The translations under genes were made by a program, and so were the position numbers. Below are positions 1 through 64,000 of a stretch of DNA of 64,000 nucleotides, one piece after another. This DNA comes from a virus. Location of the stretch: the IMG/VR virus record IMGVR_UViG_3300022187_000017, positions 1 to 64,000 of that record. One strand, 5' to 3'. Below the pieces are notes generated by a model. The model ran no database searches, was not told the DNA's origin, and worked only from the letters and a program-made list of their open reading frames with translations. How positions within the stretch are numbered: position 1 is the first letter of the stretch; each line of letters begins with the position of its first letter.

Positions 1-664
1 GAGCATCCGATCCATAAGAATACACATTTAGAATATCACTATTAACCTTCTGGAAGGCCTGAGTGATATAATCCAATGTTCCTCTAGCTGCTAAATTTAC
101 CCCTTCCATAATTCTAATCCTGAAGGTATCATCTCCTTCTAGATCTCTCCCTCCAAGTGCAGTAAATTCATTTGTCACATAACTGTGGCCAGTTGGTACT
201 GGAGCTACTTTTGTTATTGTATTGGCTGGTACTTTGGTTTTTAATCCTGTAGATTGTGATCTTACTAGTGCATATGAATACCCTGCAGATCCTATAGTCA
301 CATCAGTAACTAGCTCAAATGTTACTCCATTACCTGTGAAGAAATGGACACCTGCTTGATATGTTACTCCCTCACTTGCTACTAACCTAACATAGGTACT
401 TGATGCAGATGATACGAACCTATCTGCTATTCCTCTTCTAGTTGCTATCTCATCTAAGTGAGATCCAAATGCAAACTCTGGGAATAAGTGACTCTCTACA
501 AGAGCAATGTCTTTAATGGCCTTCTGGCCTATCTTAGCACATCCATAAGCTACACCATTTAGAATAGATTCATCTGTGGCCTTAGTAACCTTACTTGTAC
601 TGTTAAAAAGGATTTCATACCAAATCCTTTTCAGTTCTTCTAATGATGTAAATCTTGTAATCAT
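1..664 (-). CDS. Baseplate J-like (wedge) protein, truncated at window edge
   Basis: Not in ORF track; hand translation from ATG at 664 gives MITRFTSLEELKRIWYEILFN...AFGSHLDEIATRRGIADRF...ALGGRDLEGDDTFRIRI, the typical baseplate-J 'G..LD..A..RG..R' and 'GG.D.E.D...R.RI' motifs; follows the gp25-like gene. Confidence 0.85.
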   Translation of the reverse strand, partial: MITRFTSLEELKRIWYEILFNSTSKVTKATDESILNGVAYGCAKIGQKAIKDIALVESHLFPEFAFGSHLDEIATRRGIADRFVSSASSTYVRLVASEGVTYQAGVHFFTGNGVTFELVTDVTIGSAGYSYALVRSQSTGLKTKVPANTITKVAPVPTGHSYVTNEFTALGGRDLEGDDTFRIRIMEGVNLAARGTLDYITQAFQKVNSDILNVYSYGSDA

Positions 665-665
665 C

Positions 666-1604
666 CTATAGTGTTATTGTTTGAAGTACTGGCTCATCTA
701 GTACTGTTTTTAATTCTAATGTTATCGATAAAGAGTCCATTGTATTCTTGATATCTGATACTCTCATCACTCTATATGAATCATCTCTTGCAAATGTATT
801 CCTGTACTGCCTTATCAGTATAGGGTATGCAATTGATGCTCTGTTGGATCCTGCTACTAATGAACTCTGGACACCATCCTCATCAAATTCTGGTGTCTTA
901 CCTCTTGTAAGAGTTGCTAGTACTAATGTGTTCTGCTCAAGTGTCTGATAGTATGTCAATACCTCAAAATCATTCTCACCTGATGCAAATGTTAATTTTC
1001 TATTTAGATCTATACCATAAACCTTCTCACCTATTATATCCTCATCTACAACTGAGTTTATAGAAATACCTGTAGCTCCAAACCCTGTAGTGGATACTGA
1101 GGCTCCTCCTTCTGGAGTGTAATCCTCTTCTGTCAGATCATTCTCCATGGAGAGTCTAAACCAAGAATTCTCCTTATCACTGGATCCTATCTCCTTAGAT
1201 AGGGATTCTAATGTCTGGTAGAACCTCAATGATGTATTAGATCTAATCCCTACTCCATTTCTACCCTTAGACACTGAAGATCTTAACCATTTTCTGGCAT
1301 TCTTAGCTGTCTGTAATGTTATCTTAATATTAGTAATGCTCTCCAGTAACTCCCAATAAGCAGCTGTGGTGCTCAATCTACCTTTATTTAGATCTATGAC
1401 ATCATCAACCCTATTAGATTCCTCTAGCAGCTCCTCAAGTATGTCAAATGGCTCATTATCTATCTTAGATATCTTCCCTGTATAGAATAGATAGATAGAT
1501 TTATACTTAGTACTTATGAAATCAACATATTTCTCTAAGTACTCAGTCAAAGGATACTTGGTATCATCCTCAAATCTTTCTATTATGCCTGAAGGTAATG
1601 CCAT
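666..1604 (-). CDS. Baseplate wedge protein, C-terminal gp25/sheath-initiator-like region
   Basis: Immediately upstream of baseplate J; C-terminal YGIDL...LTRGKTPE...RDDSY..V.DI pattern resembles gp25-like proteins. Confidence 0.55.
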   Translation of the reverse strand: MALPSGIIERFEDDTKYPLTEYLEKYVDFISTKYKSIYLFYTGKISKIDNEPFDILEELLEESNRVDDVIDLNKGRLSTTAAYWELLESITNIKITLQTAKNARKWLRSSVSKGRNGVGIRSNTSLRFYQTLESLSKEIGSSDKENSWFRLSMENDLTEEDYTPEGGASVSTTGFGATGISINSVVDEDIIGEKVYGIDLNRKLTFASGENDFEVLTYYQTLEQNTLVLATLTRGKTPEFDEDGVQSSLVAGSNRASIAYPILIRQYRNTFARDDSYRVMRVSDIKNTMDSLSITLELKTVLDEPVLQTITL

Positions 1605-2342
1605 TTAAAAAGGTAATTTAGGTAAATTAATTGATTTACTAATATTGTTAGCTAGGGCATTAGCTCCTTTCTGGAGCAACCCAAATCCTGTACTTTTTAT
1701 TACACTCAATGGATCAAATCCATTTATTCTACCACTTGATAGAGGAGCTAATGCTGTCAATGAAAGATTGTACTTCCACATCATATTGGAAGTCTGCTCA
1801 TCCTGACTGATCTTAAAACTCTCCTTCTTCACTAAGAAGTTATGTCCTGACATTGGCATATATAGGAATAGCTGGTATGGCTTATCATATATATCCAGAG
1901 TTGATGACTTCAATAGGATTTTCTCCAACACCTTCAACGCACCATACCCTGTCTTTAATTTCGTATTTATGATGCTAGACTGGATCTCCAATCCTTTAAT
2001 ACCCCTCACACCTAAAACACTAGCTTTATCCAATGGAGGTGCTAATAATAATTTAAAGGATCTTCCAAAGGTACCATTTAATGTTATATTTTTAGGTACA
2101 AATGTAGAAGAATCTAATGCTGTAACTCCTCCCATTGTCTTTTTTATGTTAACAAGAGTCCTATCATCATAGTTTACTGCAGAAGGATTCACAGGAAATG
2201 TAAGGAAGTCCTCTGTATCACCTTTGGAATTAACTAGTTCTAAGGTAATAGCATAATATTCTATCTCATCAGGAAAAATTGCATTTGCTGCAGCTCTACC
2301 AACCTCATGAACTGTATCTAATATTGCACCTTCTAAACTCAT
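1605..2342 (-). CDS. Baseplate/tail-tube initiator-like structural protein
   Basis: FPVNPSAVNY...KKTMGG...ITLNGTFG pattern of tube-fold baseplate proteins; synteny. Confidence 0.5.
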   Translation of the reverse strand: MSLEGAILDTVHEVGRAAANAIFPDEIEYYAITLELVNSKGDTEDFLTFPVNPSAVNYDDRTLVNIKKTMGGVTALDSSTFVPKNITLNGTFGRSFKLLLAPPLDKASVLGVRGIKGLEIQSSIINTKLKTGYGALKVLEKILLKSSTLDIYDKPYQLFLYMPMSGHNFLVKKESFKISQDEQTSNMMWKYNLSLTALAPLSSGRINGFDPLSVIKSTGFGLLQKGANALANNISKSINLPKLPF

Positions 2343-2351
2343 CTGATTGTC

Positions 2352-2792
2352 TTAACTTAACCTTCTGTATCCTAACACTCTGTATTCTGGGTAGGCTCTT
2401 ATGTTGACCATGTTTGACTGATTGCCACCTAATGCATAGATATTATCTCCTTCCTTATTAATGAATAAGGCTACATGGCCTTTCCATGAGTTTACTGACT
2501 CTCTCCAGAACACTACTACATCACCCACTTTTGGATTTGAGGTAGGCTGTCCTACTTTCATCCAAGATCTTGCATCTAACTTTCCTGAATACTCTACTCC
2601 AGCCTTCTTAGCAATGTAGTTCACAAATGCTGAACACCATGCAGTGTCATCACTGTAATCATACCCAAGTTCTTTGAAGAATGCCTCTACTTCTGGATTG
2701 CTTTGGCCTGCACCAGTCCACTCCTTTAATCCATAGAACCCGAATGCTATCTCTAGCATATTTAACCTTTCTTGCTGTGTTACCATAATCAT
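2352..2792 (-). CDS. TIGR02594-family NlpC/P60 (CHAP-like) peptidoglycan hydrolase
   Basis: DDTAWCSAFVN (catalytic Cys), ARSW, GDVVVFWR, GHVALF (His), LGGNQSN motifs. Confidence 0.9.
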   Translation of the reverse strand: MIMVTQQERLNMLEIAFGFYGLKEWTGAGQSNPEVEAFFKELGYDYSDDTAWCSAFVNYIAKKAGVEYSGKLDARSWMKVGQPTSNPKVGDVVVFWRESVNSWKGHVALFINKEGDNIYALGGNQSNMVNIRAYPEYRVLGYRRLS

Positions 2793-2818
2793 AAATATAA
2801 TGAATTCATATCAATTTA

Positions 2819-3238
2819 TTACCCTACTACTCCATTTATCTGAGCTATCTGTGATGTGACTGTAGCTTCTAATGCTGTCTGATCTGATAGTAATGTTACT
2901 TTCTCTGCTGCAATTACTGAAGGGATAGGTGTTATTACTGGAGCTCCATTTGCTGCTAATGCTACTAAGTCCTCACATTTATCATCAGTTTCTATTACTC
3001 CTGCTGTCTCAATATCATCTGCATGAGCATCCTCTTCAGTCTGGATCTCAGTTGAATAATCTGATACAGTAGACTTGTATGCATCTGTAACTGCATCTGA
3101 TTCCACTTGAGTTAGTATCTCATCATCAACTAATGTCTGCATATTATCAAAAAAAGTTTGCATATCAGCTAATTGATCAACTAGAGGCTGTAACTTTCTT
3201 GATTTACTTGATGCTGTGGTTCTTCCTGCTGATGCCAT
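2819..3238 (-). CDS. Hypothetical protein (acidic, baseplate region)
   Basis: 139 aa ORF in operon orientation; no recognisable motif. Confidence 0.6.
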   Translation of the reverse strand: MASAGRTTASSKSRKLQPLVDQLADMQTFFDNMQTLVDDEILTQVESDAVTDAYKSTVSDYSTEIQTEEDAHADDIETAGVIETDDKCEDLVALAANGAPVITPIPSVIAAEKVTLLSDQTALEATVTSQIAQINGVVG

Positions 3239-3240
3239 TG

Positions 3241-4140
3241 TTAATTAATTAATGTTGAAAATCTCCTGATCAAATCAGTTGCTGTTAAAATACTATCTGG
3301 ACTTAATGGCTTTTGATCAATTGTCTTTGTCTGAATGTACATTTTCAATAAATCTATGATCAACTGCCTTAGATCCTCACTACTATTCTTTATATGGAAT
3401 CCTGCTTCATTGATAGTAAAATCATTCCCTGCTGCATCTGCCCAGACAAATCCTCCATCCTTGATAGTCATTTCATTCTCATACCTATCTACATATGTTA
3501 AGATCCCAGCCTTAGTTAATGCTAAGGTAGATATCTCATCTTCTTTTGATGCTATCTTGATGTTAAGTTCATTCTCAGCAAATATATTTAGAATGTCATC
3601 AGATTTGATATCTGCAGATCCATCTAAATTGAAACTGATAGATGTTGTTTTATCCCCACCTTGGACTTTCACACCAAACCCACCTTTGTCCTGCTCATCA
3701 GATATTATAGATACTGTATAGCTCTTATCCTTAATTGACATTACTCTGGAGACTCTAGTATCATCACTATCTAATTCATCAACTAATGAACCTTCTCTAT
3801 ATGGAGAGCTACCAGCTGGCTCCTGAAGAATCCCAAATATGATAACCTGATCATACTTTGGAGTTGACACCCAACTAATAAGGGATCCTCTATCTTCTGC
3901 CCTAACTGGGAATATTAACTCTCTAATTATATGCTTTGGAATAGCCACTTCTCTTAGTGGATAATTAGCATCTGTGAGTATCATGCAATATCCTGTCTCA
4001 TACACCTTCCTAATATACTCACTCCTATCAATATCCACTGGTATGATGATCCATCCAGTTCCAGATGAAGGCCTACCTTCAGGAGATAGGTTTAATATCT
4101 TCCCAGTTTCTTTGTATTTATGTATAGCCTTTTTAAGCAT
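3241..4140 (-). CDS. Putative baseplate central spike (gp5/gpV-like)
   Basis: Follows hub gene; N-terminal OB-fold-like 'FPV....RGSLI.W' and C-terminal short beta-strand repeats. Confidence 0.55.
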   Translation of the reverse strand: MLKKAIHKYKETGKILNLSPEGRPSSGTGWIIIPVDIDRSEYIRKVYETGYCMILTDANYPLREVAIPKHIIRELIFPVRAEDRGSLISWVSTPKYDQVIIFGILQEPAGSSPYREGSLVDELDSDDTRVSRVMSIKDKSYTVSIISDEQDKGGFGVKVQGGDKTTSISFNLDGSADIKSDDILNIFAENELNIKIASKEDEISTLALTKAGILTYVDRYENEMTIKDGGFVWADAAGNDFTINEAGFHIKNSSEDLRQLIIDLLKMYIQTKTIDQKPLSPDSILTATDLIRRFSTLIN

Positions 4141-7100
4141 CGAATTGTTTATTTTGTAAAAAGAAGTTTAATACATCTTGATTCACAGTGATATCTGCCT
4201 TATAGTCAAATTTATCATCTGCACTTCCTTGACCTACTATATCATACACTCCTTTAGTCAATTTAGGGATATCTACAATATTGAAGTAAGATACATCAAC
4301 TTGAGTTGAATTCCCATCTTCACCTATAATATCTGTTATCCTGCCACCAATATATTTAGCCTTCATTCCTCTCTCAACCTGCACTGTTGTAGTTCTATCT
4401 ATTGTCTCCATACCAATGCTGATATCCTGACTTACCTGAGTCACATAAAACACCTCATCTGTAGGTCTGAAATAGATGTAATTACCCACTTTAATTCTTC
4501 TATCTCCATTCATTGTGATAGTTCCCTCTCTAGTGAATGGTAGGTGTATATTTGTCTCAACTAAGAAGGCCAGCTCCTGAGATGCCTGCTCTGCAAATAG
4601 ATCTATGTTATCTTCAGTATTTTTATCACTGAAGAATTTATAATTTGAGTAGTTGGATACTGCTGACAATCTTCTGTTACCTATCACCTGTGCCAGTCCA
4701 TCAAAATACAATGCTGGAACATGGCCTAATGTCTGATTGGCTCCTGCAAAATTACCTCTTTGCTCTACTTGATACCATGCATACCCCTTTGATGACATCC
4801 TGAGTGTATCTGAGATCACATCATCTTCATTGATATTGATGATCTTTGGATACTTAGAAGATGTCACTGTCACCTCATCCAATTCATTCACTGCACCTCC
4901 ACCAAATACTGTAGGTTTTTCTGAATTACTTTCACCTGATTCTTGTGCTCTCTTCTGCTCTTTCTCTCTCAACTTTTCTCTATACCTATTTAGAGTTTCT
5001 CCTTCTGCTCCACCTGAATTGGAAGATTGCTCTCCTATGAATGGCTGAAAATCTTCATCTACATCACTAGGTAGTTCTTTATATGCTTCAAATACTGCCT
5101 CCTGTGTGAATGGAGGTTTTCTTGCTATCATCCAGAATCTATCTCCATATGTATCTGTGAAGAATTCTACAAATGGATCTTGACATACCTTCAGTATGAG
5201 ATCAAATATAGATCCATCTGGATTTGATATTGAATCATCTACCACTCTTAGATCTGTAATGGATGAATCGATAAATGCACTCATGATCTGCCAGATGCCT
5301 TTTACTTCTGATTTTATAGTCTCCCTACCCTCTTCTCCCCACTTTGATCGATATGTTATAGTAGTCTTATCCTCAAATGCATTAAATACATCATCAGGAA
5401 CATATCCAATGGTAGCTATCCTACTAAATATAAATTCTAAACTATCCTTTATTGATCTGGCTGTTATGGCTGATATCTCTTGGAATTGACCTCCCATATA
5501 CCTCCCATTTTTAAATGGCTGATCTCCATAAATTGAAGATGCATGTCCTATTGAAAATGGATTGAAGTAAGCATTATCATCCTCCAATACTGACATGAGG
5601 CTTTTACCTCTCACTGCCACTGAGATCTCATTTGTGGATCCTGTAGAGCTCACAGCTACATGATCAACTAATCCTATCATATCATACCACTTACCATCTA
5701 TGTCATCATCAATAGCTCCATCTATTTTAAGTTTTTCATATGAGATAAATACAAGATCATTCTTACCTATAATCCTCTGGTAGTAAGGAATGTTTCTTTT
5801 GAATTCTGAGGCTACATCTCCCTGCTCTGAGAATGCAATTTCCTTATTGACATTTGACATCAATACATCATCATCTCCAGAGGTTACAATTAACTTCTCT
5901 ACAGATGCAGATTTATTATCAACCTCATCCTTTGCTAACTCATACCCAACTCCACTTAGATCAATGCTAAAATCACCTCCAGTCTTTATATGATTTGAGA
6001 TGCTACATAGTCCAATATCCTTAGTGATATCTATAAACCCTATTGAATCCTCTGATCTCTCTAAGTACTTAGCTCTACTCCACAGAAATACTCTTACCTG
6101 TGGCCTGATATCTTTTGCTGTGACTCCTCTGTTCTTGTATGCTGGCACAAAACCCGGATCGACTGTCAACTCCCTCAATATTTGAGGAAAGTATTCATTT
6201 ACATTAACCTTAGTAGATGTAAGATTGCTCTCATATTTATCTCTAATGTTTATTTTAGAAACTTCTATAATAATAACAACTCCTTCACTTAATGGGTATG
6301 CTACCCCACTAGCATAACTGTCATCATCACCATTATTAGATCTCTTCTCCTCAATAGTCAGAGCCTCATATGCCCTCTTATTATTACTCTTACCTTTATA
6401 CTCAAAATCTTTCAAGTCATCAGATGTCATGTCATAGGCTATAAACGTAGCATCTAGAACTAAATCTGAGAATGTTTGATGTCCACTATTTTTAGGAAGT
6501 GTATATTTTATGACTTTAACACCACTATCTTCAATCCCTTCTTGATGCCTTTTAGTTGCATCATTAGCTACCTCCTCCTCATCATCTTCAATTGGATCTT
6601 CACACTCTGGCATTTCACCCTTAGTCCATAATGCATATCTGTAAGATCCAAAAGTCTGAGCTCTACTCTCACCATCACCATCACCTCTGGTATCAATATG
6701 AATAAACCATTTAGCTCCCTTGCCATATAAACCAAATCCTCCAGCTCCTGCATCTAATAATGTTGTAAGTAATGTATCTTGATTCCTAATTGCACATGCT
6801 ATTACCTTCCATGCCTCTTTTGGTTGAGGCCCTATGAATGCAAAGTCCATGGCTATCCCTTTCACATGAACACCTGATGCTCCTGTATGAGAGATCTCTA
6901 AGTTGTATGCTGGAGTTCTCTTTGTGGATGTAACCACTAGAGTATTACCTGCACCTATTTCATCATCTACATAATCCTGTATGATCTGAGCTATCTTAGG
7001 TAATCTAGCATCTATAGAGTGAGTATCTGGAACTTTATTGGCAGAGTTAGCCTTCTTCCCATGAAAATTCTCTTCATGGAATCTGGTAGGAGATATTAAA

Positions 7101-7141
7101 TCCCTTACATCCTTAGTTACTTCTATCCAAGTTCTTGCCAT
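4133..7141 (-). CDS. Baseplate hub / tail-associated lysin with N-terminal peptidase M15 (Zn) domain
   Basis: N-terminal VTSTKRTPAYN...SGVHVKGIAMDF...GFGLY...FIHIDTR; C-terminal PFVEFFTD, RKPPF, GTITMNGDRRIKVG...FYVTQVSQ...TTVQVERG hub motifs; follows tape measure. Confidence 0.8.
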   Translation of the reverse strand: MARTWIEVTKDVRDLISPTRFHEENFHGKKANSANKVPDTHSIDARLPKIAQIIQDYVDDEIGAGNTLVVTSTKRTPAYNLEISHTGASGVHVKGIAMDFAFIGPQPKEAWKVIACAIRNQDTLLTTLLDAGAGGFGLYGKGAKWFIHIDTRGDGDGESRAQTFGSYRYALWTKGEMPECEDPIEDDEEEVANDATKRHQEGIEDSGVKVIKYTLPKNSGHQTFSDLVLDATFIAYDMTSDDLKDFEYKGKSNNKRAYEALTIEEKRSNNGDDDSYASGVAYPLSEGVVIIIEVSKINIRDKYESNLTSTKVNVNEYFPQILRELTVDPGFVPAYKNRGVTAKDIRPQVRVFLWSRAKYLERSEDSIGFIDITKDIGLCSISNHIKTGGDFSIDLSGVGYELAKDEVDNKSASVEKLIVTSGDDDVLMSNVNKEIAFSEQGDVASEFKRNIPYYQRIIGKNDLVFISYEKLKIDGAIDDDIDGKWYDMIGLVDHVAVSSTGSTNEISVAVRGKSLMSVLEDDNAYFNPFSIGHASSIYGDQPFKNGRYMGGQFQEISAITARSIKDSLEFIFSRIATIGYVPDDVFNAFEDKTTITYRSKWGEEGRETIKSEVKGIWQIMSAFIDSSITDLRVVDDSISNPDGSIFDLILKVCQDPFVEFFTDTYGDRFWMIARKPPFTQEAVFEAYKELPSDVDEDFQPFIGEQSSNSGGAEGETLNRYREKLREKEQKRAQESGESNSEKPTVFGGGAVNELDEVTVTSSKYPKIININEDDVISDTLRMSSKGYAWYQVEQRGNFAGANQTLGHVPALYFDGLAQVIGNRRLSAVSNYSNYKFFSDKNTEDNIDLFAEQASQELAFLVETNIHLPFTREGTITMNGDRRIKVGNYIYFRPTDEVFYVTQVSQDISIGMETIDRTTTVQVERGMKAKYIGGRITDIIGEDGNSTQVDVSYFNIVDIPKLTKGVYDIVGQGSADDKFDYKADITVNQDVLNFFLQNKQFDA

Positions 7142-7148
7142 TATTATT

Positions 7149-8867
7149 TTAGTATGATGTCATAAGTGCCTTCAATATAGGCCCTAGAGCAGTATTCATT
7201 CCAGAAGTCCCAGCTGAAATATTAAAAATAGCCTCTTTAATACTATCCCAGTCACTCTCCATATTCTTCATCATAGCATCTTTATCTGAAGTGGCTCCTT
7301 TAGCCTTCTCCATCAATTTAATGTCCTTAGTTTCAGCTTCCACCCCTAAGCTGCCAAGACTCACATTACCTTTAAGCATTTTAATGATATCTGATTTATT
7401 CATAGATCCTCCTGTCATCTGATCCATAAGAATAGCCTTAGAATTCAAATCACCACCTGTCCCCTTCACATAATCCATCATTCCAGCTCCAAATCCTTCA
7501 GCTCCAAGTCCCTTCTCCATCTCAGCCTGTAGCTCAAAATAAGACATATTTGGGTTCAACTTCCTAAGAATATCCATTTTTATTGCTTGTACTTCTGGGC
7601 CTCCCTGATTTGCAAGACCTCCACTTAAAGATTGTATAGTTGATGCAGCATAGTCATCTCTTTTAAATGCACCACCTAAACCTTCTAATTGACTTCTTAC
7701 ATTCAACCACTCATTACCACCTCCTGTAAACCCAGTCCTAGTGAATTGCTGCTCTTGAAATTGAGCATATGATTGAGCTAACTCATTCATACGAGTCATA
7801 TCAGTGTTTTTATCGCCAAAGGCTCCTGTACCAAACATTGTAGAGAAGATCCTTTGAGTAGTTTGAGCAGCAGTATCATCTTTATCCAAAACTCTTGTAA
7901 GCCTCTCTAAGGTGTTTACTGTTCCCTGCTCCATACCAAGACCTCTTCTTAGAGATAGTCCCTGTATTGTTCTATTATTATCCTCAGTGACTCCTCTGGA
8001 GCCTCCATAAGCTCTAGTTCCTGATGTTAGTTGTTGGAAGTATTCCTCTTTACCAAATCCAAGGGATTGAGCTGAAGATCCATCTCCATTATACATCCAC
8101 TTATTATATAAACCTGATCCCCTACCAGCTCCTGTATATGTAGATAGGAAGTTATTATTCTGACCTGATATAGCTGAGTAGTCTGTTAATCCAACCTCTC
8201 TATCTCTACCAGCATCCCACCCACCTTTAAGAAGTTTGAGATAAGATCCTATTGCCACTCCTGCTATTCCTAATGCAGCTAACCCTCCTACACCACCTCT
8301 CATTATTCCCATGGCACTTGGGCCACCACCACCACCTTTACCTTTACCTTGGATCTCTCTTAGTTTAAGTTCATGAAGTGCTGACTTTTGGCCTGCTCCA
8401 CCACCTGTCACTATTTGCTTTAACTGCTCAGTAGTTTGCTGAGACATATCAACATTTGAATCTACAATAGACTCATCACCATCTTTAATGGCTGCTAAAA
8501 TATCTCTGAGTACAAGGATCCCTTCTTTATCAGATCTGGTATCCTTAGCTAGTTCTTGAAATTTCTTACCGAATTCTTTATCTACATCCTTCTTACCTTC
8601 TACTGTAGTAACCTTAGATCTGGCTACATCTCTCTGCTCATACAGCTCATTCTTTCTTTTTTCAGCATCCATCCTATTCATTCTCTGAAGAAGATTGATC
8701 TGCTTCTCATAAGCAGCTATAACCTTAGTAGCTGATTGCTCAGTTTTCATGGCACCAGCAATAGACTCTCTAGTTACCTCTTCTGCCTGCTGCTGTACTC
8801 TACTTAGCTTCTGAGAAACTTCATCTGTTCTTGCTGAAAATACTACTTCCCTACGTGTGCTGCTCAT
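7149..8867 (-). CDS. Tape measure protein
   Basis: Helical Gly/Ala/Gln-rich protein with central hydrophobic segment, between chaperones and hub. Confidence 0.7.
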   Translation of the reverse strand: MSSTRREVVFSARTDEVSQKLSRVQQQAEEVTRESIAGAMKTEQSATKVIAAYEKQINLLQRMNRMDAEKRKNELYEQRDVARSKVTTVEGKKDVDKEFGKKFQELAKDTRSDKEGILVLRDILAAIKDGDESIVDSNVDMSQQTTEQLKQIVTGGGAGQKSALHELKLREIQGKGKGGGGGPSAMGIMRGGVGGLAALGIAGVAIGSYLKLLKGGWDAGRDREVGLTDYSAISGQNNNFLSTYTGAGRGSGLYNKWMYNGDGSSAQSLGFGKEEYFQQLTSGTRAYGGSRGVTEDNNRTIQGLSLRRGLGMEQGTVNTLERLTRVLDKDDTAAQTTQRIFSTMFGTGAFGDKNTDMTRMNELAQSYAQFQEQQFTRTGFTGGGNEWLNVRSQLEGLGGAFKRDDYAASTIQSLSGGLANQGGPEVQAIKMDILRKLNPNMSYFELQAEMEKGLGAEGFGAGMMDYVKGTGGDLNSKAILMDQMTGGSMNKSDIIKMLKGNVSLGSLGVEAETKDIKLMEKAKGATSDKDAMMKNMESDWDSIKEAIFNISAGTSGMNTALGPILKALMTSY

Positions 8868-8871
8868 AGTT

Positions 8872-9276
8872 TTATATTGTTATACTACCATCATCATTCT
8901 TCTTGATATTAGTAATATCTATTTGATCAAATGCCTTATCAATATCATCTTGAGATACCTTACTCACACTTCTCTTAGTCTTGAAGTACTTCCCTCTACC
9001 TGCTTCATAAGAAATAGTTGGATCCTTCTTCTTATGCAATTCACCTTCAATTGCATGTCTTATAGCTAAATCCTGACCTAACTCTATCATCATATCAACT
9101 GGATTTAAAGATCTATGTAATTCAGAATTAAATGGGATATTATGTTTTTCTCTGTATACTTTATCCAGTGGAAATGTATAACTCCATAAAATAACAAATT
9201 CAGAGATGGAAATGTCACCTAACACTCCGTCTCTGAATAATTGCTTCTTACCTTTCCTTTCTTTAAGACTTATCAT
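8872..9276 (-). CDS. Putative tail assembly chaperone (second)
   Basis: Position between first chaperone and tape measure; overlaps upstream gene by 14 nt. Confidence 0.45.
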   Translation of the reverse strand: MISLKERKGKKQLFRDGVLGDISISEFVILWSYTFPLDKVYREKHNIPFNSELHRSLNPVDMMIELGQDLAIRHAIEGELHKKKDPTISYEAGRGKYFKTKRSVSKVSQDDIDKAFDQIDITNIKKNDDGSITI

Positions 9277-9658
9277 CCTTCTTCTCTATCAAAGAATCAG
9301 TGATGGAACTCCATACTTTAGTTAGGTCTTTTGAATACTTACTATACCATGGGTGAACTGTTTCATGATACCCCTTATATAAGTCAAGTATATCAAATGG
9401 ATCTAGCTTTGACCAATTATCCACCTTTAGATCTGTTATTACCTCTGGACATAAAGAGCTCAATACTGCTATCATATCCACTATGTCTAGTGACATGACT
9501 CCCACCTCATCTAAATTACGGACAATCTGCCCATAATTACCTCTGGTTATTTGTGCCTTCATAGTCTGTATGTCTAACAACTGACCTATATCAGGCTTAT
9601 TTATGGTATAGGTGTTTCCACCTGCCTCAAAAATACACTCTTTGCTCACTGTACTCAT
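9263..9658 (-). CDS. Tail assembly chaperone
   Basis: Directly after tail tube; 'YTINKPDIGQLLDI' N-terminal pattern and size typical of TACs. Confidence 0.6.
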   Translation of the reverse strand: MSTVSKECIFEAGGNTYTINKPDIGQLLDIQTMKAQITRGNYGQIVRNLDEVGVMSLDIVDMIAVLSSLCPEVITDLKVDNWSKLDPFDILDLYKGYHETVHPWYSKYSKDLTKVWSSITDSLIEKKDDKS

Positions 9659-9686
9659 AATTCTCTCTTTTTACGATTATTACTAT

Positions 9687-10175
9687 TTACCCTCCCACTC
9701 CTGAAATTAGGATTGGTGTCTTGTATGTGAAATCTTGATTCCTTCCAGCTACCTGCCCTTCAGAAAGATCGATTGACTCTCTCTCCATGAATGCACCTTT
9801 AACTGTCAAGTGCTCAACCCACTTCCCAACTCTAAGGCCATTAGGATCCACTGAATCCTCAATCCTTTTAAGAAGTACTATGTCCACACCTTTATTGTCT
9901 AAAACAATATTGTCTATGAATTCTCTGATGGAGTCTGTTCTTCTGTTGGTAGCACCCGGGATTCCTGATTCATCATAAGATATCTCATAAAATCCTGCTG
10001 TACAAGTTCCACTCCACTGAGTCATTGGTAGCTCTTGAGGTGTTGCCTCTCCAAGACCATAAACAGTCACCCTTCTAAAAGTCTCTGTAACTGTTATATT
10101 CTTCATCCTACCTACCACGTTTCCATTAACCTTGATTAATGCTATGGGTGCTGTTAATGATAATGATTCTGCCAT
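9687..10175 (-). CDS. Tail tube protein
   Basis: Follows sheath; IKVNGNVVGRMKNITVTETF...VYGLGEATPQE motif of SPO1/Twort-like tubes. Confidence 0.85.
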   Translation of the reverse strand: MAESLSLTAPIALIKVNGNVVGRMKNITVTETFRRVTVYGLGEATPQELPMTQWSGTCTAGFYEISYDESGIPGATNRRTDSIREFIDNIVLDNKGVDIVLLKRIEDSVDPNGLRVGKWVEHLTVKGAFMERESIDLSEGQVAGRNQDFTYKTPILISGVGG

Positions 10176-10194
10176 TTTTATATAATATTAATTT

Positions 10195-11838
10195 TTAGCT
10201 CAATCCTGATGTGTCATCCAGAATTCTAGCTGTTAAGAAAATCTTATTAACTTCATAATTTGGATTTATTCCAAACTGGATTTTATATGCATCAGAGTCT
10301 ATCTCTACAGTTACATCACTGGAACTGATGATCAAGTTATCTACTGTATTAGTAGCTTCAACATCCTTCAGGTAGTTAACTACCCAAACTCTGACAGTTT
10401 CACTGTCTATTGTGTTTCTATTAGGGCCTGAAACTTGATTTCCAAGTAGGTCTAATATAGCTTGTTTCTTCATTCCAGCCAATAGCTCTCTCATGATTCT
10501 CACAAGTGAGATCTGGTGAGTACTTCCATCAGAATTAACAACAAATGTGTTAAGCTGAACTGTATTGACTCCTTGAACAATTGAAAAGAATTCTAGCTCA
10601 GGAGCATATTTCGTCATCAAAACTCCTGCATCTAATCCAATAGAAACTTCCTGATCTGTTAATGAATGAGCCTCCCCTGATATTGAAATACCTTTGAATG
10701 TTGGAGGTGTCTGAGGATCTAATCCTGCTAAACGACCTGTTACCAGTGCTGCTTTGTACAGTGCATCTTTTAGTCTTAGTGGGTTTACAAGATCACCCGG
10801 ATTGCTTACATAGCACCCACCATGAACCACAACCACATTCTGAGAGTTATGTGCTGTTGCTGCTGCTACTGATTGAGATGCAAAAGTTCCACTTGTTGCT
10901 CCACCACCAATTACATACATTGCTGGATCATTCATCTCAGTATCTAAGTAAGCTGCAATCTTATTAGCATCTACTGAAGTAGCATTACCTGCTTGATCTT
11001 CCATTAAGATGAAATTAATATTCACATCTTTAATTGCTGTAAGTGCAGCAGTGACTTGAGCTGTATCATACGCTGATGTACCACCTGAGAATAAGTTATT
11101 ACCTAAAAGAGTAGTTAAATCTCCTGCTACAATAGCTCCTGTGAATGCTGCTCCTGTTACAATTGTGAAATTGTTGACAAAATCAATATCGTTAACTGCC
11201 CAAAGTAGCATACCTTCCACTGTATCTTCCTCACTAGATTGAGCAATTAATGTTGGACTAGTATCTACCTCTGCTATATTGTTGTATGAATTGCCATTAC
11301 TGTCATTACCTACAAATGAGCCTCTCCAGAACTTCATTATGAATTTAGCTGGATCATTTACACCAGCTGTTAAAGTAATTGCATACCCTTTGGTTAAAAG
11401 ATCTGTTGCTCCTTCTACACCATTTCCTGAAATACCTTCATTCAATAGTCCAAATTCTAATGTAGGATTTGATGCTATTGCTAGGACTGCAGTTGCAGCC
11501 ACTGTTGTTAATGCTCTTGTATACACAATATTAGATGCTCCATTTATTTTAGATCCAAAAGGTCTAAATAATGGAACTGCCATATCATACCATTGACCAC
11601 CACCAATCCACTTCTGGAATTGAGTGATACTGGTGAATGTGTAAAATGAATCTTTCCCTGTTGTTGCTTCTCCAGCAATCCCTGCTCCATTTCCATGAAC
11701 TGAGAGAGGATCTTTGTCAATAATTAGTACAGTACCACTGTCTAATTCTAATCTAGGATTGTTAACTCCACTTTCTACAGTACCGAATACTCCGGGTTTG
11801 TCAACCTTCTTTCCTCCAAATATAAAACTAGTAGCCAT
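10195..11838 (-). CDS. Contractile tail sheath protein
   Basis: N-terminal KPGVF, AALVTGRLAG..PQTPPTFK, IVQGVNT, ISLVRI, C-terminal P..EVNKI motifs; 547 aa. Confidence 0.92.
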   Translation of the reverse strand: MATSFIFGGKKVDKPGVFGTVESGVNNPRLELDSGTVLIIDKDPLSVHGNGAGIAGEATTGKDSFYTFTSITQFQKWIGGGQWYDMAVPLFRPFGSKINGASNIVYTRALTTVAATAVLAIASNPTLEFGLLNEGISGNGVEGATDLLTKGYAITLTAGVNDPAKFIMKFWRGSFVGNDSNGNSYNNIAEVDTSPTLIAQSSEEDTVEGMLLWAVNDIDFVNNFTIVTGAAFTGAIVAGDLTTLLGNNLFSGGTSAYDTAQVTAALTAIKDVNINFILMEDQAGNATSVDANKIAAYLDTEMNDPAMYVIGGGATSGTFASQSVAAATAHNSQNVVVVHGGCYVSNPGDLVNPLRLKDALYKAALVTGRLAGLDPQTPPTFKGISISGEAHSLTDQEVSIGLDAGVLMTKYAPELEFFSIVQGVNTVQLNTFVVNSDGSTHQISLVRIMRELLAGMKKQAILDLLGNQVSGPNRNTIDSETVRVWVVNYLKDVEATNTVDNLIISSSDVTVEIDSDAYKIQFGINPNYEVNKIFLTARILDDTSGLS

Positions 11839-11896
11839 TTATTTTGTTTTTTAATATATATATTTGTTAATATAACAAAATTAAATCAATCTTTCC

Positions 11897-12157
11897 TTAC
11901 TTCTCTGATATATTTACTGCTTTTATAACAGTAGCTTTGACCAAAATGGCCTTCCACTCAGAGAATAATTTCTTCTCACCTCTATATTTTCTGATCACTG
12001 CGACTCTATCCAATGGGTGAATTCCACCATGTAGATCACAAAATCTATCTATAGCACACTCTGTTGTTTCTAAAGTAGAAACAACCTCTGGTGTAACCTT
12101 TGGAGTAACCTTTGGAGTACTCTCTACTGGAGTTTCTTTTGTTTGCTTTTTAGCCAT
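11897..12157 (-). CDS. Small hypothetical virion-module protein with TPKV repeats
   Basis: 86 aa ORF upstream of sheath, a slot occupied by a small gene in Twort-like phages. Confidence 0.55.
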   Translation of the reverse strand: MAKKQTKETPVESTPKVTPKVTPEVVSTLETTECAIDRFCDLHGGIHPLDRVAVIRKYRGEKKLFSEWKAILVKATVIKAVNISEK

Positions 12158-12163
12158 GTCTTT

Positions 12164-12940
12164 TTATTTTAATTCTTCTATAGTAAGTGGTATTTTTGGA
12201 TCAATAGGATCCTCATCATACCCATCCCCTACAGCACCTGATGATAAATCATTTGACCTAGGGAATACAAGGCTACTAAAACTTTCAGTTAAATGGAAGT
12301 TAGGAACCACTGCCTCATTAGCACTATCAATAATAATGCTCCTGCTGTAAAAATGCTCTCCAGCAGCAGTATCATTCATCTTTAACTCATGCCCTGAGAC
12401 ATGAGGATTCTGGAACATATCCAGTATCAATGTATCAAAGATAGCTAAAATTCCGTACTTTACCAAGAAATACATCAACTGAACTTCAATCCAATTATCT
12501 GATGTGAATATTATTGCTATTCTAGTCTGGTACCTTCTTATTCTTTTCTCATAGAAAGTATTGTCATTAGGATTCTCTGTAGGTATTAAATGGCCATGAT
12601 TTGTACTTGATACAAATCCACCACCAATCCAATTATCCTTCTCCTGTTCTGATGGAGCTGCTATATGCATTGTAGGAACATTCTCCCTGTCCTTATCATA
12701 GTAAGATCTTATAGTCACTTTTCTAGCATTTCCTGCTACTGTATCAGCCTGTCTAGTGATAAATAGATCTACTGCCTGAGCATATAGATCATACTTACCA
12801 TTATCATATGATAGGCCATTAAACATCTGTCCAATTACAGACTCTGTTTTGGTAGTCCTAGCATCATAATCAGCCTTTATCCCTGCCATGAAATTCTGGA
12901 GGATTGTTTGCAATTCTAATTCTTGTATCTTTAATGCCAT
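12164..12940 (-). CDS. Putative tail terminator/neck protein
   Basis: Synteny between neck genes and sheath; P.MHI....EQE motif. Confidence 0.5.
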   Translation of the reverse strand: MALKIQELELQTILQNFMAGIKADYDARTTKTESVIGQMFNGLSYDNGKYDLYAQAVDLFITRQADTVAGNARKVTIRSYYDKDRENVPTMHIAAPSEQEKDNWIGGGFVSSTNHGHLIPTENPNDNTFYEKRIRRYQTRIAIIFTSDNWIEVQLMYFLVKYGILAIFDTLILDMFQNPHVSGHELKMNDTAAGEHFYSRSIIIDSANEAVVPNFHLTESFSSLVFPRSNDLSSGAVGDGYDEDPIDPKIPLTIEELK

Positions 12941-13683
12941 TATAAACTACTTAAAAAATCATCTATTACTAATTTCATTTTATCTCCCATATCAAAGTTA
13001 TCCCATGCTTTTTGAGCTAGATTCTTCTCAGAGAATCCCGGGTGAATAAATGCATCTGGATCACTATTAACACTCACCCTTCTAAAATTTACATAACCTC
13101 CAGTTGTTTTCTGCATCCCTTCATAAATTGAAGTCCTCTTATTCTTTGGAAGGCTAGATACATCTGTTATTCTTTTTCTTAACGCCTGAGACTTTGGTAT
13201 ATGATACTGCTCTGGTATCTGACCTAATTTTAATTGCCTTCCAGCTAATGCCTTAGTAGTCTCATGGATCACTGTTGGCATTACACTTGCAAAGGCCTGA
13301 CTCTCTCCCAGTGATGTTGATACTCCAAATCTAAATGGAATTGTCAGCATTGGATCTCCAGACTTGGTATACTTCACCTTATTAGACTGCAGGAATCCTA
13401 TCTTCATATCAAATGAATCAGCTCCCATCTCAATAGCATTGGCTATCCACTCTACAGGATCTAGATAGGCCACTCCTGTAAATCTACCCCTACTTTCAGT
13501 CTGGATAGCTCTCTTGTACATCTCCCTAGTGGATCCTAGGTGCTGATTAGCCTGATTCTCCCACTCCCTTGCATACTCCTGTGTAATAGTTGTTACAGCC
13601 AACTCTCTCAAGTCATCTACTTGAGATGCTGCTAAACTGAACTCTTCAGCTAAGGCTCTGGTATCTATTGTTACAGGTATCAT
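12940..13683 (-). CDS. Neck / tail-completion protein
   Basis: ANAIEMGADSFDMK..FL, LTIPFR, YVNFRRVSVNSDPDAFIHPG motifs seen in SPO1/Twort-like neck proteins. Confidence 0.65.
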   Translation of the reverse strand: MIPVTIDTRALAEEFSLAASQVDDLRELAVTTITQEYAREWENQANQHLGSTREMYKRAIQTESRGRFTGVAYLDPVEWIANAIEMGADSFDMKIGFLQSNKVKYTKSGDPMLTIPFRFGVSTSLGESQAFASVMPTVIHETTKALAGRQLKLGQIPEQYHIPKSQALRKRITDVSSLPKNKRTSIYEGMQKTTGGYVNFRRVSVNSDPDAFIHPGFSEKNLAQKAWDNFDMGDKMKLVIDDFLSSL

Positions 13684-13762
13684 TACTTACAATATAGTGT
13701 TTTTTATCATAGTATCTCTCTTACTGGTATGTTATATTAGATCAAGACCACTAGTTTGTTTA

Positions 13763-15481
13763 TTATACTTCTTCAAAAAATAATTCTACAACTGCATGAG
13801 CAGTAGTTGAACCACCACCAGTAGAGTGCCATAGAACAGATACAACTTCTCCTGCTAAAATAGTAGTACTTGCTACACCAGTAGCACTATCCCATCTATC
13901 ATTATAAGTTCTTTGAACCGCTGTTCCTCCTCCTCCATTAGCAGCCTCTTCTAATAATACTGCTTTATTAGTAAAAGTAGCCTGATACCAAGGGTCTCCA
14001 TTGGGTATTGCATATTTAATAACCCCTAATGATACAACACCATGTGCCTGTACTGCTTGAATTTGCATAGAAACTCCTATTAATTTACAATTAACAAAAG
14101 GAACAAAGAAAGAAGTTAAATCGTTTCCATTTACAGAACTTAAAGTTGCACCAAAGCTAGTACTAAGTGCTGTACTACCAAAAGTACCTCCCCTCCATAC
14201 TCCTGCTCCACCTGTATTTATAACTATATAACTTCTACTACTCCATTGTCTTGGAGCACCACCTACACCGGGACCTCCTTTTTCAGCAATCAAATCCCAA
14301 TCAGCATGAGTTGGTAATTCTGTTGTACTAGCTACTACACATACATAAGAACTACCATTATATTCTACTGCTTGATTCAATATATAAGTTCCTGCAATAT
14401 AAGGCCCTTGCCAGCTGATATCCCCATCAGCTCCATCAGCTCCATCATTTCCAGATGGCCCTACAGCTCCACCACTAATTCTTCCTATACTTAATGTTGT
14501 TCCATTCTGTACTATGATATTAGTTGAGAGAGAGTGAGTTCTTCTTAGAGTAAAGTCTATTGTATCTCCTGCTGCTAATTGTAGCATTATACCAACAAAT
14601 ATTTGTGCTACTTGATGCTGACTATCCCCTCTAACATAACCTCCTCTAAATACATTAGGTAGTTCTACTCCATTGATTAGTATTTTTACCTCACCTCCAT
14701 ATCTAAGTAGAGTAGTGGTTCCATATAAATCAATATTTGCATTGATTAAATAAACACCATTTGCATTAATGGTTATTTGATTTGCTACTAGAGAATAATC
14801 ACTATCTTCATGTTCTATAACATTCCATTGTAAAGCAAAGGCTGTTGCACTATCAGCACTTTGTTCAGATGTATTCATATATCGAGCATATTTAAAAGAA
14901 TCTAATACACTCCATTTAATTTTATTAGGTTGAGCTAAATCAACTTGTAAAACGGATCCATCAGCACCTACAGGCAATCTTTCATCCTCAGTAGCTCCCC
15001 TAACAATCATATCTCCAAGAGTTGTAGTTGGAGTAGTGGATCCTGCTACCACATCCAGACTCTCTTCTTCAGATAGTTTTCTGTAATCACCTAAAACTCC
15101 TGTAGTGGCTGCTAATTTTTGATATAATGCCCATCCTAGATCTACTGTTGCATCAGTGGTAGCATCTACTACTATGTAGATGTAATTCTCTGTCTGGGAT
15201 CCTTGAGCTGCTAGTAGAGCTGCAATGGTTGCATAGTTATCAGATATTGCTGGAGATGTTGCTGCTGCTATTAATGCACTTACCTCAGAAAATGTTTGAA
15301 ATGCTGAATCATTATTGAGTAATGAAATATCATCCCCAGTTTGCATTGGACACTCTTGTTTTAATGAGATCCCATCATTTGATACTATCCATCTATGGAC
15401 TCTATCATCTACTAATAGATAATATACATCACTTGGATCATAAGGCCCTGCTGGGAGTGCTGTTACTTTATGTTTTGCCAT
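13763..15481 (-). CDS. Fibre/whisker-like protein (C1q/BclA-like domain, short collagen-like stretch, CBM5/12-like motif)
   Basis: GVYLINANI C1q-like region, GPSGNDGADGADG triplets, WQGPY..GTY...AVEYNGSSYVC motif; inserted among neck genes. Confidence 0.6.
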   Translation of the reverse strand: MAKHKVTALPAGPYDPSDVYYLLVDDRVHRWIVSNDGISLKQECPMQTGDDISLLNNDSAFQTFSEVSALIAAATSPAISDNYATIAALLAAQGSQTENYIYIVVDATTDATVDLGWALYQKLAATTGVLGDYRKLSEEESLDVVAGSTTPTTTLGDMIVRGATEDERLPVGADGSVLQVDLAQPNKIKWSVLDSFKYARYMNTSEQSADSATAFALQWNVIEHEDSDYSLVANQITINANGVYLINANIDLYGTTTLLRYGGEVKILINGVELPNVFRGGYVRGDSQHQVAQIFVGIMLQLAAGDTIDFTLRRTHSLSTNIIVQNGTTLSIGRISGGAVGPSGNDGADGADGDISWQGPYIAGTYILNQAVEYNGSSYVCVVASTTELPTHADWDLIAEKGGPGVGGAPRQWSSRSYIVINTGGAGVWRGGTFGSTALSTSFGATLSSVNGNDLTSFFVPFVNCKLIGVSMQIQAVQAHGVVSLGVIKYAIPNGDPWYQATFTNKAVLLEEAANGGGGTAVQRTYNDRWDSATGVASTTILAGEVVSVLWHSTGGGSTTAHAVVELFFEEV

Positions 15482-15482
15482 G

Positions 15483-16469
15483 TTACCATTGTTCTGTTGC
15501 CCAATCAGAAGTCAATGTATCCCACTCAGTTCCATCCCATCCTTGGAATAAGCCTGTTGTATTGTTGAATACAATTAATGCTACTGTTGGAGTTAACCCA
15601 TCTATTTCAGCTTGAGAATATGAGTTAATAGTTATTGTCTGTCCATTAAGTGTTAATCCTACTGTCTCTGCACAAGTAGGAGTAAAACTATTATCAAATA
15701 GATATGCCTCATCAATAGATGTCTCATTTATCACATAATGCATTGTTCTAGCTACTGCATGAACAGGGAATGAGTAATGATCTTCCTTTTTTGTTGTATG
15801 ATGTAAACTCTCTGATGATATTATTGATCTAGGTAGATCTAACACCACAAATACTGGATTATGCTGGTACCTAATTGTAATTGTTAAATTAGTTATCCCA
15901 TTAAGTGATGGATCCAATGTTAGTATATTACCTCCTATAGATCCATCTGTAGGTAATGTTAATGATATTAATGCTGTAGTTGTTGTGTCAAATCTAAATA
16001 TAGCCTCTACTGAGATAGGCCTGTACCTTAATCTGGCTCTCATAGTGCCATCATCATAAATTTCTGGCCTTACCACCTCCGTATAAGAAGTTAGTCCCTC
16101 AGTGAGCCTAATTTTGTCCATATAACCAAGTTCTACCTCTTGGTATGTTGTGATGGATGCTGTTCCTATATCTTCTTTTGACCAATCCTTAAACTTGGTA
16201 TCCTTATTCATTGACTGAACTACAGCCTTTGTAGATACTGGATTGTACCATAGCCATCCAGATCCTCCACAATTCCTGCATTCAGGTAATGCTTGAGATC
16301 CAACTGATGCACATGGACATACTAATGCCTTCTCTATGACCACTGGGTACCCTTTCTGCTCTACAAGAGTGTCAAAATTCCTCTTCTGGAGAGATCCTTT
16401 TGGCTTATTCCTTAGAACTGAAGTAGGAGTCTTAGCAAGTTGTGTTGTATTATCTGTTGGAGTTGGCAT
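15483..16469 (-). CDS. Neck/head-closure protein with Cys-rich Zn motif
   Basis: CPC...CRNCGGSG motif as in Twort-like post-capsid neck genes; C-terminal IVFNNTTGLFQGWDGTEW fibre-like tail. Confidence 0.65.
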   Translation of the reverse strand: MPTPTDNTTQLAKTPTSVLRNKPKGSLQKRNFDTLVEQKGYPVVIEKALVCPCASVGSQALPECRNCGGSGWLWYNPVSTKAVVQSMNKDTKFKDWSKEDIGTASITTYQEVELGYMDKIRLTEGLTSYTEVVRPEIYDDGTMRARLRYRPISVEAIFRFDTTTTALISLTLPTDGSIGGNILTLDPSLNGITNLTITIRYQHNPVFVVLDLPRSIISSESLHHTTKKEDHYSFPVHAVARTMHYVINETSIDEAYLFDNSFTPTCAETVGLTLNGQTITINSYSQAEIDGLTPTVALIVFNNTTGLFQGWDGTEWDTLTSDWATEQW

Positions 16470-16472
16470 AAT

Positions 16473-17264
16473 TTACATTGATCTTATAACCATCCCATCA
16501 TATTTTAACTTTAATCTTGGTAGAGATAGTTTAAGATCAGCTAAATATCCTGTGATCCTAGCTCCGTAACCTGCATTTGTTGCAGAAGATGTTGTACTAA
16601 TACTTTGTGATAGTCCATCGATTGATACACTCTCAGATGCTATACCTGCACCTAATATGATATCACCCATCTGATGGAAGATTCCTATTGATGCCAATTT
16701 ACCAGCTGCATCTGCTAAGTCTGCTGGTAATTTTTGAAATGATGTGCAGTACTTTACCCTCCAGTAGTTAGGAATTGACTTTCCAGCCATCCAGCCTGCT
16801 AATGGTAGTATTCCTGCATATACTGCACTTCCTGATCCTGAGACTCCTACTCCACCTGATCCGGGTACCAAATAGAAAGACCTATGAGCTCCTGTTGGAT
16901 CATTGGTACTCTTTATTGATATCCAGTCTGTAGGATAAGTCAATTGAGTCTGGCCAGCAGCTAGTCCCATCATCTCATGAGCTGCTAATACTGGATAGGA
17001 TACTGGAAGATAACTCCACTCTGTAAAGTCATCTACATAATAGTGTAGACTCTCCTCTACGATCTGCTTAGATAGCTTGAGGTTCAAATAACCTTCTAAC
17101 TGCTCTACTGCAGACTCTATATGGAATTCTATACTTTTCTGATCTATTGGGTTCCCACTTTGATCAGTTAATCCTATACCAAAGAAATAGCGACTTACCA
17201 ATTCTGTTGTAGATATTGGTAAGTCACTTCTCTCAATTGGAAAATTATATGCTACTGTAGGCAT
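16473..17264 (-). CDS. Head-tail adaptor protein
   Basis: IESAVEQLEGYL, VKY..SF..LPADL, GIASESVSIDGLSQS motifs; position after capsid gene. Confidence 0.7.
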   Translation of the reverse strand: MPTVAYNFPIERSDLPISTTELVSRYFFGIGLTDQSGNPIDQKSIEFHIESAVEQLEGYLNLKLSKQIVEESLHYYVDDFTEWSYLPVSYPVLAAHEMMGLAAGQTQLTYPTDWISIKSTNDPTGAHRSFYLVPGSGGVGVSGSGSAVYAGILPLAGWMAGKSIPNYWRVKYCTSFQKLPADLADAAGKLASIGIFHQMGDIILGAGIASESVSIDGLSQSISTTSSATNAGYGARITGYLADLKLSLPRLKLKYDGMVIRSM

Positions 17265-17273
17265 CTACATTGA

Positions 17274-17750
17274 TTAAATCAAATTATTATCAACAATAAG
17301 GTTTACTAATGTCTCATTTGAGGAATTACCTTTAAATTCCACTTCTCCTTCAGTAAGGATTGCCTTTAGCTCCTTGTTAGAGTGTTTAGATAACACTTCT
17401 ACTAGATCAGCCTTCTCTTGTTCAGATAATGGATCTGGAGGAGTATCTTCTTCCTCATCTACCTTTCCATTCTGTGGAGGATCTGTAACAGGCTCCTTTA
17501 TAGCTTCTGGCTCTGGATCTGCATTTGGGTCTATAATTTCTTCATCTACTACTTCAATCTCCTTTACAGGAGTAGTAGTAGGATCTTTTGTCTCTTTACC
17601 TACTAGTGTTACTTTACCTTGTGAGTTTAATAAGGCAGCCATCTCATTGGATACATCGGCCTCACATTTATCATCAAAATTTACTGTTCCTAAATTGTTA
17701 GTGATTGAAGAATTAGCATCCCAATCTCTGTTTGACTTCACTTTTTGCAT
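17274..17750 (-). CDS. Hypothetical protein with C-terminal HeH/Rho-N-like helical motif
   Basis: LSKHSNKELKAIL...NETLVNLI after an acidic Pro-rich linker. Confidence 0.5.
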   Translation of the reverse strand: MQKVKSNRDWDANSSITNNLGTVNFDDKCEADVSNEMAALLNSQGKVTLVGKETKDPTTTPVKEIEVVDEEIIDPNADPEPEAIKEPVTDPPQNGKVDEEEDTPPDPLSEQEKADLVEVLSKHSNKELKAILTEGEVEFKGNSSNETLVNLIVDNNLI

Positions 17751-17781
17751 TACTTTCTATTTTTGTTAATATTACTATTTT

Positions 17782-17814
17782 AAAAAAGCCTCCTCTGGTG
17801 AAAGAAGAGGCTTT
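17782..17814 (-). terminator. Rho-independent terminator after major capsid gene
   Basis: Minus strand AAAGCCTCTTCT-TTCACC-AGAGGAGGCTTTTTT. Confidence 0.8.
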
Positions 17815-17839
17815 GATTATATATCCCTGTGTGTCTTAC

Positions 17840-19366
17840 TTAGACAATGGTAAATTTACCAATGTTTATAAAACGGATAGTCTTACTTGGTACATACAGG
17901 ATTGGAGTTCCATATAACAAGATCATAAATCTGTTAATTGGTGCCAAAACTGCCAGATCCATTTTCATCATTGGAGCCAATTGCTTGAATCCAAATATCT
18001 CCTTATCAGACTGAAGTAGCATAGCCTCCTCAGTGTTAGGTAAGAATCTGTTATTGTCACGAACTGCTAATGCAGCTGCTCCATCCACTCCTGCTACAAG
18101 AGAACCTCTCTTAACATCTGTACCAGCTGCTGGTACAGTCATGATTGGATAGAAATCAGTTGATGCTGCTGCTGCAGATGGATCAACTTCTGAACGATAG
18201 ATCACATAAGCCTCTGGAGCATATGCTCCACCACCTGATACAAAGATCAAGTCAACTGCCTCAGTAGTTGCTACTGTGATTGTTCCACCCACTTGTACTA
18301 ATGCACTCTCTCCATATCGATTGATAGCAGATACTGCATAGTAGTAATCTCCTGCTCCATCAGCAAACCTTGTTAAAGGTGCTGCTACTACTGGTGTAGC
18401 AGATGTTGGAGTTGGAGTAGCTGGTGCCTTAGCAGAACTTGCAGTTCCACCAATAGCCTTAGATGTTCCTTTCACAGCGAAAATATCATGCTCTAAATCG
18501 ATTGTTGCGAATCTAGAGAAATACTTAGTCACTGGCTGACCTAGGCCTGTTCCACCCGGATTACCACCACCAGACTGATTGAATCGTCTTTGAGCAAATA
18601 GCTGCAAAGAGAAGTCTGTGATGATCTGTGGAGGCCCTATCAAAAGATCTGGATGTGCATAATAGCGAAGTAATGTCTCACATGCATCTTCAACATTAGA
18701 TTCTTTTAATGCTCCTCCTCTAAGATCTACAACATGATCAGATTCCATATACTGCTCTAATGAAGAGTAGTTATCCATGTTCAAGTGCTGTGCATAGATA
18801 CCATTCCACTCATCTGAAACTACTGCCTCATCTGCATAGAATAATCCACGATCAGCTTTCTGAAGTAAGTATAACATACCATCAGAAATTTCTTTACGAT
18901 ACAAGTCACCAACTTGGTTCTTCACCAACTGGGCAACATGTGTTACACCTCTTGATACACCCATGTACTTAACTTTTTCAAGTTTACGAGTGTACAGAGA
19001 GTTTTCTTCTTCTGGGAGTTCTCCTTCTGACCAAAAACCTCCACGATCTTGACCATAAGATGTTTGTACGTTGAACTCTTCCACAGTACTGTAGGCAGCT
19101 TCTTTAGCTACTCTTTTCCAGAATCGAATGTGTGAATCTTTCCATTGCGTTAAACGTAACGCATTGTCTAATGATTCATACTTTAACGCTCCAGCATTTG
19201 TCTGGCCAGCAGAAGTGATATCACCACCCTGTACATGTCCAGCTTCCATTGCTTTGGAGAGATCCTGTAACTCTTGAGAACTCATACTAGCATCATTGAC
19301 ATCTTCTTGACCGAAAGAAGCTCCATGTCCTAGTTGGTAATCCCCTAATTTAATTGATAAACTCAT
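17840..19366 (-). CDS. Major capsid protein (SPO1/Twort-like, with Ig-like insertion)
   Basis: ALKYESLD..L, AYSTVEEF, EGELP, VVDLRG, YYYAVSAINRYGES, APMMKMDLA...FMILLYG motifs; follows prohead protease. Confidence 0.93.
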   Translation of the reverse strand: MSLSIKLGDYQLGHGASFGQEDVNDASMSSQELQDLSKAMEAGHVQGGDITSAGQTNAGALKYESLDNALRLTQWKDSHIRFWKRVAKEAAYSTVEEFNVQTSYGQDRGGFWSEGELPEEENSLYTRKLEKVKYMGVSRGVTHVAQLVKNQVGDLYRKEISDGMLYLLQKADRGLFYADEAVVSDEWNGIYAQHLNMDNYSSLEQYMESDHVVDLRGGALKESNVEDACETLLRYYAHPDLLIGPPQIITDFSLQLFAQRRFNQSGGGNPGGTGLGQPVTKYFSRFATIDLEHDIFAVKGTSKAIGGTASSAKAPATPTPTSATPVVAAPLTRFADGAGDYYYAVSAINRYGESALVQVGGTITVATTEAVDLIFVSGGGAYAPEAYVIYRSEVDPSAAAASTDFYPIMTVPAAGTDVKRGSLVAGVDGAAALAVRDNNRFLPNTEEAMLLQSDKEIFGFKQLAPMMKMDLAVLAPINRFMILLYGTPILYVPSKTIRFINIGKFTIV

Positions 19367-19407
19367 TTGTTTTTCTTTTTATATAATCAATACCGAGCTT
19401 CAATCGG

Positions 19408-21060
19408 TTAGTCTAATATTGTGATTCCTTCACTCTTAGCAAATTCTCTAAGTCTTGGAGTTATTATACTTCCAGCCTCTAGAGCCATTAGATCACCTCT
19501 AACACCTTCAACTACATTTGATGTAGGATCTTCTGATTTCTGCAAGAATGCATCTGTCAACTTAGTTGCTAGAATATTTTTTTGCTTAGACACTGAATAA
19601 ACAGTCCCACCTAAAACATCAGCTTCATCTCCTTTGATGATCTCACCCGGCTTGGCAAGATACTCACTTGTAGTTACTGTCCTTGCCTCTAGTGGAGCAC
19701 CCTTTAATGCTTCTATCTCATCAGATAATCCTTTAATAAGAACTCCAACTGCTTGGAATTTCTCATCACTGGCTGTCTTATTCTTTTCTAAATGACCTGA
19801 GATCATTGTAGAAAGTCCTTTAATCAGGCTATCCTGATCTGTTGGCTCTACAACTTCCTCTTCAGTAGTTGCAGCTGTCTCAACTTCTTCTTCTTCTTCA
19901 ACTTCTTCTTCTTCAACTTCTTCTTCAACCTCTTCTACAACTTCTACAACTTCTTCTGTAGATAACGCTGTAATAGCTGCTAAACTTTTTTCTAGCTCAG
20001 ATTTTCTCTCAGCAATTTCTTCTGGAGACATCTCTGACAATTCCTTGCCACTGGCCATCTCAACAACTTCTTCTGTAGCATCATCCTCAACTACCTCAGT
20101 AGTTTGAGCCTTAACCACAGACAAAGCCTCTAATGCAGAATTGAAATCCTCATCTGATACTTTTTTTTCTGTGCCTGTATTTTCTGTTTGCATCTTTATT
20201 TTTTTGAAATTTAATACATAATTATAAACACTATCAGCTTGCTTCTGAGTAGTGCCTTTATATCGATTAAGTAGTAAATTAGTGAATTCAGACTTACTAA
20301 ACAACTTCTCTTCCGATTTTTTTTCTTTTTTTGTCTTAGAATAAGTCCCATTATCACACTTATGTATGTAACCAGCCTTCTCTAATTCATCTTTATCCTT
20401 GAATTCCTTACCATCATCACTCTTGTAAATCTCTGATTTAGTGTCAGTTTCAAGATCCTCTGGGATAAGTGCATCTGTTGATTCAGTGTCTGCTGCCTTC
20501 TGGATGATCCTACCATCTGTCCCTACTTTGAAGTCACCTAATGCATCAAAGTCTATGAGTTCACCTAATTTGAGACTCTTAGCTATCTCTGTAGTAGTTC
20601 CTAAGTTAATTGGATGAGGAGTGATTGCTAGATCAGTGATCATAGCTCTCTTGATTTTTTTCTTATCATTTGGATCAGTCTCTAGTACCTTACCTTCTAT
20701 AGAAAGACCTAGGCTTAATCCATTTTCTTGCATGGCCTTTGATAGAGCATAAACTTCCTCAGCCATCTTATGTCCTTTAAATAGATAGTAATCTACTTCT
20801 AGATTCCCCTCCTTATTTACTCCAGCAGATGTAGGCTTCCCTATAATGGACATGGGATTCTTCTTCCATTCATGATTCCAGTTGATCAGGCCATTCTTTA
20901 AGAAGTAGGCTAGTTCAAATCCTGATGGATCCAATGTATCACCCTGAGTATCCTTTTTAGGAGTAGAGGCTACACCCTTCATGAGCATAGTCCCATTCTT
21001 GCCTTCTCCTTTGGCCTTTATGAGGTCTATTCTTGTATTATAGCTGAATGTTCTTTCCAT
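19408..21060 (-). CDS. Prohead protease fused to acidic scaffold region
   Basis: GVAST...DTQGD, INWNH, GLSIEGKV, AITPHPIN (HK97/U35-type protease); Glu-rich C-terminal half. Confidence 0.88.
   Translation of the reverse strand: MERTFSYNTRIDLIKAKGEGKNGTMLMKGVASTPKKDTQGDTLDPSGFELAYFLKNGLINWNHEWKKNPMSIIGKPTSAGVNKEGNLEVDYYLFKGHKMAEEVYALSKAMQENGLSLGLSIEGKVLETDPNDKKKIKRAMITDLAITPHPINLGTTTEIAKSLKLGELIDFDALGDFKVGTDGRIIQKAADTESTDALIPEDLETDTKSEIYKSDDGKEFKDKDELEKAGYIHKCDNGTYSKTKKEKKSEEKLFSKSEFTNLLLNRYKGTTQKQADSVYNYVLNFKKIKMQTENTGTEKKVSDEDFNSALEALSVVKAQTTEVVEDDATEEVVEMASGKELSEMSPEEIAERKSELEKSLAAITALSTEEVVEVVEEVEEEVEEEEVEEEEEVETAATTEEEVVEPTDQDSLIKGLSTMISGHLEKNKTASDEKFQAVGVLIKGLSDEIEALKGAPLEARTVTTSEYLAKPGEIIKGDEADVLGGTVYSVSKQKNILATKLTDAFLQKSEDPTSNVVEGVRGDLMALEAGSIITPRLREFAKSEGITILD
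19860..19960 (-). repeat. Low-complexity GAA/GTT repeats encoding EEVVEVVEEVEEEVEEEEVEEEEEVE
   Basis: Tandem aacttcttc... units visible in the sequence. Confidence 0.8.
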
Positions 21061-21068
21061 TATAAATT

Positions 21069-21698
21069 TTAATATTTATGAATTAAGCAGGCTACTCCAA
21101 CAACCTCTACTGTTATATTTGCATCTGCATGAATTCTAATTTCACCCGGATTATCTAATGTCAATTCATTACCCATATATATAGCAGCTGTAGCTGACAA
21201 TTCATAAGTACCTGTACTTTTATAGCTCTCCCTAATTAAATGAACCTCATATTCTGAGACTCCAATTCCAAGAAATGCAGCTAAATGAACATCAGTGAAA
21301 TTACTTAGTGTTGTTACTATAACACTGACTCTAATTGTAATATGATCACCTAGGCTAAGTTGAGAGAAATCAAACTGATCATTATCAACATCCCATACAT
21401 CAGTAACCCCTATTGGAGGATAGAGCTTATTTGTATATGCTCCTTCTCCATCAATTGTTATCTTATGATCTGATCCATTCCCTGTTACTGCTATTGGAGT
21501 TGTTTGAGTTGCTAGATCATTATAATCTAGAGTCCCAATTTCTCTACCTCCAACACCTTCTTGAACAGCAACCTGCTCCCAGAGATATTTACCTTCTTCA
21601 ATTAACTGATTTGCCATGTCACCAGTTCCATGAATGTGAGATGATGTATCTTCCACCCATTTCTTGATTCTTTGAGATAATTCAGTTGTAATTGGCAT
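21069..21698 (-). CDS. Putative capsid decoration/structural protein (beta-sandwich C-terminus)
   Basis: Head module location; beta-rich C-terminal domain. Confidence 0.45.
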   Translation of the reverse strand: MPITTELSQRIKKWVEDTSSHIHGTGDMANQLIEEGKYLWEQVAVQEGVGGREIGTLDYNDLATQTTPIAVTGNGSDHKITIDGEGAYTNKLYPPIGVTDVWDVDNDQFDFSQLSLGDHITIRVSVIVTTLSNFTDVHLAAFLGIGVSEYEVHLIRESYKSTGTYELSATAAIYMGNELTLDNPGEIRIHADANITVEVVGVACLIHKY

Positions 21699-21716
21699 TA
21701 TTATAAGGTATTAATA

Positions 21717-21742
21717 CTAGGGACACCCGAAGATATCCCTAG
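21717..21742 (-). other. Stable intergenic hairpin with cUUCGg tetraloop
   Basis: Minus strand CTAGGGATATC-TTCG-GGTGTCCCTAG; no clear U-tract, so terminator versus RNA-stability role is unresolved. Confidence 0.6.
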
Positions 21743-21767
21743 AATTCTTTTTAACTAAAGGTAGCTA

Positions 21768-22313
21768 TTATGCTCCCTGAGCCCAGATTCCTGTAGAGGA
21801 AAGGATAATCCATGCACTAGTCCCAGTTACACCAGTTCCTATAAGAACTGCTGAATCCCCAAGTAAGGCTGTTGCTTTAGTAAGGATGAAATCTTTATCA
21901 ACTGTACCATCCATTTGAACAACTGTAGCTGCTAATGTGACAGTACCTGCTATACCATCAGCTGCATCTGGACTGATTGTTATGATGTTGTTACCATCTG
22001 CTCCTACATTACCAACTCTCACCAATAGACCTGCTACTGTTGGAGGTAAGGTGATTGTTTTAGCATCAGTTCCCATAGTGATCAACTTGTTATGATCAGC
22101 TACTGTTACTGTATAATCATCAACTAAGGCTATAATGCCTTGAGGAGAATCCACCTGTCCTGCTGCTGCTATTGCAGCTGATGTGTCACCTACTGGCAAC
22201 ATAGCCTCTAATACTGTTGCTATTTCTTCGCTAATTGCATCTGTTCCTCCTGAATTGGAGACAATTTTATAAAATGCATCTAGTAATTTCTGTGTGTTTG
22301 CTGCTATAGCCAT
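21768..22313 (-). CDS. Putative head fibre/decoration protein
   Basis: DYTVTVADHNKLI...TITLPPTVAGL motif common in phage fibre domains; shared N-terminal motif (see findings). Confidence 0.55.
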   Translation of the reverse strand: MAIAANTQKLLDAFYKIVSNSGGTDAISEEIATVLEAMLPVGDTSAAIAAAGQVDSPQGIIALVDDYTVTVADHNKLITMGTDAKTITLPPTVAGLLVRVGNVGADGNNIITISPDAADGIAGTVTLAATVVQMDGTVDKDFILTKATALLGDSAVLIGTGVTGTSAWIILSSTGIWAQGA

Positions 22314-22338
22314 ATCTAATTTTTATTTAATTTTGTTT

Positions 22339-22638
22339 TTAATATCCTGCAAAAGTTCCTGTTGAATCTCCATCAGAGAAGATAACTGTAAAACTACCAT
22401 CAGCCTCTGTGACATCTAATATGTTTGCTACAGATCCTGCTTCATCTATATTTAATGGAACTCCCATTTTATTTAATTGATCAATCCCAGTCCCTTTAAT
22501 ATCATAGATACAAGAGATTGCTCCACTGCCTAAATTGGCAGCTAGATCAGCTACTGAGTCTCTTATGTCAGCTACGATTTGGACATCTATCAATGTATAT
22601 CCTCCACCTGCTGCACGTTGTAATGTTATTGTTTTCAT
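22339..22638 (-). CDS. Hypothetical structural protein (start revised to MKTITL)
   Basis: Track start at 22683 runs through a hairpin/U-tract; ATG at 22638 has an A/T-rich leader. Confidence 0.55.
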   Translation of the reverse strand: MKTITLQRAAGGGYTLIDVQIVADIRDSVADLAANLGSGAISCIYDIKGTGIDQLNKMGVPLNIDEAGSVANILDVTEADGSFTVIFSDGDSTGTFAGY

Positions 22639-22658
22639 AGTTAAAATTTTAAAACACC

Positions 22659-22681
22659 AAAAGAGGCTCAATGGCCTCCCC
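22659..22681 (-). terminator. Terminator-like hairpin
   Basis: GAGGC-CATTGA-GCCTC-TTTTGGTGTTTT on minus strand. Confidence 0.5.
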
Positions 22682-22738
22682 ATTCACTCTCTTCAATCTC
22701 ACAATTAAAGTAATATAATAAAAAACTATCTAACTATG

Positions 22739-23026
22739 TTACTTTTTCAATAATTCTTTACCAACTTTTTCTAATATAGCCTCAGTATTGAATTTTTTAT
22801 TCTGAGATTCTACTGTGATTTCTAGTTTTTTTACTAAACTTCCTGCATCTACTATAATAGACTTTAAGTTAGATATCTCATCATCTCTCTCCTCTAACCT
22901 TCTAATGATTCTCTCTATACCATTAGCTAGATGTTGTTTTTGAAGTGAGAGATCTAAGATCTCACCTTCCAATTGCTTAATTCTTCTCTTCTTGGCTCCA
23001 AAGAACCCAATGACTCTATTTATCAT
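22739..23026 (-). CDS. Hypothetical coiled-coil protein
   Basis: Heptad pattern; ATGA overlap with upstream gene. Confidence 0.55.
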   Translation of the reverse strand: MINRVIGFFGAKKRRIKQLEGEILDLSLQKQHLANGIERIIRRLEERDDEISNLKSIIVDAGSLVKKLEITVESQNKKFNTEAILEKVGKELLKK

Positions 23027-23985
23027 ACGCTTATTTTTTTATCTCCTATTGTTATTTCTACCTTACTCTTTCTGGCCACTTTTGGCTTATATTTATCTGT
23101 TAGTTTGAAGTCATTACCATTCCACTCCCACTCTCCTGCAGTTAATGCTGTCCTAGTCATTCCAAATGGAGGCCTCTGTAATGTACATCTGCACCATGGA
23201 TGAACTGGCCCTATTACTGGCAGCCAATTACCTACCTTCTTACCTACATTGGTGCCATTAGCTTTCAATTCTGCTAATGTGAATAGTTTAGGTTCTGATC
23301 CTACACCTCCTGTAAGAAGTAATCTTGTACAGTGATGGCACGCTCCAGCATACACATCTTTATAAACCAGTGCCTGATCTCCACCTTCCCTCATCATATT
23401 CATGGATCTACCTTCATCAAATGCTGTATGAAGTACAAAGTCAGCTATTCTTCCTAGATCTCTATGCCACTTCCCAGTTCTATGACCTATATCAGATACT
23501 ACTGCATTGACATATTTCCTATCTTCTATGGCCTTCTTAGCTGCATCGATCACTAGAGTTGAGTGAGTAACTGTATGTTTTATCTTATCTGCATTCACCA
23601 GAGCATTCCTGACATCACCTTTGATGTTCATAGCTGTCCTCCTTAACTCTCCTGCCATTTGAATATTTAACGATTGTAGAGCTGATTTCTGGAGCTTATT
23701 TAAAGGAAAGACCTTACCAGTCTCTATATGGTTCTTTAGTGCAGCAAATGTCATCCCTTTAGCCACAGAATCCCCTAATGCATCTGATAGGATGCCAAAT
23801 CTGAATGCCTGATTAACATTGTATGAAGTTCTCTTGATCTGAGCTAAATTTACACCAGCATTTGACAATGTAGCCTTCTCACCTTCTGTTAGAAAATCAG
23901 ATCCTACATGATGTGCCATAAAAGTCAGAGAGTACTTATCAATGACTCCTAACAACTCCTCTATCTGTTGTGGTGTTAATTTCAT
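23023..23985 (-). CDS. Phage Mu gpF-like head morphogenesis protein
   Basis: ACHHC and GPVHPWCRC motifs; RDLGRIA pattern. Confidence 0.75.
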   Translation of the reverse strand: MKLTPQQIEELLGVIDKYSLTFMAHHVGSDFLTEGEKATLSNAGVNLAQIKRTSYNVNQAFRFGILSDALGDSVAKGMTFAALKNHIETGKVFPLNKLQKSALQSLNIQMAGELRRTAMNIKGDVRNALVNADKIKHTVTHSTLVIDAAKKAIEDRKYVNAVVSDIGHRTGKWHRDLGRIADFVLHTAFDEGRSMNMMREGGDQALVYKDVYAGACHHCTRLLLTGGVGSEPKLFTLAELKANGTNVGKKVGNWLPVIGPVHPWCRCTLQRPPFGMTRTALTAGEWEWNGNDFKLTDKYKPKVARKSKVEITIGDKKISV

Positions 23986-24098
23986 TACAGAAATCTACGC
24001 TTACTATTCCAAGTAGTCCCTTTAGCCTTATTCATATGCTGCAGAGATGATCTCTTATTATTCTGATCCTTTTTTACTGCTCCTGTTATTGTATTCAT
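23985..24098 (-). CDS. Small basic protein (37 aa, MNTITGAVKK...SKRRFL)
   Basis: Not in track; fills the gap and its TAA overlaps the next ATG (TAATG coupling). Confidence 0.55.
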   Translation of the reverse strand: MNTITGAVKKDQNNKRSSLQHMNKAKGTTWNSKRRFL

Positions 24099-24110
24099 AG
24101 CTTAATTTTA

Positions 24111-27100
24111 TTAGCCTAGCAATATAGTGAAAGATTGTTGTATATCCAAATTGTCACCCCACTTTAATGATTTTATGATATGCTTGTTCTCTGATAGGAA
24201 CTTCTCAACCAGTGGTTTAATTTCATCATTGAATGTTTTAGCACTTGCATAATTTGGAGCACTCACATATGGGACTCCATCTTTATCCCCACCTCTGATG
24301 GCTCCACCACCTCTGGTATTGTGTGCATGATATTGTTCTAATGCTCTTGCAAAACACTCCTTGGTAGAGTTGGTATACTTACTATTTGACTTAGCATTCA
24401 TACCTCTTCTGAATGCTATAGCTAATTGCCCTGCTGTAGATTCAAAATTATCACTGGCATAATTAGATCCCTCTCCTGTTGCATCATCTAAAAAGTGTGC
24501 TACTTCATGCCCAAATGTAAAATTGAGCTGATCATCACCAAGTTTATTTGTTACCCCTATAGCCTTGAAGGAAGGATAATAAACTCCTATAGCAGTTTTA
24601 GCATACATATATGTAGTTCCTGCATGTGATATTGTAAGGTCATTTTTGTTGGCCAATTCCTTTAGTGTACCAAATGATCCCTGTACATCTCCCCATGCAG
24701 ACTTCAACTGTTCAACTTGAGCTGGCTGGATCTTAGATCCATTCTGCCTCTTAATCATTATACCACTATCTTTCTTCAACATATCATCTCTTCCTGACTT
24801 ACCATAAGATGTTTCTAGAGCCTTAGTTCTGATCTCTGAAACTTCTTCTCTCCTGATAGAAATATCATTGATCTTCCAGTCTAACATCTCTCTATAGTTA
24901 CTCCATGAGCTCCATGCATCTGCATGTGCATATGAAGTACCATAACTATGCTGTCCTCTCCTGAGAATCTCACCCTTTTTAGTTTTTCTCTTAGCATTTG
25001 GATCCACAAATCTCTCATACATTGAGTGAAATGAGCTTGCCATGTGCCTATCATCAAATTTAGCCTTTAATCTTTTCAGACCATGCTTTTTAATTGGCTT
25101 ATATAATTTTTCACGTTCTTTCCATGGCATTGCATCCCACTGTTCTTTTGTGATTTGCTTCTTTACTTTTGCTGGAATTGAATGATATAGATTCTTTTGA
25201 TCCATATACCTCTGCCTAGTTGACTCTGGAAGTCCTTCCCAGTGATCTAGTGATCTTTTATTCTTCCTATCTCTGTCAGCTATCATTTGCCCTTTCTCCA
25301 TAGTCTCATACCAGTTCTGAGTTAGAACTAGCTGATCTAATGTCAATGCTACATACCCTATTTCCTTTGGATCATACTCCCCTTTCTTCTGGCCATACCC
25401 TGCCTTATCTGGCATAGATTCTTCACTATATCCATTGGCAGCAATCATATATTTATTTGGGCCTACTCTAATTGAATCAAATATAAACCCTTTTCTTCTG
25501 AATGCATCTGTATCTATATCTGGAATGAAATTTGGCCTTTCCATATCTAGAATAGTTTTCTCATCATATAGAATGTTATCTGCAGTGTCAATTCCTGAGA
25601 AATCTGGCACATGATCATGCTTAGTGCCAATTGCATCAGTAACTTCTATAATTGTACCTCCATTGGCTGTAGCTAATGCAGCATTCTTTTGATGAATGAT
25701 CTGAAGATCTAGTTTCCTAGTTTTCATCCTATTCTCCATTCTATTACTACTATACTCTGACCTTTTAGAGAAATCTTTAGATTCTCTCTCTAAATTACTT
25801 AACCTATCGATCTTACTCTGATACTCATCTCTCTCCTTGATCATTGCAGCTAATTTTGACTGCTCCTTCTTAACCATCTTACCCTTAACTGTTTTGAATG
25901 CCTGCTTGAAATCATTAATTTCCTCCTCAGATAGATTTGCAATAGTCTCCTCTGCTGCTTTTTTGGCTGCAGCCATAGTTTCTGCCTGCTTTTTATCTTC
26001 TGCCTTCCTATTAGCATTTGCCTCTTCCCTTGCTTTTTTCTGTGCCTGTAGTTCCTTTAGCTGCTTATCAATACTTTCTTTAGTGGCTCCAGCCATCCCT
26101 AATTTCTTAGCTGCCTCTTCACGTTCACGTTTTTTCTTTGCCTCTGGAGTTTCCTCTGGTTTATTCTTTTTTAATGCCTCTGAGATCTTTCTTTTAGTCT
26201 CCTCTGACATTGCCTGTCTTTTCTTGTTATATGAATCCTTCAGATCTGGATATGTAGATAGAACACTATCCTTCATCTTCTCCCCATTATTCACAGCTTT
26301 ACTCACAGCCTGATAGTGAGCATATACTAGCTTTCTGATGAGCTGCTTCTTAGTTAATCCCTCAGTTGATACAGTAGGCTTCCCAGATGAAGATCCTCCA
26401 CTAGAAGTACTCCCTGTACTTTTTGGCTCTTTGTTGATTGATGCAATGGCTGTATCTATCTCTGCCTGATCTATACCATGCATAGACATATATTCACTTA
26501 GAGAATAATTGTGAAGATTCTCAATTGGTTTTATTCCAAATAATTGCTTTCTAGATGGGACTCTATTGCTCTCATTTGTGTTATTTAGAATTTCAGATAT
26601 CTTTTTATTGTTTGTTTCAGCTGGCACATCCATTACCTTCTCATCTACTCCATTCAGATCACCCTCTGCAGTCTTTACATTATACCTAGCTCCATTTTTA
26701 TCTGGAATAACCTCTGATATCTTACCCTTCTCTCCTCCAACATCTACACTTGTACCTACTGGAAGTGCATTCTTTTGACTTATAATCTCATCTGCCTTAT
26801 CTGGATCCTTCTGTAATGATGCAATTCCACCTAATACTTGACTTAAAAACTTAACAGGGAATACCCATCCTTTGAGCTTTCCGTTGAAGGATCCTACACC
26901 AACCTCTTTCTTAATAGTTTGGAATGTGGCTTTATTTGCATATGTGTCCCCAGTTATCAGAACTGCCTTATCTGAATATCTCTCCACATTCATTCCAGCA
27001 ACATCCTCAGCAATTAGATCACCAACTGGCACATTCTTAGATAGTCCCTGCTTAGAAGTCTCATCACCCTCTCTTACCCATACAGTAGTTTGATGTACTT

Positions 27101-27617
27101 TACCATTTCTAGTAACCCACACTCTCTTTTGGACTAATCCGGGTTTGAATCCCTTCTCAATACCTAGTGCCTCAAATGCTGTACCTTTATCCATTGACTT
27201 GCTTATATTTTTATCTCCTGCATTTCTATAAAGTCTATCTATAGCCTCCTGCTTATTATACCCCAAAAAGGAATTATGCCCATATGTATGTGTACTTTTC
27301 ACAGCCTCTCCCCAGAACCCTTTACTATCCTTCTTCACCTCTATCCACTCAGACTCTCCATCTGTTTCTAACCTTTGGATATATTTATCTTTACCCTTGA
27401 TGCTTATCCCATATACAGGCATTTCCATATCTGGCCTGTCCACTATGGTAGCTTTACCTTCAGTAAGAAGTTTCTTTTTAGATGCACTTTTCTTCTCTGG
27501 AACCCAGCCTTTAGCTGTTTTAACTACAGGAGAGCCTCCATGAGTTCTTTTGGTTCCTATTGGAAGTGCCTTCCCTCCCTTTAATATATTAAATGCATCA
27601 TTCTCATCCATTACCAA
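24111..27617 (-). CDS. Large polyvalent (DarA-like) internal head protein with C-terminal LPD1/zincin HExxH domain
   Basis: FGHEVAHFLD...YTNSTKECFARALEQY (LPD1-like), NUMOD3-like MSEETKRKISEALK, KOW-like LPVGTSVDV, repeated N-terminal module. Confidence 0.7.
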   Translation of the reverse strand: MVMDENDAFNILKGGKALPIGTKRTHGGSPVVKTAKGWVPEKKSASKKKLLTEGKATIVDRPDMEMPVYGISIKGKDKYIQRLETDGESEWIEVKKDSKGFWGEAVKSTHTYGHNSFLGYNKQEAIDRLYRNAGDKNISKSMDKGTAFEALGIEKGFKPGLVQKRVWVTRNGKVHQTTVWVREGDETSKQGLSKNVPVGDLIAEDVAGMNVERYSDKAVLITGDTYANKATFQTIKKEVGVGSFNGKLKGWVFPVKFLSQVLGGIASLQKDPDKADEIISQKNALPVGTSVDVGGEKGKISEVIPDKNGARYNVKTAEGDLNGVDEKVMDVPAETNNKKISEILNNTNESNRVPSRKQLFGIKPIENLHNYSLSEYMSMHGIDQAEIDTAIASINKEPKSTGSTSSGGSSSGKPTVSTEGLTKKQLIRKLVYAHYQAVSKAVNNGEKMKDSVLSTYPDLKDSYNKKRQAMSEETKRKISEALKKNKPEETPEAKKKREREEAAKKLGMAGATKESIDKQLKELQAQKKAREEANANRKAEDKKQAETMAAAKKAAEETIANLSEEEINDFKQAFKTVKGKMVKKEQSKLAAMIKERDEYQSKIDRLSNLERESKDFSKRSEYSSNRMENRMKTRKLDLQIIHQKNAALATANGGTIIEVTDAIGTKHDHVPDFSGIDTADNILYDEKTILDMERPNFIPDIDTDAFRRKGFIFDSIRVGPNKYMIAANGYSEESMPDKAGYGQKKGEYDPKEIGYVALTLDQLVLTQNWYETMEKGQMIADRDRKNKRSLDHWEGLPESTRQRYMDQKNLYHSIPAKVKKQITKEQWDAMPWKEREKLYKPIKKHGLKRLKAKFDDRHMASSFHSMYERFVDPNAKRKTKKGEILRRGQHSYGTSYAHADAWSSWSNYREMLDWKINDISIRREEVSEIRTKALETSYGKSGRDDMLKKDSGIMIKRQNGSKIQPAQVEQLKSAWGDVQGSFGTLKELANKNDLTISHAGTTYMYAKTAIGVYYPSFKAIGVTNKLGDDQLNFTFGHEVAHFLDDATGEGSNYASDNFESTAGQLAIAFRRGMNAKSNSKYTNSTKECFARALEQYHAHNTRGGGAIRGGDKDGVPYVSAPNYASAKTFNDEIKPLVEKFLSENKHIIKSLKWGDNLDIQQSFTILLG

Positions 27618-29053
27618 GTTTTATATGCTGTTAATTCATACCTCCCTGAATCCATTCTGTAGATTGCTACATGAATATTTCTATTCATTGCCTTACCACT
27701 CTTACTTTTGACTGGCTTACCATCTTTCAATAATGGAAGAGTAGCACTCTTAGTAGTTCCATAAGAAACACCACCACTACCATACTGTAAATTTAATGCA
27801 TCTTCATCTACTGTAAACCCATGCTTCTTAGCCTCAGTTCTAACCTGATCTAATGCTCCTGATAGAGTCTCAAAGTAGGTATCACTGCTCTTAAATGATG
27901 ATTTTTTAGCTGGTTTAGCTACTGCTTTTGCTGGATATGACTTCGCTGCTGGATCCTTAGCTTTTGGAGCTGTCTCCTTAGACAATATAGCTGAGAATGT
28001 AACTTTATTATTCCCCTTATATGCTGAAGTCTCTAAATTTATAGATCCACCACCAACATAAATTGTTTTCATTGATGTTTTATTACCACCACTTCTATCA
28101 ACTCCATGTTCTTTATAGAAATTTTTGACTTTATCTATCATACCACTAGGCAGATCTCCACTAAAAGTATACCTTGTATGATCATCGTTATACTCTTTTT
28201 TAGAATTTTTCAATAACCATGATACTTGATTATTTCCCTTAACTTCTTTCTCAGTTAAAGATACCTTCTTTCCATCATGGTATCTTTCTAACTCTTTGGG
28301 AGGCTTCCCTACCTTAAACATATGATTAATATCCTCCTGAGTAGAGTGAACATAACCCTTCCCACCTAATGGATTTGCATTAACAAAATGAGTTTTACCT
28401 CCTTTTGATTTTTCTTTAGCTACATTAGTAACTGCCTCTTTAGAATGGAGATCTTTATCAGATAAATTCTTCCCAAGAGTTGCTGCTTTAGGAGCTTCTT
28501 TCTTCTCTCTATTAGCAATATATTCATTATATGCTTTAAGTCTTATCTCATTTTGAGCTATATCATATTTATTACCTGTCTCTTTGTTATATGCGAGATT
28601 CCTCTTTACAATCTCTCTTATAGCCTTAGCATCCTTGATGCTATCATCTTTATGTCTATATTCAATACCTTGAAGTGTTATTCTATGGTTCTTTTCATCC
28701 TGAGACTCCTCTTTCTTACTAGCTCCAGCTACTTTTGCAGACTTAGCATTACTTCTAACCATAGATTCTCCAAACTTTTCAGCTGCAGATCTAGTTCTTT
28801 TCTCCTCCTGCACATTCCCATCTTTATCTATAACCTGATAGATTGTCTTACTACCAACTTTTCTTTCATTGATTGTGAATCCATCTCCACCTTTCTTACC
28901 CTTCTTTTCTGGAACCCACCCCTTAGCAGTTTTTTCAACATGGACTCCACCATGTACTCTTTTGGTACCTATAGGTAAGGCCTTGCCTCCCTTAATTATC
29001 ATATCTGCCTCAGCTAGATTATGTAACTCTGCTATGTTTAATTCTTTACTCAT
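27611..29053 (-). CDS. Putative internal head (ejected) protein, Lys-rich, multidomain
   Basis: N-terminal IIKGGKALPIGTKR module shared with neighbours; C-terminal YRMDSGRYELTAY domain. Confidence 0.55.
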   Translation of the reverse strand: MSKELNIAELHNLAEADMIIKGGKALPIGTKRVHGGVHVEKTAKGWVPEKKGKKGGDGFTINERKVGSKTIYQVIDKDGNVQEEKRTRSAAEKFGESMVRSNAKSAKVAGASKKEESQDEKNHRITLQGIEYRHKDDSIKDAKAIREIVKRNLAYNKETGNKYDIAQNEIRLKAYNEYIANREKKEAPKAATLGKNLSDKDLHSKEAVTNVAKEKSKGGKTHFVNANPLGGKGYVHSTQEDINHMFKVGKPPKELERYHDGKKVSLTEKEVKGNNQVSWLLKNSKKEYNDDHTRYTFSGDLPSGMIDKVKNFYKEHGVDRSGGNKTSMKTIYVGGGSINLETSAYKGNNKVTFSAILSKETAPKAKDPAAKSYPAKAVAKPAKKSSFKSSDTYFETLSGALDQVRTEAKKHGFTVDEDALNLQYGSGGVSYGTTKSATLPLLKDGKPVKSKSGKAMNRNIHVAIYRMDSGRYELTAYKTW

Positions 29054-31278
29054 GGCTTTTTTATTAAATCATCAAATTTACCAAATCTACCTATATAAGA
29101 AACAACTGACTTTTGTGTTTCATGAGATGCTCTAGCAGCAAAGGTAGTTACATTTTTTCTGGTGAATGTCTGCATATTATTTTTAGCCTTAAATTCCTCA
29201 GTTCCATTTGGAGTAGCTAAATCTATGACTCTATACCCTGTATAAGTATCCCCATTTTTTGAAACAATCTTAACAGCACCTGAAAATCCATTAGTCATAT
29301 CAACTAAGGCTACAACTCCTCCTACTTTTAAGGAATTCAGATTGTTGATTATACTATCTTGCCTATCTCTCTTATTAGCTAATGATATACCTTTTAAATT
29401 AGATCCAATATTGACTCCAACTGTAGGACTCTTATCTTTTACCCCAATATTTTTACCACTCTTATCTTTTATAAATCTACCCTCCATAGCATCTATTTTA
29501 GACTGAGCATTTTTATGTTCTGTAGATCCATGCTTCATCCTATTTCTAGATTCCTTCATCTTATTTATATCCTTAGTATGAGCTAATACACCTGCTGCCT
29601 CTGGAGTTTTTTCACCTTGACGTTTACCTGAGTATTTCTTCTCTGGCACCCATCCCTTAGCTGTCTTTTCAACTGGTACTCCACCATGGACTCTCTTGGT
29701 TCCAATTGGAAGAGCTTTACCACCTTTGATGATCATATTGATCTCAGCTTGGTTATGTAGTTCTGCTACTTCAAGAGCCTTCTTTAGATCATTATTACCA
29801 TCTAACATTGCATGTATGGCCTTAGTGCTATTTGGGAGTTTCTTACCAGTGATACTTTCATAAATATCCTTAGTGAATTTCTGATCATATCTTAATCTAG
29901 ACTTCAGGTAAGGTAGATCATTCTTCTTGATAGCCTCTGCCATCTTATCAAAACTTTGCTTAGATAGTGCCTTCTGGCCACCTCTAACAATTTCTTCTAC
30001 CTTTTCTTTTGTGTATTGCTTGGCACCTTCATCACCTTTACCCATAGCTCTCTCCCAGTTACCAATTTGAGTCTTAACTAGATCATTAGTCCCAAAGTAA
30101 TCTTTCTTATCATACTTATCAAAGATAGCATTAAATTTAGCCTCTGGAGAATCTTTTGGAGTATCTTTCTGGTGCTGCTCTACAGCATCTCTAATACCCA
30201 TGGAGATATCCTCTTCCATAATCTTCACTACAGCATCTTTGTTATCCATGAAATATTTAACCTGCTCTTCAGAAGGTTTCATGTCATTCATTGCATCAAG
30301 AGATCTTTGTTTCTTTGATATCATGCCATCAGTAACACTCTTATGGCCACTCTCTGCTAATGCTGCTTTGGCCTCCTCTGTGGTATGCTTATGCCCTACT
30401 GGATTCTTACCAAACATCTCCTCATATGTTTTCTGGCTCTTACCATACTTAGCTGCTGATTTCTTTTTTTCAGCTGCTTTCCTATGATTAAACAGCTCCT
30501 TTGATGTATCATTTACCTCCTTTACAGTTTTTGGATCTGCCTTCCCTGTAGATGCTACATCTTTCTTATGTTTAGCCATTGCATTATCATGAGCTTCCTT
30601 TTTAGCATCTCCTTCAAGATCATTCAATACCTTTTTTAAACTAGATAAGTGCTGTTCATCTCTAGCATTGGTGACATTGCCCTGCTTCTTAATTCTATCT
30701 TCAAATATTTTTATTGCCTCCTTTATTTTATCCACATCCATCTTACCATCATCCTTCTTAGCTGGTTCCTTCTTAGCTGATTCCTTCTTCTCTAGTTCCT
30801 CCTTCTCTGGATCAGGCTTACCACCTAAATCATCAAATGATGCACCTTCTTTTGATGCATCCTCATGAGAGGCCTTAACCATTTTATTCACCACATCTTG
30901 AGGTACCATATGCTGTGCTGCTGGCTCTAATGATTGGAATATCTCATATGCTTTTTTGGGATCTGCCTCCATGATCTCCTTCATGTGAGTAAGTTGAGCT
31001 AAATCATGCTTACTTGCTGGCTCTACCTGCCCACCTTTACCTCCTGCTGGAGCTGCTGCTGTTGGAGTTGGAGCACCTTCTTTACCTGCACCCTTCTTAC
31101 CAGATGAAACTTCCTTCCATTCACCTGCAGTTTTCTTATACTTCTTACCATTTTTGTAAGTATGTATTGTTCCCTCTGGAGCTCCACCCGGGAAGTGAGT
31201 CCCACCAGTGGCACCTTTAAGGATCTCTGCTCCTATACCTAATCTATTATTCTGAATAGCATCTATTACTTGTTTCAT
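29050..31278 (-). CDS. Putative internal head (ejected) protein, Lys-rich, multidomain
   Basis: Internal copy of the IIKGGKALPIGTKR module plus a diverged N-terminal copy. Confidence 0.55.
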   Translation of the reverse strand: MKQVIDAIQNNRLGIGAEILKGATGGTHFPGGAPEGTIHTYKNGKKYKKTAGEWKEVSSGKKGAGKEGAPTPTAAAPAGGKGGQVEPASKHDLAQLTHMKEIMEADPKKAYEIFQSLEPAAQHMVPQDVVNKMVKASHEDASKEGASFDDLGGKPDPEKEELEKKESAKKEPAKKDDGKMDVDKIKEAIKIFEDRIKKQGNVTNARDEQHLSSLKKVLNDLEGDAKKEAHDNAMAKHKKDVASTGKADPKTVKEVNDTSKELFNHRKAAEKKKSAAKYGKSQKTYEEMFGKNPVGHKHTTEEAKAALAESGHKSVTDGMISKKQRSLDAMNDMKPSEEQVKYFMDNKDAVVKIMEEDISMGIRDAVEQHQKDTPKDSPEAKFNAIFDKYDKKDYFGTNDLVKTQIGNWERAMGKGDEGAKQYTKEKVEEIVRGGQKALSKQSFDKMAEAIKKNDLPYLKSRLRYDQKFTKDIYESITGKKLPNSTKAIHAMLDGNNDLKKALEVAELHNQAEINMIIKGGKALPIGTKRVHGGVPVEKTAKGWVPEKKYSGKRQGEKTPEAAGVLAHTKDINKMKESRNRMKHGSTEHKNAQSKIDAMEGRFIKDKSGKNIGVKDKSPTVGVNIGSNLKGISLANKRDRQDSIINNLNSLKVGGVVALVDMTNGFSGAVKIVSKNGDTYTGYRVIDLATPNGTEEFKAKNNMQTFTRKNVTTFAARASHETQKSVVSYIGRFGKFDDLIKKP

Positions 31279-31457
31279 CTGTTACTTCTTAACTTTGTTT
31301 TCAATTCTTTTTTAAAATCAACTAGAGCTACATTCATAATGCTCTTAAAACTATCCTTGAAGTCATCCTCATATTTGAATATAACAGGATATCTTGGTAG
31401 ATCCCTGTACTTCTTGGTTAATGTCCCATCCTTCTTTTTGACTTTATCTTTACTCAC
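31275..31457 (-). CDS. Small basic hypothetical protein
   Basis: 60 aa, GTG start after a TATATTTG promoter-like motif, ATGA overlap with next gene. Confidence 0.5.
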   Translation of the reverse strand: MSKDKVKKKDGTLTKKYRDLPRYPVIFKYEDDFKDSFKSIMNVALVDFKKELKTKLRSNR

Positions 31458-31529
31458 ACTATTTATTAATTATCAAATATAGTAATTATACATTTGTCTT
31501 GCAAGTGGATTGTAAAAATACTTTTAAAA

Positions 31530-31970
31530 CTATTGTGTTACTAAGTATAATACTCCTGCTGCACCTACTACTACAGCTCCACCTACTATCCACTTCTTCC
31601 TTCTTTCCTTCCTTAATTGCTTAGATACCAACTCTAAGTCACTATCTAATGATCCATTTATCTTCCTCAGCCTTATAATCTCTTCATCTCTCTCATTTAG
31701 AGCTGAATTTAATAAGAATACCTGAGACTTATATATGTCTAGAGCATCCTTGAAATTGGTTATCAGCATATCATTATTCTCTAGAGTACGCTTGGCATAC
31801 TTTAACTCAACCCTTTCCTTAGCCAACTGCATCCCTTTCCACTGGAACATAACTGTTAGAGTGGAATCTACTCTAAACTCCTCCCAAACAGTGTCCTTAG
31901 TTGCTCCCTCTGGCTGAGAGTACCCTAAGATACTCACTAGGATCAGTATTGATAGCATTAATTTCTTCAT
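31530..31970 (-). CDS. Secreted/membrane coiled-coil protein, possibly spanin-like
   Basis: N-terminal signal peptide, coiled coil, C-terminal TM helix; overlaps upstream membrane gene by 74 nt. Confidence 0.45.
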   Translation of the reverse strand: MKKLMLSILILVSILGYSQPEGATKDTVWEEFRVDSTLTVMFQWKGMQLAKERVELKYAKRTLENNDMLITNFKDALDIYKSQVFLLNSALNERDEEIIRLRKINGSLDSDLELVSKQLRKERRKKWIVGGAVVVGAAGVLYLVTQ

Positions 31971-32274
31971 CTTTCTTCTTTTTTACATGTGTTTTCCACT
32001 TATTATAGTCTGAAATTGATTTATTTACTATAGAATCAGCTCTATGGCTGGCCTCAGTGTATAACCTATAAATTGAATCACCTCTTTTGCTTATAGAATC
32101 CATTTCATGCATCCAAATCTCTCTCTGATTAGCATGCTCCTTCAATAGATCCTTTGTTGGATCAGGGCCAAAGAATATAGCAATTCCAAACCCTATCACA
32201 AGTGACAGAATCATGGTTATAAGAGTGCTCTTATTGTTACCTACAAATACTTTTATGCCTTCTTTATTCATCAT
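31897..32274 (-). CDS. Membrane-anchored coiled-coil protein, possibly i-spanin-like
   Basis: N-terminal TM (LITMILSLVIGFGIAIFF) followed by helical domain. Confidence 0.45.
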   Translation of the reverse strand: MMNKEGIKVFVGNNKSTLITMILSLVIGFGIAIFFGPDPTKDLLKEHANQREIWMHEMDSISKRGDSIYRLYTEASHRADSIVNKSISDYNKWKTHVKKKKDEEINAINTDPSEYLRVLSARGSN

Positions 32275-34057
32275 CTAGAGCTAATTTATTAAATAATTGC
32301 ATAGCATCCTTCATCATTGGATTACCTTGATACTTCTGTAAGGTAGTTTCTAGAGCTTTCTGGAACCCTTCTTCATCTGGAGCACCTTCATCACCATCTC
32401 CACCATCATCCACTCCTATATCATCCCATTCAGCAGCTGCATCTGTAGACTCTTCCTGCTGGCCTGCCATAGCATCACCTTGGTTCTTAGATAGCCATAT
32501 TTGATTCATGATCATATCATCATCATCAATCTTATCTGCAAGTCCTCTCTTTCTTCTGACTTCTTTAAGTCCCATGAATGAACCTGCTGCTTTAATGTCC
32601 TTATCTAGTTCCTTATCTTCTGACTCTATATCCAATCCTACAAATCTGAATCTGAAAGTTGAATCTATCTGCCAGATGATCCATTTGTTGATCCAGCTTT
32701 CAATAGCCTTCAATAATGGATACAACCCTTTATCTCTGGAGAATTTCATCTTAGCTTCAGTCTCCTGTCCTGAGCTGCTATTTATACCTCCACCTTTATT
32801 GAATTCTATTCCAATTTCCTCTGGAGCTATTTTATATAATGCACAAATGATCTTGATCAGGTATTCCTGCCACTCATTAAACTGCATATCTGCATTGTTC
32901 TTATGTAGATCTATCCACTCAACACCTTCACCCTCTAATACAGGTATCTTGTGAGCATTCTTTGTGCCTACAACCATAGATCTCCACTCCTGCCTTAGCT
33001 CTGCTATCCTGTTTCTATTAAGTCCCTTAGATACCTTTAAAATACCTTTTGGATTTGAACCTTGAGTAAAAAACTTACCATTATACTGATCAGTATTTAA
33101 CTGCCATGTAATGATATTTATAAGATCTTCTAATTCTGACTTACCATATCCATTCTGGTAGATATCTGTTCTGGCATTTCTGACACCATACATAATCTCC
33201 CATGGATAGTAGTCACTTACTATCTTACCATCTACTACCTGCACATGAGAAGGATAATATCCCTTTATCTCTTTTGGCTTGGCTCCAGTTCTAGCTTCAT
33301 AGTTACCAGACTTATCTATATGAGCTTGATAAATAGTTCCTGCATCAACTGCAAAGTATCTTGAAGGATCTCCTCCTCTATTAGGCACTATTTCAGCTGT
33401 AGCTGCATCCAATGTAAGGGAATCCTCAACTATCTTTCTTAGAAAAACAGTAAATGTGTCTGACCCCCATAAAGTTTCACCTTCTTTCTTATCCCCTCCA
33501 TTGAGAAGGAAATTAGTTAAATATTTGACCTGCTTCTTATCCTTTAGTGACATCTTAGGCTCTTCATCTGTATAGAAGTCAGTTGGCTTCTTCTCAATGA
33601 CAAACCCCATATCATACTTCCCCTTTCTAGGAGATGAAAAATTTTCTATTTGTGATTGTCTTGTTGTTATTATAGCTCTAACCACTGTAGTAGAACCCAT
33701 CTTTCTAAGGAATCCGGGTGACAGTTGAGCTCTCTTAGTCTTAAATCCATGCTGAGAATACTGATTCAGATATGGATCTGACATAATAGTAACCCCACCC
33801 TCCTTATTCCTAGCATCTTCATCTAAGATCTCCTCTAGGAATGACTGAGCTTTAATAAGTGTTTTAGGATCATTTGATGACAATGCCTTCTCTAAGAGCA
33901 TGTTTTTCTCTACCTCTAGCAGCTGCTTCTCCAGACCTATTTCTTCAAGTCTGTCTGTTGGCTCAACTGTTGAAGTACTCTCATAATTTCGGTCAAGTGG
34001 TTGCACCTGCACCCCATCTCCAGTGGAGCTGGTAATATAGTTATAAGTGTACTGCAT
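32264..34057 (-). CDS. Portal protein
   Basis: RKIVEDSLTLD, FAVDAGTI, NGYGKSELE, FFTQGSNPKGIL, DMQFNEW...ICALYKIAPEEIG, SRDKGLYPLL motifs of SPO1/Twort-like portals. Confidence 0.92.
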   Translation of the reverse strand: MQYTYNYITSSTGDGVQVQPLDRNYESTSTVEPTDRLEEIGLEKQLLEVEKNMLLEKALSSNDPKTLIKAQSFLEEILDEDARNKEGGVTIMSDPYLNQYSQHGFKTKRAQLSPGFLRKMGSTTVVRAIITTRQSQIENFSSPRKGKYDMGFVIEKKPTDFYTDEEPKMSLKDKKQVKYLTNFLLNGGDKKEGETLWGSDTFTVFLRKIVEDSLTLDAATAEIVPNRGGDPSRYFAVDAGTIYQAHIDKSGNYEARTGAKPKEIKGYYPSHVQVVDGKIVSDYYPWEIMYGVRNARTDIYQNGYGKSELEDLINIITWQLNTDQYNGKFFTQGSNPKGILKVSKGLNRNRIAELRQEWRSMVVGTKNAHKIPVLEGEGVEWIDLHKNNADMQFNEWQEYLIKIICALYKIAPEEIGIEFNKGGGINSSSGQETEAKMKFSRDKGLYPLLKAIESWINKWIIWQIDSTFRFRFVGLDIESEDKELDKDIKAAGSFMGLKEVRRKRGLADKIDDDDMIMNQIWLSKNQGDAMAGQQEESTDAAAEWDDIGVDDGGDGDEGAPDEEGFQKALETTLQKYQGNPMMKDAMQLFNKLALDDE

Positions 34058-34063
34058 TTAACT

Positions 34064-34396
34064 TTAATTTAAGTCCTCATCCTCATCTTCAATAGCAAAT
34101 TCATCTGCATCTCTAACAAATAGAACTACAGTTTCATCTCCTTTGATGACTTCAACTCTTTTCAAAGATTCAATTTCAGATAAGATCATAGCTGTATCTT
34201 CACCTTTCTCAAGTGCATCAGCCTTAAACTTCTCAATTGATCCTTGATCAAATATGTCATAGCCTACACTATATTTCTCATTGAACTGCTCTTGAGTCAT
34301 CCCTTTTAAGATGACTTCATCAGCATTTGAGAATCGACTAATCAAAGTAGATCTTTCTGCTGCTCTTTTAGATTGTATTTCTGATCTAATATCCAT
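34064..34396 (-). CDS. Hypothetical acidic head-module protein
   Basis: Upstream of portal; contains ILKG, LEKG, VIKG motifs. Confidence 0.55.
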   Translation of the reverse strand: MDIRSEIQSKRAAERSTLISRFSNADEVILKGMTQEQFNEKYSVGYDIFDQGSIEKFKADALEKGEDTAMILSEIESLKRVEVIKGDETVVLFVRDADEFAIEDEDEDLN

Positions 34397-34998
34397 TATA
34401 CTAATAATTTTAACATTTGTCCTGACAATTCCACTTCAGATTTATCTCCAAGTGAATTAATTATACCATCAATGAACAGCTTATCAGCTGACTTACTAAT
34501 GTAAGAGCTAACACAGTTATTATATTCATTCATGTATTTTTTTATATCTGCAGATTTCTCAACCTGAACATCTCCCATTTTAGTTAGATCTGAAGATCCA
34601 TAGTCTCCACCCATTGTAACTGGCTCATCATAAGATTTGATTTCTCTCTCTTTACCATACTTCTGCTCATAAGTGAACATATTGGGTAAATATGGAAATG
34701 CCTCTTTCCTCAATCCTTGTAGAGTGTATGAAGAAGGTGCCTTCATTGGAATGTCATTACATCCAAAAGACTTTATCATAGATAGAGCAATAGCCATCTT
34801 TGATTTCAACTCTTGACAATGAGATTCTAATGATATCCCTACCTTGGCCAGTAATACTTTGAGCTCCTTACCATTCTTCTTGATCTCAAATCCTTTACCA
34901 TAAGTGAAGTCATCTATTATCCCCTTAGATAGATCTAAATCCTTAGAGGATCTTATAGCCTTCTCTAACTTTACTAAATTTATTTCTTTTGCTTCCAT
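34396..34998 (-). CDS. Hypothetical head-module protein
   Basis: First gene of portal operon; LEKA, LSKG, VEKS, ISKS motifs. Confidence 0.55.
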   Translation of the reverse strand: MEAKEINLVKLEKAIRSSKDLDLSKGIIDDFTYGKGFEIKKNGKELKVLLAKVGISLESHCQELKSKMAIALSMIKSFGCNDIPMKAPSSYTLQGLRKEAFPYLPNMFTYEQKYGKEREIKSYDEPVTMGGDYGSSDLTKMGDVQVEKSADIKKYMNEYNNCVSSYISKSADKLFIDGIINSLGDKSEVELSGQMLKLLV

Positions 34999-35059
34999 TT
35001 TTTATTGACTAAATATGTCTAATGATTACAATATAAGGAAAATTTATTTCTATATAAAC

Positions 35060-35089
35060 AAAAAGGCCTTAAATTAATTAAGGCCTTTT
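35060..35089. terminator. Rho-independent terminator (potentially bidirectional)
   Basis: AAAAAGGCCTTAA-ATTAA-TTAAGGCCTTTT inverted repeat. Confidence 0.75.
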
Positions 35090-35176
35090 CGCATTGCGTA
35101 AAAAGAGAATAGAGATTGTGATTAATATCACATAGAAGTAATATACGTCTATTATTCTATACTCCAACTACTAGAC

Positions 35177-35632
35177 CTACTTTTTTTCTTTATTTTCTAT
35201 AAAGTTTTTTCTGGAGGCCTCCCTTAGCTGCAAATGCTTCTTTGTAACTGGGATTTTATCTCCTACTTTTAGGTTCATTTTCTTCAACTGGCCAGTGATA
35301 TCCATCTCAACATCAATCTCATCTATCACCATCTCTTGATCAGCTGGCTCCTCTGGCTGTGCTGGCTGTGCTAATGCATTTGATATAGATGATTGTAATA
35401 CACCTACAGCTGCAAAGAAGTCAATCTCCTTCTGAGTCCTTGTAAGAATCAGAGTCTTAACCTGATTGTTCTTCAGTTTGTCAACTACAATCCTGTAATC
35501 AACCTCTTCTGGGATAGGGATCTCTGAGATACTTATATTATTTAGATCCACAATCTCCTGTTTTTCTTTTGCACCCTCTACAGCTTCTGTAGCTTTAATG
35601 GCATCTTTTTTCTCGTCTTTTACTACTTCCAT
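35177..35632 (-). CDS. Hypothetical protein
   Basis: 151 aa ORF with TATATTTG motif upstream (35668-35675). Confidence 0.6.
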   Translation of the reverse strand: MEVVKDEKKDAIKATEAVEGAKEKQEIVDLNNISISEIPIPEEVDYRIVVDKLKNNQVKTLILTRTQKEIDFFAAVGVLQSSISNALAQPAQPEEPADQEMVIDEIDVEMDITGQLKKMNLKVGDKIPVTKKHLQLREASRKNFIENKEKK

Positions 35633-35713
35633 TTTTACATTTTAGATTATTTATTATTTTTATGCTCCAAATATAGTGATTATATAGATACCAAAAAAAT
35701 ATTCATAGAACTA

Positions 35714-36346
35714 TTAATCCTCTGGCATGATCTCATTCTCCTCATCCTTTGGTAAATTATAGTCTCCATTCTCACTAAAATCTGATTCATCATACCCTCC
35801 TCTATATTGATCACCCCTCCTATTATTATCTTTCCAGTCATCATTTCTGGTGCCTCCTTCTATAACATATAATAGCCTATCTACTTTCTTTCTTATCCAG
35901 TCAGCCATCAACTTAATAGAATATGATACTGCATCAAATTCTGTTAACTCCTGTCCTGTTCTTATTGAATATAGATTACCTAGTGTAGAGTACCCCTCAT
36001 GCAGTGATAGGATCATTAGTCCCCAATTAAGCATCTTTACTGCATCATCTGTAAATAGTGAATATATTGTTGCTAATATAACTGGAAAGATCAGCATAAC
36101 GAACTTAGAGGCTACCCTTCTAAGTCCTGTTTTGCTGTCTGGCCTTCTCATAGTTGGAACCACTATTGACTTTACAATACCTGTAATAATATCAAATGTC
36201 CACAGTAGTAGAAATACCCCTAGGAATTTAACATTTACCCCATAATCTGCTAACCAATATAACATAGATGCACCAAAGTAAGGTGCTGATTTTAATAGTC
36301 CAGTAAAACTCATGTCTATTTTTAGTATTCTATCAAGCATTATCAA
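35714..36346 (-). CDS. Holin (phage holin family 4-like)
   Basis: Three TM segments, DIITGIVKS...KTGLRRVASK...EGYSTLGNL, acidic C-terminal tail. Confidence 0.75.
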   Translation of the reverse strand: MIMLDRILKIDMSFTGLLKSAPYFGASMLYWLADYGVNVKFLGVFLLLWTFDIITGIVKSIVVPTMRRPDSKTGLRRVASKFVMLIFPVILATIYSLFTDDAVKMLNWGLMILSLHEGYSTLGNLYSIRTGQELTEFDAVSYSIKLMADWIRKKVDRLLYVIEGGTRNDDWKDNNRRGDQYRGGYDESDFSENGDYNLPKDEENEIMPED

Positions 36347-36366
36347 TTGATTTATGCGGTTTTTAT

Positions 36367-37296
36367 TTATCCTATCTTTCTAATTATAAAGTCTAATTCA
36401 CTCTCTCCACCTGTTGTATCCTCAAGTCCATTAAGATCTGCCAATACTTCCTGCCCTGCTGCTACTAGAGCATCTCTAATAGCTTTTCCTTGATATGGGC
36501 TATGTTCCTGATCAAATAAAATACAATCATCCACAACTAACTCCAATGAACTTGCTGACCATACCCTAGTAGGTACTGACTTCACTGCTATATTAGAGAG
36601 CATATCATAATAACTATCTCTTAATGTAGTAAATGTTGGATCTTCAAAATCACTCCATTCATCAAATCCATTACCATATGTTCTATCAACTCTTTGCTTT
36701 GCAGCTGGATCATCATCATATTGGCAGCTTACATCATAACCACTGGATACAAAGTCAGCAAATATGACTGACTCCCATTGAGGATACCAATATCCTGCCT
36801 GTGGGCCTTGTAGTGCTATTGCAACTACATCAGCATCTTCATCTTCAATGGCACTTCCACCACCTGCAGCAAAAGTATTATAGCCTATGTGTTGAGCTAT
36901 ACCTGTACCTGCAGAGCTACCTCTTATTACAAATTTGTTTTTATCAAGATTGAAGAATGTTGCCCAGAACTTTAGAAACTTCACTGCTCTTACTCCTGAG
37001 TCAAATGCTTTTCTAAATCCATTTAATTCAATATCTGTATTTACAAAAGGATAGTTTACTGTAGCTATTGCAATACCATTGGATAAGAAGTTCTCTACAT
37101 CAGTTAGACTTATACCAGTCTTATCTAATGCAACAAAACCACCACCATGAAAATGTACTACTATACCTGTTGTGGGTACTGAAGTAGGTATCCATATATC
37201 TAACACCTCTTTATTCTCATACCCATATTGAATATTATTATAAAAAGTATGAGGTGTTACCAATGTATGGTATGAAGATGATGATATAAACCCCAT
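36367..37296 (-). CDS. Alpha/beta-hydrolase (HSL/BD-FAE-type esterase/lipase)
   Basis: LDIWIP, HFHGGGF oxyanion motif, VNY, GSSAG nucleophile elbow, C-terminal His. Confidence 0.85.
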   Translation of the reverse strand: MGFISSSSYHTLVTPHTFYNNIQYGYENKEVLDIWIPTSVPTTGIVVHFHGGGFVALDKTGISLTDVENFLSNGIAIATVNYPFVNTDIELNGFRKAFDSGVRAVKFLKFWATFFNLDKNKFVIRGSSAGTGIAQHIGYNTFAAGGGSAIEDEDADVVAIALQGPQAGYWYPQWESVIFADFVSSGYDVSCQYDDDPAAKQRVDRTYGNGFDEWSDFEDPTFTTLRDSYYDMLSNIAVKSVPTRVWSASSLELVVDDCILFDQEHSPYQGKAIRDALVAAGQEVLADLNGLEDTTGGESELDFIIRKIG

Positions 37297-37299
37297 ATA

Positions 37300-38334
37300 T
37301 TACCAAGTTGCAAATGTTAGTGAGGCTCTTGTCCAAACATTATCTGCATCACATTTATAAACAAAATCTCCTACCACTCTCCTTTCTCCTGCTTTACCAG
37401 AGGCAGTAGCACTTGCTGGAGCAACTGATCCTCCAAAGAACCCGTCTATCTCTTTTACCTGCCCACCAGCATCAACACCTAATGATCTAGTTGTTACTCC
37501 AATGGTAGTAGCATCTTGATCAGCATGTGCAAATCCTTGTACATAAGTTCCTGTACCATAATTGGATAATTCAAATCCTTTATCAAAAGAACTATAATAA
37601 GGAGTAAACCATGCTCTAGCAAGTCCTCCCCCGGGTGTTCCTGATACTCGAATCTCTACTGAGGGTTCTGTATCAAATCTAGAATTTGTAAGTGTCTTAG
37701 TTGCCTGTTGTACATAAGCATATCCATCCCCAGTACGACTATTGGCTATTCTAGTTACCCAATCTGTACTTACATCTAAATCATCAGGAAATACAGAGAA
37801 ACTAGCTAATTGTGCTGGTACTAATGATTGTATTCCAACTCCTACAGACATTTTACCTGCCGCTCCACTGGCTGCACTTACATCTCCATTATAAAGGAAT
37901 GACCTATATCCAGCTTGACCACCTACCCCAAACCAGTCAAATAAATTTGCCTCTATATTATCAGCAGGCACTCCTAATTCACTTAATACATTTTGTCCAC
38001 CGAATTGAACTCTAGATATTGCTCCTGATGTCCAAGTGTAATCAAATTTTACACCTCCAGTTGCTCCAACTTGAGTTCCTACTATATCCAATTGCTCTTC
38101 TGGAGTAGCCTCACCTAGTCCTAATTTGGCTGTTCTGTAGGCATCTACTGTTATGTCTGTATTTGGTAATCCTGTACCTACATCAGCTAATGGAGAATCT
38201 GTTCCATCTTCTTTGATAAGTAGATTGAGTAGTTTATCTAAGATCTCTACTGCCTTATTTTGCACAGGCTCATTACCCGGATTGTTTGCTGCCTTAACTA
38301 GTAGTGCTAAAAATTGTTCTGTATTTGTTGCCAT
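37300..38334 (-). CDS. Fibre-like protein
   Basis: KLGLGEATPEEQLDIVG repeat motif and C-terminal PASATASGKAGE....FVYKC..DNVWTR, both common in phage fibres. Confidence 0.6.
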   Translation of the reverse strand: MATNTEQFLALLVKAANNPGNEPVQNKAVEILDKLLNLLIKEDGTDSPLADVGTGLPNTDITVDAYRTAKLGLGEATPEEQLDIVGTQVGATGGVKFDYTWTSGAISRVQFGGQNVLSELGVPADNIEANLFDWFGVGGQAGYRSFLYNGDVSAASGAAGKMSVGVGIQSLVPAQLASFSVFPDDLDVSTDWVTRIANSRTGDGYAYVQQATKTLTNSRFDTEPSVEIRVSGTPGGGLARAWFTPYYSSFDKGFELSNYGTGTYVQGFAHADQDATTIGVTTRSLGVDAGGQVKEIDGFFGGSVAPASATASGKAGERRVVGDFVYKCDADNVWTRASLTFATW

Positions 38335-38405
38335 CTTATATACTATTAATTGTAATCATCAATTGTGAACATTAGTTTTAATGCCCTTCTGATCTACTTT
38401 TACCA

Positions 38406-39200
38406 TTATGAACCGTTACGAACCCAATAACTTACAAATAACCTATCTCCTGCTGCTACTACATAGTTATTAGGAATTATCAAATCCCCATCTGAAGGAT
38501 TATAACTTGGATTGGTCACACTAAATGTTCTCTCTAATGCTTGAGTAGAGTCAACTATTATTCTTGCATCTGATGCTCCCATATCTGGAGCTTGAAAAGA
38601 TACTGTAGCAAAAAAAAGTTCTCCTAATGGTGAATTGAATCCTAGAGTCTCACCAGCCAATACTGCTTCTAATGATAACAACTCTGGTTGAAGATCAAAT
38701 GATACATCTGAGAATCCTGATATATCTTTAACTAATACTGCTTCTTCATCTCCCACACCTGCATATACAAATGTTACATCTTCTGTTGATGCATCTGGAA
38801 ATGTTACTCTAAATACTGCTGTAAATGAATCTAAGGTTACTGCATTATCATCATCAGCCTTCTTGAATGAGTACTTCATTGTATCATTTCCTATAGAAGA
38901 TGTTGCTACCTCTGGAGTAAGTCTGATATCTAGTGCATTGAAAACGGATGTTTCATGGCTAACCTCTGTCACTACCCCTCCTTCAGGAACTCCTAAATCA
39001 GCATAGTTTTCATATGTTCCTGCTGTATCTACTATTATTCTACCATCAATAGATCCAGATGCTATTGCTAATTCCTCTATTAATTCTGCTAGTGGATTCG
39101 CCATCTCTTCTCTGATAGTATCCAAACCTGCAGAATTAGCAGTTATCTTTTCTATTATACTAATAAGATCCTTTGCTGATTTTTGTTTATTTATTGCCAT
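38406..39200 (-). CDS. Putative decoration/fibre-associated structural protein
   Basis: Acidic beta-rich protein; shared N-terminal motif. Confidence 0.45.
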   Translation of the reverse strand: MAINKQKSAKDLISIIEKITANSAGLDTIREEMANPLAELIEELAIASGSIDGRIIVDTAGTYENYADLGVPEGGVVTEVSHETSVFNALDIRLTPEVATSSIGNDTMKYSFKKADDDNAVTLDSFTAVFRVTFPDASTEDVTFVYAGVGDEEAVLVKDISGFSDVSFDLQPELLSLEAVLAGETLGFNSPLGELFFATVSFQAPDMGASDARIIVDSTQALERTFSVTNPSYNPSDGDLIIPNNYVVAAGDRLFVSYWVRNGS

Positions 39201-39217
39201 GTCTTGTTTATTAATTA

Positions 39218-39796
39218 TTAATTGTAATCATCAATTGAGAATAGTAACTGTAGTGTCCAGTCTCCATCTCCTAATGTTGCATCTCCTGTATTGGCTTTCA
39301 ACATCACCCTATCATTAAATGACATAGGATCTCCAGTTGCTCCTGACTTATCTATTCTTCTTAAATAGTCTGCTGCATCATTTGGTGCTGCTAATACTAC
39401 AATTGTCTGTCCTAGAGTCTCATAATAAACTTCCATATCAGCTGGGAAGTTAAAATTAACTCCATTATGAACTAATCTTTCAGATCCTGCAATGAATCTG
39501 TATGTTTTAAGTGATCCGGGTGCTGGAGCTATCTCCTGTGGAGTAGTATTCAATGCTTTTGCTTCTGCTGGAGTTAGTGGTAGTATAAACTTCTCAATAA
39601 CTGTATTTGATGCTGCTGCAACTGCTGTCCATTTCGTACTAACATCAGTGGCAAATGTTCCTGATGTGTGAGCTGTATTACATAAATATATTGCTCCTGT
39701 TTGGGTTATACAATCACCTACTTGATAAGCTACTCCTGTTACCCATGCTGTAAGTTGAATTGCTGTTTTTGATATGACTCTTCCTTTGAACTCCAT
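39218..39796 (-). CDS. Structural protein with CBM5/12-like carbohydrate-binding motif
   Basis: AWVTGVAYQVGDCIT..GAIYLCNTAHTS. Confidence 0.6.
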   Translation of the reverse strand: MEFKGRVISKTAIQLTAWVTGVAYQVGDCITQTGAIYLCNTAHTSGTFATDVSTKWTAVAAASNTVIEKFILPLTPAEAKALNTTPQEIAPAPGSLKTYRFIAGSERLVHNGVNFNFPADMEVYYETLGQTIVVLAAPNDAADYLRRIDKSGATGDPMSFNDRVMLKANTGDATLGDGDWTLQLLFSIDDYN

Positions 39797-39797
39797 G

Positions 39798-40661
39798 TTA
39801 TATAATTATTGCTCTTCCGTTAAATTCTAACCCAACACCTACTGTAATTGTTACATCCCCATTTGTTGGATCTACATTGACTGAATCCACACCTATTACA
39901 TTATCTGTTGCATCATCAATCACTTGCACTATTGGATTAACTCCCTTCCCATGGACTGCTCCTGTTACAGTTACTGCTTCAGATGAAAAGTCTCCAATGA
40001 CGAATTCAAATGTATATTTGAACCCTGATGCAATTCCTGCCAGAGATACTGAACTATTAAATCCTCCATTGGCTCCTGTGAAGTTAAGGCTACTACCTAC
40101 TATTTCTACATTTGAAATTACTCCATCTGCTGCTGCTGATGTAGTTGTGACTGGAGTATATACTGTCTTATATGTTATTGCATCTGTATCTACTGTGAAC
40201 CCTGCTACATTGGTAAGATTGTATGGCTGAAACATCTTTCCTCCATTTACTCCTCCATTGTGAACTACTATCAGATGATTCCCCAATACTGATGTTGAGA
40301 ATCGATCTGGCCTTGTTAAGTTTCCTGCTCCATCTGCTTCATACAATCCATTCTGAGTAGCTACTGTCTGGCCATATAGCAATACTATAGATCCTGCTAC
40401 CAACCCCACACCATCTACTGATGTTATTCCTGTGAGTGCTGAATTATCACTGTCAGCTGCATCTGCCTTGAATACTGACTCTTCTGATGATAGAGGAACC
40501 CATGCTGAGTTAATGAAGTCATACCTCATCAATGTTACTTCAGCTCCTAGTGCCACTGTTTCCTTTGCCCAGAGCACATATGTCTTTGGTGTTACTAGAT
40601 CACTCTCTAGTGGTTGTGTAAAGGATTTGACTAATCCTACTATGTTTCCAAAATCTGCCAT
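39798..40661 (-). CDS. Fibre/head-decoration-like protein
   Basis: VDGV.LVAGSIVLL.GQT.ATQNGLY motif and C-terminal HG.G..PIVQV.D domain. Confidence 0.6.
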   Translation of the reverse strand: MADFGNIVGLVKSFTQPLESDLVTPKTYVLWAKETVALGAEVTLMRYDFINSAWVPLSSEESVFKADAADSDNSALTGITSVDGVGLVAGSIVLLYGQTVATQNGLYEADGAGNLTRPDRFSTSVLGNHLIVVHNGGVNGGKMFQPYNLTNVAGFTVDTDAITYKTVYTPVTTTSAAADGVISNVEIVGSSLNFTGANGGFNSSVSLAGIASGFKYTFEFVIGDFSSEAVTVTGAVHGKGVNPIVQVIDDATDNVIGVDSVNVDPTNGDVTITVGVGLEFNGRAIII

Positions 40662-40903
40662 TAGTTATTATTAAATTGCATGTTCTTATATGGATCAAAA
40701 TAGAACCTGTCTATCTGAGATCCTGATCCTGCTAAATTACCACTAGCATCTAGTACTGCAGTAAATTGTGCTGAAGGATCTGTAATGTCTAGATTGCCAT
40801 AAGCATCTATAGTGAAGGTCACTAGTGTAGTAACTCCAGATGCTGTCAGAGCTTCTTCTGCACAGATCTCCTTCTTTATATCACAAAGGCTCCTGCAGTT
40901 CAT
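40661..40903 (-). CDS. Small hypothetical structural protein
   Basis: FTIDAYGNL / LDASGNL repeats; coupled to neighbours. Confidence 0.5.
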   Translation of the reverse strand: MNCRSLCDIKKEICAEEALTASGVTTLVTFTIDAYGNLDITDPSAQFTAVLDASGNLAGSGSQIDRFYFDPYKNMQFNNN

Positions 40904-40904
40904 C

Positions 40905-41288
40905 TTAGTGAGGTTTACCTGTTACTACGATTACTACCTTACCTACTGATCCCCAAGTTATAGCTGATAGATCCATCTTGAAGTATCTTGCTAAGTGTTG
41001 TGGTACAACTTGCATTGCTGTACTATTTGCAACCATTGCAAGACTAAAAGCAGTGCTATAAGCTATCCCTGCTGCTCCTTTAATCCCAGCTTCTGTTGCT
41101 GTAATTGTTCCAGAAGTTCCTGTTGCTCCAATATGCTGAACTGTAACTGCTATTGTTTTACAAGATAAGAAGTCAAACCATAAGTTCTGTCTGATTGATT
41201 CTCCTGCTCCTAAATCTATATCTATTTTATATTCCCTTGAAGTTGGGCCTTGATAATCCTTAAAATCTTTGATCTTAGCTGATGCCAT
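40905..41288 (-). CDS. Hypothetical beta-sandwich structural protein
   Basis: 127 aa ORF heading the fibre operon. Confidence 0.5.
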   Translation of the reverse strand: MASAKIKDFKDYQGPTSREYKIDIDLGAGESIRQNLWFDFLSCKTIAVTVQHIGATGTSGTITATEAGIKGAAGIAYSTAFSLAMVANSTAMQVVPQHLARYFKMDLSAITWGSVGKVVIVVTGKPH

Positions 41289-41456
41289 AATATATATATT
41301 TGTCTCGACTCTTAAATTCCCTGTGAGTCATAAATTAAACTTAACTATCACTTAATATACTGATTTTTTCTTTAACAAGATCTATTTTTATAAAAAAGAA
41401 AAGCCAAAACATTTCTGCTCTGACCTCTCCCCATCATGAAAAAAATTATCTTTATA

Positions 41457-42284
41457 TTAGTATTTAAAATAGTCATAGAACCATTGATAAGATGCAATTA
41501 CACTTGCACTAAGGTTCCTTCCTAAAATTTCATCCCAGTCTGGTTTTAATGGTTGAACTTTCTTTCTGATTATATGATCTCCAAATGGGCCATATACTCT
41601 ATCATCTTCATGAGTAATTTGTTCTACATTATCAAAGTCATGATCATAATAAGGAAGTCCTAAGTACTCATACACCCTTTCCATTTCAGCTTTAGGATTT
41701 TCTGTGAAATCTTCAAACTTAATGAACAGTATATGTTCATCATTCCCTACATCGATTATCTCTTTTAGTCTTTCTAATGCCAATCCTACTGGAGGTGAAT
41801 TAGACCACCTAACTAATCTCTTTTCAATAGTAGTTCCTTCACCCTTTCCCCAATCTACTACACCATTATCTGCTTCAGCATTCTTTCTATGCTTCTTCTC
41901 CATTGAAGAAAATACTCCTCTGAGATCTCTTACCATGCAAATCATCTTAGGATCCTCTGAGTAACTTTTTACAAAGTCATAATAATATCCCCAGCCTCTA
42001 CATTTATCGACTACTCTAGGCTTATCTGTGAGAGCTCCATACCACCCTTGTAAACTTCCTTGGCAAAATCCCTTCCATGCCTTCTTCATTTCTTCAGCAT
42101 CTTGTGCTCTGAATTCTTCTGCTGTGGAATATTGCTTCCTTGCTCCAAATAATAGCTCTGCTACTCCTGATGTTGGAGATACATAAAACTCTGGGTTCTG
42201 TCCTATCACATTCTGCAATAAGGTGCTCCCACTTCTTGGTATTGATGACTGGTAGTAAATCTCTATTCTACTATTCTTAGGCAT
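41457..42284 (-). CDS. Sulfotransferase family protein
   Basis: 5'-PSB loop PRSGSTLL, VVDK, 3'-PB motif MVRDLRGVFSS, IKFEDFTENP...VYEYLG. Confidence 0.9.
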   Translation of the reverse strand: MPKNSRIEIYYQSSIPRSGSTLLQNVIGQNPEFYVSPTSGVAELLFGARKQYSTAEEFRAQDAEEMKKAWKGFCQGSLQGWYGALTDKPRVVDKCRGWGYYYDFVKSYSEDPKMICMVRDLRGVFSSMEKKHRKNAEADNGVVDWGKGEGTTIEKRLVRWSNSPPVGLALERLKEIIDVGNDEHILFIKFEDFTENPKAEMERVYEYLGLPYYDHDFDNVEQITHEDDRVYGPFGDHIIRKKVQPLKPDWDEILGRNLSASVIASYQWFYDYFKY

Positions 42285-42291
42285 ACTTTGA

Positions 42292-43023
42292 TTATGTTAC
42301 AATTGTTAAAACTCCTGCATTACTCCATACAGCTCCTGATGGCAACCCTGCAGCCGAAGTAGGTATTGATGTAATTGATAAGTTGTTACAGAAAAAAGAA
42401 TTAGTTCTATTAGTTGTAATGTAGGCTCCTGCAATAAAAGTAGTGGCATGGTTTACAATATTATATCTTCCACCCATGATCCCTGAATCGCTCATACTTG
42501 GATTTATGCTATTGCTATACCCACCACCAATAAATCCATATGCACCATTTATGGTATGGCTATATCCACCAGCTATGACAGATTTATTTCCAGCTGCATC
42601 GATAGTACTATTCTTCCCACCTCCTATGGTAGAGTTTAGTCCTGCAGCTGAATTATTATTTCCTAATGATACTGATTCAATTCCTGTAGCATCATTATCT
42701 CCTCCTACTGCAAATGACCTAGCTCCAGTAGCTCCTGATGCTTCATCTGCAAAGGTTTGGGAAGTTAAATCTACTGCATTAAGTCCTACAGGGCCAAAAT
42801 TAGCTGCTGTTCTTCCTAGAATTACTAATCCCTCTCCATTGCCTTCATCAAGTAATTCTGTTCCACCACCACCTGATATTGATGTGTTTTCATCTGCTAC
42901 TGCTCCTATTGAGCTTTCTAGTGCTGATGATATATCTTCTCTTATAACATCAGTCCCTTGGACATTTGATCCAATTTTCTCAATAACTCTTATTAGAAGT
43001 TCTGTGTTTGAATTTATAGCCAT
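42292..43023 (-). CDS. Fibre/adhesin-like protein with YadA-head-like Gly-rich repeats
   Basis: ATGARSFAVGG.N.ATG..SVSLG repeats, IGGG repeats, C-terminal IPTSAAGLPSGAVWSNAGVL. Confidence 0.65.
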   Translation of the reverse strand: MAINSNTELLIRVIEKIGSNVQGTDVIREDISSALESSIGAVADENTSISGGGGTELLDEGNGEGLVILGRTAANFGPVGLNAVDLTSQTFADEASGATGARSFAVGGDNDATGIESVSLGNNNSAAGLNSTIGGGKNSTIDAAGNKSVIAGGYSHTINGAYGFIGGGYSNSINPSMSDSGIMGGRYNIVNHATTFIAGAYITTNRTNSFFCNNLSITSIPTSAAGLPSGAVWSNAGVLTIVT

Positions 43024-43071
43024 TATTTCTTGTATTAATTAATTATACTATCTAATATAATCAATTTTTAT

Positions 43072-44373
43072 TTATATATTCACATCCTCATGTCTTATCT
43101 TACCCCTGTGATCCTTGTACAAATGGCACATGCCAGCTGTAGATGAGAATCCCATACTTTCTGACCATAAGTTCCCTGTAAATAGTGGAGCAATTGTGAT
43201 CTTCCTGTAGTCTAATGAGTCATGCTGCACCACTATGATATCTTCATAGACAGCAATCTTCTTCTTTAATGTTCTTTTAGTCTCTCTAGCATGATTGTGG
43301 CCTTGCATTACTATATGATACTCTGCCTCACTGAACCCATAATCCTGTACAATCTTCCCTGTATCCTTCTTAGATAGACCTAAATGGCCATGCATCCCTA
43401 GGTACCCTATACCATCTAGCATCCTTTTAGATACTGATTGGAATACTTCAGACTCTATGCTCTTGTAATCCTTCTGGAATAAGTACTGGAGAGCATAGGC
43501 TACCTCTCCACTCATATCTTCTTTATTACTACTAGTTACTCTGTCATGATTACCCGGAACGAAATCCACCAGCTCCAGATTGTTGATCTTAGAATATAGG
43601 TGTTTACATAGCAGCTCATGTGTCATGATCAATCCATTGATGCCATAAGCATTCTTATCTAATCCCTTCCAGCTATTGATATGATTCAGGCCTGTAAATG
43701 ACTCTATAAAGTCTCCTAAGAGGCATAAATACACCTTCTTATATTGCTTATCATTCACTTCATTAGCAATCTCCTCTAAATATCCTGCTAGGATCCCCAG
43801 ATTGAAGTCCTGTGATTTTTGTAGATCTGCTGTGAATGCTCCTGCATGGAAGTCCCCTAATGGAATCACTCCCCAGCCTAACTTTGCATTACCCTTTTTA
43901 CGTACAGATCTCTTCTTATATTTTATATTCTTCCACAATAGCTCTGGGCATGCCCTAAGCAGCTTGAGAGTGATACCATAATTCTGGACAGTCACCACAT
44001 CAAATCCCATGGCCTTACCCTCTCTCTTTACTTTCATGGAAGTTGACCATGACTTACACTCAAACTTATCTACAGTATACTTATCTGTATCTATTTCAAA
44101 GTGTTTTATAGCATCCTCCTTACTCTTTAAAGGCTTACCTCCCAAGTAGGTTAATATAACTCCATTACTGGATTCTGTTATACTCTCCTTCTCTTCTGGC
44201 TCTGGTATTTTTGATGATATATTCTCCTTTACTACTACACCTAGTAATTCAGCCTCTTGTTCTGTTAATGCATACCTAGGTATTCTATTCTCTTCAAATG
44301 CATCTCCTCTCATTTCTGCAAGTGCAGATACTTGTTCAGCATCTAAGTGAACCCTTATTGTTTTACTATTCAT
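43072..44373 (-). CDS. Calcineurin-like metallophosphoesterase
   Basis: GDFH, GDFIE, GNHD, HGH, GHNH motifs in order. Confidence 0.88.
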   Translation of the reverse strand: MNSKTIRVHLDAEQVSALAEMRGDAFEENRIPRYALTEQEAELLGVVVKENISSKIPEPEEKESITESSNGVILTYLGGKPLKSKEDAIKHFEIDTDKYTVDKFECKSWSTSMKVKREGKAMGFDVVTVQNYGITLKLLRACPELLWKNIKYKKRSVRKKGNAKLGWGVIPLGDFHAGAFTADLQKSQDFNLGILAGYLEEIANEVNDKQYKKVYLCLLGDFIESFTGLNHINSWKGLDKNAYGINGLIMTHELLCKHLYSKINNLELVDFVPGNHDRVTSSNKEDMSGEVAYALQYLFQKDYKSIESEVFQSVSKRMLDGIGYLGMHGHLGLSKKDTGKIVQDYGFSEAEYHIVMQGHNHARETKRTLKKKIAVYEDIIVVQHDSLDYRKITIAPLFTGNLWSESMGFSSTAGMCHLYKDHRGKIRHEDVNI

Positions 44374-44434
44374 AAGTAAGTATTAAGTTATCAATTGTTA
44401 CTTCAGTTCCTACCTAAAATAGGAAAATTCCCTA

Positions 44435-44671
44435 TCACAGGAATATGTAAACAAATGTAGCAATGAGGTATGTGTGAAAAGATACATTCCCTACTATGTA
44501 GATCCATTTCTCTAAAATTGGAATCTTTGCGAATATTTGCCTTTCATTGTGGTACTTATAGATCAGATTATCTAGCACTCCCAATAGGAGTATTGCTAAT
44601 GACAATATACCTGCCACCTGAGCTATAAGTTGTACAACTACAGCAAATGTAATTGATAATATTAAATCCAT
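44435..44671 (-). CDS. Small membrane protein
   Basis: Two hydrophobic segments. Confidence 0.5.
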   Translation of the reverse strand: MDLILSITFAVVVQLIAQVAGILSLAILLLGVLDNLIYKYHNERQIFAKIPILEKWIYIVGNVSFHTYLIATFVYIFL

Positions 44672-44689
44672 TCTTTCTCTCTTTACTGA

Positions 44690-44818
44690 CTACTTGTTAT
44701 ATGTATTCTCAACTAGGAAATCTGACTTTTCAATACTTCCAGTAGAATATGCTAATGCAGTCATTGTTACTATAAGGAAGAGAGCTATTGCAACTCCCCA
44801 CTGTCCACGCTTTTTCAT
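44690..44818 (-). CDS. Small membrane/secreted peptide (42 aa, MKKRGQWGVAIALF...)
   Basis: Hand-translated; basic N-terminus plus hydrophobic stretch. Confidence 0.4.
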   Translation of the reverse strand: MKKRGQWGVAIALFLIVTMTALAYSTGSIEKSDFLVENTYNK

Positions 44819-44920
44819 ATAATGTCCAATTAGTTATGCTTCATTTTTACTGGGTTTAGCTTACCCGACATCAGCCAATATACAAAATTATTGTCACTTT
44901 ATTGACATTGTGACAATAAA

Positions 44921-45268
44921 TTATCCTTTCTGCCATTTAGGAGGAAGAGCCTGCTTCTCTGGTTTGACTATATAAACCTCAACATCAGCTGGAAGATCTT
45001 CTGCTACTCCAAATATTGATGTTGGGTATAGGTAGATCTTACCCGGGCCGACTATTCTCTCAAATCTAACTACAGCTCCAGCCTGAAGGATCACCCTGAA
45101 TCCATTCAAGTAAAGAGTATCCCCTATGAACACTCCTCCATCATCAGCTACAAATGTAGTTGGAGTCTCCAATATTAATGACTCTAGTTTAAAATTCTCC
45201 TGTGCTTGGACACTTGGACATAAAAACTGTCCAACTATGATCAATAGTACTACTAATAATTTCTTCAT
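44921..45268 (-). CDS. Secreted hypothetical protein
   Basis: Signal peptide MKKLLVVLLII...VQAQ (Bacteroidota-type A|Q cleavage). Confidence 0.55.
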   Translation of the reverse strand: MKKLLVVLLIIVGQFLCPSVQAQENFKLESLILETPTTFVADDGGVFIGDTLYLNGFRVILQAGAVVRFERIVGPGKIYLYPTSIFGVAEDLPADVEVYIVKPEKQALPPKWQKG

Positions 45269-45474
45269 AACTTGATTTTAAATTTATCTTCAATTTCCTT
45301 CTTAGTCCCAAATTCCACCTTATGCGTATCTATCTGGTATGCATTATCAGATACAACCATATATTTATCTTTAAATCCTGTCTTAATAACATGCATCACT
45401 TCTGGCTCATCTTCTAGCTTGAATGACTTAACTAATGTTATAGCATTGAACTTTACCCACTTATTCCAAGCCAT
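45265..45474 (-). CDS. Hypothetical protein
   Basis: 69 aa, coupled to neighbours. Confidence 0.5.
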   Translation of the reverse strand: MAWNKWVKFNAITLVKSFKLEDEPEVMHVIKTGFKDKYMVVSDNAYQIDTHKVEFGTKKEIEDKFKIKL

Positions 45475-45478
45475 ATCT

Positions 45479-45862
45479 TTATCTTTGGCCTATGTCTCTT
45501 AGATACTCTCTGGTGTCATCTCTACCCATCATTCTAGCATAAGTCCCAGAAGGGAGCTCTATGATGATCTTACCTGCAGCTGTAGCATACTTTAGTTCCA
45601 TAGCTATTCCACCCGGGATTCTTCCATCTGGGAGAGCCTTGAATGCGAATACCTCACACTCTCTCACCTTAGTACCAAACACCTTATCAAACTTAGCCTC
45701 ATAGGATCCTGTTTTCTCTGCAGCAAACTCTGCTGATACCTCTGGTGTATTTGGATTCAATACCTCCAGACCTAATGCCTCCAAAGTTTTGACATCCCTC
45801 TCCTCTTGAGGAGTATTGTAAATTCCCATAAAATGGGCATAATAAACCTTTAATTTCTTCAT
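45479..45862 (-). CDS. Nucleoside 2-deoxyribosyltransferase-like (NDT/Rcl fold) protein
   Basis: KVYYAH..., VLNP, ECEVFAF, GIAMELKYA...GKII motifs. Confidence 0.7.
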   Translation of the reverse strand: MKKLKVYYAHFMGIYNTPQEERDVKTLEALGLEVLNPNTPEVSAEFAAEKTGSYEAKFDKVFGTKVRECEVFAFKALPDGRIPGGIAMELKYATAAGKIIIELPSGTYARMMGRDDTREYLRDIGQR

Positions 45863-46230
45863 AGTTTTTTTATTAAATCGTATTTCTCAAACATTTCAAA
45901 TTCTAACTCATCACTCCAGATATGGATCTCATGATCTGGTAGGCTTACTATTCCTTTAATGGATCCTGTATCTAGCTCAACTAAGGAACAGTTGTATACA
46001 TTACTTTTACCATTCTTATATGTACCCTTCTCCCATCCATTACCTGAATCCCAGATGATCTTAGCTCCTATCTGAGGAACACTGGCTGCAACCTTCATAG
46101 CTGCCATGATCACATTGAAGAGACTTGGATATGTTTTCTTGAACTTATCAACATCCCAGTCCTTCATCAACTTTCTAGCCTCTCTATTGAGTATCTCTTC
46201 CATTAGGTATTGAAGTTTAGATTCTTCCAC
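45859..46230 (-). CDS. Hypothetical protein
   Basis: 123 aa in coupled operon. Confidence 0.5.
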   Translation of the reverse strand: MEESKLQYLMEEILNREARKLMKDWDVDKFKKTYPSLFNVIMAAMKVAASVPQIGAKIIWDSGNGWEKGTYKNGKSNVYNCSLVELDTGSIKGIVSLPDHEIHIWSDELEFEMFEKYDLIKKL

Positions 46231-46673
46231 TTGATCATGTCTAGATGATCCTTAGATCTTCCATAGCTGGCCTTAGCATCGATAACTCCCTGCACTGACT
46301 GAACCTTACCTTTTACTCTGCCATCCTCACTCACATACTCTAATAATCCCTTTGGCAAACTAGCATGATCCTCCAGCAATATGTCCAGACAATACCCATT
46401 CTTCTTTAACTTCAGGGATCTCTTCCCTGCAGATCCAAGACAGTCTCCTTCTGATACTGATCTAAGGAGAGATAAGATATGTCTCTGCTCTTTAGTTGGC
46501 TTATAGATGATAATATCTAGATCATCTGGAGTTTTGTCCAGATTGAGTCCATGAAGGTGTAGTGCATGTGTCCCTCCTATTACTAAATTACTAAATCTAT
46601 TCAGCTGTGATAAAATTGTGTAGAATTGAATGATTGTCTCATTCATCTTCTCTGTTACGCTTAATTTTTTCAT
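46203..46673 (-). CDS. Minimal nucleotidyltransferase (Pol-beta superfamily)
   Basis: IGGTHALHLHG...PDDLDII, third Asp in CLDIL, K...GRSKDHLD. Confidence 0.75.
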   Translation of the reverse strand: MKKLSVTEKMNETIIQFYTILSQLNRFSNLVIGGTHALHLHGLNLDKTPDDLDIIIYKPTKEQRHILSLLRSVSEGDCLGSAGKRSLKLKKNGYCLDILLEDHASLPKGLLEYVSEDGRVKGKVQSVQGVIDAKASYGRSKDHLDMIKWKNLNFNT

Positions 46674-46797
46674 CTCTTTCTCTTTTTACGTTTTCTCCTG
46701 TTCTTTGCTCTGGTGATCATACCCTTCTTTTTAGACTTCAGAGTTTTTCTATCCTCTGGAGTCATATAGACATAATCACTTACTCCTGAATACCACA

Positions 46798-47181
46798 TTA
46801 GAAATGTTTCTCTTTTTTTAACCAATCTTGCGGTGTTATGTAGCCTTCTCTTTGGCAATGTTCCATATAGTACTGCATATTTTGAAACATATCTAACTTA
46901 CCCTTCGGCTTCGCAACATCGTGTATAGCTAAATTTTTAACTTGGTCTAAGTAAAAATCAACCATCATATATTTTAATCCATGTAGTGTAATATTTATTC
47001 CTCTGCCATATTCTGAGTTAGAGATGTAATCATTTGCTTTTTTGTTTAATTCACTTCTATTCATTTTTTTTACTTGCTTCTGTTCACATTCATTCCAAAC
47101 TTGTTTTAATGCTAACATTACACTTACGCTATCAGGGTAAGCTGTTTCCGCTTGTATTTCTTTAATTCTATCACTTGTCAT
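46798..47181 (-). CDS. Hypothetical protein, mosaic and compositionally atypical
   Basis: CpG-containing segment with no GATC seen. Confidence 0.55.
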   Translation of the reverse strand: MTSDRIKEIQAETAYPDSVSVMLALKQVWNECEQKQVKKMNRSELNKKANDYISNSEYGRGINITLHGLKYMMVDFYLDQVKNLAIHDVAKPKGKLDMFQNMQYYMEHCQREGYITPQDWLKKEKHF

Positions 47182-47241
47182 ATAATTAATTTTAGTGTTT
47201 CAAATTTTGCTAGGTCTATGCCCATTATTACTTCACTCATC

Positions 47242-47838
47242 TTAAAACCTCTTCCAGTTAGCTGGATCTGTATCCAGTATGTTGATCTCAAATCCTACCT
47301 GTACTGAGTGCTTAAATGAAGATTTAATGTTATATAGGATCTCAAAATCCTGCCTGTCTACAAATTGTAGTGTAGCTATCCCCTTGAACCCATTAAAGAA
47401 TTCATATCCTAATACAGCTCCAGCTCCAAATCCTCTCTTTGCTAGACCTCTATCAAGTATTCCATAGTCTATGTATAATCCAGCCTCTAAGTGCTCTAAG
47501 AATAGCTGATTGAATGTGTAGCCTACCTCAACTGCATATCTCTTGTATGCTGGTAGTTCTGGATTAAGTGTAGCATATTCAAATGAAGGTGCTACATGCA
47601 TGTATCCCCACTCCTGTTGATTACCTTGCCATCTTGATTTAACTAGAATATTGGTTAACCCTGAAGGGATCCCATGTGCATCATCTCCTATTACAGTAAT
47701 CTTTGGATCTACCTGTACTGATAATGATACTGCTGTCTGTGCTGATCCTACCTGATATATACCCACTAGGAGTACAGCATACAGTAAGATCTGTAATAAT
47801 GTTCTGGTAATACTAATTTGTTTTTTCATGATTTTCAA
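47242..47838 (-). CDS. Outer-membrane beta-barrel protein (small, Bacteroidota type)
   Basis: Signal peptide ending SAQ, amphipathic strands YAVEVGYTF, LEAGLYIDYG, GAGAVLGYEF, SVQVGFEINI. Confidence 0.65.
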   Translation of the reverse strand: MKIMKKQISITRTLLQILLYAVLLVGIYQVGSAQTAVSLSVQVDPKITVIGDDAHGIPSGLTNILVKSRWQGNQQEWGYMHVAPSFEYATLNPELPAYKRYAVEVGYTFNQLFLEHLEAGLYIDYGILDRGLAKRGFGAGAVLGYEFFNGFKGIATLQFVDRQDFEILYNIKSSFKHSVQVGFEINILDTDPANWKRF

Positions 47839-47859
47839 TTTATGTTTATTGTTGTTTAA

Positions 47860-47892
47860 GTTGCGAATATATAACTAATATATTTAATATCC
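47860..47892 (-). promoter_or_regulatory. Early-type promoter (diverged -33)
   Basis: TAAATATATTAGTTATATATTCGC matches the repeated motif. Confidence 0.55.
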
Positions 47893-48482
47893 TAATAAAA
47901 TTTTATATTGTGCCTTACACTGAAGGCTGTTGGATCATTAGTGATCTGAGGAGTCTCCAGCTCCTGTACAAAGGTTATTATCCTCAATCCATCCTCACTA
48001 CCATCATCATAATAGTAAGTCTCACTGTGGCCTCCTATGATCTCTCTACGTATCTTTGGGAACCTCTTCTGGATCTCTTTACTTAGATCCATATTGATTC
48101 CTTTGGCATGTAAGGCTTTCACTAGATGATATTCCTTCTGCTCAGTTATATCCTTTGACATCTTATCAATGGCTGCCTGCATATGGATCTGGCCTTCATC
48201 AAAGTCTATTGAGAACTTATTTGCTGTTGCTATCCTTCTTGGCTCAAAATAAACCTCTTCCACTCTATACCCTTCACATAAACCCCAGATCATCTTGGTG
48301 TCCCTGCATTGAATATATCCTACAGCATGATCAAATAATGCACCACCATACATTGCCTGTATTGGTTTTATACTTGGCTTTTCTATACATAACCCAACTC
48401 TACCATTGGCTCCTTCTGCTCCTGCTCCTCCATTTAATACTTTATAGAGGTACCCTACTTCTAATTGTTTTGTCTCTCCCAT
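47892..48482 (-). CDS. Hypothetical protein
   Basis: 196 aa ORF. Confidence 0.55.
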   Translation of the reverse strand: MGETKQLEVGYLYKVLNGGAGAEGANGRVGLCIEKPSIKPIQAMYGGALFDHAVGYIQCRDTKMIWGLCEGYRVEEVYFEPRRIATANKFSIDFDEGQIHMQAAIDKMSKDITEQKEYHLVKALHAKGINMDLSKEIQKRFPKIRREIIGGHSETYYYDDGSEDGLRIITFVQELETPQITNDPTAFSVRHNIKFY

Positions 48483-48697
48483 AACTTGCTATTCTTCCCA
48501 TCTGCTGGGAATAGATTAAAATTCTGTTTTACTGTTCTAAATTCTAGATCTGCTGCTACATGATCCATTGCTGGAATGAACTTCTGTGGTATTTTTATAT
48601 TCTTCTCCCAGAGCCTTCTAAACTCATCCTTATCAATAGATAGCATTGGAGGTACTGTCCCTATTACTATCACCTTACCTGTTGATCCTGTACTCAT
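48461..48697 (-). CDS. Hypothetical protein (starts MSTGST)
   Basis: 78 aa; start lies within a 20-bp direct repeat. Confidence 0.5.
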   Translation of the reverse strand: MSTGSTGKVIVIGTVPPMLSIDKDEFRRLWEKNIKIPQKFIPAMDHVAADLEFRTVKQNFNLFPADGKNSKLWERQNN

Positions 48698-48713
48698 ACT
48701 ATAACTTGTTATT

Positions 48714-48884
48714 TTACCAACTACTACCCTTATAATTAGGTCTTTTTCTTGGCCTCATTCCTAATACTGATGGATGAACTAACTCAGGATCTCCATTCTC
48801 ATGTATGATCCATATTAGATCAAACCCTATCCAGTTTATCCTAACCTTCTCTCCAGTAGCTATAATTGTTGATCCTGTACTCAT
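48714..48884 (-). CDS. Small hypothetical protein (56 aa, starts MSTGST)
   Basis: Hand-translated; ATGA overlap with upstream gene. Confidence 0.5.
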   Translation of the reverse strand: MSTGSTIIATGEKVRINWIGFDLIWIIHENGDPELVHPSVLGMRPRKRPNYKGSSW

Positions 48885-49249
48885 ACTGCTGTCTTGTTTA
48901 AGTCAATATATCTTGGCTTATCTGAGATCTTATTGAAGGAAAGACCTTCCTCATACATATCCTCTTGGAAGTATACCAGTCCAGACTCTACATTCACCTT
49001 GATCAATGGAAAGAATCCACCTATTGCAGATGTCTTAGTCTCATATCTGAATAACTTCTCATTAGGCCTCATCTTGAAGTCTGCATATTGACCTACCTCA
49101 AACTCATCCAATGGATATAGGTAGAAGTCTTGACTCACATCTTTAAGTCCAAATGCTCCTACAGACTGTAGGCCATGGCTCTGTTGGCTCTCCCAGATCT
49201 TACACCCCTTGAATGTCTCTAGATCTGTAATTGTTAATCGATTATTCAT
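48881..49249 (-). CDS. Hypothetical early protein
   Basis: Directly behind promoter 49273-49310. Confidence 0.6.
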   Translation of the reverse strand: MNNRLTITDLETFKGCKIWESQQSHGLQSVGAFGLKDVSQDFYLYPLDEFEVGQYADFKMRPNEKLFRYETKTSAIGGFFPLIKVNVESGLVYFQEDMYEEGLSFNKISDKPRYIDLNKTAV

Positions 49250-49272
49250 GATGAAATGATTTATTGTTATTA

Positions 49273-49310
49273 GACTGCTAATATAATCATTATATTTTTA
49301 ATACGCAAAT
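49273..49310 (-). promoter_or_regulatory. Bacteroidota sigma-type early promoter
   Basis: TTTGCG-TATTAAAAATATAATGAT-TATATTAG: TTTG (-33) and TAnnTTTG-like (-7). Confidence 0.7.
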
Positions 49311-49319
49311 TTATCTTTA

Positions 49320-50108
49320 TTACATCACCCAATCCTCTACTATATCTGGCTCTACTCCTGCCTCCAGAGCTTCCTGTACTGACTTGATAGATTCTCCATT
49401 CTTGAATGTATGGCCTATCTGCTCCTCTACAGCTACATACTCAGCTAATAACTCTGGGTTCTCTTTACCTGCTATTAGGAGTGCATTGAATGGACTGAAG
49501 ATACAGAAACAACATGACAGCCTTGGCATCCCCAGATCATATGCTTTATGATACTCCAGATTGTTACCCTTGATCACATCCCAGACCTTCTTAGAGCTCC
49601 AGTCATGTACAGGTAGATAATCTATCACTGTCCTCTTCTTAGTGGTTAACTGCTTATTTAATGACTCCACCTTTCTCTTAGATCTGGCTGGAGACTCCTC
49701 TGCTCTGAATCCAAATACATACAGGATCTTACAAACTCCCATCTCTTTAGTTAGCTTAGTTACTACTCTAGCACCCGGGCCACGCTTGAAATCACTGGTA
49801 CACCATCTCTGTTGGCTACTTGGCCACTTACCTCTCCTCACTGCATACTCCAGAAGATCCTCCTCATAGCCATCCTTATCTCTTCTCTTGCTGTAATAGG
49901 TCTTTAGTCCCCAGTGATCAGATTGTCTCTTAACTAGCTCCTTTGTGCCTTTCCACTCAACCTTACCTAGATCCTGATGTGACACTACTAACTGATCCAG
50001 AGGATAGCACTGTTCCAATGCCATCTGAACCATTTGCCAGACAGACACTAGAGAGTCCTTCCCTCCAGATGAATTGATGATCACTAGATCATAGTCAGCT
50101 AAGATCAT
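49320..50108 (-). CDS. PAPS-reductase-family PP-loop protein (CysH/DndC-like) with Fe-S Cys motifs
   Basis: SGGKDS PP-loop, RWCTSDFK, GFRAEESPARS, AYDLGMPRLSCCFC. Confidence 0.88.
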   Translation of the reverse strand: MILADYDLVIINSSGGKDSLVSVWQMVQMALEQCYPLDQLVVSHQDLGKVEWKGTKELVKRQSDHWGLKTYYSKRRDKDGYEEDLLEYAVRRGKWPSSQQRWCTSDFKRGPGARVVTKLTKEMGVCKILYVFGFRAEESPARSKRKVESLNKQLTTKKRTVIDYLPVHDWSSKKVWDVIKGNNLEYHKAYDLGMPRLSCCFCIFSPFNALLIAGKENPELLAEYVAVEEQIGHTFKNGESIKSVQEALEAGVEPDIVEDWVM

Positions 50109-50464
50109 AAGTAGACCATTTTAAGGATCTCCTCTTCCCACTCCTTGTAAGAAGGATCTAACTCAAACTTAAAAGTCTGAGGATTGTACTGTGAAGGATG
50201 AATAGCTGAATAATTCACCTCTCTCTTCACCTGATCAGAGGCTTTAAGATAATCAAGTATCTGCTCAATTCCCATCATAAACAAAGATGCAGAGAAATAC
50301 TTATCTACTGTCTCCATTTTAGATGTGTTCTTCTCCCCATTAAAGTAAGTCACTCTAATGATAGGCTTACCAGTATCAAGACACTTAAATGTGTCAACTG
50401 GGAAATCTAGACCTAGACTCTCTAGGCTCTTCTTAATTTCACTAATTGCTTTTTGTGATGTCAT
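50105..50464 (-). CDS. Hypothetical early protein (start revised to MTSQKAI)
   Basis: Track start runs through the promoter at 50484-50520. Confidence 0.55.
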   Translation of the reverse strand: MTSQKAISEIKKSLESLGLDFPVDTFKCLDTGKPIIRVTYFNGEKNTSKMETVDKYFSASLFMMGIEQILDYLKASDQVKREVNYSAIHPSQYNPQTFKFELDPSYKEWEEEILKMVYL

Positions 50465-50483
50465 AATTGTTGTTTTTAATTCT

Positions 50484-50520
50484 GGTGTAAATATAGTTAC
50501 TATATATTTACTGTGCAAAT
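50484..50520 (-). promoter_or_regulatory. Bacteroidota sigma-type early promoter
   Basis: TTTGCACAGTAAATATATAGTAACTATATTTAC. Confidence 0.72.
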
Positions 50521-50579
50521 TTATTTTTAGTGAAATGCCAAAATACCTTGTTAGCACCTATAAACACTAAGAAACTTTT

Positions 50580-50855
50580 TTAATATTTTATTTTTACATG
50601 AATCTCATCAAATAGCATTATGCTTAATGTATCACCATCTGATGTTGACATATTATTGATGTTAATAGCATCTATCATAGTCTGGCTGTAGCTGCAGTCT
50701 TTCATCTCTTCTCTGGCATTCTCTATCATCCATTCATACCACAGCTTGTGAATAGCATTATAATTTCTACCCCTTGGAGATAACTTCTTTCTAGGTATTG
50801 GAGTTAACTTCCTTCCTGATTTACTTCTGGGATCATCTGCTAACATTATCATCAT
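50580..50855 (-). CDS. Hypothetical protein
   Basis: 91 aa ORF after second PP-loop gene. Confidence 0.5.
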   Translation of the reverse strand: MMIMLADDPRSKSGRKLTPIPRKKLSPRGRNYNAIHKLWYEWMIENAREEMKDCSYSQTMIDAININNMSTSDGDTLSIMLFDEIHVKIKY

Positions 50856-50859
50856 ATCT

Positions 50860-51756
50860 CTAATATTTACTCATTACACAATGGCCATGGGACATCTTGT
50901 AGTCCACCAGCTCCTGCTCTGTCATATGCCCAAACTTCTCCAGAGCTGTTTTAAGGACTTCTGGGAGAGGATCTTTCTTACCCCACACACCAAGATTCTT
51001 TTCTTCCATGTGCTCATTAGCCTTCATCTTATTGGCCTCCAGCTTCACCCAGAGGTCATATGATGCTCTGTCATATCTATACAAGTACAATAACTCCTGC
51101 AGGCTCATGAATGGACATAAGATGCAATTGGAAGGATAAGGTACCTTCTCACCTACACTGGTGATGTAATCCTGACATGCTTGCCGATCCATACCCTCTT
51201 CAATCAATGGATACTGCTTATTGATGCAAGTATTAAACCATTTCATCCCACTGGAGCCATTCTCAGAGGCTCTCTTCTCTTCTCCCTTAGCAATGCCTAT
51301 AAGTACATTGATCTTCCCGTACTTCTCAGCAAACTCATAGAATGCTGCTTTCCTACCATACTTCTCAGTGTTGTAGTTGTGATGTACATACAGCTCTAGG
51401 AACTTGTAGATAGGCCTGATCTTCAGGTTATCTGTACAAGTCTTAGGGAATGCCTTAGATCCAACTGTATTTTTGCTCTGGTAGAATTTGATCAATCCAC
51501 CCTTCCAGCTATTGGATGCCCATAGATCAGGCTCCAGATGAAAGAATGGGATCTTATGCTCATCACATAGCTCTTCTACTCTCTCCAGATACTTATCAGT
51601 ATGATCATGCTCATTTCTGGTATTAGCCATAACCACAATAAGATCACCCTTCACATATTTGGCCTTGAATACTGGATCATGTAAACACTTAAAGAGGATG
51701 GCAGTTGAATCCTGCCCTCCTCCATAAGATAACATTGTAAGCTCTTTCTTCTCCAT
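50860..51756 (-). CDS. Second PAPS-reductase-like PP-loop protein (phage subfamily)
   Basis: SYGGGQDS, ANTRNEH, CTDNLKIRPI, IGIAKGEEKRA, YPLIE, SNCILCPF. Confidence 0.8.
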   Translation of the reverse strand: MEKKELTMLSYGGGQDSTAILFKCLHDPVFKAKYVKGDLIVVMANTRNEHDHTDKYLERVEELCDEHKIPFFHLEPDLWASNSWKGGLIKFYQSKNTVGSKAFPKTCTDNLKIRPIYKFLELYVHHNYNTEKYGRKAAFYEFAEKYGKINVLIGIAKGEEKRASENGSSGMKWFNTCINKQYPLIEEGMDRQACQDYITSVGEKVPYPSNCILCPFMSLQELLYLYRYDRASYDLWVKLEANKMKANEHMEEKNLGVWGKKDPLPEVLKTALEKFGHMTEQELVDYKMSHGHCVMSKY

Positions 51757-52079
51757 TACACTAAGCTATGTGCTGTTGCTTGAGAGATCACTGGAAGATC
51801 CTGTGCCTTCTTAACGATCAATTCTAGATCTGCTTCTGCTCTGTATAAAGATACTAGGTTCCCATCTTCTTTGGCCTCATCTGCATTCTCCTTGATAAAA
51901 GTATCACATAGCTCCATTAAATCATTGTATAAGAATCCATCCTGCAATCCATGAAGGCTATTGATGAAGTTATTAAACCCATGCCCATACTGTGAAAAAG
52001 TTCTGATTGTGTTACTTAGGAATGATAATTCGATTCTGTTGAAGTTCTCTTGTCTGTTGAAATTTGTGTAATTTGCCAT
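51756..52079 (-). CDS. Hypothetical early protein
   Basis: Behind promoter 52106-52141; TAATG coupled to PP-loop gene. Confidence 0.55.
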   Translation of the reverse strand: MANYTNFNRQENFNRIELSFLSNTIRTFSQYGHGFNNFINSLHGLQDGFLYNDLMELCDTFIKENADEAKEDGNLVSLYRAEADLELIVKKAQDLPVISQATAHSLV

Positions 52080-52105
52080 GATTTGATGTTTTTGTTGTTA
52101 TTAAT

Positions 52106-52141
52106 GATGTAAATATAGTTACTATATCTCATTCCTGCAAG
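52106..52141 (-). promoter_or_regulatory. Bacteroidota sigma-type early promoter
   Basis: CTTGCAGGAATGAGATATAGTAACTATATTTAC. Confidence 0.7.
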
Positions 52142-52291
52142 ACTTTTTTTACTTAAAACATCAAATAATTTATAACTCACTGATTACCAGTGAGAAAAAT
52201 ATGCATATTTTTTATGCATATCACCCATATATGTATAAAAAAGTGCATAAATGTATACATATATGCTAACAATGCATGATCTTTCATACCA

Positions 52292-52333
52292 ATAAAAAAG
52301 GGAGGATTTACGATCCATTACTGGATTCCTCCC
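52292..52333 (-). terminator. Terminator ending the tmRNA coding piece
   Basis: GGGAGGA-(ATCCA GTAA TGGAT CGTAAA)-TCCTCCC-TTTTTT. Confidence 0.8.
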
Positions 52334-52576
52334 ATACGTCTTATGCAGCCATTCTAAATGGTGCAGTAGATTGTTGTATAACTTCTGGAGTTATAATTAA
52401 AATAGCCTCCTTTATCGCTTCTTTACGCTGTCAAAACCAGTCTACCCCATGTTCCCAGATATAGTGCTGGGATCACTTCCACTTTTTAAACAACCTCCTT
52501 CTGGAGATAGTGGAGTAGATGGGAGTCGAACCCATGTCCAAACATAATCCACAATAATATCAACGAACTACTTTGC
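52292..52576 (-). ncRNA. ssrA: Circularly permuted (two-piece) tmRNA
   Basis: Minus-strand order: acceptor piece (~52576-52511, ...GGACATGGGTTCGACTCCCATCTACTCCA), 62-nt intervening segment (52510-52449), coding piece from GGGGTAGACTGGTTTTGACAG (52448) with tag ORF 52388-52341 PEVIQQSTAPFRMAA*. Acceptor stem GGGGTAG/CTACTCC has G3.U70 and A73. Confidence 0.92.
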
Positions 52577-52578
52577 TG

Positions 52579-52586
52579 TAAAGATA
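52579..52586 (-). promoter_or_regulatory. Putative -7 promoter element for tmRNA
   Basis: TATCTTTA (TAnnTTTR) a few nt upstream of the acceptor piece. Confidence 0.5.
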
Positions 52587-52649
52587 GTAAATCTATCGCT
52601 TTGTATATGATTTCGTTTTAATGAATTATATACTTTGTTGTGTGTAGTT

Positions 52650-52712
52650 TTATACCCGATAAGGTATAATATATGATACATTAACCTATATTATACCCGA
52701 TAAGGTATAATA
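52650..52712. repeat. Two 22-bp direct repeats, each an imperfect palindrome (TTATACC-CGATAA-GGTATAA)
   Basis: ttatacccgataaggtataata at 52650-52671 and 52691-52712. Confidence 0.85.
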
Positions 52713-52725
52713 ACTCACTCATAAA

Positions 52726-53325
52726 TTACACACAACTCTTTATATGATTATCTAGAAGATAAAAACATACATCTGGCTTTCTGGCCTCATCATCATTATA
52801 GTCTATAGGCATCCCTACAGCCTCTTCTACAGTCTTAACCACTATTGTATGCTTCAATCCATATTCCTCTATTAAATGATCATCCCTACCTCCATAACTA
52901 GCTGTTAGGACTAAATTGGAAGGGATCTCATCTATTCTGGCTACCCAATATCTCAGAGACTTTGTATATGCCCAGAATTCAACCTCTGGATGATCTCTAC
53001 ATAACTGCAGCCACATGTCAAAGTATTTCTGGGAGAAGAAGTCTCCAGATGAATGGATCCTTACTGACTCACATTTATTGGGAATCACTGGGATCCCTCC
53101 AGCTCTTGCAAAATCAAAGTTATCCCATCTATGATCTCTCACTGCTGGGAATCTCTCTGCACTGGCTGCATAACATCTATATGCATCACTGCTGTTCTCA
53201 AACTTACCTGTCTCCCTGTCTACCTTCACTAAGCATTCCTCAGCAAATGGACAGGTATGGCCTGTTGGCATGTTCCATTCAAATACTACACCAGTGTAAT
53301 ATTTAGTCTTTCTTGTAAACTTCAT
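52726..53325 (-). CDS. Gp88-like (radical-SAM-related) protein
   Basis: TCPFA..C...CYA, VRIHSSGDFFS, FWAYTKS, PSNLVLTAS motifs. Confidence 0.8.
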   Translation of the reverse strand: MKFTRKTKYYTGVVFEWNMPTGHTCPFAEECLVKVDRETGKFENSSDAYRCYAASAERFPAVRDHRWDNFDFARAGGIPVIPNKCESVRIHSSGDFFSQKYFDMWLQLCRDHPEVEFWAYTKSLRYWVARIDEIPSNLVLTASYGGRDDHLIEEYGLKHTIVVKTVEEAVGMPIDYNDDEARKPDVCFYLLDNHIKSCV

Positions 53326-53378
53326 AGTTCATTATTTATTAGTGTTCATGTTACATGAACAGTCCTCTAGACTGAACA

Positions 53379-53795
53379 TTATGCTGGAATATACTCTCCA
53401 GACTCTTCTCTATCATTCCTGAAGAAGATCCCTCCAGCATAGTGCTCATAAGACCTCTTCACTTTAATGTCTTGCCATCCCTTATAATCTGGGATCAATC
53501 TATACACTAGCTCTGCATAGCACTTCACATCTATACCATTGGGTACATAGATAGTCATCAACTTAGTTGACTGCTCTGGATCCTTCTTATCGATCAGCTT
53601 TTGAGTCCCCACCTTGAATGGAGCTTTAGTGTAATATAGGAATCCCTTCAATGCATCATACAGAAACATAGCATCCTGAACTGTCTTACCTTGGATAGAA
53701 AGTTTCCATCCATCAGATGTTTCTGAGTCTGTATTGACCATTAGGAAGTATCTGTTACTGTCCTTCAATTCGTTATATAGTGCTGGTGTTGCCAT
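53379..53795 (-). CDS. Hypothetical protein resembling OspF/LanKC-lyase-like domain
   Basis: GWKLSIQ...PFKV...KLMTIYVP spacing matches the GWKxHxS/FK/KxxTIYP pattern. Confidence 0.5.
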   Translation of the reverse strand: MATPALYNELKDSNRYFLMVNTDSETSDGWKLSIQGKTVQDAMFLYDALKGFLYYTKAPFKVGTQKLIDKKDPEQSTKLMTIYVPNGIDVKCYAELVYRLIPDYKGWQDIKVKRSYEHYAGGIFFRNDREESGEYIPA

Positions 53796-53798
53796 AGT

Positions 53799-54023
53799 CT
53801 ATCTCTCTTCTATTGTTACTGCAGTGTCATATACTGCCACTGGATACTTCTTCAGCCTACCACTGATATCTCTCTTCTCTTCAGATCCTGCAGATGTTAC
53901 TGTCTGCTTCTGAGTCTGCTTCAGAAATGTCATTGCCTTCCCATGAGTTGGAAAATGAACCTCAGACCTCATTAATGTGAGGCCTGTGATCCTGTCTTTA
54001 TGTGTTACTGTGATGTGTATCAT
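53799..54023 (-). CDS. Hypothetical protein
   Basis: 74 aa. Confidence 0.5.
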   Translation of the reverse strand: MIHITVTHKDRITGLTLMRSEVHFPTHGKAMTFLKQTQKQTVTSAGSEEKRDISGRLKKYPVAVYDTAVTIEER

Positions 54024-54026
54024 AGC

Positions 54027-54158
54027 TTAGTTGCTTAAAGTTTGTATTGCATCCTCATAAGATAGATCTTCTCCTCTTTCCTCTGCCTGCATCATGGCTA
54101 ATCTAGCCAAGTGATGTAGATCTAATCCTATTAAAAACTCTCTTTTTTCTGTTGTCAT
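54027..54158 (-). CDS. Small early protein (43 aa, MTTEKREFLIG...)
   Basis: Hand-translated; directly behind promoter 54183-54218. Confidence 0.55.
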   Translation of the reverse strand: MTTEKREFLIGLDLHHLARLAMMQAEERGEDLSYEDAIQTLSN

Positions 54159-54182
54159 GATATGCTATTTTGCTGTTATTCT

Positions 54183-54218
54183 GGTGTAAATATATACTAA
54201 CTATATTTAATACACAAC
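54183..54218 (-). promoter_or_regulatory. Bacteroidota sigma-type early promoter
   Basis: GTTGTGTATTAAATATAGTTAGTATATATTTAC. Confidence 0.65.
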
Positions 54219-54234
54219 AAAAAAGTGAAAAACT

Positions 54235-54465
54235 TTATGAACTTTGTCTATTCTTCTTATAGGAATGAGAGTCTATCTGGTGCTTATAGATCACCCTCAG
54301 CAGGCCTGTATATCCATATGGCTTATTCTCTGGACATAGGATCTTCTGTGCTTTCTTCACACTCCCTTTAGTCTTTTTGAGTGCTGCAATGATCATCCTC
54401 TTCTCTCCTGCAAAGAGGTTAAATTCCCCTTTGTACATATTTGGTGTATATAATTTATCAGCCAT
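54235..54465 (-). CDS. Fis-like HTH DNA-binding protein
   Basis: EKRMIIAALKKTKGSVKKAQKIL...L.R.I.KH.I (HTH_8 pattern). Confidence 0.6.
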   Translation of the reverse strand: MADKLYTPNMYKGEFNLFAGEKRMIIAALKKTKGSVKKAQKILCPENKPYGYTGLLRVIYKHQIDSHSYKKNRQSS

Positions 54466-55327
54466 TATCCTAGTATTTTTAATCTCTCAATATCCTTCTT
54501 TGTTGCCATATAAAACATCTCTCTGAGTTGCTTGAATGTTAGATCTCTCAATCTCTTAGTTCCATAATAACTCTGAAAATCTTCCATGTGCTTATCCTTA
54601 TACTCCAGCAGGTAGTATTTAATTCTACTAGGTATTTGATCTAATGGATCTGTTTTTTTTGGAGTATTCTCCCCTTCCCATGTTCCACTCATAACTTCTC
54701 TTTTAGTTCTCTCATGATTTCTGTTTATTTACCCATTTAATTGCATTCTTATGATCTTTAATCTCTTCTATGAGTCCTTTGTACTCTGGATCCAGTTCCT
54801 CTTCAGGGAGTATTCCATGTCCCATTCCTACCAGTTCTCTTTCATAGTGTTCCATAGTAGTCTTTAGTAACCTTAATGCTAATGCTTTACTCATGATTAC
54901 TTATAATTACGATTAACTAAGTAGCTACTTAGCGTTAATGGCTTAGGGCATTCCTCTAATGGCTTTCTACTGTGTATATGCCCATTGAAACTTTGCTTAG
55001 TTACTTCAGTACTAAACCCCAAACTACACCCAAAAGATGTTAAGGCTCTACAGTTGTTACAATTTCTTTTCATTCCCATCTCTATCCTTCTTTTATTTTA
55101 AATACACTCCAGCCTTTAGGATTGCCATCTGGATCCACTGTTCTTAGTGTCCCTGCTGCACCCATTAGAAGATACTCAAATGTACCTCCCATCATGTCTA
55201 TGAAGATCTGAGTAACTCTACTCCCACCTCTCATGTATGATATCCCTCTGGTATAATCAGAAGGCTCCAGAAAGACATTTGGATGTCTCACTGGAGTCTC
55301 TTGGTTTAAGTATTGATCTAATGTCAT
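54465..55327 (-). CDS. Cluster of four small hypothetical ORFs (54465-54692, 54712-54894, 54897-55079 Cys-rich, 55082-55327)
   Basis: Tightly packed, same strand. Confidence 0.5.
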
Positions 55328-55983
55328 TACTTGATCTTTCTAGTGGTTACAATGAACCTGTGATGAGGAGCTACTAAATGACCATCTACCCAGATGAATC
55401 TGCAATGGAACTCTTGAGTCTCCTGTTGGATAAGGATCTCTAATTCGCTCCCTCTAGCTCTTGCTGTTGATAATGTCATCTTCTCAGTTGACTTGGCCTC
55501 AGATAATACTCTTAATACCAGCTTATCAAATCTCTGGATCCAACCTTTGTTGGCCTCAGTCATAAATTTGAACTTAGTCAATGACTCTCTTCCAATCATT
55601 ATTCTAGTTGCATTCAGCTTATCCCACTCTCCCATTATAGTCCACTTGGATACTGGAGTATTTAACCACTCTTCTCTCTGTCTATCACTAAACTTCTGGT
55701 AAGAATTTCCATATCTACCATTGTCATAAGGAGCACTCTGACCTAGATCTCCTCTTGTGATAACATCTGTATACTTCTCAGCTGCTGCCTCTCTTGATTC
55801 AGCATCAACTATCATTAACTCCTCTTCAAGATCTTCTAACTGATCCCAATGGTAGTTAGTATACGCTGTCATAAATTTGTTCTCAAAGTCTCTTAGCATC
55901 TTGGCTAATTTCATCTCTAGATTAGACTTCTGAATTCTTCTTCTTTTTACTTCTGCTTGTGATAATTCCTTAATTAGTGTCAT
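55327..55983 (-). CDS. Hypothetical early protein
   Basis: 218 aa behind promoter 56011-56046. Confidence 0.6.
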   Translation of the reverse strand: MTLIKELSQAEVKRRRIQKSNLEMKLAKMLRDFENKFMTAYTNYHWDQLEDLEEELMIVDAESREAAAEKYTDVITRGDLGQSAPYDNGRYGNSYQKFSDRQREEWLNTPVSKWTIMGEWDKLNATRIMIGRESLTKFKFMTEANKGWIQRFDKLVLRVLSEAKSTEKMTLSTARARGSELEILIQQETQEFHCRFIWVDGHLVAPHHRFIVTTRKIK

Positions 55984-56010
55984 AATATGATATTTATTTG
56001 TTGTTAATAT

Positions 56011-56046
56011 GGTGCTAAAATATAGTTAATATATTTACTGTGCAAG
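56011..56046 (-). promoter_or_regulatory. Bacteroidota sigma-type early promoter
   Basis: CTTGCACAGTAAATATATTAACTATATTTTAG. Confidence 0.7.
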
Positions 56047-56474
56047 AAAAAGATGATTTATTTTCACTTTAAATGAATAACACCTCCTTAGAATACCATT
56101 ATTCAACCTCATCACATAAGAATAGTGACATTTGTCATAGCCTTCATAGTGATCCTTAACATAGGCAATAGCATCAAAATAGTGATCTGCCATTACTGTC
56201 ACATAAGTACTTCCAGAGGATCCATAGATCCCCTTATTGAATACTTCCTCGGTTCCTTGATATGGATATGTCCCAGCAAAATACATTATCTACCTATTGA
56301 TTTTAATACTGTGTTAACCTCTCCTAGGTCTTGAGCTTCTTCTTTAGTTGAAGAATATCCAGTATTGTAGTCTCTATCACTACTGTCTATTAGATGAAAC
56401 TTCTCTGATCTGGTTCCATAAATGATCTTCTCTTCTGGCTTACAATTTGCTAATGCTTTGATAAATGTATACAT
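56035..56474 (-). CDS. Two small hypothetical ORFs (56035-56286; 56286-56474 with start revised to MYTFIK)
   Basis: TAATG coupling; behind promoter 56489-56526. Confidence 0.5.
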
Positions 56475-56488
56475 AATTTGTTGTTTTA

Positions 56489-56526
56489 GGCTACTAAAAT
56501 ATAACAAGTATATTTAATACGCAAAT
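56489..56526 (-). promoter_or_regulatory. Bacteroidota sigma-type early promoter
   Basis: TTTGCGTATTAAATATACTTGTTATATTTTAG. Confidence 0.7.
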
Positions 56527-56532
56527 AAAACA

Positions 56533-57366
56533 TCATTTATTTTTATCTACCAGTACCATCCCATAGTCATTTACTCCCTCTGGGATCTGTAGGCCCTGCT
56601 TCTTGATCATCTCATTATTCTTGAATCCACTATAATTCACCTGATGATGCCATCTCTCATACCTCCAGACTACCTTCACAACATCAGGATGCTGCCTCTG
56701 GAGACTCTCAGCAAACTCTTTCCTGTTATTGGTGTCTTTATATACCTCATCAGTATTGCCTCCCTTCATCTTCATTGTTGTGGCCTTCTGCTGTATGAAT
56801 GCATTGAATAGGACTGTTGGATGCCCATCCTTCAGGATCCTAAGACATAGATCTGTATCCTCATTGTACTTACCTCTCCACCTGTACTCCAGATCATTCT
56901 TGATCAATGTGCAGCTGTAGATCCTGTTATTCCTTGAGAATGCTGGCATGACTGTCTTGGCCTTGGCAAAGTGATCATACTGGAATCCTGCTAGTGCTAT
57001 GTTCTCATATCGATCTACAAAGATCTCTGCACACCTGAAGATAGTGCCATCTGTCACCTTCACCTGCAGGTTCCTGTTGAGTCTATTGAACTGCTCTATA
57101 TTGTCATCTAATAACCAGTGCCTCTCATGGCCTTCTGCAATAGAATGCTCCCAGACATAGTTTCTAGCTGGAATGGATCCCTGCCCTAAATTACTGAATG
57201 GGAGCTTTAATATCTTCTCTGGATCAATTACCTCAGCATAGCTATCATACTCCTGTGGCTCCACAACTATACGATAAGGGACTTTCATCCTCTCCAGAGT
57301 CTTAGATGTCATCCTTGACTTCCATCTGCCTTTAGAAATGATATAAACTGGATATTTAGGATTCAT
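56533..57366 (-). CDS. GREB1/TAGT-like GT-A glycosyltransferase (candidate DNA-base modifier)
   Basis: YPVYIISKGR, VVEPQEY..Y, ARNYVWEH, WLLDDNI, YNEDTDL, KGGNT motifs. Confidence 0.8.
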   Translation of the reverse strand: MNPKYPVYIISKGRWKSRMTSKTLERMKVPYRIVVEPQEYDSYAEVIDPEKILKLPFSNLGQGSIPARNYVWEHSIAEGHERHWLLDDNIEQFNRLNRNLQVKVTDGTIFRCAEIFVDRYENIALAGFQYDHFAKAKTVMPAFSRNNRIYSCTLIKNDLEYRWRGKYNEDTDLCLRILKDGHPTVLFNAFIQQKATTMKMKGGNTDEVYKDTNNRKEFAESLQRQHPDVVKVVWRYERWHHQVNYSGFKNNEMIKKQGLQIPEGVNDYGMVLVDKNK

Positions 57367-57589
57367 CTCCTCTATACTCTAGATGTGCATATCTCCTAGG
57401 TGCCATATATGGATACCATAGTGACTTCTGCTTTGGAGTGATCTTCTGCTTCATGAGCTCTTCAAACTCCTTCACATCTTCATCATTCCTGAAGTGAACT
57501 ACTATCTTTCTCTTGGAAGTGAGATCCTCTTGATGGAATTCTGGCATATCTTTCCAGTCCTCCTTCCATGACTCATCCTTCTTGGCCAT
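57356..57589 (-). CDS. Small partner protein of the glycosyltransferase
   Basis: WKDMPEF.QED...VHFRN.EDV..F...KSLWYP; overlaps the GT start. Confidence 0.6.
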   Translation of the reverse strand: MAKKDESWKEDWKDMPEFHQEDLTSKRKIVVHFRNDEDVKEFEELMKQKITPKQKSLWYPYMAPRRYAHLEYRGDES

Positions 57590-57590
57590 C

Positions 57591-57974
57591 CTATTGAGTC
57601 TTTCCTAGCTCCTCTACTACAGCCTTATTGGACTGCTTCTGGATCTCAGCCATACCCAATAGACCTCTTACATTGGTGAAGTCTGCATATATTGTGAACT
57701 TACCATTAGTTACCATTGGCTTGAGTACTCCTAACATTATATTATATACATCAGCTGGAACACCATGCACTGGCATGACCAATCTCCATGGCTCTACATT
57801 CTTCTTCTCCTTCTTACAGTCATCAATATATCCCTTATTGATACTCATTAACTTCTCCTCCCAGTCTCTTACATTAGACTTTAGGTAGGCATCCAGCATC
57901 TTATTAGCTCTATCTACTCTTCTGAGTGTACCCCTACTGTTCTGTTGTACAAATAATTTTAATTTTTTTGCCAT
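57591..57974 (-). CDS. Hypothetical protein (start revised to MAKKLKL)
   Basis: Track start overlaps the upstream ORF; A-rich leader before 57974. Confidence 0.55.
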   Translation of the reverse strand: MAKKLKLFVQQNSRGTLRRVDRANKMLDAYLKSNVRDWEEKLMSINKGYIDDCKKEKKNVEPWRLVMPVHGVPADVYNIMLGVLKPMVTNGKFTIYADFTNVRGLLGMAEIQKQSNKAVVEELGKTQ

Positions 57975-57987
57975 TGTCTCTATTTTA

Positions 57988-59512
57988 TTATTTATGCTCC
58001 CATTTCTCTTTACCACAGTGAACACAATGAGTTAATGAAGTCCCTCCATAGTCTGGCCAGAAATTACATTTAGCAGTGTTCTCTACTGTTATATTTACGT
58101 TTATACTCTCTACTGGTGCATTTGGATAGAACTTAACTGTATACCCATCATCTCCCAGATCTCCTGTAGCTTTACCTATCTCCTCTCCTTCATAATAGGC
58201 TATTCCATCTACTACCATATAGTTCTCTGCATTCTCTAGATCATCAAAGATTAATGCTATGAAGATACCACTAACTTGCATGCTTGAAGTATATAGCGAT
58301 TATTCCTCCAATGGCTGCCAGTGAGATCAATACCCAGAGAATACTCCATGTATGATACTCCTTCCAGCTGTTGAATCTCTTTATCCAGCTCATGATCTCT
58401 GCTTTGTCTGTTCTAGAATGATCTCTGAATTGATAATATCCCTCTTTGATTTATTGTAGGCTCTCATTGCCTGATCACCTATCCTGATACCAAATGCTGC
58501 TATCTCTCCAGTGATTACTTTGCCTGCATGCTCATTACCATCCAATAGTAATGCTGTTGCTGTTAAAATAACTGATGCCCAGACTGCTGCCCAGAAATTT
58601 GAAATGATTTTATCGTTCATGCTATTATTATTATGATTATTATTACTGCAACCATTACAATGAATGGCCAGCTGCAGCCTATTTTCTTGATCTGTCCATT
58701 GGGATATCTCTCTATCTTCATGACTTCCCTAGTTTCTTCTCAACCCTATCCACAATAGTCTGTAGGTTCTGGATTGCTTTTGATTCCTCCATCTGATCCT
58801 CATAGACATCCATTGCCTTTGAGAGATCTTCATATGTCTCACACTCTTGTAGCTTTCCAACTAACTTAGAATGTGCAACCACTGCCTGCTGGATCTGATT
58901 CTTCTCTGTCTTACTTAAATTAGTCATGATCTTATCTGTTCTGAATTGTTTAGTAACATCTTAAATTGATTGGATCTCTGTAGCTTACCATCTTCAACAC
59001 CTTGACTCACTCCAGTTGCAAATATATTCTCCACTACATCCTTTAAAGTCATATCTCTATGTATGATCATGTGCTCCTGAGTTATATTACACCAATATCT
59101 ATGCTTGTGAACTGCAGTTTTATCTGGATATATGTCTATTTTAGCTAACTGATTATCTGTCATATTACTTCCATTGATGTTATGTCATCTATACTTGATA
59201 GAGTATTTTCTTCTATCCATCCTAGAGCTCCTATTAGTGTTTCAGCCTCTACTGAAGAGACTGTATTGCAATTATTGAATGTGAAATGATACTTCTTCAT
59301 TAGAATGTTATTTCTAGTACAGCCTCATAAATGACAGATACTATTGATGTCAATGCTATTGCTGGGATCCACCAGACTGCATATGTAAATAGTAAATACC
59401 AGTTACCAGTAATGAATGCTACTATCACTGGCACTAACCAGATAGCAAATACTGACACTACTGCTATTAATGTGAATAGGCCTAATAACCCAATTTGGAA
59501 TGATTCTTTCAT
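57988..59512 (-). CDS. Cluster of small hypothetical/membrane ORFs (57988-58281, 58390-58620, 58718-58927, 58924-59163, 59300-59512)
   Basis: Same-strand packing behind promoter 59528-59564; several with TM segments. Confidence 0.5.
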
Positions 59513-59527
59513 GATTCTCTATTTTAA

Positions 59528-59564
59528 GTTGCTAAAGTATAACAAATATATTTAACCTGCAAAT
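59528..59564 (-). promoter_or_regulatory. Bacteroidota sigma-type early promoter
   Basis: TTTGCAGGTTAAATATATTTGTTATACTTTAG. Confidence 0.7.
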
Positions 59565-59760
59565 TTATTATGATCATTATCATCATAGTTACCTAATATG
59601 ATCACCACCATCATAAGTACCAGTATGAACCCTGTTATTCCCTTTGCTGCTCCCTCTATTAGCATATTCATTGACTCTGTTTCCATGTGCTTTAATTTGT
59701 AAGTTATTGACTGCCAATACTCCTCCTACAGTCTTACTTAAAGTGATTGTTTAACTCTTT

Positions 59761-60138
59761 TTACTTCTCAATGTCTTTCTTTCCACTCCTGTTGATGGAG
59801 TTGATCTCTCTCTCAATAGACCTCAGCCTCTCTTGGCCTCCCTCTTTACCTCTGGTATGTTTGTTAGCTCTCTCCCTGAAATGCTTTAAGGCCTTATCTC
59901 TAGTACCCCTGCTCATATCAGTGGGAGCACTGCTTTTAGTGGCTATAATAGTCCAGTCCCCATCCTCTTGATCATCAAAAGGTATACTAACTAGATTTTT
60001 GCCTGTTTTAGGATCCACTATGATGTTCCCCAGTGCATCTGTATTGATAAACTCTTTCCCATTTTGAGAGTATCTACCTGAATGTGATGTCACATGGAAG
60101 ATCTCTCCTGTATCTGGATTCTTAAAGTTGCCCCTCAT
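59761..60138 (-). CDS. Hypothetical protein
   Basis: 125 aa with NPDTGE/DPKTGK hairpin motifs. Confidence 0.55.
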   Translation of the reverse strand: MRGNFKNPDTGEIFHVTSHSGRYSQNGKEFINTDALGNIIVDPKTGKNLVSIPFDDQEDGDWTIIATKSSAPTDMSRGTRDKALKHFRERANKHTRGKEGGQERLRSIEREINSINRSGKKDIEK

Positions 60139-60267
60139 CTGTTTATATAATTATAAATGTGTAATGCCATGACTATGATTCCAACCCATGATATTAGTCC
60201 CATTACCCTGAACCCTGTATCCTTTGATTGAAATAACATGCATTGTACAAAATATGTCTTTCTCATC

Positions 60268-60642
60268 TTAACAGTCCTGCCCTCCTTCAGCTCCTTTTAC
60301 CACCTTATCAGCATCTCTCTTCTCTTGGTTATTGATCCTAGCTATTTGCTCTTGCATCCCTAAGAATTTTCTCTCAGATAGGGCAGAAATCATCAGTACC
60401 CCTTTCTCGTCTTTGGCCTCTAGGTCAGTTATGAACCTTCCAATTTGAGATATTAGGTGTTCATCTGTATCATAGAAGAACTTTTCTTTATGCACATGGA
60501 CTGAACCATTACCGATCTCCAGAATGGGATAGGATACTATGTACATGATTACTTCCTTTAACTTCTTTGGTACTCCTACCAACTCTGGCATTGGTAATCC
60601 ATCAAATTCTGGTACTTGTATGTATTCAAGTTTTTTGCTCAT
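60268..60642 (-). CDS. Hypothetical protein
   Basis: 124 aa. Confidence 0.55.
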   Translation of the reverse strand: MSKKLEYIQVPEFDGLPMPELVGVPKKLKEVIMYIVSYPILEIGNGSVHVHKEKFFYDTDEHLISQIGRFITDLEAKDEKGVLMISALSERKFLGMQEQIARINNQEKRDADKVVKGAEGGQDC

Positions 60643-60645
60643 TGC

Positions 60646-61047
60646 TTAATATTTTATGATTCTTACTTCTTTACTGTATTCCTTCATTGTCTCTATCATA
60701 TTCTTAGTGCCATTAGATCCATTCCAGAATGCCACCAGATAATCTGCATATTCTGCCATATCTCTATTCCTTGCATGTCCTGCTCCTTTGAAGTATTTGG
60801 ATCCATCTGGCCTCTCTCCTATCATAAATGGCATCTTACCCTCTATGTTATCCCAGTCTGCAGGCATTCTGGTGAGCTTGTATGCTCTTCTCTTGGCATA
60901 TTGCTCCCCTAACCTATCTGCACCTGCTGCAGTCCCTGAAACGATCTCTAATGTCTCCTTATTGAGTTTTGAGAATAATATATCACATACCTGTTCTAAC
61001 TTTCTCTGATCTTTGAAGTCTCTACCTCCTGCAATTATTACTTTCAT
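60646..61047 (-). CDS. SLOG-family protein (DUF2493/YspA-like)
   Basis: KVIIAGGRDF, IVSGTAAGADRLGE.YA, PADW, AG..RN..MAEYAD.LVAFWNG.S.GTKNMI. Confidence 0.88.
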   Translation of the reverse strand: MKVIIAGGRDFKDQRKLEQVCDILFSKLNKETLEIVSGTAAGADRLGEQYAKRRAYKLTRMPADWDNIEGKMPFMIGERPDGSKYFKGAGHARNRDMAEYADYLVAFWNGSNGTKNMIETMKEYSKEVRIIKY

Positions 61048-61233
61048 CCCTTATTTCTCATCCATCTAAAGGGAATTATACCATCCCATATATCTAATTT
61101 CAAATCCTCCTCATCCATCCATCTTCCCTCAGTAATCCACCATGCATGCATCATAATTAGATCCACTAGATATAATATTGCTACAAATATCACTATTACT
61201 AATATTATTAACTCTTTCATGATTTTAATCTTT

Positions 61234-61265
61234 AAAAAAAGAGGCTAGGCAACCCCAGCCTCTTT
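61234..61265 (-). terminator. Rho-independent terminator
   Basis: AAAGAGGCTGGG-GTTG-CCTAGCCTCTTTTTTT. Confidence 0.75.
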
Positions 61266-61295
61266 CATCTTCTTAGTGGCCATTGGCCTTTTTAT

Positions 61296-61625
61296 TTATG
61301 TAGTATATTCAAGTCTAATGTCAGGCAATGGATCTGGAGTTCTCAGTGATTTACCATTGAATACATTTTCGCTTAAAGTATTAGTAGTTATTAGCTTATG
61401 ATCTCCTATATCTGGAGGTGCATTCACATGCGAATAACTGGTTTCTAGAATAACCATGCTTGGTGACTCCACTGTGCTAAGAGTGTAGCTGTCTACTGAT
61501 ACTTGATCAATGGACATGGTTAGTTCATCTTGTACTGGATCATTGGCCAGCTCCTCTGACTGGAATCCAATGAGTGTGACTGCAAATAGTGCTAGACACA
61601 TAAATAGTCTGAATACATTCTTCAT
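61296..61625 (-). CDS. Secreted hypothetical protein
   Basis: N-terminal signal peptide. Confidence 0.5.
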   Translation of the reverse strand: MKNVFRLFMCLALFAVTLIGFQSEELANDPVQDELTMSIDQVSVDSYTLSTVESPSMVILETSYSHVNAPPDIGDHKLITTNTLSENVFNGKSLRTPDPLPDIRLEYTT

Positions 61626-61661
61626 ACTGTTCTATTTTAATGGTGCTTCATTTCTCAGGTT

Positions 61662-62597
61662 TCAGCTTGCCTGTTTTGTCTTTGTGAAGATCTCTCCCTT
61701 GTGTAAAGATAGGCCTAATAATTTAATATTGGCTATCATATCCTGCTTATTCCAGTATCCTTGACTGGATGCTCCAATGATTTTACCATTGGATGCTGTT
61801 ACTCTCCATCTCCACTTCCATAGCTTTCTATAGATCTCTACTGGATAAGGATGTTGTACTGGCACTTCTGTTTTCATTGTTCTATTGTTATTTGTGTTAC
61901 TATTATACTCAAACCATCTTGATTTGAACAGGAATCTCTTTCTATCTGTTCCTATCATCAGGTTAAAATAGTTTCTCTTTTTATTGAATATTCTCAATAC
62001 TCTTCTTAACCAAACTCTATCAAGGGGAAGTGTAAATGAATATCTAAAGTGCTTTGTTCCTCTTAATCGAAATGTAATCTTTTGTATCCCGAATATGGTT
62101 TTATTTCTCCAGATAAGAGGGTGACCAATTCCTTCTACTTTAAGAACATTGAGATGTTCATTTATCTCTGCACTTGTGTAGTTAGGAGTGATTAATCTTC
62201 CTAATGCTACTTTTGTATTCCATGTCCAGTTACGAAATGCTCCCCATGCATATGAAAGGAAGAATCTCTTGATAGCTCCATAATCCTCTTCAAATATCTG
62301 GTACTTGTCTCGGATGATATTTCCATACGGATCTACCTCATCATCTATCATCTCGTATACCCCATACCAATTATCAATATGAGCTCTCTCTGGGTCTCCT
62401 CCTCCTTGTTCATCTGAATTAGAAACCCACCATAACAATAGCCACTTCCAAAGTGTTGGGTTCTTGTCAATGGATCTCCTGAAGATGTATGCTAGCCAAT
62501 ATAATACAAATCCTACTGGCCATAAGATTAATACTTCAACAATAAACTTGAAGAAGAAGAATTTGAAGTACATCCATATGTTTTCTAAATGTCTCAT
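61662..62597 (-). CDS. Membrane protein with C-terminal DUF1508 (YegP-like) domain, probably also an internal start at 61877
   Basis: N-terminal TM; C-terminal WRWRVTASNGKIIGASSQGY. Confidence 0.6.
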   Translation of the reverse strand: MRHLENIWMYFKFFFFKFIVEVLILWPVGFVLYWLAYIFRRSIDKNPTLWKWLLLWWVSNSDEQGGGDPERAHIDNWYGVYEMIDDEVDPYGNIIRDKYQIFEEDYGAIKRFFLSYAWGAFRNWTWNTKVALGRLITPNYTSAEINEHLNVLKVEGIGHPLIWRNKTIFGIQKITFRLRGTKHFRYSFTLPLDRVWLRRVLRIFNKKRNYFNLMIGTDRKRFLFKSRWFEYNSNTNNNRTMKTEVPVQHPYPVEIYRKLWKWRWRVTASNGKIIGASSQGYWNKQDMIANIKLLGLSLHKGEIFTKTKQAS

Positions 62598-62598
62598 A

Positions 62599-62979
62599 TT
62601 ACCAATGCTTTTTTAGGTTATACTTGAAGTCTAATACCTCCTGTGATACAGATCCTAACACATTGATGTAGATCACATATCTCTCCTCTGGTGTTATCTT
62701 AACACATGCAGTTACATACAGTCCTCCTGTAGATATTGGAAGGATGTCCTTATCATCTACCATCAACTTGATCTTAGATACTAAATCATCTACAGCTCTC
62801 TCTATGATAGGCTCATCATTCTGTGAGTTATCACTTCCATTGACATACTCTACTATCTCCAGATTATATGGATAGTCTTTCTTTTCAATTGTGCATCCTC
62901 TTAATGGGACATCAACTGATACCCAATTCAGTGCCTTACCTATAGGATGATCTTCTAAAAGTATTGTTTTATGTTTCAT
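62599..62979 (-). CDS. Hypothetical protein
   Basis: 126 aa. Confidence 0.5.
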   Translation of the reverse strand: MKHKTILLEDHPIGKALNWVSVDVPLRGCTIEKKDYPYNLEIVEYVNGSDNSQNDEPIIERAVDDLVSKIKLMVDDKDILPISTGGLYVTACVKITPEERYVIYINVLGSVSQEVLDFKYNLKKHW

Positions 62980-63151
62980 CTTCCAGCTTTTACATTGTTA
63001 TAAGCTAACCTCATCACTATAGCATTGAATAACATCACTACTACTAACAATGGACTATCTATAAAGATACCTACTGCTATCCCTATGCCATTTAATATCC
63101 CTGCTGCTATCAGAGATCTCAGCATCCACTTGATCATTTTCTTTGTTGGTT

Positions 63152-63818
63152 TCATTCTATTGATTTAAGATTAAATGATATTTCAAATCCTGTCTTAGCA
63201 ATAGATTTAGTTTTTCCAAAAAAATCACCTTCGACAGTATCATCTTTTTTTACTTCAATTAATTCAGGGATTTTCATAATCCTCATCATTTCAACCATTA
63301 TAGCAAGAGATGTTACTTCCTGTCCTTTTTTAACGACTAATGTTTTCATAATTCTCTATTGATTTATTGATCTCCTTCATCATCTGATCATAATTCCCTT
63401 TGAACTGCATAGCCTCCATTCTGATCTTCATAGCTATCTTTCTAGCATATCCCTCTGGGATCTCATGTCCCTGTCTTATACTCACTCCATTTACAATTGA
63501 ATACTTCCCCATTATTGAAGAGATTCTGTTGTGAAGTAAGTAGTGCATATCATATGTATCATCTCCTAGTATATTACTATGAGCCTGCTTCAGGCTTTTT
63601 GGAAGGATGAACATAATTGAATAGAAGTGAGATCCTTTCCTTGGAGGAGTTGCTATTGTGGATACATCGATCCCAAAACACTTCTCCTTATCTCTCTTCA
63701 ATTGATAGTGAGGAAATGGTGTTACCACCTTATCAAATCTTCCAGAGCTCTCTAGCTCCTTCTCTATTGCAAATCCCACCATTCTAGTTTTTTGTGTATC
63801 AACTGGCCTTTCTAGCAT
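63152..63818 (-). CDS. Two hypothetical ORFs (63152-63349, 63330-63818)
   Basis: Overlapping same-strand ORFs. Confidence 0.5.
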
Positions 63819-64000
63819 CTTTTCTTTTTTTACTTCTTATTAATCCTATGTAGCATCCTAATAGGGATCCTATTAATGAGAATATTATCACTGGGATATA
63901 TCTCATGTCATGTTCTACCATCACCATCAGTACTCCTTTGGCTCCTATAGCTATTGCAATCAACCATAGAACATGAATGAGTCCTCCAGATATAAGAGTC

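What the first reader, a model, noticed from the sequence alone, without database searches (positions are those of the whole stretch)
4133..50108. Apparent total avoidance of CCWGG, paid for with otherwise avoided CpG
Seen: I found 20 Pro-Gly dipeptides in the minus-strand ORFs (e.g. hub ~6152, tube ~9955, sheath ~10796 and ~11792, capsid ~18555, protease ~19646, portal ~33714, PP-loop ~49774). All 20 are coded CCC-GG or CCG-GG, never CCA-GG or CCT-GG, although Pro elsewhere appears to be mostly CCA/CCT and CpG is scarce. I saw no CCAGG/CCTGG by eye, but the scan was not exhaustive. Established: CCWGG is the EcoRII/Dcm-type site. Inference: strong, long-term selection by a CCWGG-directed host defence that the phage's own modification does not protect against.
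Basis: partly seen in the sequence, partly recalled or inferred. Interest (0 to 1): 0.75.

Follow-up and report, generated by a model that had tools for sequence, protein, structure and literature searches.

The report
Phage genome purged of CCWGG sites
A 106-kb marine phage has removed every CCWGG site by silent codon choice, even spending its otherwise avoided CpG at each Pro-Gly; this is a clear but ordinary case of phages hiding from DNA-cutting host defences.

Summary
CCWGG is absent from the window and from the whole 105,777-bp phage genome. Composition models expect 125-160 sites. A shuffle that keeps proteins and codon usage expects 72.

Pro is otherwise 95% CCA/CCT, and 336/336 CCW before GA/GC/GT. 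Every CCGG in the genome lies in such a pair. CpG is at 0.08 of expectation.

The purge is one of a discrete set. GGWCC, GAAGAC, AAGCTT, CTTAAG and GTGCAC are also at or near zero, while similar words are normal.

A 90%-identical Tara Oceans contig shows the same signature. More distant relatives, at least one of them marine, also lack CCWGG. Comparison with the Tara contig points to selection, not methyl-cytosine decay.

The best reading is anti-restriction site avoidance against a CCWGG-directed host system. The host is unknown, probably a marine Flavobacteriaceae; EcoRII-type systems occur in 5 of 401 sampled genomes of that family. The "own modification" clause is not supported: no DNA methyltransferase was found, only a TAGT-type glycosyltransferase.

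This scan has already found the same CCWGG/Pro-Gly pattern on other DNA (a marine cyanophage, e1-5734518). The extreme CpG depletion and the GATC/GGCC excess remain unexplained.

The parts
1..64000 (.). CCWGG-free stretch; the whole window, and the whole 105,777-bp genome it belongs to
   Evidence: 0 sites against 75-100 expected in the window. 0 against 125-160 in the genome by composition models, and against 72 by the protein-preserving shuffle.
6152..6157 (-). Pro-Gly spelled CCG-GGT in ORF 4133-7141
9954..9959 (-). Pro-Gly spelled CCG-GGT in ORF 9687-10175
   Evidence: identical in the Tara relative L058
10795..10800 (-). Pro-Gly spelled CCG-GGT in ORF 10195-11838
11791..11796 (-). Pro-Gly spelled CCC-GGA in ORF 10195-11838
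13036..13041 (-). Pro-Gly spelled CCG-GGA in ORF 12940-13683
14267..14275 (-). Gly-Pro-Gly spelled GGT-CCC-GGT. It holds a Pro-Gly CpG and the only GGWCC site of the genome (GGTCC, + strand coordinate 14271).
16860..16865 (-). Pro-Gly spelled CCC-GGA in ORF 16473-17264
18554..18559 (-). Pro-Gly spelled CCG-GGT in the major capsid protein gene 17840-19366
   Evidence: the capsid identity comes from annotated relatives
19645..19650 (-). Pro-Gly spelled CCG-GGT in ORF 19408-21060
21144..21149 (-). Pro-Gly spelled CCG-GGT in ORF 21069-21698
27138..27143 (-). Pro-Gly spelled CCC-GGA in ORF 24111-27617
31186..31191 (-). Pro-Gly spelled CCG-GGT in ORF 29050-31278
33713..33718 (-). Pro-Gly spelled CCC-GGA in the portal gene 32264-34057
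   Evidence: Phage_portal Pfam hit
37630..37635 (-). Pro-Gly spelled CCC-GGG in ORF 37300-38334
38275..38280 (-). Pro-Gly spelled CCG-GGT in ORF 37300-38334
39515..39520 (-). Pro-Gly spelled CCC-GGA in ORF 39218-39796
43552..43557 (-). Pro-Gly spelled CCG-GGT in the exonuclease-like ORF 43072-44373
45041..45046 (-). Pro-Gly spelled CCG-GGT in ORF 44921-45268
45611..45616 (-). Pro-Gly spelled CCG-GGT in ORF 45479-45862
49773..49778 (-). Pro-Gly spelled CCG-GGT in the PAPS-reductase-like ORF 49320-50108
56533..57366 (-). TAGT-family glycosyltransferase. It is the only gene that hints at a base modification by the phage itself.
   Evidence: Pfam PF20691, E = 1.9e-43. No Tet/JBP, C5 methyltransferase or ThyA-like partner was found.

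Best explanation
The window is part of a 105.8-kb genome, about 98% complete, of a probably virulent tailed phage from the sea. Its host is most likely a marine member of the Bacteroidota, probably a Flavobacteriaceae.

The phage carries no recognisable DNA methyltransferase. It escapes sequence-specific DNA-cutting host defences by not having their target words. CCWGG is the strongest case: every site costs enough fitness that all have been removed by synonymous substitution. In two of the three reading frames this is free. In the third, Pro-Gly (CCN-GGN), the only spellings without CCWGG are CCC-GG and CCG-GG, and both create a CpG. The phage also selects against CpG, so the two rules collide there. 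CCWGG avoidance wins 31 times out of 31. This ranks the two pressures: CCWGG is absolute, while CpG is strong but quantitative.

Shown: the absence of the site, the codon switch, its specificity, its conservation in relatives, and the lack of a mutational signature. Inferred: that the agent is a CCWGG-specific restriction-modification system of the host population (EcoRII, MvaI/BstNI or PspGI type).
For: (1) Size of the effect. 0 sites against 72-160 expected under four null models.

(2) Silent mechanism. All three frames are empty, against 29.5, 9.5 and 33.3 expected. Pro-Gly is CCS-GG in 31 of 31 cases, against a 95% CCW preference elsewhere.

(3) Restriction-like fingerprint. Only discrete words are purged:
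- CCWGG 0 observed / 72 expected
- GGWCC 1/44
- GAAGAC 0/39
- AAGCTT 0/26
- CTTAAG 0/20
- GTGCAC 0/8
Near neighbours are normal or enriched: CCSGG 41/9, GGSCC 28/19, GCWGC 229/192, CCTAGG 15/8, CCATGG 24/13. Gly-Pro shows the parallel switch for GGWCC: 26 of 27 are GGS-CC although Gly is 78% GGW overall.

(4) Persistence.
- The Tara Oceans contig L058 (about 90% nucleotide identity) has CCWGG 0/29.5 and CpG 0.08. L059 (96% identity) has 0/5.8.
- Distant relatives also lack the site: L066 0/12, L120 0/5.6, L001 1/12. Their Pro-Gly pairs are 13/13 CCS-GG although their CpG ratio is only 0.5-0.65.
- Relatives without the purge spell Pro-Gly CCW-GG, for example Chryseobacterium phage MA9V-3 in 29 of 30 cases.

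(5) Ongoing selection. Over 13.7 kb aligned with L058 there are 68 synonymous one-step precursors of CCWGG. 5.7 were expected to have changed. The critical base differs at two of them, but no CCWGG results, since L058 has none.

(6) No self-protection genes. No C5, Dam-type or N4/N6 methyltransferase was found. No tyrosine integrase was found, which fits the virulent phages in which avoidance is most pronounced (PMC6286503).

(7) Plausible agent. EcoRII-N/EcoRII-C nucleases sit next to C5 methyltransferases in 5 of 401 sampled Flavobacteriaceae genomes. CCWGG methylation has been reported on marine viral genomes (PMC9516812).
Against: - The host is unknown. The phage RecA is only 59-64% identical to Flavobacteriaceae RecA, against about 53% to other phyla.
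- EcoRII-type systems are rare in the sampled family (1.2%). The five genomes with the closest RecA have none.
- From my own knowledge, EcoRII needs two sites to cut, so it alone would not force removal of the last site.
- No host methylome or plating data exist.
- Most phage ORFs have no family assignment. A novel phage methyltransferase or nuclease therefore cannot be excluded.
- A handful of restriction systems does not obviously explain the tenfold depletion of CpG across all contexts.
Confidence: 0.75

Rival explanations
1. Avoidance of being methylated, not of being cut directly. Some hosts carry Dcm-like CCWGG methyltransferases. Progeny marked at CCWGG would then be destroyed by methylation-dependent (Type IV) nucleases in the next host, so the phage sheds the methylatable word.
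For: C5 methyltransferases lie next to EcoRII-type nucleases in Flavobacteriaceae. From my own knowledge, Type IV enzymes such as SauUSI (S-5mC-N-G-S) do recognise Dcm-marked CCWGG. This reading predicts the same sequence pattern as direct restriction.
Against: No Type IV system or orphan Dcm was sought or found in any candidate host. The other purged words (GAAGAC, AAGCTT, CTTAAG) are classic direct Type II targets, so direct restriction is the simpler common cause.
Confidence: 0.1
2. Self-avoidance. The phage encodes its own CCWGG-cutting nuclease that shreds host DNA, and keeps its own genome free of the site instead of methylating it.
For: The count is exactly zero in 106 kb. Candidate hosts carry the site, at 0.5-1.1 of expectation. 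Many phage ORFs are unassigned.
Against: No EcoRII-C domain was found in the genome. No restriction-like family appeared in any Pfam or PHROG scan. Five or more unrelated words are purged, which would need several phage nucleases. Distant relatives share only the CCWGG and GGWCC purge while their gene content differs.
Confidence: 0.05
3. Mutational decay. CCWGG and CpG cytosines are methylated, and the sites are lost by 5-methylcytosine deamination, as in vertebrate CpG depletion. No selection on the word itself is involved.
For: TpG/CpA are mildly over-represented, at 1.17. Of the 22 CpGs lost between the two close genomes, 12 are TG or CA.
Against: - Deamination of CCW-GG would give Leu-Gly or Pro-Ser/Arg, not the synonymous CCS-GG seen 31 times out of 31.
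- The inner-C deamination products are barely raised: CCAAG/CTTGG 137 observed against 125 expected, CCTAG/CTAGG 140 against 110.
- Existing CpGs are 63% conserved at 10% divergence. Third-position C before G is kept in 13 of 22 cases, against 307 of 416 otherwise. This is far from the near-total turnover that tenfold hypermutability predicts.
- The phage has no C5 methyltransferase.
Confidence: 0.02
4. A constraint unrelated to defence. CCWGG would be harmful as a signal for the phage's own transcription, packaging or replication machinery, or for DNA structure.
For: None specific. The phage also avoids G/C runs (GGGGS 5 observed / 119 expected) and GGAAAA (8/96), which look structural or translational, not restriction-related.
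Against: A used signal would occur at least once. The avoided set consists of short palindromes typical of Type II sites, while words of near-identical composition are unaffected. Relatives in other habitats have normal CCWGG counts with homologous machinery.
Confidence: 0.03

Closest known systems
Restriction-site (short palindrome) avoidance in virulent dsDNA phages, as surveyed by Rusinov et al. 2018 (PMC6286503)
   Same: Orthodox Type II-like recognition words are removed completely or almost completely by compositional and synonymous change, in a phage without an integrase. The survey reports near-total elimination in about a tenth of viral genomes.
   Different: Here the host and its enzymes are unknown. 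At least six non-CpG words are purged at once. The purge sits on top of a tenfold CpG depletion that the candidate host family does not share (CpG o/e 0.5-1.1 in host samples). GATC and GGCC are enriched, not avoided.
Total CCWGG purge with CCS-GG Pro-Gly codons in a marine T4-like cyanophage
   Same: Same word, same Pro-Gly codon switch, and the same reading as escape from a CCWGG-cutting enzyme.
   Different: It is a different phage group with a different presumed host phylum. There the price was giving up CCGG avoidance. Here the price is CpG, which is otherwise at 0.08 of expectation, and every CCGG in the genome is a Pro-Gly pair.
EcoRII-type (Type IIE) CCWGG restriction-modification systems
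   Same: The specificity matches: CCWGG is purged and CCSGG is tolerated. Complete EcoRII-N/EcoRII-C plus C5-methyltransferase gene pairs exist in the candidate host family.
   Different: No such system is tied to this phage's host. From my own knowledge, EcoRII needs two sites, so near-siteless genomes are already refractory. Other CCWGG enzymes (MvaI/BstNI, PspGI types) are equally possible and were not surveyed.
CpG under-representation linked to CpG methyltransferases in Mollicutes (M.MpeI; cited in PMC11282364)
   Same: Extreme CpG deficit in a prokaryotic-type genome.
   Different: The phage has no C5 methyltransferase. Its CpGs are not hypermutable. The depletion depends on context: ATCGAT is 28 observed against 39 expected, while TTCGAA is 0/14.5 and GCGC is 0/24.

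Membership tests
Anti-restriction by recognition-site avoidance | The site count lies far below expectation under nulls that take composition into account | tested here: met
   0 observed. Expected 74.7 (window, dinucleotide shuffles), 125-160 (genome, Markov orders 1-3) and 71.7 +/- 5.9 (synonymous shuffles).
Anti-restriction by recognition-site avoidance | Sites are removed by synonymous codon choice, so the proteins stay intact | tested here: met
   All three frames are empty. Pro-Gly is 31/31 CCS-GG and Gly-Pro is 26/27 GGS-CC, both against the general codon bias.
Anti-restriction by recognition-site avoidance | The effect is specific to discrete recognition words; similar words are unaffected | tested here: met
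   CCWGG 0/72 against CCSGG 41/9. GGWCC 1/44 against GGSCC 28/19. AAGCTT, CTTAAG and GTGCAC are at zero, while most other 6-bp palindromes are near expectation.
Anti-restriction by recognition-site avoidance | A cognate restriction system of that specificity is present in the host | tested here: inconclusive
   The host is unknown. EcoRII-type systems occur in 5/401, SinI-like nucleases in 3/401 and HindIII-like nucleases in 0/401 sampled Flavobacteriaceae genomes. None is in the five genomes with the closest RecA.
Anti-restriction by recognition-site avoidance | A non-temperate dsDNA phage without a protective methyltransferase of its own | tested here: met
   No tyrosine integrase. No C5, D12-class or N4/N6 methyltransferase. 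The Trm1-like gene folds like RNA methyltransferases. Many ORFs are unassigned, so absence is not proven.
Methylation-driven mutational depletion (5mC deamination) | Excess of deamination products and fast turnover of the remaining sites | tested here: not met
   CTWGG/CCWAG are only 1.1-1.3 times expectation. 37 of 59 CpGs are conserved at 10% divergence. The replacement at Pro-Gly is synonymous.
TET/JBP-based cytosine hypermodification cassette (C5 methyltransferase + TET + TAGT) | TET/JBP dioxygenase present | tested here: not met
   No PF12851 match at E <= 1 in the genome.
TET/JBP-based cytosine hypermodification cassette (C5 methyltransferase + TET + TAGT) | C5-cytosine methyltransferase, or a dCMP/dUMP hydroxymethylase, that supplies the substrate | tested here: not met
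   No PF00145 and no PF00303 match at E <= 1.
TET/JBP-based cytosine hypermodification cassette (C5 methyltransferase + TET + TAGT) | TAGT-family glycosyltransferase present | tested here: met
   ORF 56533-57366 (-), PF20691, E = 1.9e-43, full-length match.

The most novel reading that the evidence does not exclude
The CCWGG purge may be only the hardest layer of a two-layer signature.

The second layer has three parts:
- a tenfold, context-dependent purge of CpG that the candidate host family does not share;
- positive enrichment of GATC and GGCC in all three reading frames;
- near-normal retention of ATCGAT.

This layer could reflect something not yet described. One possibility is a defence in marine Bacteroidota that reads CpG density instead of a fixed site. 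Another is an unrecognised phage modification system (candidates: the two DndC-like PAPS-reductase genes, GP88 and the TAGT glycosyltransferase) that marks GATC, GGCC or ATCGAT, is selected to have many targets, and leaves CCWGG and CpG as the words it cannot protect.
Probability: 0.1. Interest if true: 0.7.

Novelty: new member of a known kind. Interest (0 to 1): 0.35.

Why it matters
This is a clean natural experiment on how host defences shape phage coding sequence. Two avoidance rules collide at a single dipeptide, and the outcome (31 to 0) ranks their costs.

The purged word set (CCWGG, GGWCC, GAAGAC, AAGCTT, CTTAAG, GTGCAC, plus most CpG words) is a testable prediction of the restriction repertoire of an uncultured marine host population. 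It could help match this phage lineage to hosts.

As a phenomenon it is well known, and this scan has met it repeatedly, so it does not change understanding. The unexplained part is the CpG level of 0.08 with GATC/GGCC enrichment, opposite to the candidate host family. That part is worth a separate look.

Tried and rejected
- Close relatives in the phage collection: a megablast of the capsid region found none.
Read-level polymorphism and sample origin could therefore not be examined.
No tRNA genes were found in the window.
Host-wide site statistics could only be sampled from 20-40 kb per genome.
- Phage-encoded protection or attack enzymes: no Tet/JBP, C5, D12 or N4/N6 methyltransferase, ThyA-like enzyme or EcoRII-C domain. 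PHROG and Pfam scans of about 80 ORFs gave no restriction, methylase or anti-restriction family.
- The weak Trm1-like hit was followed through homologues, an AlphaFold model (pLDDT 88) and Foldseek. It resembles RNA methyltransferases (Trm1, RlmI-like, TYW2), so it was rejected as a DNA methyltransferase candidate.
- Protein-level loss of Pro-Gly: the observed/expected ratio of 0.41 lies within the 0.4-1.2 range of relatives. Ortholog comparisons were too divergent to show an asymmetry. Not established.
- A host pointer from co-occurring nucleases: EcoRII-like and SinI-like genes lie in different genomes, and HindIII-like genes were not found. The HindIII control also rang nowhere, so that blank is uninformative.
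- The careful maximum-likelihood tree did not finish. Only the quick tree is reported.


Full report
WHAT THE WINDOW IS. The window is the first 64 kb of a single 105,777-bp virus record, classed by IMG/VR as linear and about 98% complete. It has 37% G+C. About 135 of 140 ORFs lie on the minus strand, with 94% coding density.

Several genes can be named:
- The ORF at 17840-19366 is a major capsid protein: 40% identical to Bacteroides phages DAC16-23, 33% to Chryseobacterium phage MA9V-3, and about 30% to annotated capsid proteins of SPO1-like phages.
- A portal gene lies at 32264-34057.
- Outside the window there are a terminase, a DnaE-type polymerase, RecA and an SbcCD-like pair.
- No tyrosine integrase was found.

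A Tara Oceans contig of 110 kb (L058) is about 90% identical at the nucleotide level, and a second metagenome contig (L059) is 96% identical. The lineage is therefore marine. The phage RecA is 59-64% identical to RecA of marine Flavobacteriaceae (Aequorivita, Patiriisocius, Algibacter, Ulvibacter), against about 53% for other phyla. A marine Flavobacteriaceae host is likely but not shown.

THE OBSERVATION. CCWGG does not occur in the window or in the genome. Expected numbers are:
- window: 74.7 +/- 9.3 from dinucleotide shuffles and 100.5 from a maximum-order Markov model;
- genome: 125, 160 and 146 from Markov orders 1-3, with a simulation minimum of 91;
- coding regions: 71.7 +/- 5.9, with a minimum of 58, from 300 shuffles that permute synonymous codons while keeping every protein and the codon usage.

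All three reading frames are empty, against 29.5, 9.5 and 33.3 expected.

There are 20 Pro-Gly pairs in the window, at the coordinates given, and 31 in the genome. All are CCG-GG (22) or CCC-GG (9). Pro is otherwise 62% CCA and 33% CCT. Before GA-, GC- and GT-starting codons it is CCW in 336 of 336 cases.

CpG stands at 0.08 of expectation: 289 sites in all, and 254 in coding regions against 1245 expected even with codon usage kept. Every one of the 31 CCGG tetramers in the genome is a Pro-Gly pair. So the statement "paid for with otherwise avoided CpG" is literally true: 11% of the remaining CpGs are spent there.

IT IS ONE OF A DISCRETE SET OF PURGED WORDS. Against the protein-preserving null, these words are at or near zero: GGWCC 1/44, GAAGAC 0/39, AAGCTT 0/26, CTTAAG 0/20, GTGCAC 0/8, GACAAC 0/21 and CTGGTC 0/24. 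Near neighbours are normal or enriched: CCSGG 41/9, GGSCC 28/19, GCWGC 229/192, CCTAGG 15/8 and CCATGG 24/13.

Gly-Pro shows the mirror-image switch for GGWCC. 26 of 27 are GGG-CC or GGC-CC, although Gly is 78% GGA/GGT. The single GGWCC left in the genome (14271) sits in a Gly-Pro-Gly tripeptide spelled GGT-CCC-GGT, where several rules collide.

This profile is the usual fingerprint of escape from Type II-like restriction enzymes: a few short, mostly palindromic words at zero and the rest untouched. [quoted passage not shown]

SELECTION, NOT MUTATION. Five results bear on this.
- Deamination of a methylated CCW-GG would change the protein. What is seen is the synonymous CCS-GG.
- The inner-cytosine deamination products are barely above expectation: CCAAG/CTTGG 137 against 125, CCTAG/CTAGG 140 against 110.
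- Over 13.7 kb aligned between this genome and L058 (10% divergence) there are 68 synonymous single-base precursors of CCWGG, and the measured synonymous rates predict 5.7 conversions. The critical base differs at two of them, but no CCWGG results, since L058 has none.
- CpG-creating synonymous changes number 23 against 134 expected.
- Existing CpGs are not hypermutable. 37 of 59 are conserved, and third-position C before G is kept in 13 of 22 cases against 307 of 416 otherwise.

The eight aligned Pro-Gly pairs have identical spelling in both genomes.

DEPTH AND DISTRIBUTION. L058 and L059 share the whole signature: CCWGG 0/29.5 and 0/5.8, CpG 0.08-0.10, and no GAAGAC, GGWCC, CTTAAG or AAGCTT.

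Three far more distant relatives (40-54% capsid identity; L066 is a Tara contig) also lack CCWGG: 0/12 in L066, 0/5.6 in L120 and 1/12 in L001. They spell 13 of 13 Pro-Gly pairs CCS-GG, but their CpG is only 0.5-0.65.

In a quick capsid tree this genome, L058 and L001 form a supported clade. L066 lies apart within a larger clade that also holds Bacteroides phage DAC16 and Chryseobacterium phage MA9V-3, which have normal CCWGG counts and CCW-GG Pro-Gly codons.

Across about 50 relatives each lineage avoids its own words, such as GATC, GGWCC or CCGG. The purge therefore tracks ecology or host and not ancestry. The CCWGG pressure is older and wider than the extreme CpG depletion.

THE AGENT. The phage has no recognisable means of protecting or attacking the site. 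No C5, Dam-class or N4/N6 methyltransferase, Tet/JBP, thymidylate-synthase-like hydroxymethylase or EcoRII-C domain was found. Scans of about 80 ORFs gave no restriction or anti-restriction family.

A 220-aa gene with a weak Trm1 hit belongs to a family abundant in marine metagenomes. A confident model of it (pLDDT 88) resembles RNA methyltransferases.

A TAGT-family glycosyltransferase (56533-57366) is present without its usual partners. What it glycosylates is unknown (family context in PMC13390438). If cytosines were globally hypermodified there would be little reason to purge cytosine-containing sites, so I infer that they are not.

On the host side, complete EcoRII-type systems (EcoRII-N/C nuclease beside a C5 methyltransferase) occur in 5 of 401 sampled Flavobacteriaceae genomes, SinI-like (GGWCC) nucleases in 3, and HindIII-like nucleases in none. 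None of these is in the five genomes with the closest RecA. That shows plausibility only. CCWGG methylation has been reported on marine viral genomes (PMC9516812), so CCWGG-directed systems do act in that habitat.

WHAT STAYS UNEXPLAINED. Sampled Flavobacteriaceae genomes have CpG at 0.5-1.1 of expectation and under-represent GATC and GGCC. The phage has CpG at 0.08 and over-represents GATC (801 against 517, z = +20, in all three frames) and GGCC (160 against 71).

The CpG depletion depends on context. ATCGAT is almost normal (28 against 39), while TTCGAA (0/14.5), GCGC (0/24) and most S-flanked CpGs are gone. Bacteroides phage DAC16 also has CpG at 0.11. No known bacterial defence targets CpG as such (discussion in PMC11282364). 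I read the CpG deficit as the sum of many CG-containing sites under weak selection in a very large population, but this is inference.

VERDICT. The "long-term selection by a CCWGG-directed defence" reading is the best explanation (about 0.75). The "own modification" clause is unsupported.

This is a new member of a well-known kind. The scan has already reported the same CCWGG/Pro-Gly pattern in a marine cyanophage, and related purges elsewhere.

Noticed in passing
whole window 1-64000, and the rest of the genome: GATC (801 observed against 517 expected, z = +20) and GGCC (160 against 71, z = +12) are over-represented in all three reading frames against a protein-preserving null. After a G-ending codon, Ile is ATC in 43% of cases, against 14-25% otherwise. 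Sampled Flavobacteriaceae genomes show the opposite: GATC at 0.4-0.6 and GGCC at 0.5-0.7 of expectation.
   Followed up: partly
28 ATCGAT sites, e.g. window 724-729, 5267-5272, 18316-18321, 49237-49242: Among CpG contexts the palindrome ATCGAT is almost not avoided (28 observed against 39 expected). ATCGCA (1/28), TTCGAA (0/14.5) and GCGC (0/24) are purged. The CpG depletion is therefore context-specific, not uniform.
   Followed up: partly
window 14267-14275 (-): The only GGWCC site of the genome sits in a Gly-Pro-Gly tripeptide spelled GGT-CCC-GGT. The synonymous escapes would create GCCCC or GGGCCC-type words, which are themselves avoided.
   Followed up: partly
window 56533-57366 (-), 52726-53325 (-), 49320-50108 (-), 50860-51756 (-), 41457-42284 (-): These ORFs encode a TAGT-family glycosyltransferase, a GP88-family protein, two PAPS-reductase/DndC-like proteins and a sulfotransferase. 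No TET, C5-methyltransferase or hydroxymethylase is present. A base or backbone modification is possible, but its chemistry and target are unknown.
   Followed up: partly
L055:12675-13337 (-) = genome 75675-76337: A 220-aa Trm1-like SAM methyltransferase (motifs DLFAGxGN and DLDPYGFP). More than 400 homologues at 58-74% identity occur in marine metagenomes, including Tara. The model (pLDDT 88) is closest to RNA methyltransferases. It is probably a phage tRNA/rRNA modifier.
   Followed up: yes
whole genome, coding regions: Several avoided words are not palindromes and do not look like classic restriction sites: GGGGS/CCCCC runs (5 observed / 119 expected), GGAAAA (8/96), GACCC (4/56), AGCCC (3/55), GACAAC (0/21) and CTGGTC (0/24). 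They may be slippage-prone or structure-prone runs, or targets of Type IIS, Type III or BREX-like systems.
   Followed up: no
L053 (Bacteroides phage DAC16, MT074137.1 93948-135390): This cultured Bacteroides thetaiotaomicron phage has 24% G+C in this stretch, CpG at 0.11 of expectation, GATC 4 observed against 79 expected and GAATTC 1 against 21, but normal CCWGG. Extreme CpG depletion therefore recurs in this phage group with a known host.
   Followed up: partly
L056:570-1541 (-) = genome 82570-83541: A phage-encoded full-length RecA (Pfam E = 7e-107), 59-64% identical to RecA of marine Flavobacteriaceae. It lies beside SbcCD-like genes and a DnaE-type polymerase.
   Followed up: partly

Follow-up and report, generated by a model that had tools for sequence, protein, structure and literature searches.

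Glycosyltransferase (GT) systems associated with TET/JBP enzymes, reportedly described by Iyer et al. 2013 and Burke et al. 2021, are said to combine a C5-methylase, a TET enzyme and a GT. The TAGT family includes the T2/T6 DNA glucosyltransferase, its solitary members are frequent, and the phage members characterised so far all have DNA as their substrate (PMC13216743). The human member GREB1 O-GlcNAcylates a protein (PMC7968844), thus a protein target of a TAGT enzyme is possible as well. In sulfur-based modification, phosphorothioate synthesis combines a PAPS-reductase protein with an NTPase, and every validated phosphorothioation system needs such a dedicated NTPase (PMC12914056). For one phage PAPS reductase, a role in escape from Dnd has been reported (Piel et al. 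2022, cited in PMC13551039).

Five genes on one strand of a phage genome

The window analysed here comprises 64,000 nucleotides (positions 1 to 64,000 of the IMG/VR virus record IMGVR_UViG_3300022187_000017) of a phage genome of 105.8 kb that is 98% complete. The original prediction had listed two PP-loop genes (PAPS1 and PAPS2), a GP88-like gene and a TAGT-type GT with a small overlapping partner, and proposed that they form a single sulfur- and/or sugar-based pathway. An ORF check and profile matches confirmed the five genes at their predicted positions and their family assignments; all lie on the minus strand within 8.3 kb (49320-57589; Table 1). We propose that the stretch may be an island of accessory early genes in a Bacteroidota-type phage of ~106 kb, and that this island would hold three independently acquired modules (partner and TAGT, GP88, and the PP-loop pair), most likely acting on DNA for modification or counter-defence. 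The same genome carries a sulfotransferase gene at 41457-42284, whose product would use PAPS.

Table 1. Features of the analysed region and the matches on which their assignment is based
Feature	Position	Strand	Evidence
PP-loop protein 1 (PAPS1), SGGKDS loop, C103, C199-C-x-C202	49320..50108	-	PAPS_reduct E 3.5e-14
Pair of small ORFs (150 and 91 aa) separating the PP-loop genes	50105..50855	-	no family, not conserved with either PP-loop gene
PP-loop protein 2 (PAPS2), GGGQDS loop, C107, C211-x-x-C214	50860..51756	-	phrog_424 E 2.1e-21
Permuted tmRNA gene	52341..52556	-	Rfam RF04321, 56.1 bits (gathering 47), E 4.7e-9
GP88-family protein, partial (beta/alpha) barrel, Cys-bearing N-terminal loop	52726..53325	-	PF17338 E 1.8e-33
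TAGT-family GT-A glycosyltransferase, solitary type	56533..57366	-	PF20691 E 1.9e-43; phrog_842 E 3e-41
77-aa MPEF-domain adaptor, putative split N-terminal domain of the GT	57356..57589	-	context and fusions

The stretch that separates the PP-loop block from GP88 has no ORF and contains the tmRNA gene, which was not found by ARAGORN and is regarded as context, outside any pathway. The two small ORFs gave no tblastn matches in PAPS1 or PAPS2 loci, and their weak PADLOC match to TGT (E 4.9e-4) was not supported by a genome-wide TGT search. The region had been described as promoter-rich, but the number of sigma-70-like sites (33) was comparable to that in shuffles (35.1 +/- 5.5), in a scan whose coverage does not extend to Bacteroidota promoters. 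The motif biases that base modification was supposed to explain are real and extreme: CpG, CCWGG, and several 6-mers are almost wholly avoided in the genome, and GATC and GGCC are mildly over-represented. Such near-total avoidance is the behaviour of an unprotected genome, thus blanket base modification would not explain the biases, and the avoidance of CpG and CCWGG speaks against hypermodification of cytosines throughout the genome.

The TAGT glycosyltransferase and its 77-aa partner

The GT belongs to the TAGT family, with a PF20691 score of 149.2 bits against the Pfam gathering threshold of 27.5. Its 77-aa partner, which had no match in Pfam, PHROG, PADLOC, or NCBIfam, is marked by the motifs W-x-x-MPEF-x-Q ... 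K-x-W-[YF]-P ... RYVDES, and its reading frame shares 11 nt with the beginning of the GT gene, where GGAG-ATG lies within ...D-E-S-stop. The idea that this small overlapping ORF is a partner of the GT held up well, since it adjoins the GT in 67 of 80 TAGT loci, and the partner HMM gave 63 matches in TAGT loci and none near PAPS genes. The two are fused in frame in Vibrio phage 1.124.O and in one other locus (L053), the majority of the 150 top-ranking representatives show the fused form, and fusion is usually the commoner form outside this genome. A Pfam census of 85 fused partner-TAGT proteins revealed further fusions to DNA_pol_A (5 proteins), ParB_N (1), MazG-like (1), and also SLOG domains; in one of them (P0366), the partner and TAGT occupy residues 12-363 and are followed by a Klenow-like polymerase at 431-1021.

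The residues D87-D88-N89 of the TAGT are invariant among 25 sequences, and a second acidic cluster is formed by N168/D170/D172. The model of a fused homolog (pLDDT 91.4) matched the GT-A enzymes SpsA, ColGalT1, LH3, and mimivirus R699, so that both the GT-A fold and the acidic metal/donor motif are accounted for. The translationally coupled MPEF-domain protein and GT-A TAGT together should equal the single-chain enzyme of most other phages, and the intact DD-N metal/donor motif suggests that this enzyme should use a nucleotide-sugar donor. As relatives are fused to DNA polymerase I, ParB_N, or MazG, its most likely substrate is phage DNA, either at the replication fork or in its wake; the donor type and DNA as the target are both inferred, and for all of these proteins action on DNA is deduced from gene context and fusions.

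What would be glycosylated is less obvious. Pfam searches of the 98%-complete genome found neither Tet_JBP (PF12851) nor a C5 methyltransferase (PF00145), the pair co-encoded in TET-associated DNA glycosylation. Likewise, no Thymidylat_synt (PF00303), alpha-GT, or beta-GT (PF11440, PF09198) was found in the phage genome, hence the dCMP/dUMP hydroxymethylase and primary GT of T-even hmC glucosylation are missing as well. The original observation that no TET, hydroxymethylase, or DpdA is visible in the window therefore extends to the whole genome, as judged by searches for TET, hydroxymethylase, and TGT/DpdA. In 20 other records carrying the partner and TAGT, PF00303 was absent, and so was PF12851, in a search without positive control that divergent hydroxylases could escape. 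As neither TET/JBP nor a thymidylate-synthase-type hydroxymethylase was found, the known routes give no sugar acceptor, and neither hydroxymethyl-cytosine nor -uracil made in a known way is the acceptor here. The partner and TAGT look like a widespread two-part DNA-linked sugar transferase without a known source of its usual substrate.

GP88 and the PP-loop pair

The GP88 match to PF17338 (116.7 bits versus a gathering threshold of 24.4) establishes its family membership. Structure matches of the GP88 model were enriched for radical-SAM enzymes, although the likeness is weak: the top matches QueE, viperin, and PFL-activating enzyme resemble it in size and partial barrel topology, and the Cys-bearing loop after the first strand is like that of compact radical-SAM enzymes. 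GP88 is thus possibly a small, radical-SAM-like barrel enzyme. Among 80 GP88 loci, 42 ParB_N proteins were located near GP88 in another phage group (counted as BLAST matches of a single ParB_N protein that Pfam had confirmed), including one GP88-ParB_N fusion, and 19 of the 80 loci contained a TAGT-like GT, in part as contiguous GP88-ParB-TAGT cassettes. The suggested association of GP88 with TAGT is therefore seen in another phage group and not with the TAGT clade of this genome. In view of these ties to ParB_N and TAGT-like GTs, GP88 probably acts on DNA too, and it would be dispensable for the partner and TAGT.

Both PP-loop proteins carry the superfamily loop, S14-G-G-K-D-S19 in PAPS1 (S14, G16, and K17-S19 invariant) and G12-G-G-Q-D-S17 in PAPS2 (G12 and G14-S17 invariant). 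The predicted Cys clusters proved conserved, with C103, C199, and C202 invariant among 25 PAPS1 homologs and C107, C194, C211, C214, and C293 among 29 PAPS2 homologs. The two proteins have colinear shared motifs, and the CxxC of PAPS1 lines up with the Fe-S CxxC of APS reductase 2goy; a profile search returned no PDB relative for PAPS2. PAPS1 (262 aa) matches phrog_424 with E 1.8e-32 and, among the PADLOC defence models, BrxP best (E 2.6e-24), followed by DndC (E 6e-10) and SspD (E 7e-9), whereas PAPS2 has a weak PP-loop/PAPS_reduct Pfam match (E 4e-3) and matches SspD with E 1e-7. Nevertheless, PAPS1 is neither a DndC equivalog (TIGR03183, 35.3 versus 290.4 bits) nor a complete BrxP of BREX type 4, as the match covers positions 133-340 of the 779 in the model. 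Homologs of PAPS1 (1,724; 62-70% identical) occur in Bacteroidota genomes and phage-size contigs, and most of the 599 PAPS2 homologs have no Pfam label. In other phages, the PP-loop genes recur next to orphan C5 DNA methylases, and a C5 DNA methyltransferase is the neighbour found most often in both families. Across 72 loci of PAPS1 and 27 of PAPS2, no ATPase gene is a conserved neighbour, and DndD/DndE, SspB/SspC, or BrxC partners do not recur beside the homologs. On sequence grounds, the PP-loop proteins are distant paralogs of DndC/BrxP/SspD, not CysH, and PAPS1 is probably an Fe-S dependent ATP pyrophosphatase. They would form a pair of distantly related ATP pyrophosphatases of this kind with a shared Cys triad, without the ATPase and the DNA-recognition proteins that accompany such enzymes in autonomous phosphorothioation. 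Such orphans most likely manipulate modification or defence of the host that is based on sulfur in DNA, and could either co-opt host partners to mark phage DNA or interfere with the host system; Fe-S binding and an anti-defence role are predictions.

PAPS1 scored far below the CysH/APS reductase cut-offs (32 versus 165.1 bits for TIGR00434, 24.3 versus 254.2 for TIGR02057, and 35.6 versus 235.3 for TIGR02055), has no conserved Cys after position 202, and ends in ...EDWVM, without a C-terminal ECGLH-type catalytic Cys. The SGGKDS ATP-pyrophosphatase loop, degenerate in true PAPS reductases, is intact here, and BrxP is the best match. It is therefore extremely improbable that the two genes encode genuine PAPS/APS reductases and serve as auxiliary metabolic genes to raise sulfate assimilation in the host, even though there is a Pfam PAPS_reduct match, the nearest solved relatives are APS/PAPS reductases, the sulfotransferase at 41457-42284 would use PAPS, and this annotation is common in viromics (PMC13369170). 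Modification of RNA (tRNA or the neighbouring phage tmRNA), e.g. thiolation like that by the Fe-S enzymes TtcA/TtuA or by TilS, seems quite unlikely. The best NCBIfam and Pfam matches of PAPS2 are TilS/PP-loop, yet weak (E about 1e-3 to 4e-3); the tmRNA is located 260 nt upstream of the PAPS2 block, and in L162 a permuted tmRNA and tRNAs separate a PAPS1-like from a PAPS2 gene, but such adjacency was found in only 1 of 7 loci. Moreover, the commonest neighbour modifies DNA, and PAPS1 clearly groups with BrxP/DndC/SspD.

Independence of the modules and comparison with known systems

Co-occurrence was judged across hundreds of related viral loci, and PAPS1, PAPS2, GP88, and the partner-TAGT pair were almost never found in each other's loci. 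Apart from the partner, the 80 TAGT loci contained PAPS1 once (weakly), PAPS2 and GP88 never, and no other family in more than 15. PAPS2 was present in 5 of the 72 PAPS1 loci, GP88 in 1, and TAGT in none, and the 27 PAPS2 loci showed a PAPS1-like gene in 6 and nothing else. Judged by its polymerase, the closest named relative is Chryseobacterium phage MA9V-3, which does not appear in the match lists of TAGT and PAPS1. A joint role of all five genes in one uncharacterised DNA hypermodification pathway based on sulfur and/or sugar is, thus, very unlikely: 19 of 20 whole records of the TAGT clade lack GP88, about a dozen unrelated small ORFs and the tmRNA separate the parts, and the NTPase of validated phosphorothioation systems is absent among the recurrent PAPS1/PAPS2 neighbours. 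In favour of such a pathway are the clustering on one strand, the GP88-TAGT link in another phage group, and the adjacency of PAPS1 and PAPS2 in a relative (92%/82% identical) and in Pseudoalteromonas phage KB12-38, and in view of this proximity and adjacency a local functional link may exist. What stands of the single-pathway proposal is that the five are plausibly DNA-directed modification or anti-defence genes, rather than housekeeping or sulfur assimilation genes, and we consider three independent DNA-directed modules, not steps of one pathway, a slightly better than even bet. A somewhat unlikely reading is that the partner and TAGT serve in takeover or anti-defence by glycosylating a host or phage protein, a nucleotide, or a signalling molecule. 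The lack of an acceptor-generating enzyme in any genome examined and the protein target of GREB1 (PMC7968844) fit this, and the MazG-like and SLOG fusions would fit a nucleotide substrate, but the 5 of 85 proteins fused to a complete DNA polymerase I, the ParB_N fusion, the ParB_N-TAGT operons, and the DNA-directed activity of characterised phage members (PMC13216743) point to DNA. Among DNA-directed readings, co-replicative glycosylation of DNA lacking hydroxymethyl-pyrimidine, as suggested by the natural fusions to DNA polymerase I, with a canonical base or the product of an unrecognised enzyme as acceptor, is a specific but unlikely proposal; in some phages the acceptor maker could be radical-SAM-like GP88 recruited by ParB. 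If true, this would be a new chemistry for glycosylating phage DNA, in thousands of phage lineages.

The enzyme shares with the T2/T6 beta-glucosyl-HMC-alpha-glucosyltransferase and the solitary TAGTs (PMC13216743, PMC13390438) the PF20691/PHROG family, the GT-A fold, and the acidic DD motif, is likewise phage-encoded, and belongs to a class found without alpha- or beta-GT. The link to the T2/T6 enzyme is at the profile level only, with no T-even phage among the tblastn matches at E 1e-5, and this phage has no hmC pathway, primary GT, or TET. Its clade may also differ in an additional, conserved MPEF domain, which this phage encodes as a protein of its own with translational coupling to the GT, and relatives are fused to DNA polymerase I and ParB. 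TET/JBP-associated GT systems have the same GT family and phage context, whereas TET/JBP and the C5-methyltransferase are absent here, and TET/JBP in 20 other clade records. With DndC/SspD/BrxP (PMC12914056, PMC12707154), the PP-loop domain is common and the conserved Cys residues fit an Fe-S site, but PAPS1 has only the ~210-aa core domain, its score is far under the DndC equivalog cut-off, the partners are not recurrent, and the sole SMC-like ATPase identified in the genome is SbcC-like. The BREX type 4 form of BrxP, in contrast, combines a PAPS-reductase domain with an SspB-like DUF4007, together with BrxC/BrxZ/BrxL, genes that do not recur as neighbours of PAPS1 homologs. Although PAPS1 gave no Vibrio-phage match at E 1e-5, so that the Dnd-evasion precedent may concern another subfamily, the PP-loop gene resembles that phage PAPS reductase, as far as it is described in PMC13551039 (citing Piel et al. 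2022), in being solitary, phage-encoded, and located in a variable region of the anti-defence type.

The five genes and their genome

All five ORFs of the original prediction were present as described (see table below), and both Pfam and PHROGs placed the first PP-loop protein (PAPS1), the GP88-family protein and the glycosyltransferase (TAGT) in the expected families. For the second PP-loop protein (PAPS2) the Pfam PP-loop/PAPS-reductase signal was weaker, but phrog_424 was clear. The small partner does overlap the start of the glycosyltransferase gene, by 11 nt, with the ATG of the latter inside the partner's final codons. Single-sequence PDB searches with all four enzymes gave nothing useful.

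Features of the region and their family matches
Feature	Position	Strand	Match
PAPS1	49320-50108	-	PAPS_reduct (Pfam, PHROGs)
PAPS2	50860-51756	-	weak PP-loop/PAPS-reductase; clear phrog_424
Permuted tmRNA	52341-52556	-	Rfam RF04321, 56.1 bits (gathering 47)
GP88	52726-53325	-	GP88 (Pfam, PHROGs)
TAGT	56533-57366	-	TAGT (Pfam, PHROGs)
Partner, 77 aa	57356-57589	-	no family in Pfam or PHROGs

The window covers the first 64 kb of a viral contig of 105,777 bp (CheckV completeness 98%, GC ~37%), in which the minus strand carries nearly all genes. The contig ends are ~150 nt repeats of each other (1-150 and 105630-105777 of the whole record), consistent with a circularly permuted genome, and a circular or permuted assembly is thus likely, despite the linear status given by IMG/VR. 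The phage encodes a DnaE-type polymerase, RecA, an SbcC-like ATPase, RNase H and a dNMP kinase. The nearest polymerases, at 30-37% identity, are those of Chryseobacterium, Cellulophaga, Tenacibaculum and Bacteroides phages, which makes this a novel, Bacteroidota-type phage; megablast of the 8.3-kb gene region against phage records gave no match.

The tmRNA, located between the PP-loop block and GP88, was seen by Rfam; ARAGORN reported neither tRNA nor tmRNA between 44 and 64 kb. Just upstream lies a sigma-70-like TTTACA-17-TATTAT site with a TG extension (52582-52554). The description of this region as promoter-rich was not borne out, as sigma-70-like sites were not enriched in a sigma-70 scan, a model outside which Bacteroidota promoters fall. 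In another viral locus (L162) two PP-loop genes flank a permuted tmRNA (6511-6811) situated among tRNAs, but only one of seven loci showed a tmRNA next to PP-loop genes, and the idea of a recurrent arrangement was discarded.

The genes had also been proposed to form one modification toolkit that could explain the motif biases of this DNA. Genome-wide, the CpG observed/expected ratio is 0.084 (289 CpG in 105.8 kb), CCAGG and CCTGG are absent where ~82 sites are expected, CTTAAG is absent (17 expected), as are AAGCTT, GTGCAC and GCGC, whereas GATC (1.21x), GGCC (1.54x) and CCGG (2.7x) are over-represented. Such near-complete avoidance argues against a blanket modification that protects the cytosines of these sites, and thus the toolkit does not explain it. 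The enriched GATC and GGCC coincide, perhaps by chance, with known Dnd consensus motifs.

Co-occurrence of the genes and the GP88 cassettes

To ask whether the five genes serve one shared pathway, as suggested, we collected viral loci (homologs of each of the proteins, plus 10-kb flanks) and screened these loci for all ORFs of the genome. The PAPS1 loci were gathered by an alignment query, a single-sequence query having given just 2 distant loci.

Loci containing each gene, by the protein on which the loci are centred
Centre	n	Partner	TAGT	PAPS1	PAPS2	GP88
TAGT	80	67		1 (weak)	0	0
PAPS1	72		0		5	1 (weak)
PAPS2	27		0	6 (often adjacent)		0
GP88	80	1	19 (TAGT-like)	1 (weak)	0

Apart from the partner, no family occurred near TAGT in more than 15 of the 80 loci, and the recurrent neighbours were generic RusA, ERF, SSB, terminase and nuclease genes. 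GP88 turned up in a single one of the 20 whole records that carry partner and TAGT, and likewise in one of 9 complete genomes. The lists of isolated phages with homologs of TAGT, PAPS1, PAPS2 and GP88 were disjoint but for Pseudoalteromonas phage KB12-38, where the two PP-loop types occur together. On these counts the parts are independently mobile accessory genes, and their closeness here is not a conserved arrangement. The original observation was confirmed, and its interpretation is partly supported.

One point with support is the link between GP88 and a glycosyltransferase. The GP88 family (~197 aa; DUF7227 in the protein atlas) is conserved, with marine metagenome members 65-77% identical, and has two invariant Cys, many invariant acidic and aromatic residues, and one further nearly invariant Cys; a Foldseek search with its model gave no match at E <= 1e-3. 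Its loci contained 42 ParB_N-domain proteins near GP88 and one GP88-ParB_N fusion, and the ParB_N gene usually directly precedes the TAGT-like gene (PF20691 E 1.6e-34 for the single one tested), with contiguous GP88-ParB_N-TAGT cassettes in several loci. These cassettes lend support to the proposed link, but for another glycosyltransferase clade, which uses ParB_N in place of the MPEF domain of the partner described below. A presumed second GP88 paralog turned out to be a single-linkage artefact, the proteins being ParB_N chained via the one real fusion. A weak PADLOC match of a 150-aa ORF to TGT was dropped because family searches found no TGT, QueC or ParB_N in the genome.

The glycosyltransferase and its partner domain

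The N-terminal extension of a TAGT homolog of 387 aa in Vibrio phage 1.124.O shows homology to the partner, as does the N-terminus of a natural fusion of 365 aa (L053, 9731-10828). When 1.84 billion representatives were searched with this fusion, 3,076 relatives were obtained, 546 of them at E <= 1e-30, and since the top relatives mostly carry partner domain and glycosyltransferase on one chain, the split form of our phage is the minority arrangement in a very large family. The domain is marked by W-x-x-MPEF-x-Q, a beta-alpha-beta-like core and K-x-W-[YF]-P; its HMM matches solely beside this glycosyltransferase clade, and in the protein atlas it meets only uncharacterised viral clusters. A Pfam scan of 85 fused proteins found DNA_pol_A in 5, SLOG (YAcAr) in 2, and ParB_N and MazG-like in 1 each; in one relative (P0366) partner and TAGT (12-363) are followed by a complete Klenow-like polymerase (431-1021). 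The AlphaFold model of the fusion, confident across the whole chain including the partner domain (pLDDT 91.4, pTM 0.89), predicts a GT-A glycosyltransferase, in which the DD-N motif is invariant. Together with the natural fusions, this fused-protein model suggests that the separate partner would bind the enzyme.

Among the members of the TAGT family is the T2/T6 enzyme, which puts a second glucose on glucosyl-hmC; of 753 phages that encode glycosyltransferases, 288 have a TAGT that is solitary and whose function is undefined (PMC13216743). The absence of TET and hydroxymethylase, originally noted for the window, extends to the 98%-complete genome, in which family searches found no TET/JBP, thymidylate-synthase-fold hydroxymethylase, C5 methylase, alpha-GT or beta-GT. 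Hydroxymethylase and TET were likewise found in none of 20 other records with partner and TAGT, the TET search being one without a positive control. DNA is the probable target of the enzyme, but the textbook acceptor does not apply.

A NAD-dependent sugar epimerase/dehydratase (GDP-mannose 4,6-dehydratase-like) lies close to the glycosyltransferase in 7 of the 80 TAGT loci (L015, at 11208-12164, ~350 nt downstream; L016; L017), so that some phages may use unusual sugar donors. Past the window, a 220-aa ORF (75675-76337 of the record, minus strand) weakly matches TRM-like methyltransferases (PF02005 E 3.8e-5), and a 5.4-kb contig (L007) carries a 69%-identical copy along with a 72%-identical partner and TAGT module.

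Many phages have a solitary TAGT, a type of enzyme whose function has lately been called undefined (PMC13216743). Our main outcome is that this problem is made concrete. The family is large and uncharacterised and probably acts on DNA; its adaptor domain is conserved, either as a separate protein or within the same chain, fusion to DNA polymerase I and ParB recurs, and no acceptor pathway is known for it, every known acceptor-producing enzyme being consistently absent, complete genomes included. This combination allows a clean biochemical test with two small proteins. If this module or the PP-loop pair modifies DNA, restriction, BREX/Dnd defence and phage sequencing or cloning would be affected.

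The PP-loop proteins

The loop of PAPS1 is a canonical SGGKDS, and its C103, C199 and C202 are invariant; in PAPS2 the loop reads GGGQDS, and C107, C211 and C214 are invariant. Their profiles match weakly (E 0.026) but colinearly, with common motifs CT[SD]DxKxxP, EE..R and CxxCxF, and they are distant paralogs. PAPS1 matched BrxP best (E 2.6e-24), followed by DndC and SspD, and scored far under all CysH, APS-reductase and DndC cut-offs; its CxxC aligns to the Fe-S CxxC of APS reductase 2goy. The PAPS2 profile had no match in the PDB.

These proteins could act in sulfur assimilation, belong to an autonomous modification system, or be orphans directed at host systems. Validated phosphorothioation systems require a PAPS-reductase-domain protein and a dedicated NTPase, and phosphorothioation is absent from isolates with lone PAPS-reductase genes (PMC12914056). 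No recurrent NTPase partner was found near PAPS1 (72 loci) or PAPS2 (27 loci), the commonest neighbour being an orphan C5 DNA methyltransferase (10 of 72 and 5 of 27 loci, often adjacent). A phage PAPS reductase is said to promote Dnd evasion (Piel et al. 2022, in the passage of PMC13551039 citing it). Considering these observations and the PAPS1 profile, we favour an orphan, host-system-directed role. The SMC-like phage ATPase was rejected as a DndD candidate, being SbcC-like, and the anti-Dnd protein JSS1_004 was set aside as a comparison, being a kinase.

The cultured phage KB12-38 (MF098558.1) carries PAPS2-like and PAPS1-like genes at 47215-47973 and 50717-51529, 2.7 kb apart, and is a possible experimental model of the dual arrangement. 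A sulfotransferase in the late region of our phage (41457-42284, minus strand; Sulfotransfer_3 E 6.9e-17) would use PAPS as donor; it lies near a BD-FAE/alpha-beta hydrolase (36367-37296), a CBM_5_12 protein (39218-39796) and a holin (35714-36346), and this may be a host-glycan-modifying set.

As a second outcome, the two 'PAPS reductases' are reclassified as DndC/BrxP-like orphans, and should not be taken as sulfur-metabolism auxiliary genes, a common annotation in viromics. Unlike phosphorothioation systems they stand without partners, but they resemble the sulfur-inserting subunits of those systems.

What the first reader, a model, noticed from the sequence alone, without database searches (positions are those of the whole stretch)
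52292..52576. Circularly permuted two-piece tmRNA carried by a probable Bacteroidota phage
Seen: on the minus strand the tmRNA 3' half (T-arm CATGG-GTTCGACT-CCCAT region, then CTACTCCA) comes before the 5' half (GGGGTAGACTGGTTTTGACAG), with 62 nt between them. The halves are complementary to each other: acceptor stem GGGGTAG/CTACTCC with the G3.U70 Ala determinant, then AGCGTAA/TTATGTT, GCGATAA/TTATTGT and GGCTATTTT/AAAGTAGTT forming a long helix 2. A -7-like element lies upstream and a terminator follows the tag. Established: permuted ssrA is known from alphaproteobacteria, some cyanobacteria, some betaproteobacteria and mitochondria, while Bacteroidota chromosomal ssrA is normally one-piece. 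Inference: an independent permutation in a phage, giving it its own trans-translation RNA, possibly resistant to host or anti-phage RNases that cut the host tmRNA.
Basis: partly seen in the sequence, partly recalled or inferred. Interest (0 to 1): 0.92.

Follow-up and report, generated by a model that had tools for sequence, protein, structure and literature searches.

The report
Phage two-piece tmRNA, Bacteroidota type
This 106-kb phage carries a real, stripped-down ribosome-rescue RNA (tmRNA) gene written in swapped order; it belongs to a family of such genes found only in phages of Bacteroidota, apparently derived from the hosts' ordinary one-piece tmRNA, and public records already annotate some members without describing them as a separate lineage.

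Summary
On the minus strand, 52574-52294 is a circularly permuted tmRNA gene. Rfam's permuted-tmRNA model scores 56.1 bits (cut-off 47); ARAGORN misses it. I found 21 relatives with the same layout. Most are on viral or metagenome contigs; two are GenBank records already annotated as tmRNA (Chryseobacterium phage MA9V-3 and crAss-like phage cr125_1). Across 15 aligned members the acceptor stem (G3·U70 in all 15), T stem and helix 2a show compensatory changes. The tags are homologous peptides ending in Ala-Ala.

The tRNA-like domain matches Bacteroidota one-piece tmRNA (80-98% identical, no encoded CCA, Gly resume codon in most). A tree rejects a common origin with other phage permuted tmRNAs (p 0.005). 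None was found in Bacteroidota genomes. The "independent permutation" reading is therefore supported, but for a whole phage family, not this phage alone.

The gene has no room for pseudoknots and the phage has no SmpB. This copy resumes on a proline codon, which probably explains ARAGORN's miss. The window's distal helix 2 is no better than chance by energy. The RNase-resistance idea is untested.

Phage two-piece tmRNAs are already published (marine phages), and this scan noted the same kind in another genome (e1-5869850). Moderate interest: a new variant of a known kind.

The parts
52577..52591 (-). Promoter-like element TTTACTATCTTTACA. It contains TATCTTTA (a one-mismatch match to the Bacteroidota -7 box TAnnTTTG) 5 nt upstream of the first helix-2 base.
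   Evidence: Sequence. CTAT[AC]TTTACA is exact at 50486, 52108, 52577 and 61702, all on the minus strand upstream of gene starts. Promoter function is inferred.
52511..52574 (-). Acceptor piece (~64 nt, CCA to be added). It holds the 3' strands of helix 2 (52574-52541), UGGAC, the T arm (52535-52519), the acceptor 3' strand (52518-52512) and discriminator A52511.
   Evidence: Rfam RF04321. Covariation in T stem, acceptor stem and helix 2a. The 5' end is inferred from the promoter element.
52449..52510 (-). Excised intervening segment, 62 nt. It has a trailer hairpin (52508-52493) just after the discriminator and a leader hairpin (52472-52453) 4 nt before G1.
   Evidence: Both hairpins appear in the MFE fold. 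The same two-hairpin layout is seen in relatives, and L192/L193 carry a tRNA-Ala gene at this place.
52294..52448 (-). Coding piece (~155 nt). It holds the acceptor 5' strand GGGGUAG (52448-42), the D-loop analogue ACUGGUUUUGACAG, the helix-2 5' strands (52429-52398), the resume hairpin, the tag frame and the terminator.
   Evidence: Rfam alignment, sequence, cofold/duplex.
52377..52395 (-). 7-bp hairpin UAUAACU/AGUUAUA with the presumed resume codon CCA in its loop (CCAGA).
   Evidence: Sequence. Equivalent hairpins with GGC or GCA in the loop occur in L060, L181, L185 and L193-197, with a U-A to C-G compensatory change. Only 61% of cells pair over the 15 aligned sequences.
52341..52388 (-). 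Tag reading frame: CCA ... GCU GCA UAA, giving (A)PEVIQQSTAPFRMAA followed by a stop.
   Evidence: Frame and peptide. It aligns codon for codon with GKVVNLFNAPLRATA (L060), GKLIPMFNRSLRMAA (L183) and PKVVNLFNNSVEAAA (L191). ARAGORN calls the same frames in relatives.
52294..52333 (-). Intrinsic terminator: stem GGGAGGA/UCCUCCC with an inner hairpin and CGUAAA in the loop, then UUUUUU.
   Evidence: Fold. Similar terminal hairpins plus a U run occur in relatives. The consensus scan misses it because the loop is longer than 8 nt.

Best explanation
Window 52574-52294 (minus strand) is a phage-borne, circularly permuted ssrA gene. Inferred steps: one transcript runs from a phage promoter to an intrinsic terminator. 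Host RNase P cuts before G52448. A 3' processing enzyme (RNase Z type) trims after A52511, and the host CCA-adding enzyme completes the 3' end. The ~67-nt acceptor RNA and ~155-nt coding RNA stay paired through the acceptor stem and helix 2. Host AlaRS charges the pair with alanine (G3.U70, A73). Host SmpB and EF-Tu deliver it to ribosomes stalled on broken mRNAs during infection. Translation resumes at CCA52388 and appends (A)PEVIQQSTAPFRMAA before the stop, freeing the ribosome and marking the peptide. The gene belongs to a pseudoknot-free family restricted, as far as I searched, to phages of Bacteroidota. The family derives from the Bacteroidota one-piece tmRNA, independently of the alpha-, beta-proteobacterial and cyanobacterial permuted lineages. 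Shown here: gene anatomy, conservation and covariation, tag homology, and Bacteroidota affinity of the tRNA-like domain. Inferred: transcription limits, processing, charging, SmpB dependence, and benefit to the phage.
For: - **Rfam:** RF04321 scores 56.1 bits against a cut-off of 47.
- **Relatives:** 21 relatives share the permuted layout. All 8 scanned at gathering threshold score 55-68 bits; cr125_1 is just below at 46.3.
- **Covariation:** on 15 sequences, 85.6% of cells pair against 42-51% when partners are slid. There are 43 double-change cells, reached by 0 of 500 shuffles. The acceptor stem is 100% paired with U.G at pair 3 in 15/15, the T stem 97%, helix 2a 73-92%.
- **Tags:** they are homologous, in frame, end in AA/VA/TA plus a stop, and vary at third codon positions.
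- **Bacteroidota affinity:** the tRNA-like domain is 80-98% identical to Bacteroidota one-piece tmRNAs and 53-73% to the RF04321 consensus. Both share a missing CCA and a GGC resume codon.
- **Tree:** the phage family and Bacteroidota one-piece genes form one clade (96/89). One clade of all permuted genes is rejected (p-AU 0.0047).
- **Cellular genomes:** no permuted copy in 185,579 species genomes by pattern, and none above cut-off in 151 genomes drawn from the phylum of Aquimarina aggregata.
- **Phage setting:** sheath, major head protein and portal are present. The nearest isolates are Bacteroides phages (40% major-head-protein (MCP) identity) and a Chryseobacterium phage (33%).
- **tRNA context:** relatives sit in tRNA arrays or hold a tRNA in the spacer.
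Against: - There are no expression, processing or charging data.
- ARAGORN does not call this copy.
- The resume codon is CCA (Pro), which I recall (not checked here) to be rare for tmRNA and a slow substrate for peptide-bond formation.
- Distal helix 2 of this copy is AU/GU-rich and not better than shuffled or non-cognate partners.
- All four pseudoknots of the one-piece form are absent, so activity could be reduced.
- No SmpB gene is in the phage, so function depends on an unidentified host.
- Both the relatives and the Bacteroidota reference set were collected with sequence patterns, which inflates similarity in about 16 of the 75 tree columns.
Confidence: 0.8

Rival explanations
1. It is a decoy rather than a rescuer. 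The tRNA-like domain titrates host SmpB or AlaRS and dampens host trans-translation, as proposed for the TLD-only RNA of mycobacteriophage DS6A. The tag frame in this copy would then be decaying.
For: Pseudoknots are absent, the resume codon is an unusual Pro, distal helix 2 is weak in this copy, and the phage has no SmpB. The DS6A precedent is cited in PMC4131195 and PMC11915505.
Against: The tag frame is intact and the same length as in relatives. It is conserved at the peptide level with synonymous changes, ends in AA plus a stop, and keeps the upstream AUAACU context. A second member (L191) also uses CCA, so the Pro codon is tolerated.
Confidence: 0.1
2. The gene was captured from a known permuted lineage (alphaproteobacterial, betaproteobacterial or cyanobacterial), directly or through marine phages. 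Its tRNA-like domain was later remodelled to fit a Bacteroidota host.
For: Among the older Rfam models the best is beta_tmRNA, at 31.5 bits on the tRNA domain only. Phage two-piece tmRNAs of those types are common in marine phages (PMC9004378; 25 IMG/VR contigs).
Against: The 31.5 bits are far below beta_tmRNA's cut-off of 84 and cover only the universal core. The tRNA-like domain, the missing CCA, the GGC resume codon and its upstream context are the Bacteroidota one-piece type. One clade of all permuted genes is rejected (p-AU 0.0047).
Confidence: 0.06
3. It is a non-functional juxtaposition of ssrA fragments, for example an attP-like 3' fragment next to a captured 5' fragment, or an assembly artefact.
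For: Phages that integrate into ssrA carry 3' fragments of it, as mentioned in PMC9004378.
Against: The same order recurs in 21 independent contigs from different samples, with compensatory changes between the two halves. The gene has its own promoter-like element and terminator, and no integrase context was seen nearby.
Confidence: 0.03

Closest known systems
Two-piece (circularly permuted) tmRNA of Alphaproteobacteria, a betaproteobacterial group and some Cyanobacteria (Rfam RF01849, RF01850, RF01851, merged in RF04321; Keiler 2000 and Sharkady & Williams 2004, as cited in PMC9004378 and PMC11915505)
   Same: The gene order is acceptor piece, intervening segment, coding piece. The acceptor stem forms between the two RNAs, and G3.U70, the T arm and an Ala-rich tag end are present. 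It scores above RF04321's cut-off.
   Different: The tRNA-like domain has the Bacteroidota signature (ACUGGUUUUGACAGC, UUUGGAC), not the consensus of those lineages (53-73% identity). CCA is not encoded. The resume codon is Gly or Pro. There is no pseudoknot. It was found only in phages. The tree rejects a common permuted clade.
Phage-encoded two-piece tmRNAs of marine myophages (OM43 phage Melnitz, pelagimyophages, cyanophages; PMC9004378)
   Same: A permuted ssrA carried by a lytic-looking myovirus in the early region, without a phage SmpB.
   Different: Those are of alphaproteobacterial or cyanobacterial type, and some carry a glutamine riboswitch. This one is of Bacteroidota type, with no riboswitch (no other Rfam hit).
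Permuted tmRNAs annotated in Chryseobacterium phage MA9V-3 (PV245944) and crAss-like phage cr125_1 (NC_055900)
   Same: Same family: same tRNA-like domain, no CCA, no pseudoknot room, G-resume tags (GNVIDINKYVAKLEVAA, GNFYVTDYTRIAA). RF04321 scores 64.7 and 46.3 bits.
   Different: The phage families differ. cr125_1 has a 166-nt spacer. Their resume codons are GGA/GGC, so ARAGORN finds them. The records only say 'tmRNA'; I found no paper discussing them.
One-piece tmRNA of Bacteroidota (Rfam RF00023) and of Cellulophaga phage Calle_1
   Same: Nearly identical 5' and 3' tRNA-like halves (up to 98%). CCA is not encoded, the resume codon is GGC, and one relative's tag GNNYEMRAAA resembles the host GENNYALAA.
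   Different: Those are one RNA of 362-399 nt in the 54 extracted here, with pseudoknots. Here the order is swapped, the segment between the tag and helix 2 is gone, and PK1 is gone.

Membership tests
tmRNA, permuted/two-piece form (RF04321) | Score at or above the family's curated gathering threshold | tested here: met
   56.1 bits against 47, full model 1-213.
tmRNA, permuted/two-piece form (RF04321) | 3' tRNA-like half precedes the 5' half, and a 7-bp acceptor stem forms between them | tested here: met
   CUACUCC (52518-12) pairs with GGGGUAG (52448-42). The stem is 100% paired in 15 relatives, with compensatory changes at pairs 5 and 6.
tmRNA, permuted/two-piece form (RF04321) | Alanine identity elements: G3.U70 and discriminator A73 | tested here: met
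   U.G at columns 74/185 in 15/15 sequences, and A follows the acceptor strand in all. Charging itself is not testable here.
tmRNA, permuted/two-piece form (RF04321) | T arm with GGUUCGAnUCC and no anticodon arm, replaced by helix 2 | tested here: met
   The T stem is 97% paired with two covarying pairs. Helix 2a is 73-92% paired with three covarying pairs. Distal helix 2 of this copy is inconclusive (z -0.93).
tmRNA, permuted/two-piece form (RF04321) | Internal tag reading frame without a start codon, ending in an Ala-rich or hydrophobic C-terminus plus a stop | tested here: met
   (A)PEVIQQSTAPFRMAA*, homologous to tags of relatives.
tmRNA, permuted/two-piece form (RF04321) | Processing into two RNAs, alanylation and SmpB binding | not testable with these tools
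   Needs infected cells or biochemistry. No SmpB gene is in the phage.
tmRNA (general) | Pseudoknot PK1 between helix 2 and the resume codon (PK2-4 after the tag in one-piece forms) | tested here: not met
   The resume codon is at nt 61 of the coding piece, only 8 nt after the last helix-2 base. In Bacteroidota one-piece genes it lies at about nt 97. After the stop only a terminator follows.
Alpha / beta / cyano permuted lineages (RF01849-51) | Lineage-specific sequence and structure, scoring above those models' cut-offs | tested here: not met
   The best is beta_tmRNA at 31.5 bits against 84, on the tRNA core only. Identity to the permuted consensus is 58%. One clade of all permuted genes is rejected.
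Bacteroidota-type tmRNA tRNA-like domain | GGGGnnGACUGGUUUUGACAGC at the 5' end, (U)UUGGAC before the T arm, and no encoded CCA | tested here: met
   The 5' motif hits almost only Bacteroidota records in genome contigs. None of the commonest triplets after the discriminator in the 54 extracted one-piece genes is CCA. The window has all three features.

The most novel reading that the evidence does not exclude
Phages of Bacteroidota have evolved their own fourth bacterial-type lineage of two-piece tmRNA from the host one-piece gene. It is pseudoknot-free and carries its own conserved 15-residue tag family (xKV[VI]xLFxAPLRAxA, here resuming on proline) in place of the host GENNYALAA. The phage would then not merely top up ribosome rescue but re-label stalled host or phage nascent chains for a different fate, or replace a host tmRNA that is lost or attacked during infection.
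Probability: 0.2. Interest if true: 0.75.

Novelty: new variant of a known kind. Interest (0 to 1): 0.5.

Why it matters
Permuted tmRNA genes are a textbook case of repeated RNA gene rearrangement: three bacterial lineages plus mitochondria. A further independent origin adds a natural experiment on what a tmRNA minimally needs. This one is confined to phages, derived from the Bacteroidota gene, and lacks every pseudoknot and the encoded CCA. It also shows that abundant gut and aquatic Bacteroidota phages, including crAss-like ones, invest in ribosome rescue with tags unlike the host's. There is a practical point too. ARAGORN misses this copy and five others of the 22, and RF04321 sits close to its threshold, so such genes are under-annotated. 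Chryseobacterium phage MA9V-3 offers a cultured system in which to test the family.

Tried and rejected
- **ARAGORN:** it finds nothing on the window, on the whole 105.8-kb genome, or with a lowered threshold.
- **Relatives by capsid:** megablast of 15 kb against cultured phages gave no match. Thirty viral records related by major head protein were searched with RF04321 and none carries the gene. Bacteroides phages DAC16 and SJC03 also lack it. The gene therefore does not track the capsid lineage.
- **First DNA pattern:** an exact pattern for this copy found nothing. Relaxing the variable stem positions found the family.
- **RNAalifold:** on the 15-sequence alignment it recovered the acceptor and T stems but not helix 2, because the distal helices are not alignable by sequence.
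- **Helix-2 controls:** cognate against non-cognate and against shuffled duplex energies are decisive for some relatives (L055, L056, L058, L183, L199) but not for the window.
- **Sub-threshold RF04321 hits:** the top five hits (of 29-41 bits) in the 151 genomes drawn from Aquimarina aggregata's phylum were inspected and are the 5' halves of ordinary one-piece genes, not permuted genes.
- **Proteobacterial comparison set:** an attempt to draw one through a MAG titled 'Limnohabitans' returned the same genome sample as Aquimarina. I used other phage permuted tmRNAs instead.
- **TAnnTTTG as a host signal:** it is only mildly enriched in the window (81 against 59 ± 7), so it was not used as host evidence.
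- **Sigma-70-like site:** the site at 52582-52554 would start transcription inside the acceptor piece. I consider it irrelevant for a Bacteroidota host.
- **Literature:** eight searches found no paper describing a Bacteroidota-phage permuted tmRNA lineage.

Full report
**What is in the sequence**

The window is the first 64 kb of a 105,777-bp IMG/VR virus record estimated 98% complete. All long ORFs lie on the minus strand. They include a tail sheath, major head protein, prohead protease and portal, so this is a myovirus.
- T arm AUGGG-UUCGACU-CCCAU at 52535-52519.
- Acceptor 3' strand CUACUCC at 52518-52512, then discriminator A52511, then CUA rather than CCA.
- A 62-nt spacer at 52510-52449.
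- GGGGUAG starting at G52448, which pairs with the earlier strand and gives G3.U70.

Rfam's tmRNA_permuted model (RF04321) matches 52556-52341 end to end at 56.1 bits (gathering score 47, E 3e-8 for the window). It is the only Rfam family found anywhere in the phage genome. ARAGORN reports nothing in the window or the whole genome, even at lowered thresholds.

**Anatomy**

- **Promoter-like element.** TTTACTATCTTTACA (52591-52577) lies upstream. The core CTAT[AC]TTTACA occurs exactly four times in the window, all on the minus strand and upstream of gene starts. It contains TATCTTTA, one mismatch from the Bacteroidota -7 box TAnnTTTG, which I know from the literature. A start near 52574 is inferred.
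- **Spacer.** It folds into a hairpin directly after the discriminator (52508-52493) and another 4 nt before G1 (52472-52453).
- **Coding piece.** After G1 comes ACUGGUUUUGACAG, then the 5' strands of helix 2 (to about 52398). A 7-bp hairpin (52395-52377) follows, whose loop CCAGA holds the presumed resume codon. The frame CCA...GCU GCA UAA (52388-52341) encodes PEVIQQSTAPFRMAA.
- **Terminator.** GGGAGGA...UCCUCCC plus UUUUUU (52333-52294) follows. The simple terminator scan misses it because its loop is long.
- **No room for pseudoknots.** The resume codon is nt 61 of the coding piece, 8 nt after helix 2. In Bacteroidota one-piece genes it is near nt 97. After the stop there is only the terminator.
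- **No SmpB.** The phage encodes no SmpB.

**Relatives**

Thirty viral records related by capsid protein lack the gene. A pattern that fixes only the universal tRNA-like positions and leaves the stem positions free found:
- 15 IMG/VR contigs;
- 9 metagenome contigs, some duplicating the IMG/VR ones;
- none in 185,579 species-representative genomes.

BLAST with a relative added two public records. Chryseobacterium phage MA9V-3 (PV245944) scores 64.7 bits with RF04321. crAss-like phage cr125_1 (NC_055900) scores 46.3 bits and has a 166-nt spacer. Both are annotated simply as tmRNA, with the T arm at the start of the feature. Cellulophaga phage Calle_1 has a one-piece gene.

In all there are 22 distinct members. 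ARAGORN of them as permuted tmRNA, with the tags I had inferred. It fails or mis-tags where the resume codon is not G-initial (the window and L191, both CCA). Several members sit directly after or before tRNA genes, and two (L192, L193) carry a tRNA-Ala(UGC) gene inside the spacer. That fits maturation by tRNA-processing enzymes.

**Is the structure selected?**

On a 15-sequence alignment RNAalifold recovers the acceptor and T stems. For a structure of acceptor stem, T stem, helix 2a and resume hairpin:

| Measure | Result |
|---|---|
| Cells forming standard pairs | 85.6% (42-51% when partners are slid by 1-3 columns) |
| Cells with changes on both sides | 43 (13 ± 3 in shuffles; reached by 0 of 500) |
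| Acceptor stem | 100% paired; U.G at pair 3 in 15/15; pairs 5 and 6 covary |
| T stem | 97% paired |
| Helix 2a | 73-92% paired |
| Resume hairpin | 61% paired, present in only a subset |

The covarying positions were free (N) in the search pattern.

The distal helix 2 cannot be aligned by sequence. Per-sequence duplex energies are far better than shuffles in some members (L055, L056, L058, L181, L183, L199). They are not in the window (-15.1 kcal/mol, z -0.93). The window's pairings (AGCGUAA/UUAUGUU, GCGAUAA/UUAUUGU, GGCUAUUUU/AAAGUAGUU) are reproduced by RNAduplex and lie where the strong helices of relatives lie. On their own they are not above chance.

The tags are homologous peptides of equal length: GKVVNLFNAPLRATA, GKLIPMFNRSLRMAA, PKVVNLFNNSVEAAA, and the two-residue-longer AKVIQMNPFGTALRAVA. 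Third-codon-position differences among them (for example GCA/GCC, CCA/CCG, CUU/CUC/UUU) indicate that they are translated.

**Origin**

- The 5' motif GGGGnnGACUGGUUUUGACAGC retrieves almost only Bacteroidota records.
- The 54 one-piece genes extracted from them share the 3' half as well (…CUUGUUUGGAC-T arm-acceptor). They do not encode CCA, resume at GGC and encode GENNYALAA.
- L060's concatenated tRNA-like domain (64 nt) is 98% identical to that of Aquimarina.
- Concatenated tRNA-like domains of the phage family are 80-98% identical to the best Bacteroidota one-piece gene (window 81%). They are 53-73% identical to the RF04321 consensus, which was built from alpha, beta and cyano sequences.
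- In a maximum-likelihood tree, the family, the Bacteroidota one-piece genes and Calle_1 form one clade (96/89). The tree also included other one-piece genes drawn from the phylum of Aquimarina aggregata and 24 other phage permuted tmRNAs (CCA-encoding, UGGUUUCGAC type). Forcing all permuted genes together costs 51.7 log-likelihood units (p-AU 0.0047).
- Caveats: there are only 75 columns, and about 16 of them were constrained by the collecting patterns. Within the clade, permuted and one-piece genes are interleaved and unresolved, so one or several permutation events remain possible.
- No match above cut-off was found in 151 genomes drawn from the phylum of Aquimarina aggregata. The five best sub-threshold hits, which I inspected, are 5' halves of one-piece genes.
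- Host: the nearest cultured phages by major head protein infect Bacteroides (40%) and Chryseobacterium (33%).

**What is known**

The literature I could search recognises three bacterial permuted lineages plus mitochondria (PMC11915505, PMC9004378). It reports phage tmRNAs mainly in mycobacteriophages and phage G (PMC4131195). It reports two-piece tmRNAs in 53 of 133 distinct phage tmRNAs, nearly all marine and of alphaproteobacterial or cyanobacterial type (PMC9004378). Papers on flavobacterial phages only count tmRNA genes (PMC8776804).

The 2025 tmRNA database lists 48 'permuted' genes in Bacteroidota genomes, typed as alpha, beta or cyano. These may be this family on phage contigs; I could not check. 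I found no paper describing a Bacteroidota-derived permuted lineage. This scan has already reported the same kind of pseudoknot-free permuted tmRNA in a Bacteroidota jumbo phage that also has SmpB (note e1-5869850). My phage, MA9V-3 and cr125_1 have none.

**Verdict**

The gene is a genuine permuted tmRNA and most likely works as an ordinary trans-translation RNA using host SmpB, AlaRS, EF-Tu, RNase P, a 3' trimming enzyme and the CCA-adding enzyme.

The RNase-resistance idea is untested. The features particular to this copy are the proline resume codon and the weak distal helix 2.

It is a new variant of a known kind. It is partly present in databases already but not described as such. Interest is moderate.

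Noticed in passing
window 52650-52669 and 52691-52710 (minus strand): Two exact copies of the 20-nt palindrome TTATACCTTATCGGGTATAA, 41 nt apart. They lie between the Gp88-like gene and the tmRNA promoter element. 0.01 copies are expected by chance. They could be an operator pair or stem-loops, and they caused a spurious mir-507 hit.
   Followed up: partly
window 50486-50496, 52108-52118, 52577-52587, 61702-61712 (minus strand); 54185-54195 with one mismatch: The motif CTAT[AC]TTTACA recurs only on the coding strand, upstream of gene starts in the early region. It is probably a phage promoter element resembling the Bacteroidota -7 box.
   Followed up: partly
L192:4786-4860 and L193:4462-4536: A complete tRNA-Ala(UGC) gene sits inside the intervening segment of a permuted tmRNA of the same family. 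The spacer can therefore host another RNA released by the same processing enzymes.
   Followed up: partly
L199:1310-1478 (crAss-like phage cr125_1, NC_055900): A RAGATH-9 RNA (154 bits) lies directly upstream of, and abuts, that phage's permuted tmRNA gene.
   Followed up: no
window 52300-52333, and the terminal hairpins of L054, L182, L183, L190, L191, L192-197: The hairpin that ends the coding piece has a loop finishing in CG(U/A)AA(A) in most members, often after an inner hairpin. The same CUCGUAAA follows the PK1 hairpin in Bacteroidota one-piece genes. Its meaning is unknown.
   Followed up: no
window 49320-50108, 50860-51756, 52726-53325, 56533-57366 (minus strand): The tmRNA sits among candidate nucleic-acid modification genes. 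There are two PAPS-reductase/PP-loop-like proteins (one below Pfam's cut-off), a Gp88-family protein and a TET-associated glycosyltransferase (TAGT).
   Followed up: no
whole phage genome (G000, 105,777 bp): Neither ARAGORN nor Rfam finds a tRNA gene. The tmRNA is the only recognisable stable RNA, whereas many relatives of the tmRNA sit in tRNA arrays.
   Followed up: yes
L202-L218 (genomes drawn from the phylum of Aquimarina aggregata): RF04321 gives full-length alignments of 29-41 bits. The five best, which I inspected, are the 5' halves of ordinary one-piece tmRNAs. Sub-threshold 'permuted' hits should not be taken as permuted genes.
   Followed up: yes
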